A stretch of DNA of 32,000 nucleotides. Origin: Longivirga aurantiaca. Its GTDB lineage: Bacteria > Actinomycetota > Actinomycetes > S36-B12 > CAIYMF01. The notes under the pieces were generated by a model. The model worked only from the letters and a program-made list of their open reading frames with translations, had not been told where the DNA came from and did not search any database. The DNA lies in the NCBI RefSeq assembly GCF_042660085.1, contig NZ_JBHSTI010000008.1, positions 840,001 through 872,000 on the forward strand. The letters are read 5' to 3'. The translations under genes and the position numbers were made by a program. Positions 1 to 32,000 of this stretch are shown one piece after another; position 1 is the first letter of the stretch; the number at the start of each line of letters is the position of its first letter.

Positions 1-206
1 AGATCAAGGCGACCTCGGTGCCGAAGTTCCGCGCCGGCGCCGAGTTCAAGTCCACCGTGGCCGGCAAGAAGAAGGCCCCGGCCAAGAAGGCTGCTCCGGC
101 CGCCAAGAAGGCCCCGGCGAAGAAGGCCGCCCCGGCCAAGAAGGCTGCTCCGGCCGCCAAGAAGGCTGCTCCGGCCAAGAAGGCCGCGCCCGCGCGCAAG
201 CGCTGA
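1..206 (+). CDS. hupB: HU/histone-like DNA-binding protein, 3' end only (Lys/Ala/Pro-rich C-terminal tail); the gene starts upstream of the window
   Basis: Translation reads ...KFRAGAEFKSTVAGKKKAPAKKAAPAAKKAPAKKAAPAKKAAPAAKKAAPAKKAAPARKR*. The KFRAG end of the HU fold followed by PAKKA repeats is typical of actinobacterial HupB/Hlp. A strong hairpin follows. Confidence 0.8.
   Translation, partial: IKATSVPKFRAGAEFKSTVAGKKKAPAKKAAPAAKKAPAKKAAPAKKAAPAAKKAAPAKKAAPARKR
64..200 (+). repeat. Degenerate tandem coding repeats (units like GCCAAGAAGGCTGCTCCG) encoding the (P)AKKAA tail of HU
   Basis: aagaaggc(c/t)gc(t/c)ccggcc recurs many times in phase with the HU reading frame. Confidence 0.7.
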
Positions 207-242
207 TCCGGGCGGCTCCGGCCGCATCGGTGCACCACCTCC

Positions 243-280
243 GGAGAGGGCCCGGGTCCACGAGGACCCGGGCCCTCTCC
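243..280. terminator. Perfect 17-bp stem hairpin between convergent genes (candidate bidirectional terminator)
   Basis: GGAGAGGGCCCGGGTCC-ACGA-GGACCCGGGCCCTCTCC lies between the hupB stop (204-206) and the stop of the minus-strand small ORF (297). Confidence 0.7.
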
Positions 281-296
281 GCGCGTCCTGACCCGC

Positions 297-506
297 TCAG
301 GCGGGAAGGGTGACGCGCACGGCGATGCCGTCGACCAGGTGGAGGTGCACGCGCTGGCCGCTGCGCAGCAGAAGGAGCCCGCCGGCGGCGAAGGCCGCAG
401 CGTCGTACGCCGCCTCGGTGCCGTCGTCGAGCAGCACGCTGCCGGCGCCGGTCGCGGGGTCGTGGACGCGGACGGTCGCGACCACCACGCCGACCGCGTC
501 AGTCAC
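297..506 (-). CDS. Small hypothetical protein (69 aa), apparently translationally coupled to fbiD/cofC
   Basis: GTG at 504-506 overlaps the upstream gene's stop (GTGACTGA). The product is VTDAVGVVVATVRVHDPATGAGSVLLDDGTEAAYDAAAFAAGGLLLLRSGQRVHLHLVDGIAVRVTLPA. I recognise no family. Confidence 0.4.
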   Translation of the reverse strand: MTDAVGVVVATVRVHDPATGAGSVLLDDGTEAAYDAAAFAAGGLLLLRSGQRVHLHLVDGIAVRVTLPA

Positions 507-1158
507 CGTGCACCAGTGCTGCCGTGGCCGGCCCGAGCCCGAGGCGTCCGGCGTCCCAGAGGTCGACCTCGGTGTCGACGTCCCGACGTAGACCGGGGGC
601 GGGGCCGGGCTCGAGCGCGACCGCTCCGGATGCCGCGTGCGCAGCCCTCGAGCGCGGGCCGAAACGGGGGCCGAGATCGCTGCCCGGCCGGGCCGTGAGC
701 AGGGTCGTGCCAGTGCCGGCGGCGTCGGCCACGAACCCACGCGCCACCTCGCCGCCCGCCTCGAGGGCGCGTCGCAGCTCGTCCGAGCGGAGCGCCGGGA
801 GGTCTGCCACCAGCGCCGCCAGCGCGACGTCCGGCTGCTCGAGCCGCAGCTGCGCGGCCACGGCCTCGACCAGCTCGTTCAGCCCGGCGCCCTCGATGTC
901 GGGCACCCACCGGGCACCCAGGCCGGACACCGCCGACCGCACCTCCGCGTCGTCCGACGCCACCACGACCGAGCGGACCCGCTCGCACGCCAGTGCCGCG
1001 CGCACCGTGTCGACCGCGAAGGCGAGGGCGAGGCTGCGCCGTTCGGGAGCCGGGCGCCCGGAAAGCCGGGTCTTGGCGCGATCGAGCCGCTTCACGGGCG
1101 CGACGACGACCCAGTCGAGAGGGCTGGACGGGGAAGGCACGACCACATCCTCGCCCAT
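499..1158 (-). CDS. fbiD: 2-phospho-L-lactate / phosphoenolpyruvate guanylyltransferase (F420 biosynthesis, CofC/FbiD)
   Basis: ATG at 1156-1158. VVVAPVKRLDRAKTRL, FVADAAGTGTTLL, GPRFGPRSRAAHAASGAVAL, GLRRDVDTEVDL and LGLGPATA line up with mycobacterial FbiD as I remember it. The position next to gpsA/ddl matches mycobacterial synteny. Confidence 0.8.
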   Translation of the reverse strand: MGEDVVVPSPSSPLDWVVVAPVKRLDRAKTRLSGRPAPERRSLALAFAVDTVRAALACERVRSVVVASDDAEVRSAVSGLGARWVPDIEGAGLNELVEAVAAQLRLEQPDVALAALVADLPALRSDELRRALEAGGEVARGFVADAAGTGTTLLTARPGSDLGPRFGPRSRAAHAASGAVALEPGPAPGLRRDVDTEVDLWDAGRLGLGPATAALVHGD

Positions 1159-1234
1159 CGGCGGTGTCAGGCTGGACCCGCGCCCCTGCGGAGGCGAGGA
1201 TCGGCACCCGAGACGGCGAGAGGAGGCCCGGCGG

Positions 1235-2056
1235 ATGGCCAAGCGAGCAAGCGGCAAGCACCTCGGGTTCTGGTACCTCTTCTGCGTCGGGCTCCTGAAG
1301 CCGTGGCTCCTGCTGCTGACCCGCCGCGACTGGCGCGGGGTGGAGCACCTCAGGCCGGAGATCCTGCCGGACGGCTCCCAGGAGGGCGTCGTGGTGTGCC
1401 CGAACCACATCTCGTGGTTCGACCCGCTCGTGAGCGCGCACTTCTTCTACGACAACGGGCGTCCGCCGCGCTTCCTCGGCAAGGAGTCGGTGTTCCGGGT
1501 GCCGGTCGTCGGATGGCTCCTGCGGCAGGCGGGCCAGATCCCGGTCTACCGGGAGACGGCTGACGCCGCCAACGCCATACGTGACGCGATCTCGGCGGTG
1601 CAGCGCGGGGAGTGCGTCGTGCTCTACCCCGAGGGGACCATCACCCGGGACCCTGGCATCTGGCCGATGCGCGGGAAGACGGGCGCCGCCCGCGTGGCGC
1701 TGCTGAGCGGCGCACCGCTGATCCCCGTCGCCATGTGGGGGCCGCAGGCCGTGATGCGCCCGTACGTCAAGGAGTTCCGGATCCTGCCCCGCAAGACCAT
1801 GCAGGTGGTGGCAGGCCCGGCGGTTGATATCGACGACCTCCGTGGCAGGCCGCTCGACGCCGAACTGCTGCAGGAGGCGACCGACAGGCTCGTCGACGCG
1901 ATCGTGCTGCTGGTCGAGGGCCTGAGGGGGGAGACTGCACCCGCGGAGCGGTTCGACTTCAAGGCCTACCGGGCCGCACAGGCTGCTGCGGCGGGGGAGA
2001 CGTCAGGGCAGCAGGGCCCCGTCGGCACGGACGAGCAGGAGAGGTCGCAGGACTGA
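1235..2056 (+). CDS. Lysophospholipid (1-acyl-sn-glycerol-3-phosphate) acyltransferase family protein
   Basis: ATG at 1235 follows GAGAGGAGG. The acyltransferase motifs NHISWFD (HX4D) and YPEGTITRD are present, after an N-terminal hydrophobic segment. The stop overlaps the gpsA start (TGATG). Confidence 0.8.
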   Translation: MAKRASGKHLGFWYLFCVGLLKPWLLLLTRRDWRGVEHLRPEILPDGSQEGVVVCPNHISWFDPLVSAHFFYDNGRPPRFLGKESVFRVPVVGWLLRQAGQIPVYRETADAANAIRDAISAVQRGECVVLYPEGTITRDPGIWPMRGKTGAARVALLSGAPLIPVAMWGPQAVMRPYVKEFRILPRKTMQVVAGPAVDIDDLRGRPLDAELLQEATDRLVDAIVLLVEGLRGETAPAERFDFKAYRAAQAAAAGETSGQQGPVGTDEQERSQD

Positions 2057-3060
2057 TGCGTATCGCGGTCATGGGCACGGGGTCGTGGGGCACGGCGTAC
2101 GCGATGGTGCTCGCGGACGCCGGCAACGAGGTCGTCATGTGGGGCCGCGACGCCGAGCTCTGCGAGGCGATCACCTCGACGCACGAGAACCCGCGCTACC
2201 ACCCGGGGATCGCGCTGCCGACCTCGCTCCGGGCGACGACCAACCCCGGCGAGGCTCTGGGCGGCGTGACGGTGGCGGTGCTCGCCGTCCCCGCGCAGAC
2301 GTTGCGCGCGAACCTCGGCTCGTGGACCGACGTCCTCCCCAGGGGTGCGGTGCTCGTCTCGCTCATGAAGGGCGTGGAGCAGGGCACCACGAAGCGGATG
2401 AGCGAGGTCGCGGCGGAGGTCGCCGGCGTCGACGCCATGCAGGTGGCGGTGGTGTCGGGGCCCAACCTCGCGCGCGAGATCGCCGAGCGCCAGCCGGCGG
2501 CGACCACGATCGCCTGCCCGAACCCGGCCACGGCCGAGCTCCTCGCCGAGGCGAGCACGACGGCGTACTTCCGGCCCTACTGGACCACCGATGTCGTGGG
2601 CACCGAGATCGGCGGGTCGGTGAAGAACGTCGTGGCCCTCGCGAACGGCATGGCCGTCGGCATGGGGTACGGCGAGAACGCGCAGTCCGCGCTCATCACG
2701 CGTGGCCTGGCCGAGATGACGCGCCTCGGCGTGGCTCTCGGCGCGTCGCCGCTGACGTTCCTCGGTCTCGCCGGGATCGGCGACCTGGTGGCGACCTGCC
2801 AGTCGCCGCTGTCGCGCAACCGCACCTTCGGCGAGCACCTCGGCCGCGGACTCACGCTCGACCAGGCCACCGCGGAGATGAAGCAGACCTGCGAGGGCGT
2901 GAAGTCGTGCCGGGCGATCCTCGAGCTCGCCCAGCGACAGGGCGTGGAGATGCCGATCACCGAGCAGGTCGTCGAGGTCGTGCACGCGGGCCTCGACCCG
3001 CGCGAGATGCTCCAGGCCTTCATGAGCCGCAGCCTGAAGGCCGAGGCCGAGGTCGGCTGA
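2056..3060 (+). CDS. gpsA: NAD(P)H-dependent glycerol-3-phosphate dehydrogenase
   Basis: MRIAVMGTGSWGTAYAMVLA is a Rossmann motif. HENPRYHPG, GPNLAREI, GSVKNVVALANG and NRTFGEHLGRG are typical GpsA blocks. Confidence 0.93.
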   Translation: MRIAVMGTGSWGTAYAMVLADAGNEVVMWGRDAELCEAITSTHENPRYHPGIALPTSLRATTNPGEALGGVTVAVLAVPAQTLRANLGSWTDVLPRGAVLVSLMKGVEQGTTKRMSEVAAEVAGVDAMQVAVVSGPNLAREIAERQPAATTIACPNPATAELLAEASTTAYFRPYWTTDVVGTEIGGSVKNVVALANGMAVGMGYGENAQSALITRGLAEMTRLGVALGASPLTFLGLAGIGDLVATCQSPLSRNRTFGEHLGRGLTLDQATAEMKQTCEGVKSCRAILELAQRQGVEMPITEQVVEVVHAGLDPREMLQAFMSRSLKAEAEVG

Positions 3061-3161
3061 CGTTCGCGATGGATGCGACCTTCATCCAAGAGAGCCGAGC
3101 AATCCGGCCATCATCCGGTCGTTCTCGATGATGGTCGCCTTCATCCAGAACGGGCGTCCCC

Positions 3162-4292
3162 CTACGGGGTGAGGGCGTCGAGCGCCTGGGCCAGGTCCGT
3201 CCAGAGGTCGTCGACGTCCTCGATGCCGACCGAGAGGCGGATGAGCGTCTCAGGGATGTCCGGGCGCTCCTCGATCCACCGCCGCCGGCGCTCCCACGAG
3301 GTCTCGACGCCGCCGAGGCTCGTCGCGTGGATGACGACCGAGGTGCGGTCGCACATCGCGTCGGTCTCCTCCGCGGTGCCGGTCGTCTCGAACGACACGA
3401 TCGTCCCGAAGCCGCTCATCTGCTTGGCCGCCACGAGGTGCCCGGGGTCGTCCGGCAGCCCGGGGTAGCGGACGTTGCGCACAGCGGGGTGCGACTGCAG
3501 CCGCGTGGCGAGCTCGTACGCCGAGGCCTGGGCCTGGCGCAGGCGCAGCGCCAGCGTCCGGACCCCGCGCAGGGCCAGGTAGGCGTCGAGCGGGCCGGGG
3601 ATCGCCCCGACCAGGGTGCGCACCCGCAGCAGCCTCGCGAGCAGGTCCTGATCAGCAGTAACGACCGCGCCCATGAGCACGTCGGAGTGGCCCGCCAGGG
3701 CCTTCGTCGCCGAGTGCACGACGACGTCCGCACCGAGCGCGAGCGGGCGCTGCAGCAACGGAGTGGCGAAGGTGTTGTCGCACACCGTGAGGGCGCCGTG
3801 CGCGCGCGCGGCAGCCGTGGCGGCGGCGAGGTCGCACACCTCCAGGGCGGGGTTGGTCGGTGTCTCGATCCAGAGCACCGAGGCGCCCTCGCAGGCGGCG
3901 GCGACGGCGTCCGGGTCGTCGATCTGCACGAGCCGTACGACGACGCGGCCGGCGGCCTCGAGGTCGCGGAGCCGCGCCGCGGTGCCGGAGTAGGAGTGCG
4001 ACGACACCACCACGACGCCGCCGGTGGGCACGAGGTCGAGCACCGCGGACACCGCGCCCATGCCGCTCGCGAAGGCCAGGCAGCGGCCGCCCTCGAGCAG
4101 GCCGAGCGCCTCCTCGAACGCCTCCCACGACGGGTTGGACGTCCGGGCGTACCCGACGGGCCCGCCCGCGTGGAAGGTGGAGCTCAGCACCACGGGCACG
4201 TTCACGGGCGCATCGGGTGCGGCCTCGGGACGTCCTGCGGACACGACGACGGTCTCGGGGCGCAGCGTCTCGGGCGGCTGGGGCTCGGTCAC
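3162..4292 (-). CDS. Cys/Met-metabolism PLP-dependent enzyme (cystathionine gamma-synthase/lyase family)
   Basis: GTG start at 4290-4292. The PLP-lysine block HSATKALAGHSDVLMG is present, with WIETPTNP, DNTFATP and ATSLGGVETS. Synthase versus lyase cannot be told from sequence alone. Confidence 0.85.
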   Translation of the reverse strand: MTEPQPPETLRPETVVVSAGRPEAAPDAPVNVPVVLSSTFHAGGPVGYARTSNPSWEAFEEALGLLEGGRCLAFASGMGAVSAVLDLVPTGGVVVVSSHSYSGTAARLRDLEAAGRVVVRLVQIDDPDAVAAACEGASVLWIETPTNPALEVCDLAAATAAARAHGALTVCDNTFATPLLQRPLALGADVVVHSATKALAGHSDVLMGAVVTADQDLLARLLRVRTLVGAIPGPLDAYLALRGVRTLALRLRQAQASAYELATRLQSHPAVRNVRYPGLPDDPGHLVAAKQMSGFGTIVSFETTGTAEETDAMCDRTSVVIHATSLGGVETSWERRRRWIEERPDIPETLIRLSVGIEDVDDLWTDLAQALDALTP

Positions 4293-4356
4293 GTGAGGAC
4301 GCTAGCCGACCGAAGCCTGCCGGGGGCACCGACTGCACCCCACTAGGGTTGACGCC

Positions 4357-5469
4357 GTGAGCGAGCCCCGACGCATCCGAGTCGCCGTCGTCTTCGGTGG
4401 GCGCTCCAGCGAGCACGCGATCTCCTGCGTCTCGGCCGGCTCGGTGCTCCGTGCCCTGGACCGCCAGCGGTACGACGTCGTCCCGATCGGGCTCACCACG
4501 GACGGTCGCTGGGTGCTCGAGAGCGACGACCCGGACCGCCTGCGCATCACCGACGGCGTGCTGCCTGAGGTCGACGGCAGCGGCACCTCGCTCGTGCTGC
4601 CCGGGGACCCGACCCGGCGCGACCTCGAGGTGCACGCTCCCGGCGACGTGCCGGGCACGCTCGCCGGGGTCGACGTCGTCTTCCCCGTCCTGCACGGCGC
4701 GTACGGCGAGGACGGCACGATCCAGGGCCTGCTCGAGATGGCCGGCGTGCCGTACGTCGGGAGCGGCGTCCTCGCCTCTGCCGCCGCGATGGACAAGGGC
4801 GTCATGAAGGCGCTGTTCGCGAACGCCGGCCTCGCGCAGGCGCCGTACGCCGTCATCACCGACCGAGACTGGGCGCGCGACCGCGACGGCGCCCTGGCGC
4901 GCGTCGCGGAGCTCGGCCTGCCCGTGTTCGTGAAGCCTGCACGGGCCGGATCCTCGCTCGGCATCACGAAGGTGTCCGACGCCGACGGCCTCGTCGCCGC
5001 GATCGAGGCTGCGCGCGCGCATGACCCGCGCGTGGTGGTGGAGGCCTCGGTCGAGAGCGCCCGCGAGATCGAGTGCGGCGTGCTCGTGGATGCCGACGGT
5101 GTCCCGCAGCCGAGCGTGTGCGCCGAGATCGTGGTGAAGGGCGACCACGAGTTCTACGACTTCGATGCCAAGTACCTCGACGACGCCGCCGACCTCGTCG
5201 TACCCGCCGATCTGCCCGCCGACGTGAGCGACCAGGTTCGTGCCCTCGCCGTCCGCGCGTTCGACGCGCTGTCGTGCGAGGGGCTCGCCCGGTGCGACTT
5301 CTTCGTCGACGCCGACGGCCGCGTGCTCATCAACGAGGTCAACACGATGCCGGGGTTCACCTCGATCTCGATGTTCCCCCGCGTGTGGCAGGAGACCGGC
5401 GTCGACTACCCGACGCTCGTCGACCGCCTCGTCGCCGACGCCCTGCGTCGCGGCACCGGCCTGCGCTAG
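4357..5469 (+). CDS. ddl: D-alanine--D-alanine ligase
   Basis: RIRVAVVFGGRSSEHAISCVSAGSV, VVFPVLHGAYGEDGTIQGLLEMAGVPYVG, KPARAGSSLGI and INEVNTMPGFT are classic Ddl motifs. Confidence 0.93.
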   Translation: MSEPRRIRVAVVFGGRSSEHAISCVSAGSVLRALDRQRYDVVPIGLTTDGRWVLESDDPDRLRITDGVLPEVDGSGTSLVLPGDPTRRDLEVHAPGDVPGTLAGVDVVFPVLHGAYGEDGTIQGLLEMAGVPYVGSGVLASAAAMDKGVMKALFANAGLAQAPYAVITDRDWARDRDGALARVAELGLPVFVKPARAGSSLGITKVSDADGLVAAIEAARAHDPRVVVEASVESAREIECGVLVDADGVPQPSVCAEIVVKGDHEFYDFDAKYLDDAADLVVPADLPADVSDQVRALAVRAFDALSCEGLARCDFFVDADGRVLINEVNTMPGFTSISMFPRVWQETGVDYPTLVDRLVADALRRGTGLR

Positions 5470-5477
5470 GCCGACCC

Positions 5478-7172
5478 TCAGGCGACGACGAGCGCGTCGC
5501 CTCGCGCGTCCAGCACGGTGAGGCCGTACGCCACCGCCCACCGGTGGCCGAGGGCACCTGCGACATCGGCCCGTCCGGGCGTCGACCCCGGCAGCGCGCG
5601 CACCACGAGGTCGAGCAGCTCGGAGTCGCCAGCCGGTCCGCCGACGAGCAGCACGTCCACACCGGCCGCCATGCCGGACGTCGCCCGCGCGATGTTGTCC
5701 CCCACCACGGCGCGCTTGAGGTGCTGGCGCAGCATCCGCCATTCGCCGGGGGCGAGCCGCCGGTGGAACGGCAGAAGACCGGCCGGGCCTGGCACGACGA
5801 GGGATCCGACGGCGTCGGCGGGCACAGCCGTCTCGACGAACCGGCGCTCGCCGTCCTCGCCCACCAGCACGTGCGGCCCCTCGAGCCGCGACGACGCCCC
5901 GCGCTTGGCCCACTCCGCGGCCCCGCGCGGCACGTCGAGCACGTGCGCCACCGCAGCGGTGAGCAGGTCGCCCGCGCCGGCCACGACGCGGGCCTCCTCG
6001 CCGTCAGGCACCACGTCGACGGTGCCGCCACCGAGGTCGATCACGAGAGCGCCCGGACGTGCGGACGGCGTGGTCATCGCACCGGTGCGCGCTGCGTGAG
6101 CCTCCGACGACACCCGGGACACGGGGACGCCGAGCGCGTGCGCCAGGACCGCGGCCGGATCGTCGTCGGGTGACGCGGAGGCCAGCGTGGCAATGGCGAC
6201 GGCCCGGCCGTTGACCGACCGGGGCCGTGCGGCGGCGCTCGCACCGACCGCGTCGAGGTCGACCGCCCAGGCGTCGTCGACGACGTGCTCGACGAGCCGG
6301 CCGCGGGTGGGCAGCCCGACGGCGACCACCGCACCCCGCGGTTGCGGCGCCGCTGCCAGCTCGTGCAGTGACGACCTGTGTCCCCAAGCCGTTCGCGCCC
6401 AGGCGATGTCGGCGTCGTCGGCCGTGCTGCGGGGCATCGGCGACCCGATCCCCACGGCGGCGTCGCGCAGGCCGCGCAGGGACGCCGCCGCGGCCTCGGC
6501 GGCCGCGTGCTCCGCGCTGTCGAGGTCGAGCAGCGCGGCGACCCGCACCGGATCGACGAGCTGGGCGAGGCCGTGCTCGGCCACCTCGACCGCAACCAGC
6601 GAGCAGGCGAGCGCGGCGTCGGTGTCGACCTGGTCGACGACCGGCACAGGGCGCGAGATGCGCCGGCTCACGAGCACCGCCTCGTCGCCGGCGAGCAGCA
6701 CGGCGACGACGTCGGCTCCGGCGGCCTGCCACACGTCGATCCGTTCGGACGTCGCGCGATAGCCGCGCGGATCGCGCGCCACGAGGACCACTGGACCATC
6801 GACCGCACCCGGTTCGTCGGCGAGGTCGACGGGCCGTCCCACGCCGGCTCCGGGAGCGCCCGGCGTGGCACTGCCCGATCCGAGCACCCGCAACCGCCCG
6901 GTGTCCGGCGGGGTTGCAGGCAGGACGAGGGTGTGCGAGTCGACGGGGCGCTGAGGAGCGACGACCACGCGGGTGACCTCGACGCCCGCCTTGCGCGCGA
7001 GCCGACGTACGACGACCGCGGCGGCCGACGCCGCAGCGGCGGAGCCCTTGCGGCCCCGCGTGGGAGTGCGCTCCCACACCAGCGGCATCGGAGGTACGAC
7101 CGAGACGTCGACCAGCACGACCTCGGTGGTGGCGTTGCCGACGTCGACCCCCGCGACGACCGTGCGCGTCAT
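5478..7172 (-). CDS. Diol/glycerol dehydratase reactivase, large (alpha, DdrA/PduG-like) subunit
   Basis: The N-terminus MTRTVVAGVDVGNATTEVVLV matches the (I)AG(I/V)D(I/V)GN(A/S)TTEV actin-like ATPase start of DdrA/PduG. A second nucleotide-binding-like block reads VIDLGGGTVDV. It is the last gene of the dehydratase operon. Confidence 0.8.
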   Translation of the reverse strand: MTRTVVAGVDVGNATTEVVLVDVSVVPPMPLVWERTPTRGRKGSAAAASAAAVVVRRLARKAGVEVTRVVVAPQRPVDSHTLVLPATPPDTGRLRVLGSGSATPGAPGAGVGRPVDLADEPGAVDGPVVLVARDPRGYRATSERIDVWQAAGADVVAVLLAGDEAVLVSRRISRPVPVVDQVDTDAALACSLVAVEVAEHGLAQLVDPVRVAALLDLDSAEHAAAEAAAASLRGLRDAAVGIGSPMPRSTADDADIAWARTAWGHRSSLHELAAAPQPRGAVVAVGLPTRGRLVEHVVDDAWAVDLDAVGASAAARPRSVNGRAVAIATLASASPDDDPAAVLAHALGVPVSRVSSEAHAARTGAMTTPSARPGALVIDLGGGTVDVVPDGEEARVVAGAGDLLTAAVAHVLDVPRGAAEWAKRGASSRLEGPHVLVGEDGERRFVETAVPADAVGSLVVPGPAGLLPFHRRLAPGEWRMLRQHLKRAVVGDNIARATSGMAAGVDVLLVGGPAGDSELLDLVVRALPGSTPGRADVAGALGHRWAVAYGLTVLDARGDALVVA

Positions 7173-7181
7173 CGCACCCGC

Positions 7182-7544
7182 TCAGCCCTCGGCCAGCAGG
7201 CCGCGACGGGCGTACGCGGCCGCGGCCTCACGGACGAGCGCCGCATTGAGGGCCGCGCCGCGCGACTCGAGCGAGGCGGCGATGGTCTCGAGCTGCACGG
7301 TCGTCGAGCGACGTGGCCGCAGCGCGTCGTAGACCGCGAGCACCTCGTCGTCGGGCAGCCCGGTGAGCTCGGCGGCGCGTCGCAGGTTGGCCGCGAGCTG
7401 CGGGTTGGCGTTCGCCTCGGCGACTGTCGCCTGGTGCTCGAGGGTGTCGGGGTGGATGCGGATGTCGTCGATGGACACCAGTCCGTCGCGGACGGCGTCG
7501 AGGGTGATCTCGCTGCTGTCGCGGCCCGAGCGCGCGGTGGTCAT
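7182..7544 (-). CDS. B12-dependent diol/glycerol dehydratase small (gamma, PduE/DhaB3-like) subunit, short form
   Basis: ITLDAVRDGLVSIDDIRIHPDTLEHQATVAE, NLRRAAELTGLPDDEVLAVYDALRPRRST and VREAAAAYARRGLL align with PduE core blocks (ITPETLRLQA, NFERAAELTAVPDDRILEIYNALRPYRST). The ATG overlaps the upstream stop (ATGA). Confidence 0.85.
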   Translation of the reverse strand: MTTARSGRDSSEITLDAVRDGLVSIDDIRIHPDTLEHQATVAEANANPQLAANLRRAAELTGLPDDEVLAVYDALRPRRSTTVQLETIAASLESRGAALNAALVREAAAAYARRGLLAEG

Positions 7545-9781
7545 CGGTGCACCTCCAGCTCTTCCGGTCCGAGTGCAGGGTCGAGGCAGCCCCGTTCGAT
7601 CGCCACGAGCGACACCACCTTGGTGTGGAAGCGCGCCTCGATCGCCATGTCGGAGTAAGGGTTTCGGAGCGGCTCCGGCGTCGAGCCCTTGGCGTGCCGG
7701 CCGGCGTTCGACCCGAGCGCACGGTAGAGCTCGGCGGTCACTGTGGGCGCGACGCTGAAGAGCTCAAGGTTGGCCAGAGGTGCGAGATCGCGACGGTGGA
7801 TGAGCGCCGTGCCCTTGGCCTGCAGCCCGATTGCGATGCCCGATCCCGAGAGCCGCGCCGCAGTGAGGCCGATGAGGCCGAGGTCGACCGTGTCGTTGAT
7901 GCGCACCACCCGACCGCGGCAGCCCTCCTCCTCGAGCCCCGCGAGCAGCTCCTCGAGGACGTCCTCGACCGAGAGGCCCGACAGCGTCGTCCAGATCCGC
8001 CGCCCCGTTGCTGCCGAGACCCCGATGACGACATCGGTGGGGTCCGACCCCGCTGCAGCCGGCCCGCGCACGGTGAACGCGCCGGTGCTGCCCGTCGCCT
8101 GCTCGCGCAGGAGGTCGTCGACCGACCGCTGCTGACGGACGGTGTTGATCTCGTGCAGGCGGGCGCCGGTCGGCCGATAGCCCGTGCCGGGACCGGCGTA
8201 GTCGTTGGGGTCGGTGACCAGCGAGAGCACGTTCATCTGCTCGTCGAAGATCGCGGCGGTCTGCAGGTAGTCGCCGGCCACGCGCGCGTGCAGCATCGCG
8301 AGCAGCCGCTCGGCCTCCTCGGCGTATCCGCACGCGTCGAGCGCGGTCACGACGTCGATCATCGTGACGCCGGACTGCCGGATGACCCGTGACGCCTCCA
8401 GCGGCACCATGAGGTCCGCGGCGGGGACGTCCTTGCTGCCCGCGGCGTCGACCGCCTGCTCGAGCCAGTCGTCGTCGAGGTCGGCGAGCCCGAGCCACCG
8501 GTACACGTCGCGCACGGCCTCGGCGGCACGACGACGCAGGCGCGCGACCTCCGGCTCGGCCGCGGTCCGCAGGCCGCCGTCGACGGTCCAGTCGCGCTGC
8601 ATGACCAGGTAGTCGTCGATGTCCTCGGAGTTCCACTGGCTCGGGCCGAACATGTTGTCGTAGCGCTGGATCGAGCCGAAGCCGCTGCAGATGAAGTCCG
8701 AGCCGCCGATGAAGATCGGGTGCGTCCGCGACGTACGACGGACCTCGGACTCGCTCATGAGCGCGTCGTTGCCGGTGCACGCCTCGAGGTTGCGCAGCAT
8801 CACCATGAGGTTCTCGGCCATGAGGCTCCGCACGCCGCCGGGGACGGAGCCGGCCACCGAGGCGGAGTCGATGCCGCCGTTCTGCACGCCCTGCGCGCCC
8901 ATCGCGCGGGCGAGCGACACGCAGCGCGCCTCGAGGTAGAACATCGAACAGCCCTCGGCGCCGCCCATGAGCGCCTCGGAGCCGCCGCCCGTGGTCACGC
9001 GCATCTTGATGCCGCGGCTCGCGTACGCCGAGGTGAGGAACGCCTTGGACCACGGGGTGTCGTCGCCGTCGACGAAGATCTGCTCGGTGCCGTAGAGCGA
9101 CACGGTCTCGGCGTACGACACGAGGCCCGCCATGCCGAGCTCGAGCTCGAGCGCCTCCTCGACCGAGCACTGCACGAGGACGCCGGGGGAGCCGACCGCA
9201 GCGCCGATCGACACGGCCACGGCGTTGCTGGGGGCGTCGCCGAGCACGGGCACGGTGGTCTCGATCTCGCGGAAGCCGAACGCTGCCGCGGTGGCTGCGT
9301 CGGCGGCGAGCAGCAGCGGGTCGTCGGAGCGGTTGGTGACGTGGGCCTGGTTGCTCGGCGTGCGCCGCGCGCGCATCTTGGTCATCGCGATGACGAGCTC
9401 GGCGGGCGTCAGCTGGGCGAGCACGCGCGCGAGCTTGGCGGGCGTCGCGCCCGCGGCGAGGCGCACCACCTCGGAGCGCGGCACGGCGACGTCCACCAGC
9501 ATGCGGGCGAGGGCGACGTCGTCGAGCGCCATCACCTCTCCTGCTACGGACACGTCGATGCCGTGCGCGGCGATGAACGCGTCGACGACGTCGAAGTCGG
9601 CCTCGGCCCTGCCGTCGAGCTCGACGACGCGCCCGGACGCGTCGACCGCCAGGTTCGGCACGGGGTCGCCGGGGGAGTCGAAGGCCACGAGCCCGAGCGA
9701 GGGCTCCTCGACCGCGAACCCGTCGAGGTTGACCCGCTGGGCGTCCATGAAGCGGAAGCGCCCGATCGGCTGCTCAGCCAC
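7541..9781 (-). CDS. B12-dependent diol/glycerol dehydratase, fused large (alpha, PduC-like) + medium (beta, PduD-like core) subunits
   Basis: GTG at 9779-9781 follows GGAGGGAG. The alpha part carries MTKMRARRTPSNQAHVTN, REIETTV, SYAETVSLYGTE, DGDDTPWSKAFL, YLEARC, GAQGVQNG, RYDNMFGPS and NDYAGPGTGYR. After a ~33-aa linker (about nt 8036-8134) the beta core carries LEELLAGLEEEGCRGRVVR, RLSGSGIAIGLQAKGTALIH and LANLELF. The upstream part of ORF 7541..9925 is Arg/Ser/Thr-rich junk. Confidence 0.9.
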   Translation of the reverse strand: MAEQPIGRFRFMDAQRVNLDGFAVEEPSLGLVAFDSPGDPVPNLAVDASGRVVELDGRAEADFDVVDAFIAAHGIDVSVAGEVMALDDVALARMLVDVAVPRSEVVRLAAGATPAKLARVLAQLTPAELVIAMTKMRARRTPSNQAHVTNRSDDPLLLAADAATAAAFGFREIETTVPVLGDAPSNAVAVSIGAAVGSPGVLVQCSVEEALELELGMAGLVSYAETVSLYGTEQIFVDGDDTPWSKAFLTSAYASRGIKMRVTTGGGSEALMGGAEGCSMFYLEARCVSLARAMGAQGVQNGGIDSASVAGSVPGGVRSLMAENLMVMLRNLEACTGNDALMSESEVRRTSRTHPIFIGGSDFICSGFGSIQRYDNMFGPSQWNSEDIDDYLVMQRDWTVDGGLRTAAEPEVARLRRRAAEAVRDVYRWLGLADLDDDWLEQAVDAAGSKDVPAADLMVPLEASRVIRQSGVTMIDVVTALDACGYAEEAERLLAMLHARVAGDYLQTAAIFDEQMNVLSLVTDPNDYAGPGTGYRPTGARLHEINTVRQQRSVDDLLREQATGSTGAFTVRGPAAAGSDPTDVVIGVSAATGRRIWTTLSGLSVEDVLEELLAGLEEEGCRGRVVRINDTVDLGLIGLTAARLSGSGIAIGLQAKGTALIHRRDLAPLANLELFSVAPTVTAELYRALGSNAGRHAKGSTPEPLRNPYSDMAIEARFHTKVVSLVAIERGCLDPALGPEELEVHR

Positions 9782-10235
9782 GGTCGTCTCCCTCCGCGTC
9801 GTACGAGGCCTCGAGGTGGTCGAAGACCGCCGCGCCGGCTGCCGCCGCCGCGGCGTCCTGCGCAGCCGTCCCGCCGCTGACGCCGACCCCGCCGACGACG
9901 CGGCCGCACGACCACAGCGGGACACCGCCCGCGAAGGCGATGTAGCGGCCGCCGTCCGCCGAGTTCATGCCGACGAGCTCGCCGCCGTCCGTGACCAGGG
10001 GGCCGAGCTCGGCCGTGGCGATGCGGTGCGCCACCGCCGTGTACGCCTTGTCGCGGGCAAGGGTCGGCCCCGCGATCTCGGCGCCGTCCATGCGCTGGAA
10101 GGCGACCAGGTGCCCGCCGCCGTCGACGACCGCCACCGACACGAGCGCGTCGGCGTCCGCCGCCGCGGCGCGGGCCGCCCCGCACATCGCGAGTGCGAGG
10201 TCGAGGTCGATCTCGGTCCTGGTCGCGCGGGCCAT
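9774..10235 (-). CDS. GlcG/HbpS-like heme-binding protein (DUF336; resembles the PduO C-terminal domain)
   Basis: ATG at 10233-10235 follows CCAGGAGC. VSVAVVDGGGHLVAFQRMDGA, ARDKAYTAVA and GGVPLWSCGRVVGGVGVSGGTAAQD are typical DUF336 blocks. It overlaps the dehydratase start by 8 nt (GTGGCTGA). Confidence 0.75.
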   Translation of the reverse strand: MARATRTEIDLDLALAMCGAARAAAADADALVSVAVVDGGGHLVAFQRMDGAEIAGPTLARDKAYTAVAHRIATAELGPLVTDGGELVGMNSADGGRYIAFAGGVPLWSCGRVVGGVGVSGGTAAQDAAAAAAGAAVFDHLEASYDAEGDDRG

Positions 10236-10262
10236 GCGGGCTCCTGGGGGAGGGGTTGAGGA

Positions 10263-10291
10263 CAGAATGCGCCCCAGAAGGGCGCGTTCTG
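10263..10291 (-). terminator. Hairpin immediately downstream of the amidase stop
   Basis: CAGAATGCGCCC-(c)agaa-GGGCGCGTTCTG forms a 12-bp stem with one T/C mismatch, 4 nt after the stop at 10295-10297. There is no U-tract, as is common in high-GC actinobacteria. Confidence 0.45.
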
Positions 10292-10294
10292 CCC

Positions 10295-11311
10295 TTAGCG
10301 GGAGAACTGGCGCAGGGCGGCGTGGGTGCCGCGCATGGCGACCGCGCCCGCGAGCACGGACTTGGGCACCTTCGCGACCACGGTGTAGTTGGTGTCGACC
10401 ACGTTCGCCACCGGTGTCAGCGCGGTCTGCGACACGAGCTGGTAGGCGTCGAGGATCGACTGGCCCGTGAGCTCGGCGACCCAGAGCACCATCTGCTGGT
10501 GGGCGATGCGGAACGCGTCCTCGAGAGGACGGGCCGAGCCCGTGGTCATGATGAACGTGTCGTTCTCCATCCGCGGCCACGGTGTGGGGATGCCCTTGAC
10601 CAGGTCGAGGATCACGACGGTGTCCATGGCGCACTCGACCGCGACGCCGCAGGTCTCGCCCTCGCCCTGCCGCGCGTGACCGTCGCCCAGGCTGAACAGC
10701 GCGCCCTCGACGTTCACGCCGAGGTAGCAGGTGGTGCCCGCCCGCATCTCGGGGGTGTCCATGTTGCCGCCCCAGTCGCCCGGGGTGAGGGACGAGCGCA
10801 CCTCGCCGAGCGGGGGCGCGACGCCGACCGTGCCGTGCATGGGATCGAGCGGGAGGTCGGCGGTGAACTTCGTGTCGGCCGCGCTGTAGCGGACGAGCCT
10901 GTCCGTGGCGTCGATCTCGTAGATCCAGGTGCGCTCGAGGAGCGCGGGCTGGAGCGTGGCCGTCTGCGGGGTGGAGGTGAGCGATCCGAAGAAGGGGACC
11001 GTGCTGCTGACGCCCCAGGCCTCGCGCGGCTCGATCGAGACGAAGTGGACGGCGAGCGTGTCGCCCGGCTCGGCGCCCTCGACGTAGAAGGGGCCCGTCT
11101 GCGGGTTGAGCAGGCGGGGGTCGCACACCTCGCTCGGGAGGTCCGACGTGGAGCGCACGCGGCCGCCGAAGCAGTCGAAGGTCCAGGTCGACAGCCGGGT
11201 CCGGGGACGGACGGAGGCGACGGGGGCGACGCCGCCGAAGGTGTAGGTCAGGGCGGCGGGGTCGCCGTCGGGGTCGGGAGCCCAGAACAGGTCGGTCAGC
11301 GAGTCGGTCAC
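10295..11311 (-). CDS. Acetamidase/formamidase (FmdA/AmdA) family amidase
   Basis: I prefer the GTG at 11309-11311 after AGGGAGA. NPQTGPFYVEGAEPGDTLAVHFVSIEP resembles the family's TGPI(Y/F)VEGAEPGD block. GNMDTPE and LSLGDGHARQGEGE resemble the metal/active-site region. Confidence 0.75.
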   Translation of the reverse strand: MTDSLTDLFWAPDPDGDPAALTYTFGGVAPVASVRPRTRLSTWTFDCFGGRVRSTSDLPSEVCDPRLLNPQTGPFYVEGAEPGDTLAVHFVSIEPREAWGVSSTVPFFGSLTSTPQTATLQPALLERTWIYEIDATDRLVRYSAADTKFTADLPLDPMHGTVGVAPPLGEVRSSLTPGDWGGNMDTPEMRAGTTCYLGVNVEGALFSLGDGHARQGEGETCGVAVECAMDTVVILDLVKGIPTPWPRMENDTFIMTTGSARPLEDAFRIAHQQMVLWVAELTGQSILDAYQLVSQTALTPVANVVDTNYTVVAKVPKSVLAGAVAMRGTHAALRQFSR

Positions 11312-11352
11312 GGCAGCAGTCTCCCTGCGCAGGCGACGGTTCGGAGGGCGAA

Positions 11353-11394
11353 CGAAGGGGGTGCGCCGCGCATCTGCGCGACGCACCCCCTTCG
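11353..11394 (-). terminator. 13-bp stem hairpin downstream of the permease stop
   Basis: CGAAGGGGGTGCG-16 nt-CGCACCCCCTTCG begins 12 nt after the permease stop (11406-11408). Confidence 0.55.
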
Positions 11395-11405
11395 GTGGTG
11401 CGAGG

Positions 11406-13019
11406 TCAGACGCGCTCGTGCGCCTCCTCGAGGGTGGTCTGGCCGATCTCGTCGTAGATCTCCGGCTTGGCCTTCTTGACCCAGAGGGCGTAGAGGAAGC
11501 CGATCACGAGGATGCCGACGATGTACCACGGCATGAGCTGGAACACGAGGCTGTCCGAGCCCAGACCGGCCGCGAACGCACGGTTGGTCCAGAGCAGGTA
11601 CAGCGCGTAGAGCATGCCCGCCGCGCCGAGGAGCGGTGCGATGAGCGTGGTGATGATGTTGCCCTTGTGCGTCTTCTTGACCCAGAAGTACGAGATCACC
11701 GCGAACGAGGTGATCGTCTGGACCAGCAGGATCATGGCCGTGCCGATCACGGCGATGAGGCCGTAGACGTTGACGTAGGGCACGAGCTCGGGCGTCGCCA
11801 CCGGGTTGCCCTCGGCGTCGGGCACGTACACGTTCGTGAAGAGCAGGAACGCGACGAGGATGACGACGGTGATGCCCGTCTGCAGGTACACCGCGTTGGC
11901 GGGCGACTGGTGCTTGGCGTTGATCTTGCCGAACGAGTTGCGCATCCAGCCCCACGCGCCCTCGCGGGCAAGGGCGTAGATGTAGCGGGACGCGGCGTTG
12001 CCGAAGGCCAGGGCGCAGGCGAACGAGCCGATGACCAGGAGGATCTTGTAGACCGTGGTCATGAAGTCGCCCATGTTGGCGGTGACGAGGCCTAGCCAGA
12101 GGTCGACCGGGTTGGCGCCGGCGGAGATCTCGACCGACTGCGCGGCACCGTTGCCGACCACGACCACCCACGACATGAGCGTGTAGAAGAGGCCGAGGCC
12201 GATGACGGCGATCATCGTGGCCCGCGGCACGTTCTTCTTCGGGTCCTTGGACTCCTCGCCGTACACGGCGGTCGTCCCGTAGCCGATCCACGACCAGAAC
12301 GCGAAGAAGATGCCGATGGCGGCGGCACCCTGTGCCACGGCGGTGCCGAAGGCGCCCTCCTCGAGGGAGTTGAACGCGTTCTGCACGGGCACGATGTCGC
12401 TGAACATGAGGCCGTCGGGGCCGCCCTTGGCGAAGACCGTGACCGCGAGGCCGAGCAGCAGGAGCACCTCGGCGACGAGGGTGACGCTGAGGACGCCGGC
12501 GGCGACGGTGATCGAGAAGTACGTGAGGAGCCCGATCGCGATGGCGCCGATGAGGGCGATCACGATCCAGTTCACGTTGATGCCGGCCGGCACGAGGATG
12601 TAGCTGGTGGCGAAGTACGCGAACCCGCCGATCAGCGAGGCCTCGAAGACGATGTAGGCCACTGCCGCGAGAAGGCCGGACGCCATGCCCCACACCTGGC
12701 CGAGGCCCTGGGAGATGAAGCCGTAGAACGCGCCCGCGGTCGTCACGTACTTCGCCATGGCGACGAAGCCGATGGTGAAGATCGTGAGGACGATCGTGGC
12801 GAAGAGGTAGCCGGCCGAGGCGCCGATGCCGTTGCCGTAACCGATCGCGATGGGCACGTTGAAGCTCATCGCGGTGATCGGCGCGGCGTTGGCCACGGCC
12901 ATGAAGAGGACGCCGACGAGGCCGACGGCGCCCGCCTTGAGGCGGACCTCCTCCTTCGGGCTCACGTGGTGGTCGCCCGGGAGGGCGGTGGGACCGTCAG
13001 GACCGTGTTCGGTCGTCAT
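11406..13019 (-). CDS. APC-superfamily amino acid/amine permease
   Basis: ATG at 13017-13019 follows AAAGGAAC. The 537-aa product has about 12 hydrophobic segments (e.g. AVGLVGVLFMAVANAAPITAMSF, GASAGYLFATIVLTIFTIGFVAMA, FFAFWSWIGYGTTAVYGEE). The 104 codons upstream in ORF 11406..13331 look non-coding. Confidence 0.85.
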   Translation of the reverse strand: MTTEHGPDGPTALPGDHHVSPKEEVRLKAGAVGLVGVLFMAVANAAPITAMSFNVPIAIGYGNGIGASAGYLFATIVLTIFTIGFVAMAKYVTTAGAFYGFISQGLGQVWGMASGLLAAVAYIVFEASLIGGFAYFATSYILVPAGINVNWIVIALIGAIAIGLLTYFSITVAAGVLSVTLVAEVLLLLGLAVTVFAKGGPDGLMFSDIVPVQNAFNSLEEGAFGTAVAQGAAAIGIFFAFWSWIGYGTTAVYGEESKDPKKNVPRATMIAVIGLGLFYTLMSWVVVVGNGAAQSVEISAGANPVDLWLGLVTANMGDFMTTVYKILLVIGSFACALAFGNAASRYIYALAREGAWGWMRNSFGKINAKHQSPANAVYLQTGITVVILVAFLLFTNVYVPDAEGNPVATPELVPYVNVYGLIAVIGTAMILLVQTITSFAVISYFWVKKTHKGNIITTLIAPLLGAAGMLYALYLLWTNRAFAAGLGSDSLVFQLMPWYIVGILVIGFLYALWVKKAKPEIYDEIGQTTLEEAHERV

Positions 13020-13329
13020 GCGCGGGTGTTCCTTTCGCTGGAGGCGCTGGGGGCGTGCCGCCGTCCGTCGGCCCGCTCCGTGATCGGGCTCACACGTTGT
13101 GGCGGAGTATTCACTGGACCTTTGGACCGAATCAAGCATTTTGGCGAACCGTTTACGCAGCCGAAACGGTCCCCCGTTCGGTCCAGCGTGGGGCGGGGGT
13201 CGACGAAATGTCCGCGTACGGCACGGTCGCCCCGCACGGCCCCGCAGGATGTGCCGCACATACGGTCTTGTTTTGGTCTGGTCATTCGGTATGCTCCGGT
13301 CATCGGTGCGAACGCGACCGGAGGTTCCC
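13020..13329. promoter_or_regulatory. Divergent control region between the permease (-) and the BMC operon (+), with candidate promoters and GGTC/GACC-rich repeat motifs
   Basis: Plus side: TTGTTT (13268-13273), 16 nt, TATGCT (13290-13295), SD GGAGG (13320-13324). Minus side: TTGATT (complement of 13130-13135), 18 nt, AATACT (complement of 13106-13111). Both spacers hold TGGTC/TGGACC repeats (13274-13284; 13115-13128). The centre is locally lower in GC. Confidence 0.4.
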
Positions 13330-14655
13330 ATGACCGACCAGATCCGGGTCGAGGACGGCGAGACGCCGCTCGACTACGGCTTCTTCTCGTTCGCGTCCAA
13401 GACCGAAATGCTCGAGAAGAGCAAGGAGTTCTGGAACCCGGACAAGACCACGTTCTGGTCCGAGTCGGGCGTCCCCCTGGTCATCGACCGGCGCGAGGAC
13501 TACTTCATCTACGACGTCACCGGCAAGCGCCTCATCGACGTGCACCTCAACGGCGGCACGTACAACCTCGGGCACCGCAACCCCGAGATGGTGCAGGCCA
13601 TCACCGTGGCGATGCAGCACTTCGACATCGGCAACCACCACTTCCCGTCGCTCGCGCGCACGGCGCTGGCCGAGGCCCTCATCGCCACCGCGCCGAGGAA
13701 CCTGTCGAAGGTCGTCTACGCGTCCGGCGGCGGCGAGGCGATCGACATCGCGATCAAGACCGCGCGGCACGCCACGCAGAAGCGCAGGATCCTCTCGATC
13801 GTGAAGGCCTACCACGGCCACACCGGCCTCGCCGTCGGCACGGGCGACGACCGCTTCTCCAAGCTCTTCCTCTCGGACCAGCCCGAGGACTTCCCGCACG
13901 TCCCGTTCAACGACCTCCAGGCCATGGAGGACGTGCTCAAGGGGCGAGACATCGCCGCGGTGATCATGGAGACGATCCCGGCGACGTACGGCTTCCCGCT
14001 GCCGGACCCGGGCTATCTCGAGGCCGTCAAGCGCCTGTGCGAGAAGTACGACGCGCTCTACATCGCCGACGAGGTGCAGACCGGGCTCATGCGCACCGGC
14101 GAGCTCTGGGGCATCACCAAGCACGGCATCGAGCCGGACATCCTCGTGACGGGCAAGGGCATCTCGGGCGGCATGTACCCGATCGCGGCCGTGCTCGTGA
14201 GCGAGCGGGCGGCCGGCTGGCTCGACGAGGACGGCTTCGGCCACATCTCGACCTTCGGCGGCGCCGAGCTCGGCTGCATCGCCGCGCTCAAGGCGCTCGA
14301 GATCTGCAACCGCCCCGAGACGCGGTCGATGGTCCACTACATCTCGGACTTCATCGGGCGCGGCCTGCGCGACATCCAGGCGACCTACCCCGACTGGTTC
14401 GTCGGCATCCGCCAGAACGGCGTGGTGATGGGCCTGGAGTTCGCGCACCCGCAGGGGGCCAAGGCGGTCATGAAGAGGCTCTACGAGAACGGCGTGTGGG
14501 CGATCTTCTCCACGCTCGACCCCCGGGTGCTGCAGTACAAGCCCGGGATCCTGCTCAAGCCCGAGGTGGCCGAGGAGCTGCTCGACCGCACCGAGGTGGG
14601 CATCGCCAGGGCCCGCGAGGACGTGCTCGGCGCGGGCAGGAAGGCGTGGCGCTGA
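13330..14655 (+). CDS. Class-III aminotransferase-fold PLP enzyme; in this context probably an amino-alcohol O-phosphate phospho-lyase
   Basis: ATG at 13330 follows GGAGG. SGGGEAIDIAIK, YHGHTG, LYIADEVQTGLMRTGELWG and DILVTGKGISGG (PLP lysine) are class-III blocks. The phospho-lyase role is inferred from RMM/AAUM-type loci, not from sequence. Confidence 0.85.
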   Translation: MTDQIRVEDGETPLDYGFFSFASKTEMLEKSKEFWNPDKTTFWSESGVPLVIDRREDYFIYDVTGKRLIDVHLNGGTYNLGHRNPEMVQAITVAMQHFDIGNHHFPSLARTALAEALIATAPRNLSKVVYASGGGEAIDIAIKTARHATQKRRILSIVKAYHGHTGLAVGTGDDRFSKLFLSDQPEDFPHVPFNDLQAMEDVLKGRDIAAVIMETIPATYGFPLPDPGYLEAVKRLCEKYDALYIADEVQTGLMRTGELWGITKHGIEPDILVTGKGISGGMYPIAAVLVSERAAGWLDEDGFGHISTFGGAELGCIAALKALEICNRPETRSMVHYISDFIGRGLRDIQATYPDWFVGIRQNGVVMGLEFAHPQGAKAVMKRLYENGVWAIFSTLDPRVLQYKPGILLKPEVAEELLDRTEVGIARAREDVLGAGRKAWR

Positions 14656-16223
14656 TGGTCGAGACCATGTTCGAGATGCCGCTCGACCCCGCCGGTGTGC
14701 CGCGCGGCCGGGCCATGGTCGAGCGCGCCGAGTGGGCGGCCCGCGCGTTCGCGTCGTACGACGCCGCCACGGTGCAGCGCATCGTCGACGCCGCTGCCGG
14801 TGCGGGCGCCGCCCACGCGAAGGAGCTCGCCGAGGAGGCCGTGCGCGAGACCGGGTTCGGCGTGGCCGAGCACAAGCTGCTCAAGAACCTCGCGTGCTCG
14901 CGCGGGATCGCCGAGCTCTACAGGGCGGCCGACTACGTCGACGTCGTGGTCGACGCCGACGCGAAGATCGTGTCGGTGCCGCGCCCGGCCGGTGTGGTGC
15001 TCGCGCTGACGCCGTCGACCAACCCTGTCGCGACCGTCTTCTTCAAGACCCTGCTCGCGCTGCTGACGCGCAACGCCATCGTGATCTGCCCGCACCCTTA
15101 CGCCAAGGAGGTGTGCGCCAAGGCGGCGCGCATCATGTCCGAGGCCGCCGTGGCCGCGGGAGCCCCCGACGGCTGCATCCAGGTGGTCGAGGAGCCGTCG
15201 ATCCCGCTCGTCAACGCGCTCATGACCGACCCGCGCACCGACGTCATCGTGGCGACCGGCGGCTCGGCGATGGTGCGCTCGGCGTACCGCAGCGGCAACC
15301 CCGCCATCGGCGTGGGGCCCGGCAACGTGCCGGTGCTCGTCGACGCCTCCGCCGACCTCGCCGCGGCCGCCAAGCGGATCGTCGACAGCAAGGCGTTCGA
15401 CAACTCGATCCTGTGCACCAACGAGAGCGTGCTCGTGGTCGAGAAGGCGGTCGCGAAGCAGCTGGTGAGCCAGCTCGAGCGCGCGGGCGCGCACCTGCTG
15501 GCCCCCGACGAGCGCGACCGTGTGCGCGACCTGATCTTCCCCGGCGGCCACTTCGACACCGCGTGGGTGGGCAAGGACGCCACCGACATCGCGAAGGCCG
15601 CCGGCGTGCGTGTGGGGCCGCGCACCCGGATCCTGCTCGCGCCGTTCGACCTCGTCGTGCCCGAGGAGCCGCTCGCGCACGAGAAGCTCTGCCCGGTGCT
15701 CGGCATGGTGGTGGTCGAGACGGCCGCCCGCGGCATCGACGCCGCCCGCGCGGTCCTGCGCATCACGGGCGAGGGTCACTCGGCCGCGATCCACAGCACC
15801 GACGCGCGCACGATCATGGAGTTCTCCGCGGCGGTCCGCGTGCTGCGCGTGTCGGTCAACGTCGGCAACAGCCTCGGCAGCTCGGGTCTCGAGACCAACC
15901 TCGCGCCCTCGATGACGATCGGCACCGGCTTCTTCGGCCGCTCGTCGGTGGGCGAGAACCTCGAGCCCAAGCACCTCGTCAACTGGACGCGCATGGCGTG
16001 GAACGCCGACTCCTCGGTGCGGATGCCCGACCTCGCCGCGCTCACCCCGTGGCACGCGCCCGACGGCCCGGTGCCGGCGTACCCGCGGGCGTCCAACGAC
16101 GGAGGGTCGCCGCTCGTGCCGTCGCCCACGACGGACATCGCGGTCGAGGGCGCGCCGGACAACCTGCGCGACGAGATCCGCCGGCTCATCATCGAAGAGC
16201 TCAACGCGATCGTGCGGGGCTGA
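14655..16223 (+). CDS. CoA-acylating aldehyde dehydrogenase (PduP/EutE-like) with C-terminal extension
   Basis: The ATG overlaps the upstream stop (TGATG). LTPSTNP, ATGGSAMV, GVGPGNVPV, the catalytic-Cys block FDNSILCTNES and HEKLCPVLG are present. A ~70-aa Pro-rich tail ends in DNLRDEIRRLIIEELNAIVRG. Confidence 0.85.
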   Translation: MVETMFEMPLDPAGVPRGRAMVERAEWAARAFASYDAATVQRIVDAAAGAGAAHAKELAEEAVRETGFGVAEHKLLKNLACSRGIAELYRAADYVDVVVDADAKIVSVPRPAGVVLALTPSTNPVATVFFKTLLALLTRNAIVICPHPYAKEVCAKAARIMSEAAVAAGAPDGCIQVVEEPSIPLVNALMTDPRTDVIVATGGSAMVRSAYRSGNPAIGVGPGNVPVLVDASADLAAAAKRIVDSKAFDNSILCTNESVLVVEKAVAKQLVSQLERAGAHLLAPDERDRVRDLIFPGGHFDTAWVGKDATDIAKAAGVRVGPRTRILLAPFDLVVPEEPLAHEKLCPVLGMVVVETAARGIDAARAVLRITGEGHSAAIHSTDARTIMEFSAAVRVLRVSVNVGNSLGSSGLETNLAPSMTIGTGFFGRSSVGENLEPKHLVNWTRMAWNADSSVRMPDLAALTPWHAPDGPVPAYPRASNDGGSPLVPSPTTDIAVEGAPDNLRDEIRRLIIEELNAIVRG

Positions 16224-16226
16224 CCT

Positions 16227-16829
16227 GTGGCCGAGCTCCGTTCGTTCATCTTCCTCGACCGTCTGCAGCCGCAGACCATGAGCTACATGGGCTCGACGGT
16301 CAAGGGCGCCCTGCCGCGCGCCGACATGGCCTCGCTGATCATCGAGGTGGCGCCCGGTCTCGACATCGAGCCGCTGACCGACGTCGCGCTGAAGTACGCC
16401 GAGGTGCAGGCGGGCATCCTCGTGGTCGAGCGGCAGTACGGCTACCTCGAGGTGCACGGCCCCACCGGCCAGGTGAAGGCCGCGGGCGACGCCGTCCTGC
16501 AGGCCCTCGGCGCGGACCCCGACCAGGCGACGAGGCCGCAGGTGCTCGCCTCGCGGATCGTGACGATGCTCGACCGCCAGCACGCGTTCCTCATCAACCG
16601 CAACAAGGCGGGATCGATGGCGCTGCCGGGCGAGTCGCTGTTCGTGCTCGAGATGGCGCCGGCGTCGTACGCGATCCTCGCCACCAACGAGGCCGAGAAG
16701 GCCGCGGCGATCAAGGTCGTGGACTTCCGCATGATCGGTGCGACGGGCCGGGTGTACCTGTCGGGCAAGGAGAGCGACGTCCGCCAGGCGGCCGATGCCG
16801 CCGAGGCTGCCCTGCGGGCGGCACGATGA
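16227..16829 (+). CDS. BMC shell protein, tandem BMC-domain type (BMC-T), paralog 1
   Basis: GTG start. Two BMC-like halves are visible: [43 protein letters not shown], and ESLFVLEMAPASYAILATNEAEKAAAIKVVDFRMIGATGRVYLSGKESDVRQAADAAEAAL. The latter aligns with the PduA-type fold. Confidence 0.8.
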   Translation: MAELRSFIFLDRLQPQTMSYMGSTVKGALPRADMASLIIEVAPGLDIEPLTDVALKYAEVQAGILVVERQYGYLEVHGPTGQVKAAGDAVLQALGADPDQATRPQVLASRIVTMLDRQHAFLINRNKAGSMALPGESLFVLEMAPASYAILATNEAEKAAAIKVVDFRMIGATGRVYLSGKESDVRQAADAAEAALRAAR

Positions 16830-17266
16830 GCAGTCTCGACGGGACCGAGCGGGACCTCCTGCGCCAGATGGTGCGCCAGGTCCTGCTGGAGGTCGTGCCC
16901 CAGACGATGGCCGCGGCATCCGCGTCCGCGAGCGCGTCCGACGAGAGCGTCGTGCTGACCAACGACGCCGAGCTCGAGGCGTTCGTGCGCCGGGTCGCGG
17001 TGCTCTGCGAGGACCCGGCCGAGCGCGAGGCGCTGCGCAGCGGGAGCCGTCGCTTCCGTCTGGCCGGCCACCCGGCGCCGTCCACATCCGCTCCCGCCCC
17101 CGCAGCCGCGGTGGTCCGGGTCGACAAGGGGGCCGTCACCGAGCGGCACGTGCGCGAGGCGGCGGCTGCGGGCGCCGACCTCGTCCTGGGACGAGGCGCC
17201 GTCCTGACTCCGCTCGCGCGCGACCGCGCGCGGGCTGCGGGCGTCCGGATCACGAAGGAGAAGTGA
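16826..17266 (+). CDS. BMC-associated hypothetical protein with N-terminal encapsulation-peptide-like amphipathic helix
   Basis: ATGA overlaps at both ends. The N-terminus TERDLLRQMVRQVLLEVV resembles the PduD/PduP targeting helices. Ala/Ser (AAASASASAS) and Pro/Ala/Ser linkers follow. The C-terminal module reads GAVTERHVREAAAAGADLVLGRGAVLTPLARDRARAAGVRI. Confidence 0.6.
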   Translation: MSSLDGTERDLLRQMVRQVLLEVVPQTMAAASASASASDESVVLTNDAELEAFVRRVAVLCEDPAEREALRSGSRRFRLAGHPAPSTSAPAPAAAVVRVDKGAVTERHVREAAAAGADLVLGRGAVLTPLARDRARAAGVRITKEK

Positions 17267-17520
17267 TGCTGCGCGGACGGGTGATCGGGAACGTGTGGGC
17301 CAGCCGGAGGCTGGACGAGATCCCTTCAGGCGCGTTCCTGGAGGTGCAGATCGAGGGTGGCGCGACGCTCATCGCGTTCGACGTCCTCGGCAGCGGGATC
17401 GGGGAGTCCGTGCTCGTGTCCACGGGGTCGGTCGCGGCCTCATGGTTCCCGGGCGCCGCGCCCCCGATCGACGCGCTCATCATCGGCTCCATCGACGAGA
17501 CAGCAGGCGCGCAGCAGTAG
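17266..17520 (+). CDS. BMC vertex pentamer protein (BMC-P; EutN/CcmL/PduN family)
   Basis: MLRGRVIGNVWASRRLDEIPSGAFLEV...AFDVLGSGIGESVLVSTGSVAA...IDALIIGSIDE matches the EutN/CcmL pattern. It is 84 aa long. Confidence 0.85.
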   Translation: MLRGRVIGNVWASRRLDEIPSGAFLEVQIEGGATLIAFDVLGSGIGESVLVSTGSVAASWFPGAAPPIDALIIGSIDETAGAQQ

Positions 17521-17538
17521 CTGGCGCCCCATCAGCCC

Positions 17539-17558
17539 CCACGCCGTCCGCGGCGTGG
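17539..17558 (+). other. Intra-operon hairpin between the BMC-P and BMC-H genes
   Basis: CCACGCCG-tccg-CGGCGTGG (8-bp stem) lies in the longest gap (57 nt) of an otherwise mostly overlapping operon. A strong SD GAGGAGG for BMC-H follows. Confidence 0.3.
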
Positions 17559-17577
17559 TCAACGAGGAGGAACATCC

Positions 17578-17862
17578 ATGTCGAACAACGCGATCGGTCT
17601 CATCGAGACCAAGGGCTACGTCGCCGCGCTCGCCGCCGCGGACGCGATGGTGAAGGCCGCCAACGTCGTCATCGTCAGCCGCGACTCGGTCGGCAGCGGC
17701 CTCGTGGCCGTGACGATCGTCGGCGACGTCGGCGCCGTGAAGGCGGCCACCGAGGCCGGCGCCGAGACGGCGTCGTCGGTCGGCGAGCTCGTGTCGGTGC
17801 ACGTCATCCCGCGCCCGCACGTCGAGCTCAGCAAGCACTTCACGGTCAGCGGCGACGCGTGA
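17578..17862 (+). CDS. BMC shell hexamer protein (BMC-H; PduA/EutM-like)
   Basis: [33 protein letters not shown]...[25 protein letters not shown]...VHVIPRPH is the canonical Pfam BMC-domain signature. Confidence 0.95.
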
Positions 17863-18509
17863 GCTCGGCCCCGATCGCGGGGCCGGAGCTGCGTGTCTAC
17901 CTGCTGATCGAGGACCTGCAGCAGCAGTTCGCGGCGTACCTCGGTACGCCGACGCGAGCACGCGGCTACCCGCCGTACGCCGGGCAGCACGCGCTCATCA
18001 TCGAGGTCGCACCAGGCCTCGCCATCGAGCGCGTGACGCACCAGGCGCTGACGTCGGTGCCCGACATCGAGCCGGGCATCCTGTTCGTCGAGCGTCAGTT
18101 CGGCGTGCTCGAGGTGCACGCGTCGTCGCTCGACGACGTGCTGCGCGCGGGCGAGGCGATCCTCGACGGCCTGGGCGCGGAGCCGGCCCACCAGCTGGCG
18201 CCGCGCGTGCTGTACCACGACGTCATCGAGGACGTCACCGACATGCACGCGGTCATCATCAACCGCAACCGGCAGGCCTCGATGCTGCTGCCGGGGCAGT
18301 CGCTGCTCGTGTACGAGATGACGCCGGCGCTGTTCGCGGCCGTCGCGGCCAACGAGGCCGAGAAGGTCGCGCCGGAGAACACCCTCGTCGACGTGCAGAT
18401 GATCGGCGCCGCCGGTCGCGTGTACATCGGCGGCACCACCGAGGGCGTCATGAAGGCGCGCGACGCGATCACCCGGGTCCTCGGGTCGATCGAGGGCCGC
18501 GGCCACTAA
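17859..18509 (+). CDS. BMC shell protein, tandem BMC-domain type (BMC-T), paralog 2
   Basis: The GTG overlaps the BMC-H stop (GTGA). It aligns by eye with 16227-16829: ELR..., [12 protein letters not shown](F/V)VERQ(F/Y)G.LEVH, (I/L)INRN, NEAEK, MIGA(A/T)GRVY. Confidence 0.8.
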
Positions 18510-18548
18510 CCTCCAGCACCACGGGCGTTCCAGCCGCACGACGAGTCG

Positions 18549-19541
18549 ATGGGAGAGCGAGTGAGCACGGAGCTCGACACCGAGCACCTCGAGGTCTTCG
18601 CGCGCGGCGCGGCGGCCGAGCACGGGATGCCCGACGCGGAGATCACGCTGCTCAACGTGTCGGAGAACGCGACCTACCGCGTCGACTCGGCCGACGGCCG
18701 TCGGCTGGTCCTCCGCGTGCACCGCACCGGCTACCACACGCGCGAGGCGATCGAGAGCGAGCTCGCCTGGATCAGGGCGCTGCGCGCCGACGGTGTGGTG
18801 CACACGGCCCCCGTGATCGCGACCCCGGACGGCCGCGACATCGTCGTCGTTCGCCACCCCGGCGGCGAGGAGCGCAACGTCGTCGCGTTCGAGTGGATGA
18901 ACGGCACCGAGCCGCCGGAGGACAGGCTCGTCGACGACTTCCGCGAGCTCGGGGCCATCGCCGCGAGGCTGCACCGGCATGCCCGGCAGTGGGTGCGCCC
19001 GCCCGGGTTCACCCGGTTCCGCTGGGACTTCGACACCTCTCTCGGGGCGAACGGGCACTGGGGGCGCTGGCAGGACGGCATGGGCATGGGCCCGGCCGAG
19101 CTCGACGTGCTCGGCCGTGCCGCCGACCTCGTGCAGCGGCGGCTCGCCGCCTTCGGCACGGGTCCGGACCGGTTCGGCCTCGTGCACGCGGACATGCGCC
19201 TCGCCAACCTGCTCGTCGACGGCAGCAGCGTGTGCGTGATCGACTTCGACGACTGCGGCCTGTCCTGGTACCTCTACGACCTGGGCTCGTCGCTGTCGTT
19301 CATCGAGCACCTGCCGGTGGTGCCCGAGCTGGTCGACTCGTGGATCACCGGCTACCGCACCGAGGGCACGCTGTCGCAGGAGGAGGTCGACGAGCTGCCG
19401 ACCTTCATCATGCTGCGCCGGCTCCTGCTGGTGGCCTGGATCGGCTCGCACTCCGCCGTCCCCGAGGCTCAGCGGATGGGCCCGGAGTTCACCACCGTCT
19501 CCTGCGACCTCGCCGAGAAGTACCTCGTCCAGCACGGCTGA
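18549..19541 (+). CDS. Aminoglycoside-phosphotransferase (APH/ChoK) family kinase; in this context probably an amino-alcohol (1-amino-2-propanol) kinase
   Basis: The kinase catalytic loop [15 protein letters not shown] and the metal-binding VIDFDDCG are present. GTG at 18561 is an alternative start. Substrate is inferred from locus type. Confidence 0.8.
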
Positions 19542-19557
19542 CCCGCCCGGAGGATCC

Positions 19558-20346
19558 ATGTTCAGCTCCATCGCCGGCCGCTCCGTCATCGTCACCGGTG
19601 GCACCAAGGGGATCGGCAAGGGCATCGCCCGCGTCTTCGCCCGCGCCGGCGCCAACGTCCTCATCACCGGCCGGAACGAGGCCGACGCAGCCGCCTGCGC
19701 GGAGGAGCTCACGGCGCTGGGCGGCGGCACGGTCACGTACGTGCTCGGCGACGTCGCGTCCGCCGCCTCGTGCGCGGAGATGGCGGCCACGGCGGTCGAG
19801 CGCAACGGCGGCATCGACGTGCTCTGCGCGAACGCCGGCATCTTCCCCGACTCCAAGCTCGCCACCATGACCGAGGCCGACATGGATCTCGTCTTCGGCA
19901 CCAACATCAAGGGCACGCTGCTGTCGGTGCAGGCGTGCATCCCCGCGCTCACGGCGTCGGGCCGCGGCCGGGTGATCCTCACCTCGTCGATCACGGGGCC
20001 GATCACCGGCTACCCGGGCTGGTCGCACTACGGAGCCAGCAAGGCCGCGCAGCTGGGCTTCATGCGCACGGCCGCGATCGAGCTCGCACCGCGCAAGATC
20101 ACCGTGAACGCCGTGCTTCCCGGCAACGTCGCGACCGAGGGGCTTGCCGAGCTCGGTGCCGACTACCGCGCCTCGATGGAGGCGACGATCCCCATGAAGG
20201 CGCTCGGCGAGGTCGACGACATCGGCAACGCCGCGCTGTTCTTCGCCACCGACGAGGCGGGCTACATCACCGGCCAGGCGCTCGCGGTCGACGGCGGCCA
20301 GGTGCTGCCCGAGTCGCTCGCGGCGCTGGAGGCCGCGGCCGACTAG
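19558..20346 (+). CDS. Short-chain dehydrogenase/reductase (SDR), FabG-like
   Basis: ATG follows [21 protein letters not shown] (TGxxxGxG), NAGI and the catalytic YGASKAA (YxxxK) are present. Confidence 0.9.
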
Positions 20347-20387
20347 AGGCCGTACCGTGGTCGAACCGACGCCGCCCAGGGGGTGAG

Positions 20388-21185
20388 ATGACCGAGACCG
20401 ACGCCCTGCTGGGGCCCACGGCCGACGAGGCGCGTCGCAACATCGTCCGGCTCATCACCTCCGGTGCCCTGCGGCCGGGCCAGCGGCTCGGCGCCGAGCG
20501 CGACCTCGCGGTGCAGCTCGGCGTCAGCAGGTCCACCCTGCGCGCGGCGCTCGCGTCGCTCGAGCAGGACGGGCTGGTGCGCCGGGTGCCGGGCCGCGGA
20601 GGCGGCACGTTCGTCGCGCGGGAGAAGATCGACCGCGACCTCTCGCGCATCGTGGGCGTACCGGCCCTGCTGCGCGACCAGGGCTACACCGCGGGGTCGC
20701 GGGTGGTCAGCGGCGCGGTCGTCCCGCCTGACGCGGACGCCGCGGCTGCGCTCGCACTGCCGCCGGACTCGTTCGTCGTCGACCTCGTCCGCATCCGCCT
20801 CGCGGACGGCAGCCCGATCTCGCTGGAGCACGCGCGGTTCCCCGCCGAGCGGTTCCCGGGGCTGCTCGAGCGTCCGCTGGGCGGCTCGCTGTACCAGCTG
20901 CTCGAGAAGGACTACGGCGTCGGCCCGCATCAGGCCGTCGAGAGGCTCGAGGTGGTGTCGGCCTCGGACGACGAGGCCCGGGTGCTCGGCGTCGCACCCG
21001 GTGCGCCGCTCATCTCGATCACCCGCACCACCGTGGACGCGGACGGGGAGCCGTTCGAGTACTCGCACGACCTCTTCCGGGCCGACCGCACCCGCATCAC
21101 CGTGCGGACGTCGGGCGCGCCGGCCGGGGCCGGGCAGGACGCCACCCGCGGCCGCCTCGTCGAGGTCCGCGAGAACATGGCCTGA
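20388..21185 (+). CDS. GntR-family transcriptional regulator, HutC subfamily (wHTH + UTRA effector domain)
   Basis: The GntR wHTH reads LRPGQRLGAERDLAVQLGVSRSTLRAALASLEQDGLVRRVPGRGGGTFVA. The C-terminal half (ISLEHARFPAERFPGL, YSHDLFRADRTRI) has a UTRA-like pattern. Confidence 0.85.
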   Translation: MTETDALLGPTADEARRNIVRLITSGALRPGQRLGAERDLAVQLGVSRSTLRAALASLEQDGLVRRVPGRGGGTFVAREKIDRDLSRIVGVPALLRDQGYTAGSRVVSGAVVPPDADAAAALALPPDSFVVDLVRIRLADGSPISLEHARFPAERFPGLLERPLGGSLYQLLEKDYGVGPHQAVERLEVVSASDDEARVLGVAPGAPLISITRTTVDADGEPFEYSHDLFRADRTRITVRTSGAPAGAGQDATRGRLVEVRENMA

Positions 21186-21251
21186 CCCCGGCGGTCGGTG
21201 CGAGCATCGGGGCGCGGCGTACGGCGGGTCGCTCCCGCCGAGGCAGGAGCG

Positions 21252-21710
21252 CTACGGAGCGGCCGTGATGGCCGCGGCGACCGCCGGCGAGATGTCGACG
21301 AGCGCATCGGCCTCGGGCGCGTACTCGTCAGGAACGCTGACCTCGACGTTGAGCTCGCGGCCCACCGTGGTGAACAGGTAGCCGCGCTCGAGCGGCTCCG
21401 GCAGCCAGTCGACGCCGTCGACGGTGATGAGCTGCGAGGTCGGCCCGAGGGCCGCCGGGACGGGGACGCCGCAGCGCACCACGATCGCCGGGTCGCCCCA
21501 CGCGGCGGTGAACGAGCTGCGGGGGTCGACGGCCGTCACCGTCTGACCCACGACCTCGTCCGGGAGGTTGCTCTTGAAGTTGGCGCACGCGTAGGCGCCG
21601 GCCCCCTCGGGGAGGGGGTCGGGCAGCGGGACGGCGAGCCCTCGGGAGCAGCCGGTGAGCACCAGCACGGACGCGGCAGCGGCGATGCCGCCGACGAGCC
21701 TCCTGCCCAC
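21252..21710 (-). CDS. Putative lipoprotein, DUF3515-like (conserved ddl-thiL neighbourhood protein)
   Basis: A GTG at 21708-21710 gives VGRRLVGGIAAAASVLVLTGCS, a signal peptide plus lipobox. The family call rests on position and on my recollection of actinobacterial synteny. The start is uncertain. Confidence 0.5.
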   Translation of the reverse strand: MGRRLVGGIAAAASVLVLTGCSRGLAVPLPDPLPEGAGAYACANFKSNLPDEVVGQTVTAVDPRSSFTAAWGDPAIVVRCGVPVPAALGPTSQLITVDGVDWLPEPLERGYLFTTVGRELNVEVSVPDEYAPEADALVDISPAVAAAITAAP

Positions 21711-21721
21711 GACTGCCGGGA

Positions 21722-21958
21722 TCAGAGGTGGACGACGGGGCAGGTGAGGGTGCGGGTGATGCCCTCGACCGCCTGGATGCGCGCCACGACGAGCTTGCCG
21801 AGCTCGTCGACGCTGCGCGCCTCGGCGCGCACGATGACGTCGTACGGGCCGGTGACGTCCTCGGCCTGCGTGACGCCCTTGATCTGGGCGATCTCGGCGG
21901 CCACGTGGGCCGCCTTGCCGACCTCGGTCTGGATGAGGATGTAGGCCTGTACCACCAT
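21722..21958 (-). CDS. Small Lrp/AsnC ligand-binding-domain-only protein (78 aa)
   Basis: ATG follows GAGGAGG. MVVQAYILIQTEVGKAAHVAAEIAQIKGVTQAEDVTGPYDVIVRAEARSVDELGKLVVARIQAVEGITRTLTCPVV has the AsnC-type beta-alpha-beta-beta-alpha-beta pattern. Confidence 0.7.
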   Translation of the reverse strand: MVVQAYILIQTEVGKAAHVAAEIAQIKGVTQAEDVTGPYDVIVRAEARSVDELGKLVVARIQAVEGITRTLTCPVVHL

Positions 21959-22130
21959 GGTCGTCCTCCTCGGTCGGATGCTGGTGCGGACGGGGGACGT
22001 GCGACCTGGTGCCACCCCGTGGATCGTGCGGTCCCGCGCCTGTGCAGGGCCGCAGGGCGACACTAGCGCCAGGGTGAGCCGCTCGGAGAACGGGTACGGG
22101 ACCCTCCCGCCGGACGTGAAGGAGAACACA

Positions 22131-23102
22131 GTGCCGAATGTGCCCGCCGGTGGTGCCGGCGAGGTGTCCGGGCTGGGGGAGTTCGGCCTCATCGGAGCGG
22201 TCGTGGGCCGGTTCGCCGTGACGCCCGACGTCCTGCTCGGCCCCGGCGACGACGCCGCGGTGGTGGCGGCCCCGGACTCCCGGGTGGTGGCCACCATGGA
22301 CCTGCTCGTCGAGGGGCGGCACTTCCGCCGCGACTGGTCCTCCGCGCACGACGTAGGGCGCAAGGCAGCGGCCCAGAACCTCGCGGACCTGGTGGCCATG
22401 GGGGCGCGGCCCACGGCGCTGCTGGTGGGGCTCGGCTGCCCGCCGGACCTGCCCGTCGACTGGGCCACCGGGCTCGCGGACGGCCTCGCCGACGAGTGCG
22501 CGCTCGTCGGCGCCACCGTCGTCGGGGGCGACGTCGTACGCAGCGACCACGTCGTGGTCGCCGTGACGGCGCTCGGCGATCTCGAGGGACGGGCGCCCGT
22601 GACACGGTCCGGTGCTCGGCCGGGCGACGTGCTGGCCGTCGCCGGCCGCCTCGGATGGTCGGCAGCCGGTCTCGCCGTGCTCGGGCGCGGCTTCCGGTCG
22701 CCGCGCGTGCTCGTCGAGGCGCACAAGGTGCCGGCGCCGCCGTACGCCGCAGGCCCGGCCGCCGCGGTGGCGGGGGCGACGTCGATGGTCGACGTGTCCG
22801 ACGGGCTGCTGCAGGACGCGGGCCATGTGGCCACGGCGTCCGGGGTGGTCCTGGAGATCGACACCGCGACGCTCGAGGTGGGCCAGCCCCTGGCCGACGC
22901 GGCGGCGGCGTTCAGCGCCGACCCGCTCGAGTGGGTGCTGCGCGGGGGAGAGGACCACGCGCTGCTGGCGACCTTCCCACCGGGCGCCGCGCTGCCCGAC
23001 GGCTTCGTGGCGATCGGCCGCGTGAGCGCGGGCGAGGCGTCGGTGCTGGTCGACGGCGTACCTGCCACCGGTCTCGGCGGCCACGACCACTTCCGGTCCT
23101 GA
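22131..23102 (+). CDS. thiL: Thiamine-monophosphate kinase
   Basis: GTG at 22131 follows GAAGGAGA. LGEFGLIGAV, GPGDDAAVV, DLLVEGRHF, NLADLVAMGARP, VDVSDGLLQDAGH, GGEDHALL and the C-terminal GHDHF match ThiL. Confidence 0.85.
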   Translation: MPNVPAGGAGEVSGLGEFGLIGAVVGRFAVTPDVLLGPGDDAAVVAAPDSRVVATMDLLVEGRHFRRDWSSAHDVGRKAAAQNLADLVAMGARPTALLVGLGCPPDLPVDWATGLADGLADECALVGATVVGGDVVRSDHVVVAVTALGDLEGRAPVTRSGARPGDVLAVAGRLGWSAAGLAVLGRGFRSPRVLVEAHKVPAPPYAAGPAAAVAGATSMVDVSDGLLQDAGHVATASGVVLEIDTATLEVGQPLADAAAAFSADPLEWVLRGGEDHALLATFPPGAALPDGFVAIGRVSAGEASVLVDGVPATGLGGHDHFRS

Positions 23103-23113
23103 CGCTCGAGGAG

Positions 23114-23329
23114 TCAGGTGAGGCGGTAGGTGGCGCCGGGGACGGTGACGACGTCGCCGGCGGCGAGCTGGGCGCCGCGGCGCTGCTCGACCGCGCCGTT
23201 GACCTGCACGTCGCCCGCGGCGAGGAGGTCCTTGGCCTCGCCGCCGGTCTCGACGGCGTTGACGTACTTCAGGAGCTGGCCGAGGCGGATGCCTGCGGCG
23301 CCGACCTCGACGTCCTCGGTGTGGCTCAT
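23114..23329 (-). CDS. RNA-binding S4-domain protein (YbcJ-like, 71 aa)
   Basis: IRLGQLLKYVNAVETGGEAKDLLAAGDVQVNGAVEQRRGAQLAAGDVVTV resembles E. coli YbcJ (LCDLLKLEG...GQVKVDGAVETRKRCKIVAGQTV). Confidence 0.65.
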   Translation of the reverse strand: MSHTEDVEVGAAGIRLGQLLKYVNAVETGGEAKDLLAAGDVQVNGAVEQRRGAQLAAGDVVTVPGATYRLT

Positions 23330-23365
23330 GGCCGCATCCTCTCTCGGTCGTGGGGCTGGGACGTG

Positions 23366-23399
23366 CGAAGGGCCGCACCCGATCGGGTGCGGCCCTTCG
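23366..23399 (-). terminator. Perfect 15-bp stem hairpin downstream of rpmB
   Basis: CGAAGGGCCGCACCC-gatc-GGGTGCGGCCCTTCG lies 17 nt after the rpmB stop (23416-23418). Confidence 0.7.
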
Positions 23400-23415
23400 A
23401 CAGGAGTGCGGAGCG

Positions 23416-23604
23416 TCAGACGCGGGCGACCTTGCCGGCCTTGATGCACGAGGTGCACACGTTGAGCTTCTTGGGGGTCTTGCCCACGAGGGCGCGCACG
23501 GTCTGGATGTTGGGGTTCCAGCGACGCTTGGTCCGGCGGTGCGAGTGCGAGATCGAGTGGCCGAAACCCGGGCCCTTGCCGCAGACGTCGCAGTTGGCAG
23601 CCAC
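23416..23604 (-). CDS. rpmB: 50S ribosomal protein L28
   Basis: GTG at 23602-23604 follows GAGGA. (M)[61 protein letters not shown] is L28. Confidence 0.9.
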
Positions 23605-23844
23605 GGTGGTAGTCCTCACAGTCGAAACGGGTGGATCCGCCCACCAGCGGCAGGCGTCACGCCCGGACGACCGGGCAACCCTGGAAGGGTACAGGGAGAG
23701 GTGCGGCAGGCCCAAACCGGGCGATCCGGGCCGCCACCCCGCGCCGGTGCGCACCAGCGGGTCGGCGTCGCCCCCGGACACTACGCTCGCGGGGAGCCGT
23801 GACGACCGTCACGCCGTCCACCGCCCCGAGGGAGCAGCGACACC

Positions 23845-25449
23845 GTGCTCGAGCGCCTCGACGCCGCCGGGATCCGGCGCTGGGCCGACCTCGGCCTCGA
23901 GGCCCTCGGCCGCCACCGGGCCGAGATCGACGCGCTCAACGTGTTCCCGGTGCCGGACGGCGACACCGGCACCAACCTGTTCCTCACCTTCGAGTCGGCC
24001 GCCGCTGCCCTCTCGGACGCCGGCGCGAACCTCGACCTGCGCGACACCGTCCGCACCTTCGCCCACGGCGCCCTGCTCGGTGCCCGCGGCAACTCCGGGA
24101 TCATCCTCAGCCAGCTCGTGCGCGGGTTCGCCGAGGCGCTCGCCGGCGCCGACCAGTTAGCCCACCATCAGGAGGCGGTGCTCGTCGACGCCTTCCGCAA
24201 GGCCTCGGACTCGGCGTACGCCGCGGTCGCCGAGCCCAAGGAGGGCACGGTGCTCACGGTCGCGCGGGCGGCGGCCGACGCCGTGGCGGCGCTCGGGCCC
24301 GGCACCAGCCTCGTCGGCCTCGTCACGGCGGCGGCCGACGCCGCGAGCGACGCGCTCGCGCGCACTCCGGAGCAGCTCGAGGCGCTCGCCCGCGCGGGGG
24401 TCGTGGACGCCGGGGGCCGCGGCCTCGTGGTGATCCTCGACGCGCTGGTCGAGACCGTCACCGGCGTACGCCGCGAGGCCGGTCCGGTCGCGCTGCCGCT
24501 CCCGAGGGAGAACGTCGGCGACGACATGCTCGAGGGCGGGGGCGCGTACGAGGTGATGTACCTCGTCGACGCCGAGGAGCCGGCCGTGCACGGCCTGCGC
24601 TCCACCCTCGGCGAGCTCGGCGACTCGCTCGTGGTCGTGGGCGGCGGCGGCCTCTGGAACGTGCACGTGCACACCGACGACATCGGCGCGGCCATCGAGG
24701 CCGGGATCGTGGCGGGGCGGCCGCACCGGATCCGCGTCACCGACCTGCGCCGCGACACCGATCTGCGCGCCGGGGCCGAGGGCCGCGGCGGACGTGCGGT
24801 CGTGGCCGTGGCGCACGGCAACGGCACGGCGGCGCTGCTCGAGGCCTCGGGCGCCGTCGTGGTCAGGGCGCATGGCAACGTCGCGCCGTCCACGGCCGAG
24901 CTGCTCGACGGCGTCCACCGTGCGGGGGCCGCCGAGGTCGTGCTGCTGCCCAGCGACTCCGACATCCGGCCCGTCGCCGAGGCCGCCGCCGATGCCGCGC
25001 GCCGGGAGGGCATGCGGGTGTCGGTGGTGCCGACGCGCTCGATCGTGCAGACGCTGGCCGCCGTCGCGGTGCACGAGGCGGGGCTGTCGTTCGAGGACGA
25101 CGTCGTCTCGATGACGCGCGCGGCCGGTGCCACGCGCTACGGCGGTGTCTCGTTCGCCTCGCGCGAGGCGATGACGAGCGCCGGCCTCTGCCGGGTTGGC
25201 GACGTCCTCGGCATCGTCGGCGGCGACGTCGTCGAGATCGGCGGCTCGGTGGAGGACGTCGCGGCCGCGGTGCTGCTGCGCCTGCTCGCCACGGGCGGAG
25301 AGCTCGTCACGGTCGTGCGTGGGGACGATGCCGACGAGGCCGTCGTAGCCGCCGTGGCCAAGCGCGCCCGGCGCGAGCACCACGGCACCGAGGTCGTCGT
25401 CTTCGAGGGCGGGCAGCCGTACTGGCCGCTGATCCTCGGCGTGGAGTGA
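23845..25449 (+). CDS. DAK2 domain-containing protein (YloV-like DAK2/DegV-type fusion)
   Basis: GTG follows GAGGGAG. NVFPVPDGDTGTNL, GARGNSGIILSQL, EGTVLTV and GVVDAGGRG are typical YloV blocks. The position upstream of recG is conserved. Confidence 0.85.
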   Translation: MLERLDAAGIRRWADLGLEALGRHRAEIDALNVFPVPDGDTGTNLFLTFESAAAALSDAGANLDLRDTVRTFAHGALLGARGNSGIILSQLVRGFAEALAGADQLAHHQEAVLVDAFRKASDSAYAAVAEPKEGTVLTVARAAADAVAALGPGTSLVGLVTAAADAASDALARTPEQLEALARAGVVDAGGRGLVVILDALVETVTGVRREAGPVALPLPRENVGDDMLEGGGAYEVMYLVDAEEPAVHGLRSTLGELGDSLVVVGGGGLWNVHVHTDDIGAAIEAGIVAGRPHRIRVTDLRRDTDLRAGAEGRGGRAVVAVAHGNGTAALLEASGAVVVRAHGNVAPSTAELLDGVHRAGAAEVVLLPSDSDIRPVAEAAADAARREGMRVSVVPTRSIVQTLAAVAVHEAGLSFEDDVVSMTRAAGATRYGGVSFASREAMTSAGLCRVGDVLGIVGGDVVEIGGSVEDVAAAVLLRLLATGGELVTVVRGDDADEAVVAAVAKRARREHHGTEVVVFEGGQPYWPLILGVE

Positions 25450-25466
25450 CGGTGGCCGACCTGAGG

Positions 25467-27695
25467 ATGGACGACCCGCTCAAGAAGGTGCTGGGTCGCA
25501 CGGCCGATGCGCTCGAGAAGGGGCTCGGCCTGCGCACGGTCGAGGACCTGCTGCGCCACTACCCCCGCCGGTACGCCGAGCGGGGCCAGCTCACCGACCT
25601 GCGCATGCTCGAGGTCGACGAGCACGTCACCGTGCTCGCGCGCGTGAGCCGGGTCGACGTGAAGCAGTACAGGGACAAGCGCACCGGTCGGATGGTCGAC
25701 CGGCTCGAGGTGGTCGTCGGCGACGGCGCCAGCACCCTGCAGCTCACCTTCTTCAAGCAGTCGTGGCGCACCAAGGACCTCCGCGTCGGACGCGTCGGCC
25801 TGTTCAGCGGCAAGGTCGGGAAGTTCCGCAGCGACCTGCAGCTCGCGCACCCCGACTACGTCCTGCTCCCCGACGACTCCGACGTCGCCCCCGCGGACGA
25901 GGTCGAGGACGACACCGTCCTGCGCTACGCCGGCGCGCTCATCCCGGTCTACCCGGCCACCGCGGCGATGCCGTCGTGGAAGATCGCGACGTCCGTGGGA
26001 GTGGTGCTCGACCAGCTGCCCGCCGACCTCGACGACCCCCTGCCCGAGGCCACGCGCACCCGCCACTCGCTGCCTCCGCTCGCCGGCGCGATCCGCAAGA
26101 TCCACGTGCCCACCACGCGCGAGGAGATACGCGAGGCTGTCGAGCGCCTCACGTGGGACGAGGCGTTCGTCCTGCAGGCGGTCCTCGCCCAGCGCCGGTA
26201 CGCCGCGGCCGCGCTGCCCGCCACGCCGCGCACCCCGGTGGCCGGCGGCCTGCTCGAGGCCTTCGACGCAAGGCTGCCGTTCACCCTCACCGCCGGCCAG
26301 GTCGAGGTGGGCGCGACGATCGCCGACGACCTCGCCCGCACGCACCCGATGCACCGCCTGCTGCAGGGAGAGGTCGGCTCCGGCAAGACCCTGGTCGCCC
26401 TGCGCGCGATGCTCACGGTCGTCGACTCCGGCGGCCAGGCGGTGCTGCTCGCGCCGACCGAGGTGCTCGCCCAGCAGCACCAGCGGTCGATCATCGCGAT
26501 GCTCGGCCCGCTGGCCGAGCGCGGCCTCCTGGGCGGCGGCGACGTCGGCACCCGCGTCGCACTGCTCACCGGCTCGGTCACCGCGGCGCGACGGCGCGAG
26601 GCGATGCTCGACATCCAGTCGGGCGAGGCCGGGATCGTGATCGGCACCCACGCCCTCCTCGAGGAGAAGGTGCAGTTCTTCGACCTCGGCCTCGTGGTGG
26701 TCGACGAGCAGCACCGGTTCGGCGTCGAGCAGCGCGCAGCACTCGCGGCCAAGGCCCGCGACGACCAGCGACCGCACGTCCTGGTCATGACCGCGACGCC
26801 GATCCCGCGCACGGTCGCGATGACGACGTTCGGCGACCTCGAGACCTCGGTGCTCACCGAGCTGCCCGCCGGCCGCTCGCCGATCACCACGCACGTCGTG
26901 CCGACCTCCGAGAAGCCGGGCTACCTCGACCGCGCGTGGGAGCGCATCCGCGAGGAGGTCAGCGCGGGCAGGCAGGCGTACGTCGTCTTCCCGCGCATCG
27001 GCGGCGACGGTGCCGCGGGGGAGGACGTCGACGAGCCCGCCGACCCCGCGGCCGAGGAGAAGCGCCGACCGCCGCTCGCGGTGCTCGACCTCGTCGACCA
27101 CCTGACCGCCGGGCCGCTGGCCGGACTGCGTGTCGGCGTCCTGCACGGACGGATGCCCAGCGACGAGAAGGACGACGTGATGCGCCGCTTCGGCGCCGGC
27201 CCGTCGTCGCCCGACGGCATCGACGTGCTGCTCGCGACCACCGTGGTCGAGGTGGGCGTCGACGTCCCGAACGCCACGGTCATGGTCGTGATGGACGCAG
27301 ACCGCTTCGGCGTCTCGCAGCTGCACCAGCTGCGCGGCCGTATCGGGCGCGGAGCGCACGCCGGCCTCTGCCTGCTCGTCACCGAGATGCATCCGGCCTC
27401 GCCCGCCCGTGGGCGGCTCGACGCCGTGGCCGCGACGTCCGACGGCTTCGAGCTGTCCCGCATCGACCTCGAGGCGCGCCGAGAGGGCGACGTGCTGGGG
27501 GCGTCGCAGTCCGGAAGGCGCTCGTCCTTGCGCCTCCTCTCGGTGCTGCGCGACGAGGACGTCATCGTGGCCGCCCGCGAGGAGGCGGGCGAGCTCGTCG
27601 CCCGCGACCCCGAGCTCACCACCGTGCCCGCACTCGGGCGCGCCATCGCCGCCCTCCTCGACGAGGACCGCGCCGACTACCTGGAGAAGTCATGA
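25467..27695 (+). CDS. recG: ATP-dependent DNA helicase RecG
   Basis: The N-terminus LEKGLGLRTVEDLLRHYPRRY is RecG-like. Helicase motifs are present: GEVGSGKT (Walker A), VVDEQHRFGV (DEQH), MTATPIPRT and QLHQLRGRIGRG. GTG at 25446 (overlapping the upstream stop) or GTG at 25452 are alternative starts. Confidence 0.9.
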   Translation: MDDPLKKVLGRTADALEKGLGLRTVEDLLRHYPRRYAERGQLTDLRMLEVDEHVTVLARVSRVDVKQYRDKRTGRMVDRLEVVVGDGASTLQLTFFKQSWRTKDLRVGRVGLFSGKVGKFRSDLQLAHPDYVLLPDDSDVAPADEVEDDTVLRYAGALIPVYPATAAMPSWKIATSVGVVLDQLPADLDDPLPEATRTRHSLPPLAGAIRKIHVPTTREEIREAVERLTWDEAFVLQAVLAQRRYAAAALPATPRTPVAGGLLEAFDARLPFTLTAGQVEVGATIADDLARTHPMHRLLQGEVGSGKTLVALRAMLTVVDSGGQAVLLAPTEVLAQQHQRSIIAMLGPLAERGLLGGGDVGTRVALLTGSVTAARRREAMLDIQSGEAGIVIGTHALLEEKVQFFDLGLVVVDEQHRFGVEQRAALAAKARDDQRPHVLVMTATPIPRTVAMTTFGDLETSVLTELPAGRSPITTHVVPTSEKPGYLDRAWERIREEVSAGRQAYVVFPRIGGDGAAGEDVDEPADPAAEEKRRPPLAVLDLVDHLTAGPLAGLRVGVLHGRMPSDEKDDVMRRFGAGPSSPDGIDVLLATTVVEVGVDVPNATVMVVMDADRFGVSQLHQLRGRIGRGAHAGLCLLVTEMHPASPARGRLDAVAATSDGFELSRIDLEARREGDVLGASQSGRRSSLRLLSVLRDEDVIVAAREEAGELVARDPELTTVPALGRAIAALLDEDRADYLEKS

Positions 27696-28585
27696 CGTAC
27701 GACGAGACGGCCTCGACGCTCACGCTGGCTGACGGCCGCGAGCTCGACCTGCGCCGCCGCGGCCCGTCCGGCGGCGACGTGCTCGTCTACATCCACGGCA
27801 CGCCGAGCAGCGCCGCGGCACCGTCCGCGCTGGCCGAGGCGGCGCACGCGCGCGGCCTGCAGCTCGTGAGCTGGTCGCGCCCCGGCTACTCGACGTCGAC
27901 CCGTCAGCCCGGTCGGTCGATCGCGAGCTTCGCGACCGACGCCCGGGAGGTGCTCGACCGGCTCGGGATCGACCGGGTGCACGCGCTCGGCTGGTCCGGG
28001 GGCGGCCCGCACGTGCTGTCGCTCGCCGCGCTGCTGCCCGACCGCATCCGCTCCGCCACCTCGCTCGCGGGCGTCGCGCCGTACGCCGAGACCTCGGGCG
28101 AGCTCGAGTTCCTCGCCGGCATGGGTCGGGACAACATCGAGGAGTTCGGAGCCGCGGTCGAGGGCGAGGAGCCGTTGCGGCAGTTCCTCGCGCCGTTCGT
28201 GCCGGCGCTGCGGGTGGTGACGCCCGCCGGCATCGTCGAGGAGCTCGCGAGCCTGCTGCCCGACGTCGATCGCGCGTACTGCACCGACGAGCACGGTGGC
28301 GAGCTGGCCCAGGCGTTCCACGAGGCGCTCGTGGTGTCCGAGGACGGCTGGGTCGACGACGACCTCGCGTTCGTCCGGCCGTGGGGCTTCGACCTGGCCT
28401 CGATCCGGGTGCCGGTGCACGTGTGGCAGGGGAGCGCCGACCTCATGGTGCCGTTCGCGCACGGCGTCTGGCTTGCCTCGGCTGTCCCCGGCGCCGTGGC
28501 GCACCTGCTCGACGGCGACGGGCACCTCTCGATCGCCGTCGGCCAGGCCGAGGCGATCGTCGACGCGCTGCTCGCCTCCGGCTGA
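27692..28585 (+). CDS. Alpha/beta-fold hydrolase
   Basis: The ATG overlaps the recG stop (ATGA). The oxyanion-region block reads VLVYIHGTPSS and the nucleophile elbow HALGWSGGG (GxSxG). A C-terminal GDGH is a likely catalytic His region. Confidence 0.75.
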   Translation: MTYDETASTLTLADGRELDLRRRGPSGGDVLVYIHGTPSSAAAPSALAEAAHARGLQLVSWSRPGYSTSTRQPGRSIASFATDAREVLDRLGIDRVHALGWSGGGPHVLSLAALLPDRIRSATSLAGVAPYAETSGELEFLAGMGRDNIEEFGAAVEGEEPLRQFLAPFVPALRVVTPAGIVEELASLLPDVDRAYCTDEHGGELAQAFHEALVVSEDGWVDDDLAFVRPWGFDLASIRVPVHVWQGSADLMVPFAHGVWLASAVPGAVAHLLDGDGHLSIAVGQAEAIVDALLASG

Positions 28586-28634
28586 TCCCGGATTCGCCCT
28601 GGCCCAGGTGATACCACGGCGGTACCATCGACCC

Positions 28635-28838
28635 ATGGCCATGACGCTGCGTCTCACCGACGAGGAGACCGACATCCTCCGCGCTCTCGCCGAGCGTGAG
28701 CACCGCTCCATGCAGGAGGTCGTGCGACTCGCCGTCCTCGAGCGCGCCGAGCGCGCCGGGCGCGCCGTCGAGCGCGACGAGGTCCTCGACTGGGCTGAAG
28801 GGCGTTACGCGGCGCTGCTCGAGCGCCTGTCGCAGTGA
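28635..28838 (+). CDS. Ribbon-helix-helix type antitoxin (partner of Doc)
   Basis: MAMTLRLTDEETDILRALAEREHRSMQEVVRLAVLERAE has a beta-strand/helix/helix pattern. The product is 67 aa, and its stop overlaps the toxin start (GTGA). Confidence 0.7.
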   Translation: MAMTLRLTDEETDILRALAEREHRSMQEVVRLAVLERAERAGRAVERDEVLDWAEGRYAALLERLSQ

Positions 28839-29221
28839 GCGGCGAGACGCGGCTGCTCACGACCGAGGACCTCGTCGCCATCGCGACCCGGATCGGCCGG
28901 GGTGACCCCCAGGTGCGCGACCTCGGGCTGCTCGAGTCTGCGGCGGCGCGGCCCGGCACCTCCGTCTTCGGCGACGACGCCTATCCGGACATCGAGACCA
29001 AGGCCGCCGCCCTGCTCGAGTCGCTGGTGCGCAACCACGCCCTGATCGACGGCAACAAGCGGCTCGGCTGGCTCGCTCTCGTCCTGTTCCTGGCGCTCAA
29101 CGGTCATCGCCTCGACGTCGACGACGACGAGGCGTACGACCTGGTGATCGGCGTCGCCGAAGGCCGGCACGAGATCGCCTCGATCGTCGGTGTCCTCCGC
29201 GGCTGGGGGGTCTCCTCGTGA
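28835..29221 (+). CDS. doc: Fic/Doc-family toxin (death-on-curing type)
   Basis: The Doc variant of the Fic motif, H-A-L-I-D-G-N-K-R (NHALIDGNKRLG), is present. The product is 128 aa and sits downstream of a small antitoxin. Confidence 0.85.
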   Translation: MSGETRLLTTEDLVAIATRIGRGDPQVRDLGLLESAAARPGTSVFGDDAYPDIETKAAALLESLVRNHALIDGNKRLGWLALVLFLALNGHRLDVDDDEAYDLVIGVAEGRHEIASIVGVLRGWGVSS

Positions 29222-29805
29222 CACGGATCATCGCGGGCTCGGCGCGCGGGCGGCGGCTCGCCGTGCCTCCGAGCGGGACTCGCCCGACGGCCGACCGGGT
29301 GCGCGAGGCGCTGATGTCGGCGCTCACGCACGAGCTCGGCTCGCTCGGGGGAGCGGCCGTCGCCGACCTCTACGCCGGCACGGGCGCCGTGGGGCTCGAG
29401 GCGCTCTCGCGCGGGGCAGCGCACGCGCTGCTGGTCGACAAGGAGCGCAAGGCCGTCGAGACGCTGCGCGCCAACGTCGAGGCCGTCGGCGTCCCGGGCG
29501 CCGTGGTGCTCGCCGACGACGTCGTGCGGCTCACGGGATCCGTGCCGCCGGCGCTCGCGCGGGCGCCGTACGACCTGGTGTTCGCGGATCCGCCGTACGA
29601 CGTGGCCGACGACGTCGTCGTGCAGGTGCTCACCGGTCTCGCGTCCCACGGGTGGCTCGCCGACGGCGCGCTCGTGGTGGTCGAGCGGGCGCGGCCGCGG
29701 CGCGGGGCGACCTTCGCCTGGCCCGACGGCTACGAGCCAGGCAAGGACCGCACGTACGGGGAGACCGTGCTGCGTACAGCCCTTTGGTACGGTCGCGACG
29801 CCTGA
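29218..29805 (+). CDS. rsmD: 16S rRNA (guanine966-N2)-methyltransferase RsmD
   Basis: MTRIIAGSARGRRLAVPPSGTRPTADRVREALMSAL, DLYAGTGAVGLEALSRGA and VFADPPYD are RsmD signatures. The GTG overlaps the doc stop (GTGA). Confidence 0.88.
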   Translation: MTRIIAGSARGRRLAVPPSGTRPTADRVREALMSALTHELGSLGGAAVADLYAGTGAVGLEALSRGAAHALLVDKERKAVETLRANVEAVGVPGAVVLADDVVRLTGSVPPALARAPYDLVFADPPYDVADDVVVQVLTGLASHGWLADGALVVVERARPRRGATFAWPDGYEPGKDRTYGETVLRTALWYGRDA

Positions 29806-29848
29806 CCAGCGGCCTCCCCGCCGCACCTCGCCGAACCGAGGAGTGACC

Positions 29849-30337
29849 GTGCGCAAGGCCGTCTGTCCCGGCTCGTTCGACCCGGTCACCAACGGGCACC
29901 TCGACATCATCGTGCGCGCCGCGTCGCTGTTCGACGAGGTGACCGTCGCGGTGCTCATCAACAAGACCAAGAGCAGCATGTTCACGGTCGACGAGCGGAT
30001 CGACCTGCTGCGCGAGGTCGTCGCGCCGTACCCGAACGTGAAGGTCGACTCGTTCCACGGGCTGCTCGTCGACTACTGCCAGGCGCGCGACATCGCGGCG
30101 ATCGTGAAGGGGCTGCGGGCGGTCAGCGACTTCGACTACGAGCTGCAGATGGCGCAGATGAACCACCGCCTCGCCGGCGTCGAGACCCTGTTCGTGAGCA
30201 CCAACCCGCTCTACAGCTACCTGTCCTCGTCGCTGCTCAAGGAGATCGCGACGTACGGTGGTGACGTGTCCGGGCTCGTGCCCGAGACTGTGCTCGCCCG
30301 CCTCGGCGAGCGGATCGCCGAACGAGCGCAGGGCTGA
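29849..30337 (+). CDS. coaD: Phosphopantetheine adenylyltransferase
   Basis: (M)RKAVCPGSFDPVTNGHLDII, RAVSDFDYELQMAQMN and SSSLLKEIA match CoaD. I prefer the GTG at 29849 (6 nt after GAGGAG; N-terminal length then matches the mycobacterial MTGAVCPGSFDP) over the GTG at 29843. Confidence 0.92.
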   Translation: MRKAVCPGSFDPVTNGHLDIIVRAASLFDEVTVAVLINKTKSSMFTVDERIDLLREVVAPYPNVKVDSFHGLLVDYCQARDIAAIVKGLRAVSDFDYELQMAQMNHRLAGVETLFVSTNPLYSYLSSSLLKEIATYGGDVSGLVPETVLARLGERIAERAQG

Positions 30338-30370
30338 CGCCCCGCGCGACCCGACAGCCGAAGGACCCCC

Positions 30371-30859
30371 GTGGACGTCCACGACAAGCTCGACGAGCTC
30401 TCCGCCCTGGTCGAGGGCGCCCGCGCGATGCCGATGTCGGCGTCGTGCGTGGTCAACCGCGCCCAGGTGCTCGACCTCCTCGACGAGGCCCGCTCGCTCC
30501 TGCCCGCCTCGCTCGACCAGGCCGACGACATCCTCGCCGAGCGCGACGGCATCGTGGCCGCCGCGCGGGTGAGCGCCGCCGAGGTGCTCGCCCAGGCCGA
30601 CGAGGAGGCCCGGGCACGGGTGTCCGAGCACGAGGTCTACCGCGCGGCGCTGGCCGAGGCCGACGCCGTCCGGGCCGAGGCCGACGCCGAGGCCGAGCGC
30701 ATGCGCCGCGAGACCGACGACTACGTCGACGCCAAGCTCGCCAACTTCGAGGTGGCGCTGCACAAGACCCTCGCCGCGGTCCAGAAGGGCCGCGACAAGA
30801 TCCGTGGCCGCCAGGAGTACGACGAGCTCGGGTACGACGACAGCCCGCTGCCCGGCTGA
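30371..30859 (+). CDS. Conserved hypothetical Ala/Glu/Asp-rich coiled-coil protein
   Basis: GTG follows GAAGGA. Codon usage is coherent, and long helical heptad-like stretches occur (AEVLAQADEEARARVSEHEVYRAALAEADAVRAEADAEAERMRRETDDYVDAKL). I cannot assign a family. Confidence 0.55.
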   Translation: MDVHDKLDELSALVEGARAMPMSASCVVNRAQVLDLLDEARSLLPASLDQADDILAERDGIVAAARVSAAEVLAQADEEARARVSEHEVYRAALAEADAVRAEADAEAERMRRETDDYVDAKLANFEVALHKTLAAVQKGRDKIRGRQEYDELGYDDSPLPG

Positions 30860-31034
30860 GCCGTCCGTCCGGTGCTGGAGTCCGGTTTGGGCGGTACGGC
30901 GGCCCTCCGGTACCCTGGCGTGTCGGCCGTCGTGAGGCCGATCCCCACCGCAGCGCACCCGGTGACCCCGGGGGCGCGCCTGCACGGCCCGGAAAGGCGA
31001 TCTCCTGACCACGCTCGACCCCCGATCCCCTCTC

Positions 31035-31625
31035 GTGCTCGACACGCGAGAGCTGGGACGACGTGCGGGGTCGATGCGCGAGGAGTCGCTCGTCCGGTCC
31101 GCGCCGGAGGGGATCGGGATCATGTCGATCGGCGTCCCCCCGGGGAGCGAGGTCGAGCTGGATCTTCGGCTCGAGTCGGTCATCGAGGGTGTGCTCGTGT
31201 CGGGAACGGCGCGGGTGCAGCTCACGGGCGAGTGCAGCAGGTGCTTGGATCCGGTCTCCGACGAGCTGGAGGTCGACATCCAGGAGCTGTACGTCTACGA
31301 GGAGACCGATCATCGCGGTCGCCCCGTACGGACGGACTCGCTCGAGGGTGAGGACGAGGACGAGCAGCGACACCTGGTCGGGGACTACCTCGACCTGGAG
31401 CCGGTGCTCCGCGACGCGGTGGTGCTCGACCTGCCGCTCGCACCCGTGTGCAGGGACGACTGCCCGGGGCTGTGCCCGCAGTGCGGGTTCCGCCTCGAGG
31501 ACGACCCGAAGCACGGCCACGACGTGATCGACCCGCGGTGGGCCGCCCTCGGCGCACTGGCGGACGAGACGAGCTCCGCCCGCACGAACGCACCGAGCAC
31601 CGACGACCAGCAGGAAGAGGACTAA
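31035..31625 (+). CDS. yceD: YceD/DUF177 family protein (large-subunit ribosome biogenesis, upstream of rpmF)
   Basis: [13 protein letters not shown] and the C-terminal Cys cluster [13 protein letters not shown] with IDPRWAAL are present. It lies immediately upstream of rpmF. The true start may be upstream of the first canonical start (see findings). Confidence 0.8.
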
Positions 31626-31629
31626 GGCC

Positions 31630-31806
31630 ATGGCCGTCCCGAAGCGCAAGACCTCGCGCAGCAACACCCGCCACCGCCGTTCGCAGTGGAAGGCCAAGCT
31701 GCCCCAGATCAACAAGGTCGTCCGCAACGGCCGCGTCGAGTTCGTGGTGCCCCACCGCGTCGACGCGGACGGCGAGTACAACGGCCGCCAGGTCCTCGAC
31801 GTCTGA
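31630..31806 (+). CDS. rpmF: 50S ribosomal protein L32
   Basis: This is absent from the ORF track (58 aa). Manual translation gives [70 protein letters not shown] is the L32 signature. Confidence 0.92.
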
Positions 31807-31848
31807 GCTCGACGTCCGAGCGCGACCTGGACCACCAGCACGCATCCC

Positions 31849-31903
31849 GCGGCACCCGACCGCGGCCCGTCCCACGCCGGACGTGCCGCCGGTCGGGTGC
31901 CGC
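31849..31903 (+). terminator. Long hairpin downstream of rpmF
   Basis: GCGGCACCCGACCG (31849-31862) pairs with CGGTCGGGTGCCGC (31890-31903), a 14-bp stem. The 27-nt loop contains an inner CGTCC/GGACG stem. Confidence 0.5.
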
Positions 31904-31929
31904 GTCGCGTCCGGGGTTAGCCTTCGGCC

Positions 31930-32000
31930 ATGACCACCGAGAACCTGAGCCTCGCGGCCCGGGCCCTCGCGGTCGTGCTCGACCTCGAGGCCGTCGATCT
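31930..32000 (+). CDS. 5' end of an unidentified CDS running off the window
   Basis: ATG at 31930 gives MTTENLSLAARALAVVLDLEAVD... The LDLE..(I/V)D N-terminus is reminiscent of acyl-CoA thioesterase II, but 23 residues are too few to call. Confidence 0.25.
   Translation, partial: MTTENLSLAARALAVVLDLEAVD

What the first reader, a model, noticed from the sequence alone, without database searches (positions are those of the whole stretch)
5478..21185. 15.7-kb bacterial-microcompartment metabolosome island between ddl and the DUF3515/thiL block
Directly visible are a full shell set (BMC-H, BMC-P, two BMC-T) embedded among enzymes. On the plus strand: class-III aminotransferase-fold enzyme, acylating aldehyde dehydrogenase, APH-family kinase, SDR and a HutC-type GntR regulator. 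On the minus strand: APC permease, acetamidase/formamidase and a B12-type diol dehydratase operon. The kinase, PLP enzyme, AldDH, SDR, permease and GntR core matches what I know as the RMM/AAUM locus type. In that pathway aminoacetone is reduced to 1-amino-2-propanol, phosphorylated, cleaved by a phospho-lyase to propionaldehyde, and oxidised to propionyl-CoA. Here the core is physically joined to a 1,2-diol dehydratase that would also yield propionaldehyde, and to an amidase. That suggests one compartment fed by two or three converging routes. No phosphotransacylase, alcohol dehydrogenase or corrinoid adenosyltransferase is encoded in the island. The flanking genes (ddl; DUF3515-like, AsnC-like, thiL) are normally close neighbours in actinobacteria, as I recall for Mycobacterium, so the block looks like an insertion. 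However, it has no integrase, tRNA, flanking repeats or obvious composition shift.
Basis: partly seen in the sequence, partly recalled or inferred. Interest (0 to 1): 0.85.

Follow-up and report, generated by a model that had tools for sequence, protein, structure and literature searches.

The report
Aminopropanol microcompartment island with B12 dehydratase
This is a real, inserted gene island for a known protein-shelled organelle (the RMM/AAUM aminoacetone–aminopropanol type). Its pairing with a vitamin-B12 diol dehydratase was catalogued in 2014, but that partnership proves far more widespread and conserved than the current catalogue says.

Summary
Positions 5478-21185 hold 17 tightly packed genes.

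- **Plus strand:** an RMM/AAUM core. It has a class-III PLP enzyme, an acylating AldDH with a C-terminal encapsulation peptide, BMC-H, BMC-P, two BMC-T, a small uncharacterised protein, aminopropanol kinase, SDR and a HutC-type GntR.
- **Minus strand:** APC permease, FmdA/AmdA amidase, a PduO-C/HbpS-like protein, a fused alpha-beta plus gamma B12 dehydratase, and reactivase alpha.

The insertion reading holds: a relative (L082) has ddl directly next to DUF3515.

The novelty claim fails. RMM core plus an opposite-strand diol dehydratase is Axen 2014's "RMM2/PDU2". Sutter 2021 later called the dehydratase "unlikely to be an important part".

My data contradict that dismissal:
- 30 of 39 informative species-level loci carry the dehydratase, in three arrangements.
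- It co-diverges with the core (rho 0.79).
- The same fused subfamily sits with SDR, kinase and class-III enzymes in shell-less Rhizobiales operons, and inside a Rhodobacterales RMM2 operon.

All 240 sampled fused enzymes have Asp at Ser301, and none has encapsulation peptides.

Best reading: a co-inherited, shell-independent dehydratase gives a second route to propionaldehyde. Its substrate is unproven.

The parts
5478..7172 (-). Diol dehydratase reactivase alpha subunit (DdrA/PduG-like), 564 aa. No beta subunit gene follows it.
   Evidence: PF08841 at 126 bits plus PF18427. TIGR04491 scores 153 bits, below its equivalog cutoff of 400. A DdrB-like query found nothing.
7182..7544 (-). B12 dehydratase small (gamma) subunit, 120 aa. 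It lacks the N-terminal extension seen in PduE.
   Evidence: PF02287 at 125 bits. N-terminus compared.
7541..9781 (-). Fused large + medium (alpha-beta) subunit of an AdoCbl-type diol/glycerol dehydratase, 746 aa. Catalytic and Ca residues are kept, but Ser301 is Asp and Gln336 is Ala.
   Evidence: PF02286 at 765 bits plus PF02288. NF011979 scores 833 bits against a cutoff of 788. Aligned to PDB 9VII/1IWP/1DIO. Residue tables.
9774..10235 (-). HbpS-like / PduO C-terminal-domain-like protein, 153 aa. Its stop overlaps the dehydratase start.
   Evidence: PF03928 at 110 bits. Present in 27 of 32 loci of the same arrangement.
10295..11311 (-). Acetamidase/formamidase-family amidase, 338 aa.
   Evidence: PF03069 at 84 bits. 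PDB 5UBU, E = 3e-63. Present in 34 of 60 loci with enough left flank, always beside the permease.
11406..13019 (-). APC-family amino acid/amine permease, 537 aa. First gene of the minus-strand unit.
   Evidence: PF13520 and PF00324. Start refined.
13020..13329 (.). Divergent intergenic region. It holds a candidate HutC-type operator: direct repeats of YGGTMT at 13263-13292. A second conserved element lies around 13118-13155.
   Evidence: The paired half-sites occur only once in the 32 kb window. The motif recurs upstream of the AT gene in most related loci.
13330..14655 (+). Class-III aminotransferase-fold PLP enzyme, 441 aa. It is the proposed 1-amino-2-propanol-phosphate phospho-lyase.
   Evidence: PF00202 at 240 bits. 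580 relatives in genomes. Phospho-lyase activity is inferred, not tested.
14655..16223 (+). Acylating (CoA-dependent) aldehyde dehydrogenase, 522 aa. A C-terminal encapsulation peptide lies at about 16158-16220 (DNLRDEIRRLIIEELNAIVRG).
   Evidence: PF00171. NF010378 at 445 bits and TIGR02518 at 390 bits. The helix is conserved after a variable linker in all 36 aligned loci.
16227..16829 (+). BMC-T (double-stacking type), orthologue of MSM0275.
   Evidence: PDB 5L39, E = 1.9e-98.
16826..17266 (+). Uncharacterised 146-aa RMM protein. Its ATG overlaps the BMC-T stop. It has an N-terminal encapsulation-peptide-like helix and a conserved C-terminal motif GAVTE...AVLTPLARDRAR.
   Evidence: No Pfam, NCBIfam or PDB match. 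Conserved in about 48 loci. Start codon read.
17266..17520 (+). BMC-P (pentamer vertex protein).
   Evidence: PF03319 at 61.6 bits.
17578..17862 (+). BMC-H (hexamer shell protein).
   Evidence: PF00936 at 89 bits.
17859..18509 (+). Second BMC-T, orthologue of MSM0271.
   Evidence: PDB 5SUH, E = 1.3e-97.
18549..19541 (+). APH-family kinase, orthologue of M. smegmatis (S)-1-amino-2-propanol kinase.
   Evidence: PF01636. PDB 6EF6, E = 6e-92.
19558..20346 (+). SDR, orthologue of M. smegmatis 1-amino-2-propanol dehydrogenase / aminoacetone reductase.
   Evidence: PF13561 and PF00106. PDB 3PK0, 6CI8 and 6CI9, E about 1e-99 to 1e-104.
20388..21185 (+). GntR-family regulator of the HutC subfamily (winged helix-turn-helix + UTRA).
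   Evidence: PF00392 plus PF07702 at 141 bits.

Best explanation
This is a 15.7-kb catabolic island of the RMM/AAUM microcompartment type (RMM2/PDU2 in the sense of Axen 2014). It is inserted between ddl and DUF3515 in a high-GC actinobacterium.

**Plus-strand operon.** It encodes the organelle and its pathway. The SDR reduces aminoacetone to 1-amino-2-propanol. The APH kinase phosphorylates it. The class-III PLP enzyme eliminates phosphate and ammonia to give propionaldehyde. The acylating AldDH, targeted by its C-terminal peptide into a shell of one BMC-H, one BMC-P and two BMC-T, makes propionyl-CoA. A HutC-type GntR probably represses from direct-repeat half-sites in the shared divergent promoter region.

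**Minus-strand unit.** It starts with the RMM permease and runs with short or overlapping gaps through an amidase, a PduO-C-like protein, a fused alpha-beta + gamma AdoCbl dehydratase and its reactivase alpha.

**Role of the dehydratase.** It is a long-standing, co-inherited partner of the pathway, not a chance neighbour. It belongs to a fused, Asp301 subfamily that works without shells in other bacteria and carries no encapsulation peptide. Most likely it gives a second entry to the same C3 aldehyde (a vicinal diol such as 1,2-propanediol to propionaldehyde). That product is then handled by the AldDH/BMC and propionyl-CoA metabolism.

**Shown:** gene content, orthology, synteny, linkage statistics, active-site residues, lack of targeting extensions, the empty site in a relative.

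**Inferred:** all enzyme activities, the dehydratase substrate, co-transcription, regulation and encapsulation status.
For: **Core identity.** Shell, kinase and SDR are orthologues of the M. smegmatis RMM proteins. The AldDH is of the acylating type and has a conserved C-terminal amphipathic helix. The aminoacetone-to-propionyl-CoA proposal is cited in PMC8156839.

**Linkage of the dehydratase.**
- Of the 80 best loci among 580 relatives of the PLP enzyme, 39 have enough flank to judge. Thirty of these carry the fused dehydratase within 10 kb, or 31 counting the frame-broken L053.
- It appears in three arrangements: upstream and divergent (18), downstream on the minus strand (5), and downstream on the plus strand (7).
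- Pairwise identities of dehydratase and PLP enzyme correlate at Spearman 0.79, higher than PLP enzyme against AldDH at 0.54.

**Cross-phylum recurrence.**
- Shell-less operons ABC-DH-SU-SDR-APH-classIII AT(-GntR) occur in Agrobacterium, Shinella and Starkeya. A rearranged version occurs in Bradyrhizobium.
- In Pseudohalocynthiibacter, an RMM2 operon carries the DH on the same strand as the shell genes.

**C3 product.**
- In Chelativorans, DH-SU-SDR-AldDH lies beside methylmalonyl-CoA mutase and propionyl-CoA carboxylase.
- Paracoccus yeei (RMM2) grows on 1,2-propanediol (PMC8156839).

**Operon structure.** Gaps on the minus strand are 94, 59, -8, -4 and 9 nt, and no terminator-like site was found.

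**Operator.** The YGGTMT repeat pair is unique in the window and conserved across loci.

**Insertion.** L082 is an empty site. L003-L005 are occupied at the same site.
Against: - The dehydratase subunits have no N- or C-terminal extension in any of about 45 loci. Nothing therefore shows that its aldehyde is made inside the shell.
- Ser301 and Gln336 line the C3 pocket. Mutating them to Ala raises the Km for 1,2-propanediol 40-fold (PMC7674605). Here they are invariantly Asp and Ala, and the loops at 299-303, 336-340 and 364-369 are remodelled. The substrate may therefore not be 1,2-propanediol.
- No reactivase beta, adenosyltransferase, PTAC or alcohol dehydrogenase is encoded.
- Eight or nine of the 39 informative loci lack the dehydratase nearby.
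- The census covers only the 80 relatives closest to this window, and most are MAGs.
- There are no expression, activity or imaging data.
Confidence: 0.55

Rival explanations
1. Bifunctional organelle. The dehydratase is packaged in the same shell. Propionaldehyde from both 1,2-propanediol and aminopropanol phosphate is made and consumed inside one compartment.
For: - Both routes end in the same aldehyde.
- The linkage is tight and conserved.
- In Pseudohalocynthiibacter the dehydratase lies in the same-strand operon as the shell genes.
- How the PLP enzyme itself is targeted is also not evident from sequence, so unknown targeting modes must exist.
- The small EP-bearing protein could act as an adaptor.
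Against: - No encapsulation-peptide-like extension is present on alpha-beta, gamma, reactivase, HbpS-like protein or amidase.
- BMC-linked dehydratases have the same termini and lengths as shell-less relatives.
- The subfamily functions without shells in Rhizobiales.
Confidence: 0.2
2. Linear pathway on a nitrogen-bearing diol. A C-N hydrolase frees an amine. The Asp301 dehydratase then acts on an amino-diol (or other diol with an H-bond-donating C3 substituent). SDR, kinase and phospho-lyase process the product, so the dehydratase sits upstream of the RMM pathway rather than parallel to it.
For: - Asp replaces Ser301 exactly where the C3 hydroxyl of glycerol binds. This holds in 240 of 240 fused enzymes.
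- An SDR is adjacent in 10 of 11 non-actinobacterial contexts. APH and class-III AT are adjacent in 5 to 6 of these 11.
- Gene order DH-SDR-kinase-AT is seen in Agrobacterium, Shinella and Starkeya.
- C-N hydrolases of six unrelated families lie next to these dehydratases: FmdA/AmdA here, isochorismatase-like, amidase-signature, arginase family, S58 fused to the small subunit, and beta-lactamase fold.
Against: - By the canonical mechanism, 3-amino-1,2-propanediol would give 3-aminopropanal. That is not a vicinal amino alcohol precursor, so no simple substrate links all the steps.
- Operons with only DH-SDR(-AldDH), beside propionyl-CoA carboxylase and methylmalonyl-CoA mutase, fit a plain diol-to-propionate route.
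- Asp301 could be a structural partner of another clade-specific change such as N369R.
- I found no literature support.
Confidence: 0.17
3. Incidental neighbour (the reading in Sutter et al. 2021). The dehydratase genes merely lie near the RMM locus and play no part in its function.
For: - Supplementary Data 2 of PMC8217296 states that PDU enzymes were seen in only 4 genomes and are unlikely to be important.
- The dehydratase is on the opposite strand and has no targeting peptide.
- Eight or nine of 39 loci lack it.
Against: - Thirty of 39 loci from different species carry it, in three arrangements.
- It co-diverges with the core, rho 0.79.
- It recurs with the same enzyme families in Alphaproteobacteria, with and without shells.
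- It shares a tightly packed unit with the RMM permease.
Confidence: 0.05

Closest known systems
RMM1 / AAUM1 microcompartment locus of Mycobacterium smegmatis MC2 155 (Mallette & Kimber; Sutter 2021 catalogue)
   Same: The shell set is the same: one BMC-H, one BMC-P and two distinct BMC-T, orthologous to MSM0275 and MSM0271. Kinase (6EF6), SDR (6CI8/6CI9), acylating AldDH, class-III PLP enzyme, HutC-type GntR and a divergent APC permease are also shared.
   Different: This island adds, behind the permease, an amidase, an HbpS-like protein, a fused B12 dehydratase and reactivase alpha. The alpha/beta hydrolases described for RMM1 are not in the island.
RMM2/PDU2 of Axen et al. 2014 (Mycobacterium gilvum, M. 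vanbaalenii, M. chubuense)
   Same: It is defined as the RMM core, syntenic from permease to regulator, plus diol dehydratase homologues on the opposite strand and "several additional genes". That is exactly this architecture.
   Different: The lineage differs: a high-GC freshwater or soil actinobacterium, nearest to a MAG labelled Nanopelagicales. I could not fetch the mycobacterial loci. It is therefore untested whether they share the amidase, the HbpS-like gene, the fusion and Asp301.
RMM2 / AAUM2 of Sutter et al. 2021 (Proteobacteria), e.g. the Pseudohalocynthiibacter aestuariivivens locus L168
   Same: AldDH, BMC-T, small protein, BMC-P, BMC-H, BMC-T, SDR, APH kinase, and a fused Asp301 dehydratase with its small subunit.
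   Different: The gene order differs and everything is on one strand. An ABC transporter replaces the APC permease. An isochorismatase-like hydrolase replaces the FmdA/AmdA amidase. Position 336 is Gln.
PDU microcompartment of Salmonella enterica (PduCDE, PduGH, PduL, PduP, PduQ, PduO, PduS)
   Same: A B12-dependent dehydratase homologous to PduCDE, a reactivase alpha homologous to PduG, an acylating AldDH, and propionaldehyde as the expected intermediate.
   Different: - No N-terminal encapsulation peptides on the beta and gamma parts.
- The alpha and beta subunits are fused.
- Ser301 is Asp and Gln336 is Ala.
- No PduH, PduL, PduQ, PduO adenosyltransferase domain or PduS.
- The shell is of RMM type.
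- The AldDH peptide is C-terminal.
Klebsiella diol/glycerol dehydratases PddABC / DhaB123 (PDB 1DIO, 1IWP) and engineered alpha-beta fusions (9VII)
   Same: About 50% identity. All Ca-binding and catalytic residues are kept. Like glycerol dehydratase, the beta and gamma parts are short. Natural alpha-beta fusions in M. smegmatis and Mesorhizobium are mentioned in PMC7674605.
   Different: The C3-pocket loops are remodelled, with invariant Asp301 in all 240 sampled fused sequences. No reactivase beta was found.
Shell-less Rhizobiales operons (Agrobacterium cucumeris pO132a, Shinella zoogloeoides, Starkeya koreensis)
   Same: A fused Asp301 dehydratase with small subunit, plus SDR, APH-family phosphotransferase, class-III aminotransferase-fold enzyme and a GntR regulator.
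   Different: No shell genes, AldDH or reactivase. Import is by a sugar-type ABC transporter. The kinase and PLP enzyme are only 23-27% identical to those here, so they are the same families but not orthologues.

Membership tests
RMM1/AAUM1 microcompartment locus | Shell complement of one BMC-H, one BMC-P and two different BMC-T of the double-stacking type | tested here: met
   PF00936 and PF03319. 5L39, E = 2e-98, and 5SUH, E = 1e-97.
RMM1/AAUM1 microcompartment locus | APH-family 1-amino-2-propanol kinase and SDR aminopropanol dehydrogenase orthologous to the characterised M. smegmatis enzymes | tested here: met
   6EF6, E = 6e-92. 3PK0, 6CI8 and 6CI9, E about 1e-99 or better.
RMM1/AAUM1 microcompartment locus | Acylating aldehyde dehydrogenase carrying an encapsulation peptide | tested here: met
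   AdhE-N/EutE-type models score 390-445 bits. A conserved C-terminal amphipathic helix follows a variable linker.
RMM1/AAUM1 microcompartment locus | Class-III aminotransferase-fold enzyme acting as a phospho-lyase on aminopropanol phosphate | not testable with these tools
   The fold family is present. Kinase + class-III fusions in NCBIfam (NF004800, NF004799) support the pairing. Activity is not shown.
RMM1/AAUM1 microcompartment locus | HutC-type GntR regulator and divergent amino-acid-type permease | tested here: met
   PF00392 + PF07702, and PF13520.
RMM1/AAUM1 microcompartment locus | Forms polyhedral bodies and is induced by aminopropanol or aminoacetone | not testable with these tools
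   Needs culture, RNA-seq and electron microscopy.
RMM2/PDU2 (Axen 2014) | RMM core syntenic from permease to regulator, plus diol dehydratase homologues on the opposite strand | tested here: met
   Gene map against the definition in PMC4207490.
PDU-type microcompartment | N-terminal encapsulation peptides on the medium and small dehydratase subunits | tested here: not met
   The beta part begins at the glycerol-dehydratase-like core. The gamma subunit is 120 aa without an extension. No upstream coding extension exists in about 45 loci.
PDU-type microcompartment | PduL phosphotransacylase, PduQ alcohol dehydrogenase, and PduO/PduS cofactor recycling | tested here: not met
   None of the 17 products matches these families. 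Only a PduO C-terminal-domain homologue (PF03928) is present.
AdoCbl-dependent diol/glycerol dehydratase (PddABC/PduCDE/DhaB) | Alpha, beta and gamma subunits | tested here: met
   PF02286 + PF02288 (fused) and PF02287. NF011979 scores 833 bits, above its cutoff of 788.
AdoCbl-dependent diol/glycerol dehydratase (PddABC/PduCDE/DhaB) | Ca-binding and catalytic residues Gln141, His143, Glu170, Glu221, Gln296, Asp335 and Ser362 | tested here: met
   All are invariant in the window and in 36 aligned loci.
AdoCbl-dependent diol/glycerol dehydratase (PddABC/PduCDE/DhaB) | C3-pocket residues Ser301 and Gln336 of the characterised enzymes | tested here: not met
   Asp and Ala in the window, in 44 linked loci and in the 120 closest homologues. 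Asp301 is also present in 120 alphaproteobacterial fused enzymes.
AdoCbl-dependent diol/glycerol dehydratase (PddABC/PduCDE/DhaB) | Two-subunit reactivase (DdrAB/PduGH) | tested here: inconclusive
   The alpha subunit is present at Pfam level but far below the NCBIfam equivalog cutoff. No beta gene is adjacent. A DdrB-like query from L162 found none, which is a weak test.

The most novel reading that the evidence does not exclude
The fused alpha-beta, Asp301 B12 dehydratases are a distinct, uncharacterised enzyme subfamily found in Actinobacteria and Alphaproteobacteria. Their physiological substrate would not be plain 1,2-propanediol or glycerol. It would be a diol carrying an amine or another H-bond-donating group at C3, released by the neighbouring C-N hydrolases. 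This would make the dehydratase the first step of an extended amino-alcohol pathway (dehydratase, SDR, kinase, phospho-lyase), which some lineages have enclosed in the RMM shell.
Probability: 0.2. Interest if true: 0.75.

Novelty: new member of a known kind. Interest (0 to 1): 0.45.

Why it matters
For the finding as written, it matters little. The locus type has been in the BMC taxonomy since 2014.

The follow-up has some value for specialists:
- The dehydratase-RMM partnership, dismissed in the 2021 catalogue, is the rule in this actinobacterial clade and recurs across phyla.
- That gives independent comparative support for propionaldehyde as the organelle's aldehyde.
- The partner enzyme lacks encapsulation peptides and belongs to a fused, Asp301 subfamily that nobody appears to have characterised.
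- This poses a concrete, testable question: how does a metabolosome use an aldehyde-producing enzyme that seems not to be targeted to it, and what is that enzyme's true substrate?
- Naturally fused dehydratases with pocket substitutions at Ser301 and Gln336, positions where Ala substitutions are known to lessen glycerol inactivation, may also interest people engineering 3-HPA or 1,3-propanediol production.

Tried and rejected
- **Source of the window.** An exact look-up of the window's dehydratase found no record.
- **Key papers.** Mallette & Kimber 2017/2018 are not held in the library. The kinase/phospho-lyase pathway therefore rests on secondary citations and my own knowledge.
- **Plasmid collection.** It has no actinobacterial relative of the dehydratase. 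It did give the Agrobacterium and Shinella operons.
- **Representative-library search.** It returned mostly fragments. It was useful only for showing that positions 301/336 vary across the family.
- **Cluster look-up.** It added few names.
- **The 146-aa protein.** No match in Pfam, NCBIfam, PDB single-sequence search or PDB profile search. I did not predict its structure, because the alignment contains locus-derived sequences that the tool would refuse.
- **Reactivase beta.** A tblastn with a DdrB-like protein from L162 found nothing.
- **Mobility signs.** No tRNA, Rfam family or riboswitch, promoter- or terminator-like site of note, junction repeat or GC3 shift.
- **Literature.** Searches for Ser301/Gln336 variants and for a dehydratase/phospho-lyase link found only general reviews. 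One search term was rejected by the tool.
- **Rejected idea: the dehydratase acts directly on 1-amino-2-propanol.** The substrate would lack the second Ca-coordinating oxygen, and Asp301 lies at the C3 side, not the O1 side.
- **Idea kept only as speculation: the dehydratase makes aminoacetone from 3-amino-1,2-propanediol.** This needs a reversed substrate orientation.

Full report
**1. What is in the window**

The window is 72% G+C, so I chose reading frames by third-position GC and then annotated them.

Between ddl (4357-5469) and DUF3515 (21252-~21707, minus strand) lie 17 genes with almost no spacer.

*Minus strand*:
- Reactivase alpha, 5478-7172.
- Dehydratase small subunit, 7182-7544.
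- Fused large + medium subunit, 7541-9781.
- An HbpS/PduO-C-like protein, 9774-10235.
- An FmdA/AmdA-family amidase, 10295-11311.
- An APC permease, 11406-13019.

*Plus strand*, after a 310-nt divergent region:
- Class-III aminotransferase-fold enzyme, 13330-14655.
- Acylating AldDH, 14655-16223.
- BMC-T, 16227-16829.
- A 146-aa protein with no family, 16826-17266. Its ATG overlaps the BMC-T stop codon.
- BMC-P, 17266-17520.
- BMC-H, 17578-17862.
- A second BMC-T, 17859-18509.
- APH kinase, 18549-19541.
- SDR, 19558-20346.
- GntR + UTRA regulator, 20388-21185.

Several products are clear orthologues of M. smegmatis RMM proteins with solved structures:

| Window gene | PDB entry | E-value |
|---|---|---|
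| BMC-T (first) | 5L39 (MSM0275) | 2e-98 |
| BMC-T (second) | 5SUH (MSM0271) | 1e-97 |
| Kinase | 6EF6 | 6e-92 |
| SDR | 3PK0, 6CI8, 6CI9 | ~1e-99 or better |

None of the 17 products is a phosphotransacylase, iron alcohol dehydrogenase or adenosyltransferase.

**2. Is it an insertion?**

Yes.
- A scan of metagenome contigs with ddl found L082 (ddl 82% identical). It carries plsC, gpsA, the Cys/Met PLP gene and ddl, then DUF3515, thiL, the S4-domain gene and the DAK-like gene directly. Only about 97 nt, forming a perfect palindrome, lie between ddl and DUF3515.
- About 35 more distant loci show the same adjacency.
- L003-L005 (ddl 75% identical) have an RMM + dehydratase island at the same site, but without the amidase and HbpS-like genes.
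- In the window the junctions are very tight. The ddl stop is at 5469 and the reactivase stop at 5478. The GntR stop is at 21185 and the DUF3515 stop at 21252.
- There is no tRNA, integrase, Rfam element, junction repeat or GC3 shift. The acquisition is therefore old, or came from a donor of similar composition.
- In other genomes the island sits in other contexts.

**3. Is it new?**

No, not as a locus type.
- Axen et al. 2014 distinguished RMM1 from RMM2 by [quoted passage not shown]. They noted that these genes lie on the opposite strand, and offered two readings: either the dehydratase is not used, or the BMC is bifunctional (PMC4207490). Their examples were M. gilvum, M. vanbaalenii and M. 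chubuense.
- Sutter et al. 2021 re-used the name RMM2 for a mainly proteobacterial type. [quoted passage not shown]
- By shell content and gene order, the window's core is RMM1/AAUM1 in the 2021 scheme and RMM2/PDU2 in the 2014 scheme.

**4. How firmly is the dehydratase tied to the RMM core?**

I scanned one genome per species with the PLP enzyme. There were 580 relatives, and the best 80 (75-98% identical) were kept. Most are freshwater or soil actinobacterial MAGs, with some cultured Nocardioides, Pseudonocardia, Sphaerisporangium and Pimelobacter. I mapped all island proteins onto them.

- 39 loci have at least 8 kb to the left and 10 kb to the right. Thirty of them carry the fused dehydratase, or 31 counting L053, where it is broken across frames in a long-read assembly.
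- It appears in three arrangements: as in the window (18), downstream of GntR on the minus strand (5), and downstream of GntR on the plus strand (7).
- Every copy is an alpha-beta fusion.
- Pairwise identities of dehydratase and PLP enzyme correlate at Spearman 0.79. That is better than PLP enzyme against AldDH, at 0.54. The pairs are not independent, so the p-values mean little, but the trend indicates long co-inheritance.
- In the window, the minus-strand genes follow the RMM permease with gaps of 94, 59, -8, -4 and 9 nt, and no terminator-like site was found. They may therefore be one transcript starting in the shared divergent region.
- That region holds the only paired YGGTMT half-sites in the 32 kb (13263-13292). 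The motif recurs upstream of the PLP gene in most loci and resembles HutC-family half-sites (my knowledge).

**5. What kind of dehydratase is it?**

- It aligns over its whole length with Klebsiella glycerol and diol dehydratases.
- It keeps Gln141, His143, Glu170, Glu221, Thr222, Gln296, Asp335, Ser362 and Phe374. The numbering was checked on a recalled K. oxytoca sequence and is consistent with the printed alignment.
- Ser301 is Asp and Gln336 is Ala. The surrounding loops (299-303, 336-340, 364-369) carry clade-fixed changes.
- The Asp/Ala pair is invariant in 44 linked loci and in the 120 closest database homologues.
- According to PMC7674605, Ser301 receives the C3 hydroxyl of glycerol in the inactivation-prone pose. 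S301A/Q336A raises the Km for 1,2-propanediol from 0.06 to 2.4 mM and changes glycerol inactivation.
- Across the wider family, positions 301/336 vary: S/Q canonical, S/A, D/A, D/T and others.
- A second search seeded with the Agrobacterium enzyme returned 120 alphaproteobacterial fused enzymes. All have Asp301.
- Fusion plus Asp301 therefore marks one subfamily, in 240 of 240 sequences sampled. Natural fusions were noted before, in M. smegmatis and Mesorhizobium. I found no mention of the pocket change.

**6. Is it targeted to the shell?**

Nothing in the sequence says so.
- The alpha part starts where PduC starts. The beta part starts at the glycerol-dehydratase-like core, without the PduD peptide. 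The gamma subunit is 120 aa without the PduE extension.
- In about 45 loci, the in-frame sequence upstream of both genes is non-coding-like, and start codons lie within 10 residues of the conserved core.
- BMC-linked and shell-less members have the same termini.
- By contrast, the AldDH ends in a conserved helix, ELR[DE]EIRRL[IV][IV]EEL..I[IV][KR]G, after a variable linker. The 146-aa protein begins with a similar helix.

**7. Contexts outside Actinobacteria**

| Locus | Organism | Gene order / neighbours |
|---|---|---|
| L165, L166, L171 | Agrobacterium cucumeris pO132a, Shinella zoogloeoides, Starkeya koreensis | ABC transporter, DH, small subunit, ABC ATPase, SDR, APH phosphotransferase, class-III enzyme, GntR (downstream in L165/L166; upstream, FCD-type, in L171). 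No shell. |
| L169 | Bradyrhizobium jicamae | ABC, amidase-signature enzyme, GntR, APH, class-III enzyme, DH, small subunit, SDR |
| L168 | Pseudohalocynthiibacter aestuariivivens | AldDH, BMC-T, small protein, BMC-P, BMC-H, BMC-T, ABC, SDR, APH, isochorismatase-like hydrolase, DH, small subunit, all on one strand |
| L167 | Mesorhizobium | ABC, DH, small subunit, SDR |
| L172 | Chelativorans | As L167, followed by an AldDH, next to methylmalonyl-CoA mutase and propionyl-CoA carboxylase |
| L161, L162, L163, L170 | Other contexts | Arginase-family enzymes (L161, L163), an amine oxidase (L161), a PLP decarboxylase and an S58 peptidase fused to the small subunit (L162), or a beta-lactamase-fold hydrolase (L170) |

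- An SDR is adjacent in 10 of these 11 contexts.
- The Agrobacterium kinase and PLP enzyme are only 23-27% identical to the window's. This is recurrence of enzyme families, not orthology.

**8. Weighing the models**

- **Chance neighbour.** The linkage data make this very unlikely.
- **Convergent model.** Here a diol is converted to propionaldehyde, which joins the aminopropanol route at the AldDH. The Chelativorans context beside propionyl-CoA metabolism and the report that Paracoccus yeei (RMM2) grows on 1,2-propanediol favour it.
- **Packaged or not.** The lack of targeting peptides, and the shell-independent life of this subfamily, argue that the enzyme is not a classical lumen enzyme. Unknown targeting modes cannot be excluded, however, since the PLP enzyme also shows no obvious peptide.
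- **Upstream role on a substituted diol.** The invariant Asp301, the repeated neighbouring C-N hydrolases of unrelated families, and the DH-SDR-kinase-PLP gene order keep this possibility alive. I could not write a chemically simple route that uses all the steps.
- **The amidase.** It tracks the permease rather than the dehydratase. Its substrate is unknown.

**9. Verdict**

- The feature is real and correctly described.
- The locus is a new member of a kind catalogued in 2014.
- What adds interest comes from the follow-up: the breadth and age of the dehydratase partnership, which contradicts the 2021 catalogue's remark, and the recognition of a fused, Asp301, peptide-less dehydratase subfamily with an unproven substrate.

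Noticed in passing
window 16826-17266 (+): A 146-aa protein sits between BMC-T and BMC-P, and its ATG overlaps the BMC-T stop. It has an N-terminal encapsulation-peptide-like helix (ERDLLRQMVRQVLLEVV), a middle helix and a strongly conserved C-terminal motif (GAVTE..V..A..G..LVLG..AVLTPLARDRAR..GV). It has no Pfam, NCBIfam or PDB match, yet is conserved in about 48 loci and in the Rhodobacterales RMM2 locus (143 aa in L168).
   Followed up: partly
window 13263-13292 and about 13118-13155: Direct repeats of YGGTMT spaced 11-13 nt lie upstream of the PLP gene. This is the only such pair in the 32 kb, and it is conserved in most related loci. A second conserved element (ACCGAATCAAG...TTTTGG) lies nearer the permease. 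Both are candidate HutC-type GntR operators.
   Followed up: partly
L165, L166, L171 and L169 (Agrobacterium, Shinella, Starkeya, Bradyrhizobium): These are shell-less operons. They combine a fused Asp301 B12 dehydratase with an SDR, an APH-family kinase, a class-III aminotransferase-fold enzyme and a GntR regulator, behind an ABC importer.
   Followed up: partly
window 10295-11311; L168, L169, L161, L163, L162, L170: C-N hydrolases of six unrelated families lie next to Asp301 dehydratases in different lineages. They are FmdA/AmdA, isochorismatase-like, amidase-signature, arginase family, S58 peptidase fused to the small subunit, and beta-lactamase fold.
   Followed up: no
L060 (Sphaerisporangium viridialbum chromosome), 11443-12939: This is an RMM-like operon in which all five genes of the shell region (BMC-T, small protein, BMC-P, BMC-H, BMC-T) are missing, along with the C-terminal peptide region of the AldDH. 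The PLP enzyme, AldDH, kinase, SDR and GntR remain. The related Sphaerisporangium loci L058 and L067 retain shell genes (a full set in L067).
   Followed up: partly
window 5478 (downstream of the reactivase alpha gene): No reactivase beta subunit (PduH/DdrB) gene is present in the island. A DdrB-like query found none in the 80 related loci either. The HbpS/PduO-C-like gene is translationally coupled to the dehydratase instead.
   Followed up: partly
L082 7110-7207: The empty ddl/DUF3515 site in the closest island-free relative is a perfect long palindrome (CCCCGATCTGGTAGTCGTTTCGCGCGC...GCGCGCGAAACGACTACCAGATCG). It is probably a bidirectional terminator. The island replaces exactly this spacer.
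   Followed up: partly
L053 5029-7269: The dehydratase gene is split over several frames. This is either a pseudogene or long-read assembly errors.
   Followed up: no
window 18549-19541 (NCBIfam hits): The kinase also matches NCBIfam models NF004800 and NF004799. Their lengths (972 and 1015 positions) and the name 'aminotransferase' suggest they are roughly 1000-aa kinase + class-III aminotransferase fusions. That would be a Rosetta-stone hint for kinase/phospho-lyase coupling.
   Followed up: no
window 28835-29221 (+): A Fic/DOC-family gene lies just upstream of rsmD and coaD in an otherwise housekeeping block (recG, an alpha/beta hydrolase, rsmD, coaD, YceD).
   Followed up: no

Follow-up and report, generated by a model that had tools for sequence, protein, structure and literature searches.

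RMM1/AAUM is the microcompartment for utilization of aminoacetone or 1-amino-2-propanol, and the RMM/AAUM locus is also found in mycobacteria and rhodococci. Its core gene set, described in PMC4207490 and in the supplement to PMC8217296, comprises a class-III aminotransferase, an aldehyde dehydrogenase (AldDH), one BMC-H, one BMC-P and two BMC-T shell proteins, an APH kinase, an SDR, a GntR and an amino-acid permease. An encapsulation peptide (EP) is defined as a terminal amphipathic helix of about 15-20 residues that a flexible linker joins to the rest of the protein (PMC8217296).

How metabolosome cores attach to their shells is the question on which the present locus bears, and in the Pdu system PduM is the main candidate for this attachment. 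The N-terminal 23 residues of PduM are an experimentally proven signal that targets GFP to the MCP core; in Salmonella the protein is of low abundance and associates with the core, and deletion of pduM leads to partly separated core and shell and to enlarged MCPs (PMC12108088, PMC9132943). Contact between PduM and the shell is debated, a link between PduB(1-37) and PduM having been proposed in PMC9132943 and disputed in PMC12108088. EutQ must retain its N-terminal 100 residues to pull down EutM, a BMC-H protein (PMC4827028).

Here we analyze a 146-residue protein, X146, encoded in a 32,000-nucleotide stretch of the Longivirga aurantiaca genome (the window).

A fixed component of RMM1/AAUM-type loci

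The X146 gene and its shell-gene neighbors lie in the window as follows:

16227..16829, plus strand: BMC-T (tandem BMC domain) shell gene, upstream neighbor (PF00936, E=6.6e-10, in two stretches)
16826..17266, plus strand: X146 gene, stop codon included, for a 146-aa PduM-like protein (ORF and translation)
16826..16829, plus strand: ATGA start/stop overlap of the upstream BMC-T gene and X146, consistent with translational coupling
17264..17268, plus strand: TGATG stop/start overlap of X146 and the downstream BMC-P gene, a 1-nt overlap with the ATG at 17266
17266..17520, plus strand: BMC-P (EutN/CcmL pentamer) shell gene, downstream neighbor (PF03319, E=5.1e-17)
17578..17862, plus strand: BMC-H hexamer shell gene (PF00936, E=1.6e-25)

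X146 is encoded by a real gene. Translation of positions 16826-17266 on the plus strand gives the 146-aa protein quoted in the preliminary description of this DNA, and a database protein 100% identical to it is annotated 'hypothetical protein [Longivirga aurantiaca]'. The gene sits between BMC-T (16227-16829) and BMC-P (17266-17520), as that description had stated. It had also reported ATGA overlaps on both sides; this is right for the upstream junction (16826-16829), whereas the downstream junction reads TGATG, not ATGA. With an alternative BMC-P start codon, GTG at 17263, that junction would become GTGA.

X146 is a fixed component of RMM1/AAUM-type microcompartment loci. Pfam assignments and conserved synteny identify the RMM1/AAUM1 core gene set in the window locus, in agreement with its published description, and the position between BMC-T and BMC-P is kept in all 82 homologous loci (80 genome loci and two metagenome contigs). 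The gene order AT3, AldDH, BMC-T, X146, BMC-P, BMC-H, BMC-T, kinase, SDR, GntR occurs in 80/80 genome loci and is identical in both of the long-linker variants, which are found on the metagenome contigs; the BMC-P gene follows directly 3' of the X146 gene in 80/80 loci. The family is large, with 2638 homologues at E<=1e-3 that form 897 clusters at 50% identity, and its members range from 105 to 286 aa in length; the conservation of all three modules across it greatly exceeds what chance would give. Co-occurrence of homologues with BMC genes, suggested earlier as a check, is complete, in that homologues were found in BMC loci only in 82 of the 82 contexts examined. The RMM type locus of R. jostii RHA1 contains an X146 orthologue annotated as 'hypothetical protein', and a literature search on MSMEG_0274 and on TIGR02536 found no papers. 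The present analysis gives this previously 'hypothetical' core gene of the RMM/AAUM locus a name.

Architecture of X146 and its N-terminal helix

X146 is composed of three conserved parts joined by disordered Ala/Pro/Ser linkers, and the whole AlphaFold2 (AF2) model has a pTM of 0.36. The parts and linkers are:

16844..16900, plus strand: N-terminal amphipathic EP-like helix, residues 7-25, TERDLLRQMVRQVLLEVVP (AF2, hydrophobic moment, conservation)
16901..16942, plus strand: linker 1, residues 26-39, Ala/Ser-rich and length-variable (low pLDDT, length variation)
16943..17065, plus strand: middle module, residues 40-80, VxLxxDADLxAFVRRxAxLxxxPxxRxxLxxGxRRFRL (two predicted helices)
17066..17110, plus strand: linker 2, residues 81-95, Pro/Ala/Ser-rich (pLDDT, non-conservation)
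17111..17263, plus strand: C-terminal beta-alpha-beta-alpha-beta module, residues 96-146, GAVTE...AVLTPLARDRARxxGVxI (AF2, hhalign, HMM)

The amphipathic helix read from the sequence at the N-terminus is borne out by the structure prediction, which places a helix at residues 6-34 (block pLDDT 84 for residues 11-20). The helix follows the pattern LL-RQ-MV-RQ-VL-LE-VV, of the canonical encapsulation-peptide type. The hydrophobic moment of RDLLRQMVRQVLLEV is 0.52, in the range of the proven EPs of PduP (0.40), EutC (0.55), PduD (0.70) and PduM (0.76). A PhiPhi-xx-PhiPhi-xx-PhiPhi pattern lies inside the first 45 residues in 76 of 80 X146 orthologues, and L12, R13, V19, L20 and P25 are invariant in this region of the family. 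In a relaxed hhalign run the helix is colinear with the N-terminal helix of PduM. However, the reversed PduM alignment gave P=0.003, from a back-to-front pairing of the two N-terminal helices, and the likeness of the helices is therefore one of pattern and by itself no evidence of homology. Prediction and conservation together give X146 a terminal amphipathic helix joined by a flexible linker, as in the EP definition, and we regard the helix as a putative encapsulation peptide whose targeting activity is suggested by this pattern.

A second EP lies just upstream in the same locus:

16164..16220, plus strand: AldDH C-terminal encapsulation peptide, LRDEIRRLIIEELNAIVRG (hydrophobic moment 0.62)

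This peptide is kept in nearly all related loci and had been missed earlier, when X146 was taken to be the sole EP-bearing protein, which is wrong. The companion observation, that the kinase, the PLP enzyme, the SDR and the dehydratase have no terminal targeting helix, holds on inspection of their termini; across loci, none of the PLP enzyme, kinase and SDR has a conserved terminal EP. The idea of an adaptor would apply solely to the EP-less PLP enzyme, and the AldDH C-terminal EP is a likely co-assembling partner of the X146 helix.

The low-complexity linkers described before are likewise supported, AF2 confidence falling over both of them while the flanking modules are conserved. Linker 1 (block pLDDT 58 for residues 31-40) is the chief site of length variation, and family members are often matched as two stretches. 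Linker 2, with pLDDT below 50 at residues 83-90, is unconserved and length-variable. Between them, the middle module is modeled as helices 47-60 and 64-72 (pLDDT 84-88), with conserved columns at V42, A48, L50, F53, R55/56, R67, G73, F77 and L79; Pfam scans of X146 and of 105 family members and a PDB profile search gave no significant family match for this module.

Remote relatives of the C-terminal module

AF2 models the C-terminal module as strand 96-104, helix 106-115, strand 118-127, helix 129-138 and strand 142-144 (pLDDT 87-90), and residues G102-E106 and T128-D133 are invariant in the family. No curated family threshold in Pfam or NCBIfam is reached by X146, consistent with the earlier statement that it carries no recognizable enzymatic motif. 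PF15953 does not match the window protein at E<=1 and is weak in just 3/105 members (best E=0.014), and against TIGR02536, with a cutoff of 152.6 bits, X146 scores 16.4, over profile positions 162-205 of 207 only. A lead appeared in Pfam and NCBIfam only on a joint scan of 105 family members, not with X146 alone. When these diverse members were compared with 18,950 NCBIfam models, the top families were all BMC-associated: the C-terminus of TIGR02536 was matched by 79/105 members (best E=1.9e-4), the PduM models NF011957 and TIGR04493 by 13/105 (best E 0.012) and 4/105, and NF012001 EutQ by 7/105.

Profile-profile comparison with hhalign gave the same families. The match of the X146 family with PduM, which pairs X146 residues 94-144 with PduM residues 113-161, strengthened from P=5.9e-4 with five sequences to P=2.1e-5 (probability 77%) with 23 sequences. 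The family matched TIGR02536 at P=2.5e-4 and residues 3-46 of E. coli EutQ at P=3.7e-4 (38% identity); all of 40 column-shuffled controls had P>=0.068. A single C. difficile TIGR02536 sequence gave a weak match (P=0.018), so that the family profile is needed. In a blind search with an HMM of the X146 family's module alone, over 1079 six-frame ORFs from ten non-RMM loci, the top five hits were three PduMs, EutQ (N-terminus) and TIGR02536 (C-terminus). In the AF2 model of PduM (pLDDT 91), a beta-alpha-beta-alpha-beta unit is in register with the X146 module.

These comparisons point to remote homology of the X146 C-terminal module with the C-terminus of PduM, the C-terminus of TIGR02536 and the N-terminus of EutQ, over a span of only about 45 residues and with profile-profile probabilities of 43-77%. 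The T-P-L-A-R-D module, which had seemed familiar in the preliminary description, can now be named as this shared element. Directly compared in hhalign, PduM and EutQ gave no significant match (P=0.055), and on the present alignments the actinobacterial X146 family is a bridge between the two. Foldseek searches against the PDB found no solved structure significantly like the X146 or the PduM model (best E for X146, 0.013), and the predicted structures therefore give no functional clue.

Several other identities were rejected. The sole PDB profile match, the phycobilisome linker Glr2806 of Gloeobacter (E=3e-7), reflects chance or helix-pattern similarity; its E-value is inflated by three identical repeats, each with an i-Evalue of about 6.6. 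Foldseek overlaps with IF2/eIF5B and deaminases are generic, covering only a beta-alpha-beta unit of 45-50 residues, and are not significant. The CoA_binding_2 label (E=0.045) is below cutoff and occurs in 3/105 members, LpxI_C is absent among the Pfam matches, and both of these labels, like E3_binding and IF-2, are generic or effects of linker composition.

Proposed role and alternatives

In our reading, X146 is probably a small, non-enzymatic structural component of the RMM1/AAUM microcompartment, a reduced and remote relative of PduM that tethers core to shell. The N-terminal helix would act as an encapsulation peptide that joins the enzyme core by co-assembly, above all with the AldDH C-terminal EP, which resembles it, and the two flexible, length-variable linkers would supply reach. 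The 50-residue C-terminal module would dock on a shell protein, either BMC-H, a candidate partner modeled on EutQ and EutM, or the co-translated BMC-P. A tether of this kind, present in low abundance, would couple core to shell and help set compartment closure and size; the two-helix middle module may in addition bind the EP-less PLP-dependent enzyme. Every binding partner named here, as well as the linker function, we infer. The adaptor or scaffold proposed in the preliminary description survives in part: X146 is non-enzymatic, a flexible linker attaches its EP-like helix, every context examined is a BMC locus and its nearest relatives are PduM-type proteins, but the premise that it is the only EP bearer fell. 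By analogy with PduM, a scarce tether that joins core to shell is a likelier role for X146 than that of a bulk scaffold.

As an alternative, X146 and PduM-type proteins in general could work specifically with the BMC-P pentamer, recruiting or positioning pentamers, closing the shell and setting its size, rather than tethering the core to a facet. BMC-P is the sole neighbor common to all four locus types (RMM, 82/82; PDU; GRM; EUT2), the X146 stop codon overlaps the BMC-P start codon, and in Klebsiella a PduM-PduN read-through fusion is apparently tolerated. The enlarged or elongated compartments of the pduM deletion and the low abundance of PduM resemble a vertex-protein defect as well (PMC9132943, PMC12108088). 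Yet adjacency to BMC-P may merely reflect co-regulation of two low-abundance components, and EutQ, which bears the module, is not encoded beside eutN in E. coli and binds the hexamer EutM (PMC4827028); we consider a vertex role unlikely. Far less credible still is a role outside the compartment, as a cytosolic assembly chaperone or regulator whose helix would be an oligomerization element and not an EP. EutQ has been proposed to work from the cytosolic face of the shell (PMC4827028), but the X146 helix shows a canonical EP pattern and is similar to the EP of AldDH from its own locus, and that of PduM is a proven core-targeting signal (PMC12108088).

Two further readings start from the conserved modules of X146. 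Strong conservation of the middle module, linkers suited to a tether, and the lack of a conserved terminal EP on the PLP enzyme, kinase and SDR (AldDH has one) would fit a cargo adaptor, in which the middle or C-terminal module binds an EP-less enzyme, chiefly the class-III aminotransferase-like PLP enzyme, and the EP carries it inside. Such an adaptor would be needed in stoichiometric amounts, which is hard to reconcile with the scarcity of PduM and with the overlap between X146 and low-copy BMC-P. An alternative route for the PLP enzyme would be to enter bound to AldDH. Relatives of the C-terminal module are also encoded in PDU, GRM and EUT loci, whose cargo is wholly different, so that the shell, shared by all BMCs, is the more plausible partner; we consider the cargo adaptor unlikely. 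It is very unlikely, in turn, that the invariant GAVTE and TPLARD segments bind a nucleotide or cofactor (CoA, NAD, phosphate) in a half-Rossmann-like site, serving cofactor retention or recycling in a metabolosome without PTAC and alcohol dehydrogenase. In favor of such a site are the weak CoA_binding_2 match (E=0.045), the UniRef label 'LpxI C-terminal domain-containing protein', local Foldseek overlaps with small beta-alpha-beta units of nucleotide-binding proteins, the annotation of EutQ as an acetate kinase, and RMM loci without the usual cofactor-recycling enzymes (PMC4207490). But CoA_binding_2 matches only 3/105 members, there is no significant Foldseek match, the glycine-rich loop is absent, and for PduM, which shares the module, only a structural role is reported (PMC12108088, PMC9132943).

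If the core-shell tether is the right reading, at least three further compartment types contain remote relatives of PduM, all of which have kept an N-terminal EP and the C-terminal module, and this retention by all relatives would mark the module as the conserved working part. The 146-residue RMM protein would then be a minimal natural version suited to dissection, and its EP, linker and docking module would offer compact, portable parts for engineering synthetic compartments. The module, with the consensus h-[ST]-x-x-[DE]-h ... h-h-T-[PA]-x-A-[RK]-[DE], is distributed over PduM (PDU, GRM), TIGR02536 (EUT2), EutQ (EUT1) and the X146 family (RMM). More tentatively, and with some doubt on our part, these roughly 45 residues might serve all catabolic microcompartments as a domain-based docking device. 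Paired with an EP, they would define a single ancient linker family, core-shell or core-vertex, at work beside EPs in most metabolosomes and encoded by a gene coupled to the pentamer gene. The module is possibly also behind the 'EutQ-like' short proteins and extensions of SPU6 and MIC2 loci.

Comparison with known systems

Like X146, PduM (PF15953 PDU_like; TIGR04493 / NF011957) is a small, non-enzymatic protein with an N-terminal amphipathic signal helix, residues 1-23 in PduM. The C-terminus of each is a beta-alpha-beta-alpha-beta module that contains (I/V/L)-T-(A/P)-L-A-R-(D/E), and the tail of the PduM module, ...(I/V)T-A-L-A-R-(E/D)...I-x-L-I-K-Q-E, has a counterpart in X146. In PDU and GRM loci the PduM gene immediately precedes the one for BMC-P, as does the X146 gene in RMM loci. 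Identity between the two is about 25%, however, and extends over only about 45 residues. PduM is a compact alpha/beta protein of 163 aa (pTM 0.80) whose central domain takes up about 100 residues (approximately 24-112); in its place X146 has two helices (47-72) and two disordered linkers, with no significant alignment there. Since this central domain is absent, the function of the PduM body may not transfer to X146. The two also belong to different BMC types with different cargo, and the X146 gene follows BMC-T whereas that of PduM follows PTAC.

The best library match to the X146 family is TIGR02536 'eut_hyp' (e.g. C. difficile WP_009897060.1) from Firmicute EUT2 loci. Its C-terminal module, KKLISESDLRK...KKSIITPLAxDF, corresponds to that of X146; its N-terminal helix, MNYDNLVDLITEEIYKKIN, is likewise EP-like, and it too has a linker of low complexity. 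The gene stands between PTAC and BMC-P, directly upstream of BMC-P as in the X146 locus. TIGR02536 proteins are longer (220-260 aa), and X146 has no counterpart of their conserved central domain, which spans about 110 residues.

The alignment of E. coli EutQ (b2460) with X146 pairs residues 3-46, LITANDIREAHARGEQAMSVVLRASIITPEAREVADLLGFTITE, with residues 103-144 and reaches 38-40% identity. The segment mapped for EutM binding comprises the first 100 residues of EutQ and is wider than the 45-residue module. EutQ carries the module at its N-terminus, ahead of a fused cupin domain (PF06249), whereas in X146 it is C-terminal, and a Pfam scan of X146 gave no PF06249 or cupin match. E. coli EutQ has no EP helix and its gene does not adjoin eutN, while X146 has an EP-like helix and adjoins BMC-P; in C. 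difficile EutQ the module is missing and an EP-like helix takes its place.

CcmN / CcmM and CsoS2 are non-enzymatic, modular core-shell linkers or scaffolds with flexible linkers, and CcmN has a terminal EP. X146 would share with them a working principle and no known sequence relationship, these proteins being built from other domain families and belonging to anabolic carboxysomes. PduM, too, has been compared with these carboxysome linkers (PMC9132943).

Gene and locus context

The window DNA is high in GC and actinobacterial, and the 146-residue protein quoted in the preliminary description, X146, is the translation of ORF 16826-17266 (+). The identical database protein is a 'hypothetical protein' of Longivirga aurantiaca with the UniRef label 'LpxI C-terminal domain-containing protein'. 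The surrounding genes were assigned by Pfam unless stated otherwise.

Genes of the microcompartment (BMC) locus
11406-~12974, -, amino-acid permease
13321-14655, +, class-III aminotransferase-like PLP enzyme
14655-16223, +, aldehyde dehydrogenase
16227-16829, +, first BMC-T
16826-17266, +, X146 gene (ORF translation)
17266-17520, +, BMC-P
17578-17862, +, BMC-H
~17859-18509, +, second BMC-T (likeness to first BMC-T and synteny)
18549-19541, +, APH-type kinase
19558-20346, +, SDR
~20400-21185, +, GntR regulator

This gene set is an RMM1/AAUM (aminoacetone / 1-amino-2-propanol utilisation) microcompartment as described in PMC4207490 and the PMC8217296 supplement. The X146 gene is thus part of a known locus type, yet it is 'hypothetical' in PGAP and unmentioned in the RMM1 descriptions consulted. 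The second BMC-T had no Pfam match whatever at E<=1; its counterparts on related contigs matched PF27545 CsoS1D_N only, or nothing. ATGA overlaps had been reported on both sides of the X146 gene: the upstream one, with BMC-T, is present, whereas the downstream junction reads TGATG, or GTGA if the start is GTG 17263. That stop and start codons overlap at both junctions, with BMC-T and with BMC-P, points to low-level co-expression with shell components.

Upstream of the permease gene lies a divergent cluster (5478-11386, -). The layout is the one named RMM2 by Axen et al., in which the dehydratase is encoded on the other strand. No encapsulation peptide (EP) is evident on the diol-dehydratase subunits.

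Genes of the divergent cluster
10295-11386, -, acetamidase/formamidase
9774-10262, -, HbpS-like/GlcG protein
7541-9769, -, fused B12 diol-dehydratase large and medium subunit
7182-7544, -, diol-dehydratase small subunit
5478-7172, -, dehydratase reactivase

Downstream, 21250-27700 looks housekeeping-like from its ORF translations alone (DUF3515-like lipoprotein, small AsnC-type regulator, thiL, S4-like protein, ribosomal protein L28, DAK2/YloV-like protein, recG). If so, the BMC locus is chromosomal and on no obvious mobile element.

Family distribution and synteny

Homologues of X146 number 2638 proteins at E<=1e-3, in 897 clusters at 50% identity, and occur in 289 species genomes among those scanned. 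The synteny sample comprised the closer relatives. Within it the gene lay between BMC-T and BMC-P in 80/80 retrieved loci with operon order unchanged, the few absent neighbours being due to contig ends; two metagenome variants with long linkers (276 and 286 aa) have the same context. Among these closer relatives, the association with BMCs is absolute. The possibility that homologues occur mostly outside BMC loci, raised in the preliminary description, fails because all sampled homologues sit inside them (80/80 loci and 2/2 variants).

In R. jostii RHA1, the pRHL2 locus, which is among the founding RMM loci, carries the orthologue WP_011600239.1, also annotated 'hypothetical protein'. There, BMC-T / X146 orthologue / BMC-P / BMC-H form a block found in two copies (6680-8276 and 10573-12169 of our locus L088) with identical protein accessions, and between the copies lie a 'microcompartment protein' gene and the aminotransferase gene. 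The arrangement is a recent tandem duplication inside the RMM locus.

Anatomy of X146

In alignments of 26 and 105 homologues, three blocks are conserved, with linkers of differing length between them: (D/E)xLRxxVRxVLx(D/E)hhP, VxLxxDADLxAFVRRxxxL...RxxLxxGxxxFRL and RVxxGAVTERxVxxAAxxGxxLVLGxxAVLTPLARDRARxxGVxI. Members are 105 to 286 residues long, and most of the additional residues fall after the first helix, ahead of the middle block. An AlphaFold2 model built with the 26-sequence alignment (mean pLDDT 78, pTM 0.36) predicts a helix at residues 6-34, a low-confidence stretch at 31-40 (block pLDDT 58) and two further helices (47-60 and 64-72; pLDDT 84-88). Confidence then falls below pLDDT 50 at 83-90, and residues 96-144 are predicted to form a compact beta-alpha-beta-alpha-beta unit (pLDDT 87-90).

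The EP-like amphipathic N-terminal helix proposed earlier is borne out by this model and by hydrophobic pairs that alternate along it in textbook EP fashion (LL-RQ-MV-RQ-VL-LE-VV). The helix has a hydrophobic moment of 0.52, compared with 0.40 (PduP), 0.55 (EutC), 0.70 (PduD) and 0.76 (PduM) for proven EPs, and the EP pattern occurs within the first 45 residues of 76/80 orthologues.

A phycobilisome-linker likeness (X146 8-59 versus PDB 9k9w chain M2, Gloeobacter Glr2806) is probably due to chance. The weak similarity (EEDLQGVLRAVYRQVL...ISVREFVRRIAKS) pairs the N-terminal helix and the beginning of the middle module (residues ~40-80) with repeat starts; each repeat has an i-Evalue of ~6.6, and three identical copies inflate the summed E-value.

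The C-terminal module is shared with PduM, TIGR02536 and EutQ

Alone, X146 gave matches below threshold only, to the last 44 positions of NCBIfam TIGR02536 'eut_hyp' (E=0.0055, 16 bits versus a cutoff of 153) and to CoA_binding_2 (E=0.045). When 105 diverse members were scanned against 18,950 family models, the top families were all microcompartment proteins, namely TIGR02536 (79/105, best E=1.9e-4), NF011957 PduM (13/105), NF012001 EutQ (7/105) and TIGR04493 PduM (4/105); Pfam PDU_like was matched by 3/105.

Profile-profile comparisons were made with PduM as encoded in the pdu operons of Salmonella, Klebsiella and E. coli and in glycyl-radical (GRM) loci carried by Enterobacter and Kosakonia plasmids, with E. 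coli EutQ, and with TIGR02536 proteins of C. difficile and its relatives, together with a Cetobacterium counterpart that bears no such annotation.

Profile-profile matches of the C-terminal module
X146 family vs PduM, 5 sequences: P=5.9e-4, C-terminal module
X146 family vs PduM, 23 sequences: P=2.1e-5, probability 77%, 94-144 vs 113-161
X146 family vs TIGR02536: P=2.5e-4, 100-142 vs 195-238
X146 family vs EutQ: P=3.7e-4, 38% identity, 103-144 vs 3-46
PduM vs TIGR02536: P=4.9e-3, C-terminal modules

PduM versus EutQ directly was not significant (P=0.055). The motif h-h-T-(P/A)-x-A-(R/K)-(D/E) is in register across all these alignments, and in 40 column shuffles per target P never fell below 0.068. 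In a blind search of ten non-RMM loci (1079 six-frame ORF segments) with an HMM of the X146-family module only, the best five matches were three PduMs, the EutQ N-terminus and the TIGR02536 C-terminus, and the next had E>0.4. When Salmonella PduM was modelled with AlphaFold2 (pLDDT 91, pTM 0.80), its strands and helices of 114-161 corresponded element for element to X146 96-144 in the hhalign register. Foldseek returned no significant solved structure similar to either model. We conclude that the module is homologous in X146 and these three groups, with good confidence as regards PduM and moderate confidence as regards TIGR02536 and EutQ.

Proposed role

X146 scores below the curated cutoffs for PduM and TIGR02536 and has the central domain of neither, so we do not class it as a PduM family member; we regard it as a remote, reduced variant with a probably PduM-like mode of action. 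Its N-terminal helix would anchor X146 in the enzyme core, the C-terminal module may dock on a shell protein, and the linkers would let both ends bridge the core-shell gap. A helix similar to that of X146 is the canonical C-terminal EP of the aldehyde dehydrogenase (LRDEIRRLIIEELNAIVRG, 16164-16220, +), which follows a Pro/Ser-rich linker and is kept in nearly all related loci. As described earlier, no EP-like helix was found at the termini of the kinase, PLP enzyme or SDR. The PLP enzyme is reportedly the source of aldehyde inside the compartment in the AAUM pathway of Mallette & Kimber; because it has no terminal EP, the conserved middle module could recruit it. All partner assignments for X146 are our inference.

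The adaptor proposed in the preliminary description survives in this possible recruitment; a purely cargo-adaptor role is possible but fits poorly, since the C-terminal module also occurs in loci with unrelated cargo. A rival reading places X146 specifically at the vertex, with BMC-P, and draws on the universal BMC-P adjacency, the size phenotype of pduM mutants and a Klebsiella PduM-PduN read-through fusion. The latter, P0306 (256 aa, 5 cluster members), has the pduM stop changed to Cys and contains both PF15953 and PF03319 by Pfam; it may be either a natural fusion that is tolerated or a sequencing variant. Cofactor binding by X146 has sub-threshold support only.

Comparison with known systems

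Like X146, PduM, TIGR02536 and a Cetobacterium protein each begin with an EP-like helix (MNGETLQRIVEEIVSRL, MNYDNLVDLITEEIYKKIN and MNENDLLDIIRKEIEKYI, respectively) and end with the module. X146 and PduM are colinear, helix to helix and module to module, at a relaxed alignment threshold; a reversed-sequence control marks the helix likeness as one of pattern, which is no proof of descent. The Cetobacterium protein, a 198-aa 'hypothetical protein' encoded between pduL and an EutN/CcmL gene on a C. somerae plasmid (L090:8202-8798), combines its EP-like N-terminus with a divergent copy of the module (...IFITDSAKEYLK...) and looks like an unannotated TIGR02536/PduM-like member in Fusobacteria.

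A BMC-P gene immediately follows the module-encoding gene in PDU (pduL-pduM-pduN), GRM (pduL-pduM-eutN-like), EUT2 (eutD-TIGR02536-eutN) and RMM loci (BMC-T-X146-BMC-P). In contrast, enterobacterial EUT1 operons lack such a gene and carry the module at the EutQ N-terminus, of PduM type in E. coli (L081:22303-23004), whereas C. difficile EutQ (L087:15513-15980) lacks it and has an EP-like N-terminal helix (NLIETLVRQIIEEKI). Module and EP appear to be exchangeable additions to the EutQ cupin domain. In the literature searched, which did not extend to the M. smegmatis RMM papers, we found nothing that ties PduM to X146, to TIGR02536 or to the N-terminus of EutQ.

According to the authors of PMC12108088, no homology of PduM is known beyond Pdu compartments; they showed that its residues 1-23 suffice to direct GFP to the compartment core and that, when this signal or all of pduM is deleted, the core comes partly apart from the shell and compartments are oversized. 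Yang et al. likewise take PduM to mediate the binding of shell to core, and liken it to CcmM/CcmN (PMC9132943). EutQ and the BMC-H protein EutM elute together, an association lost once the first 100 residues of EutQ are removed (PMC4827028).
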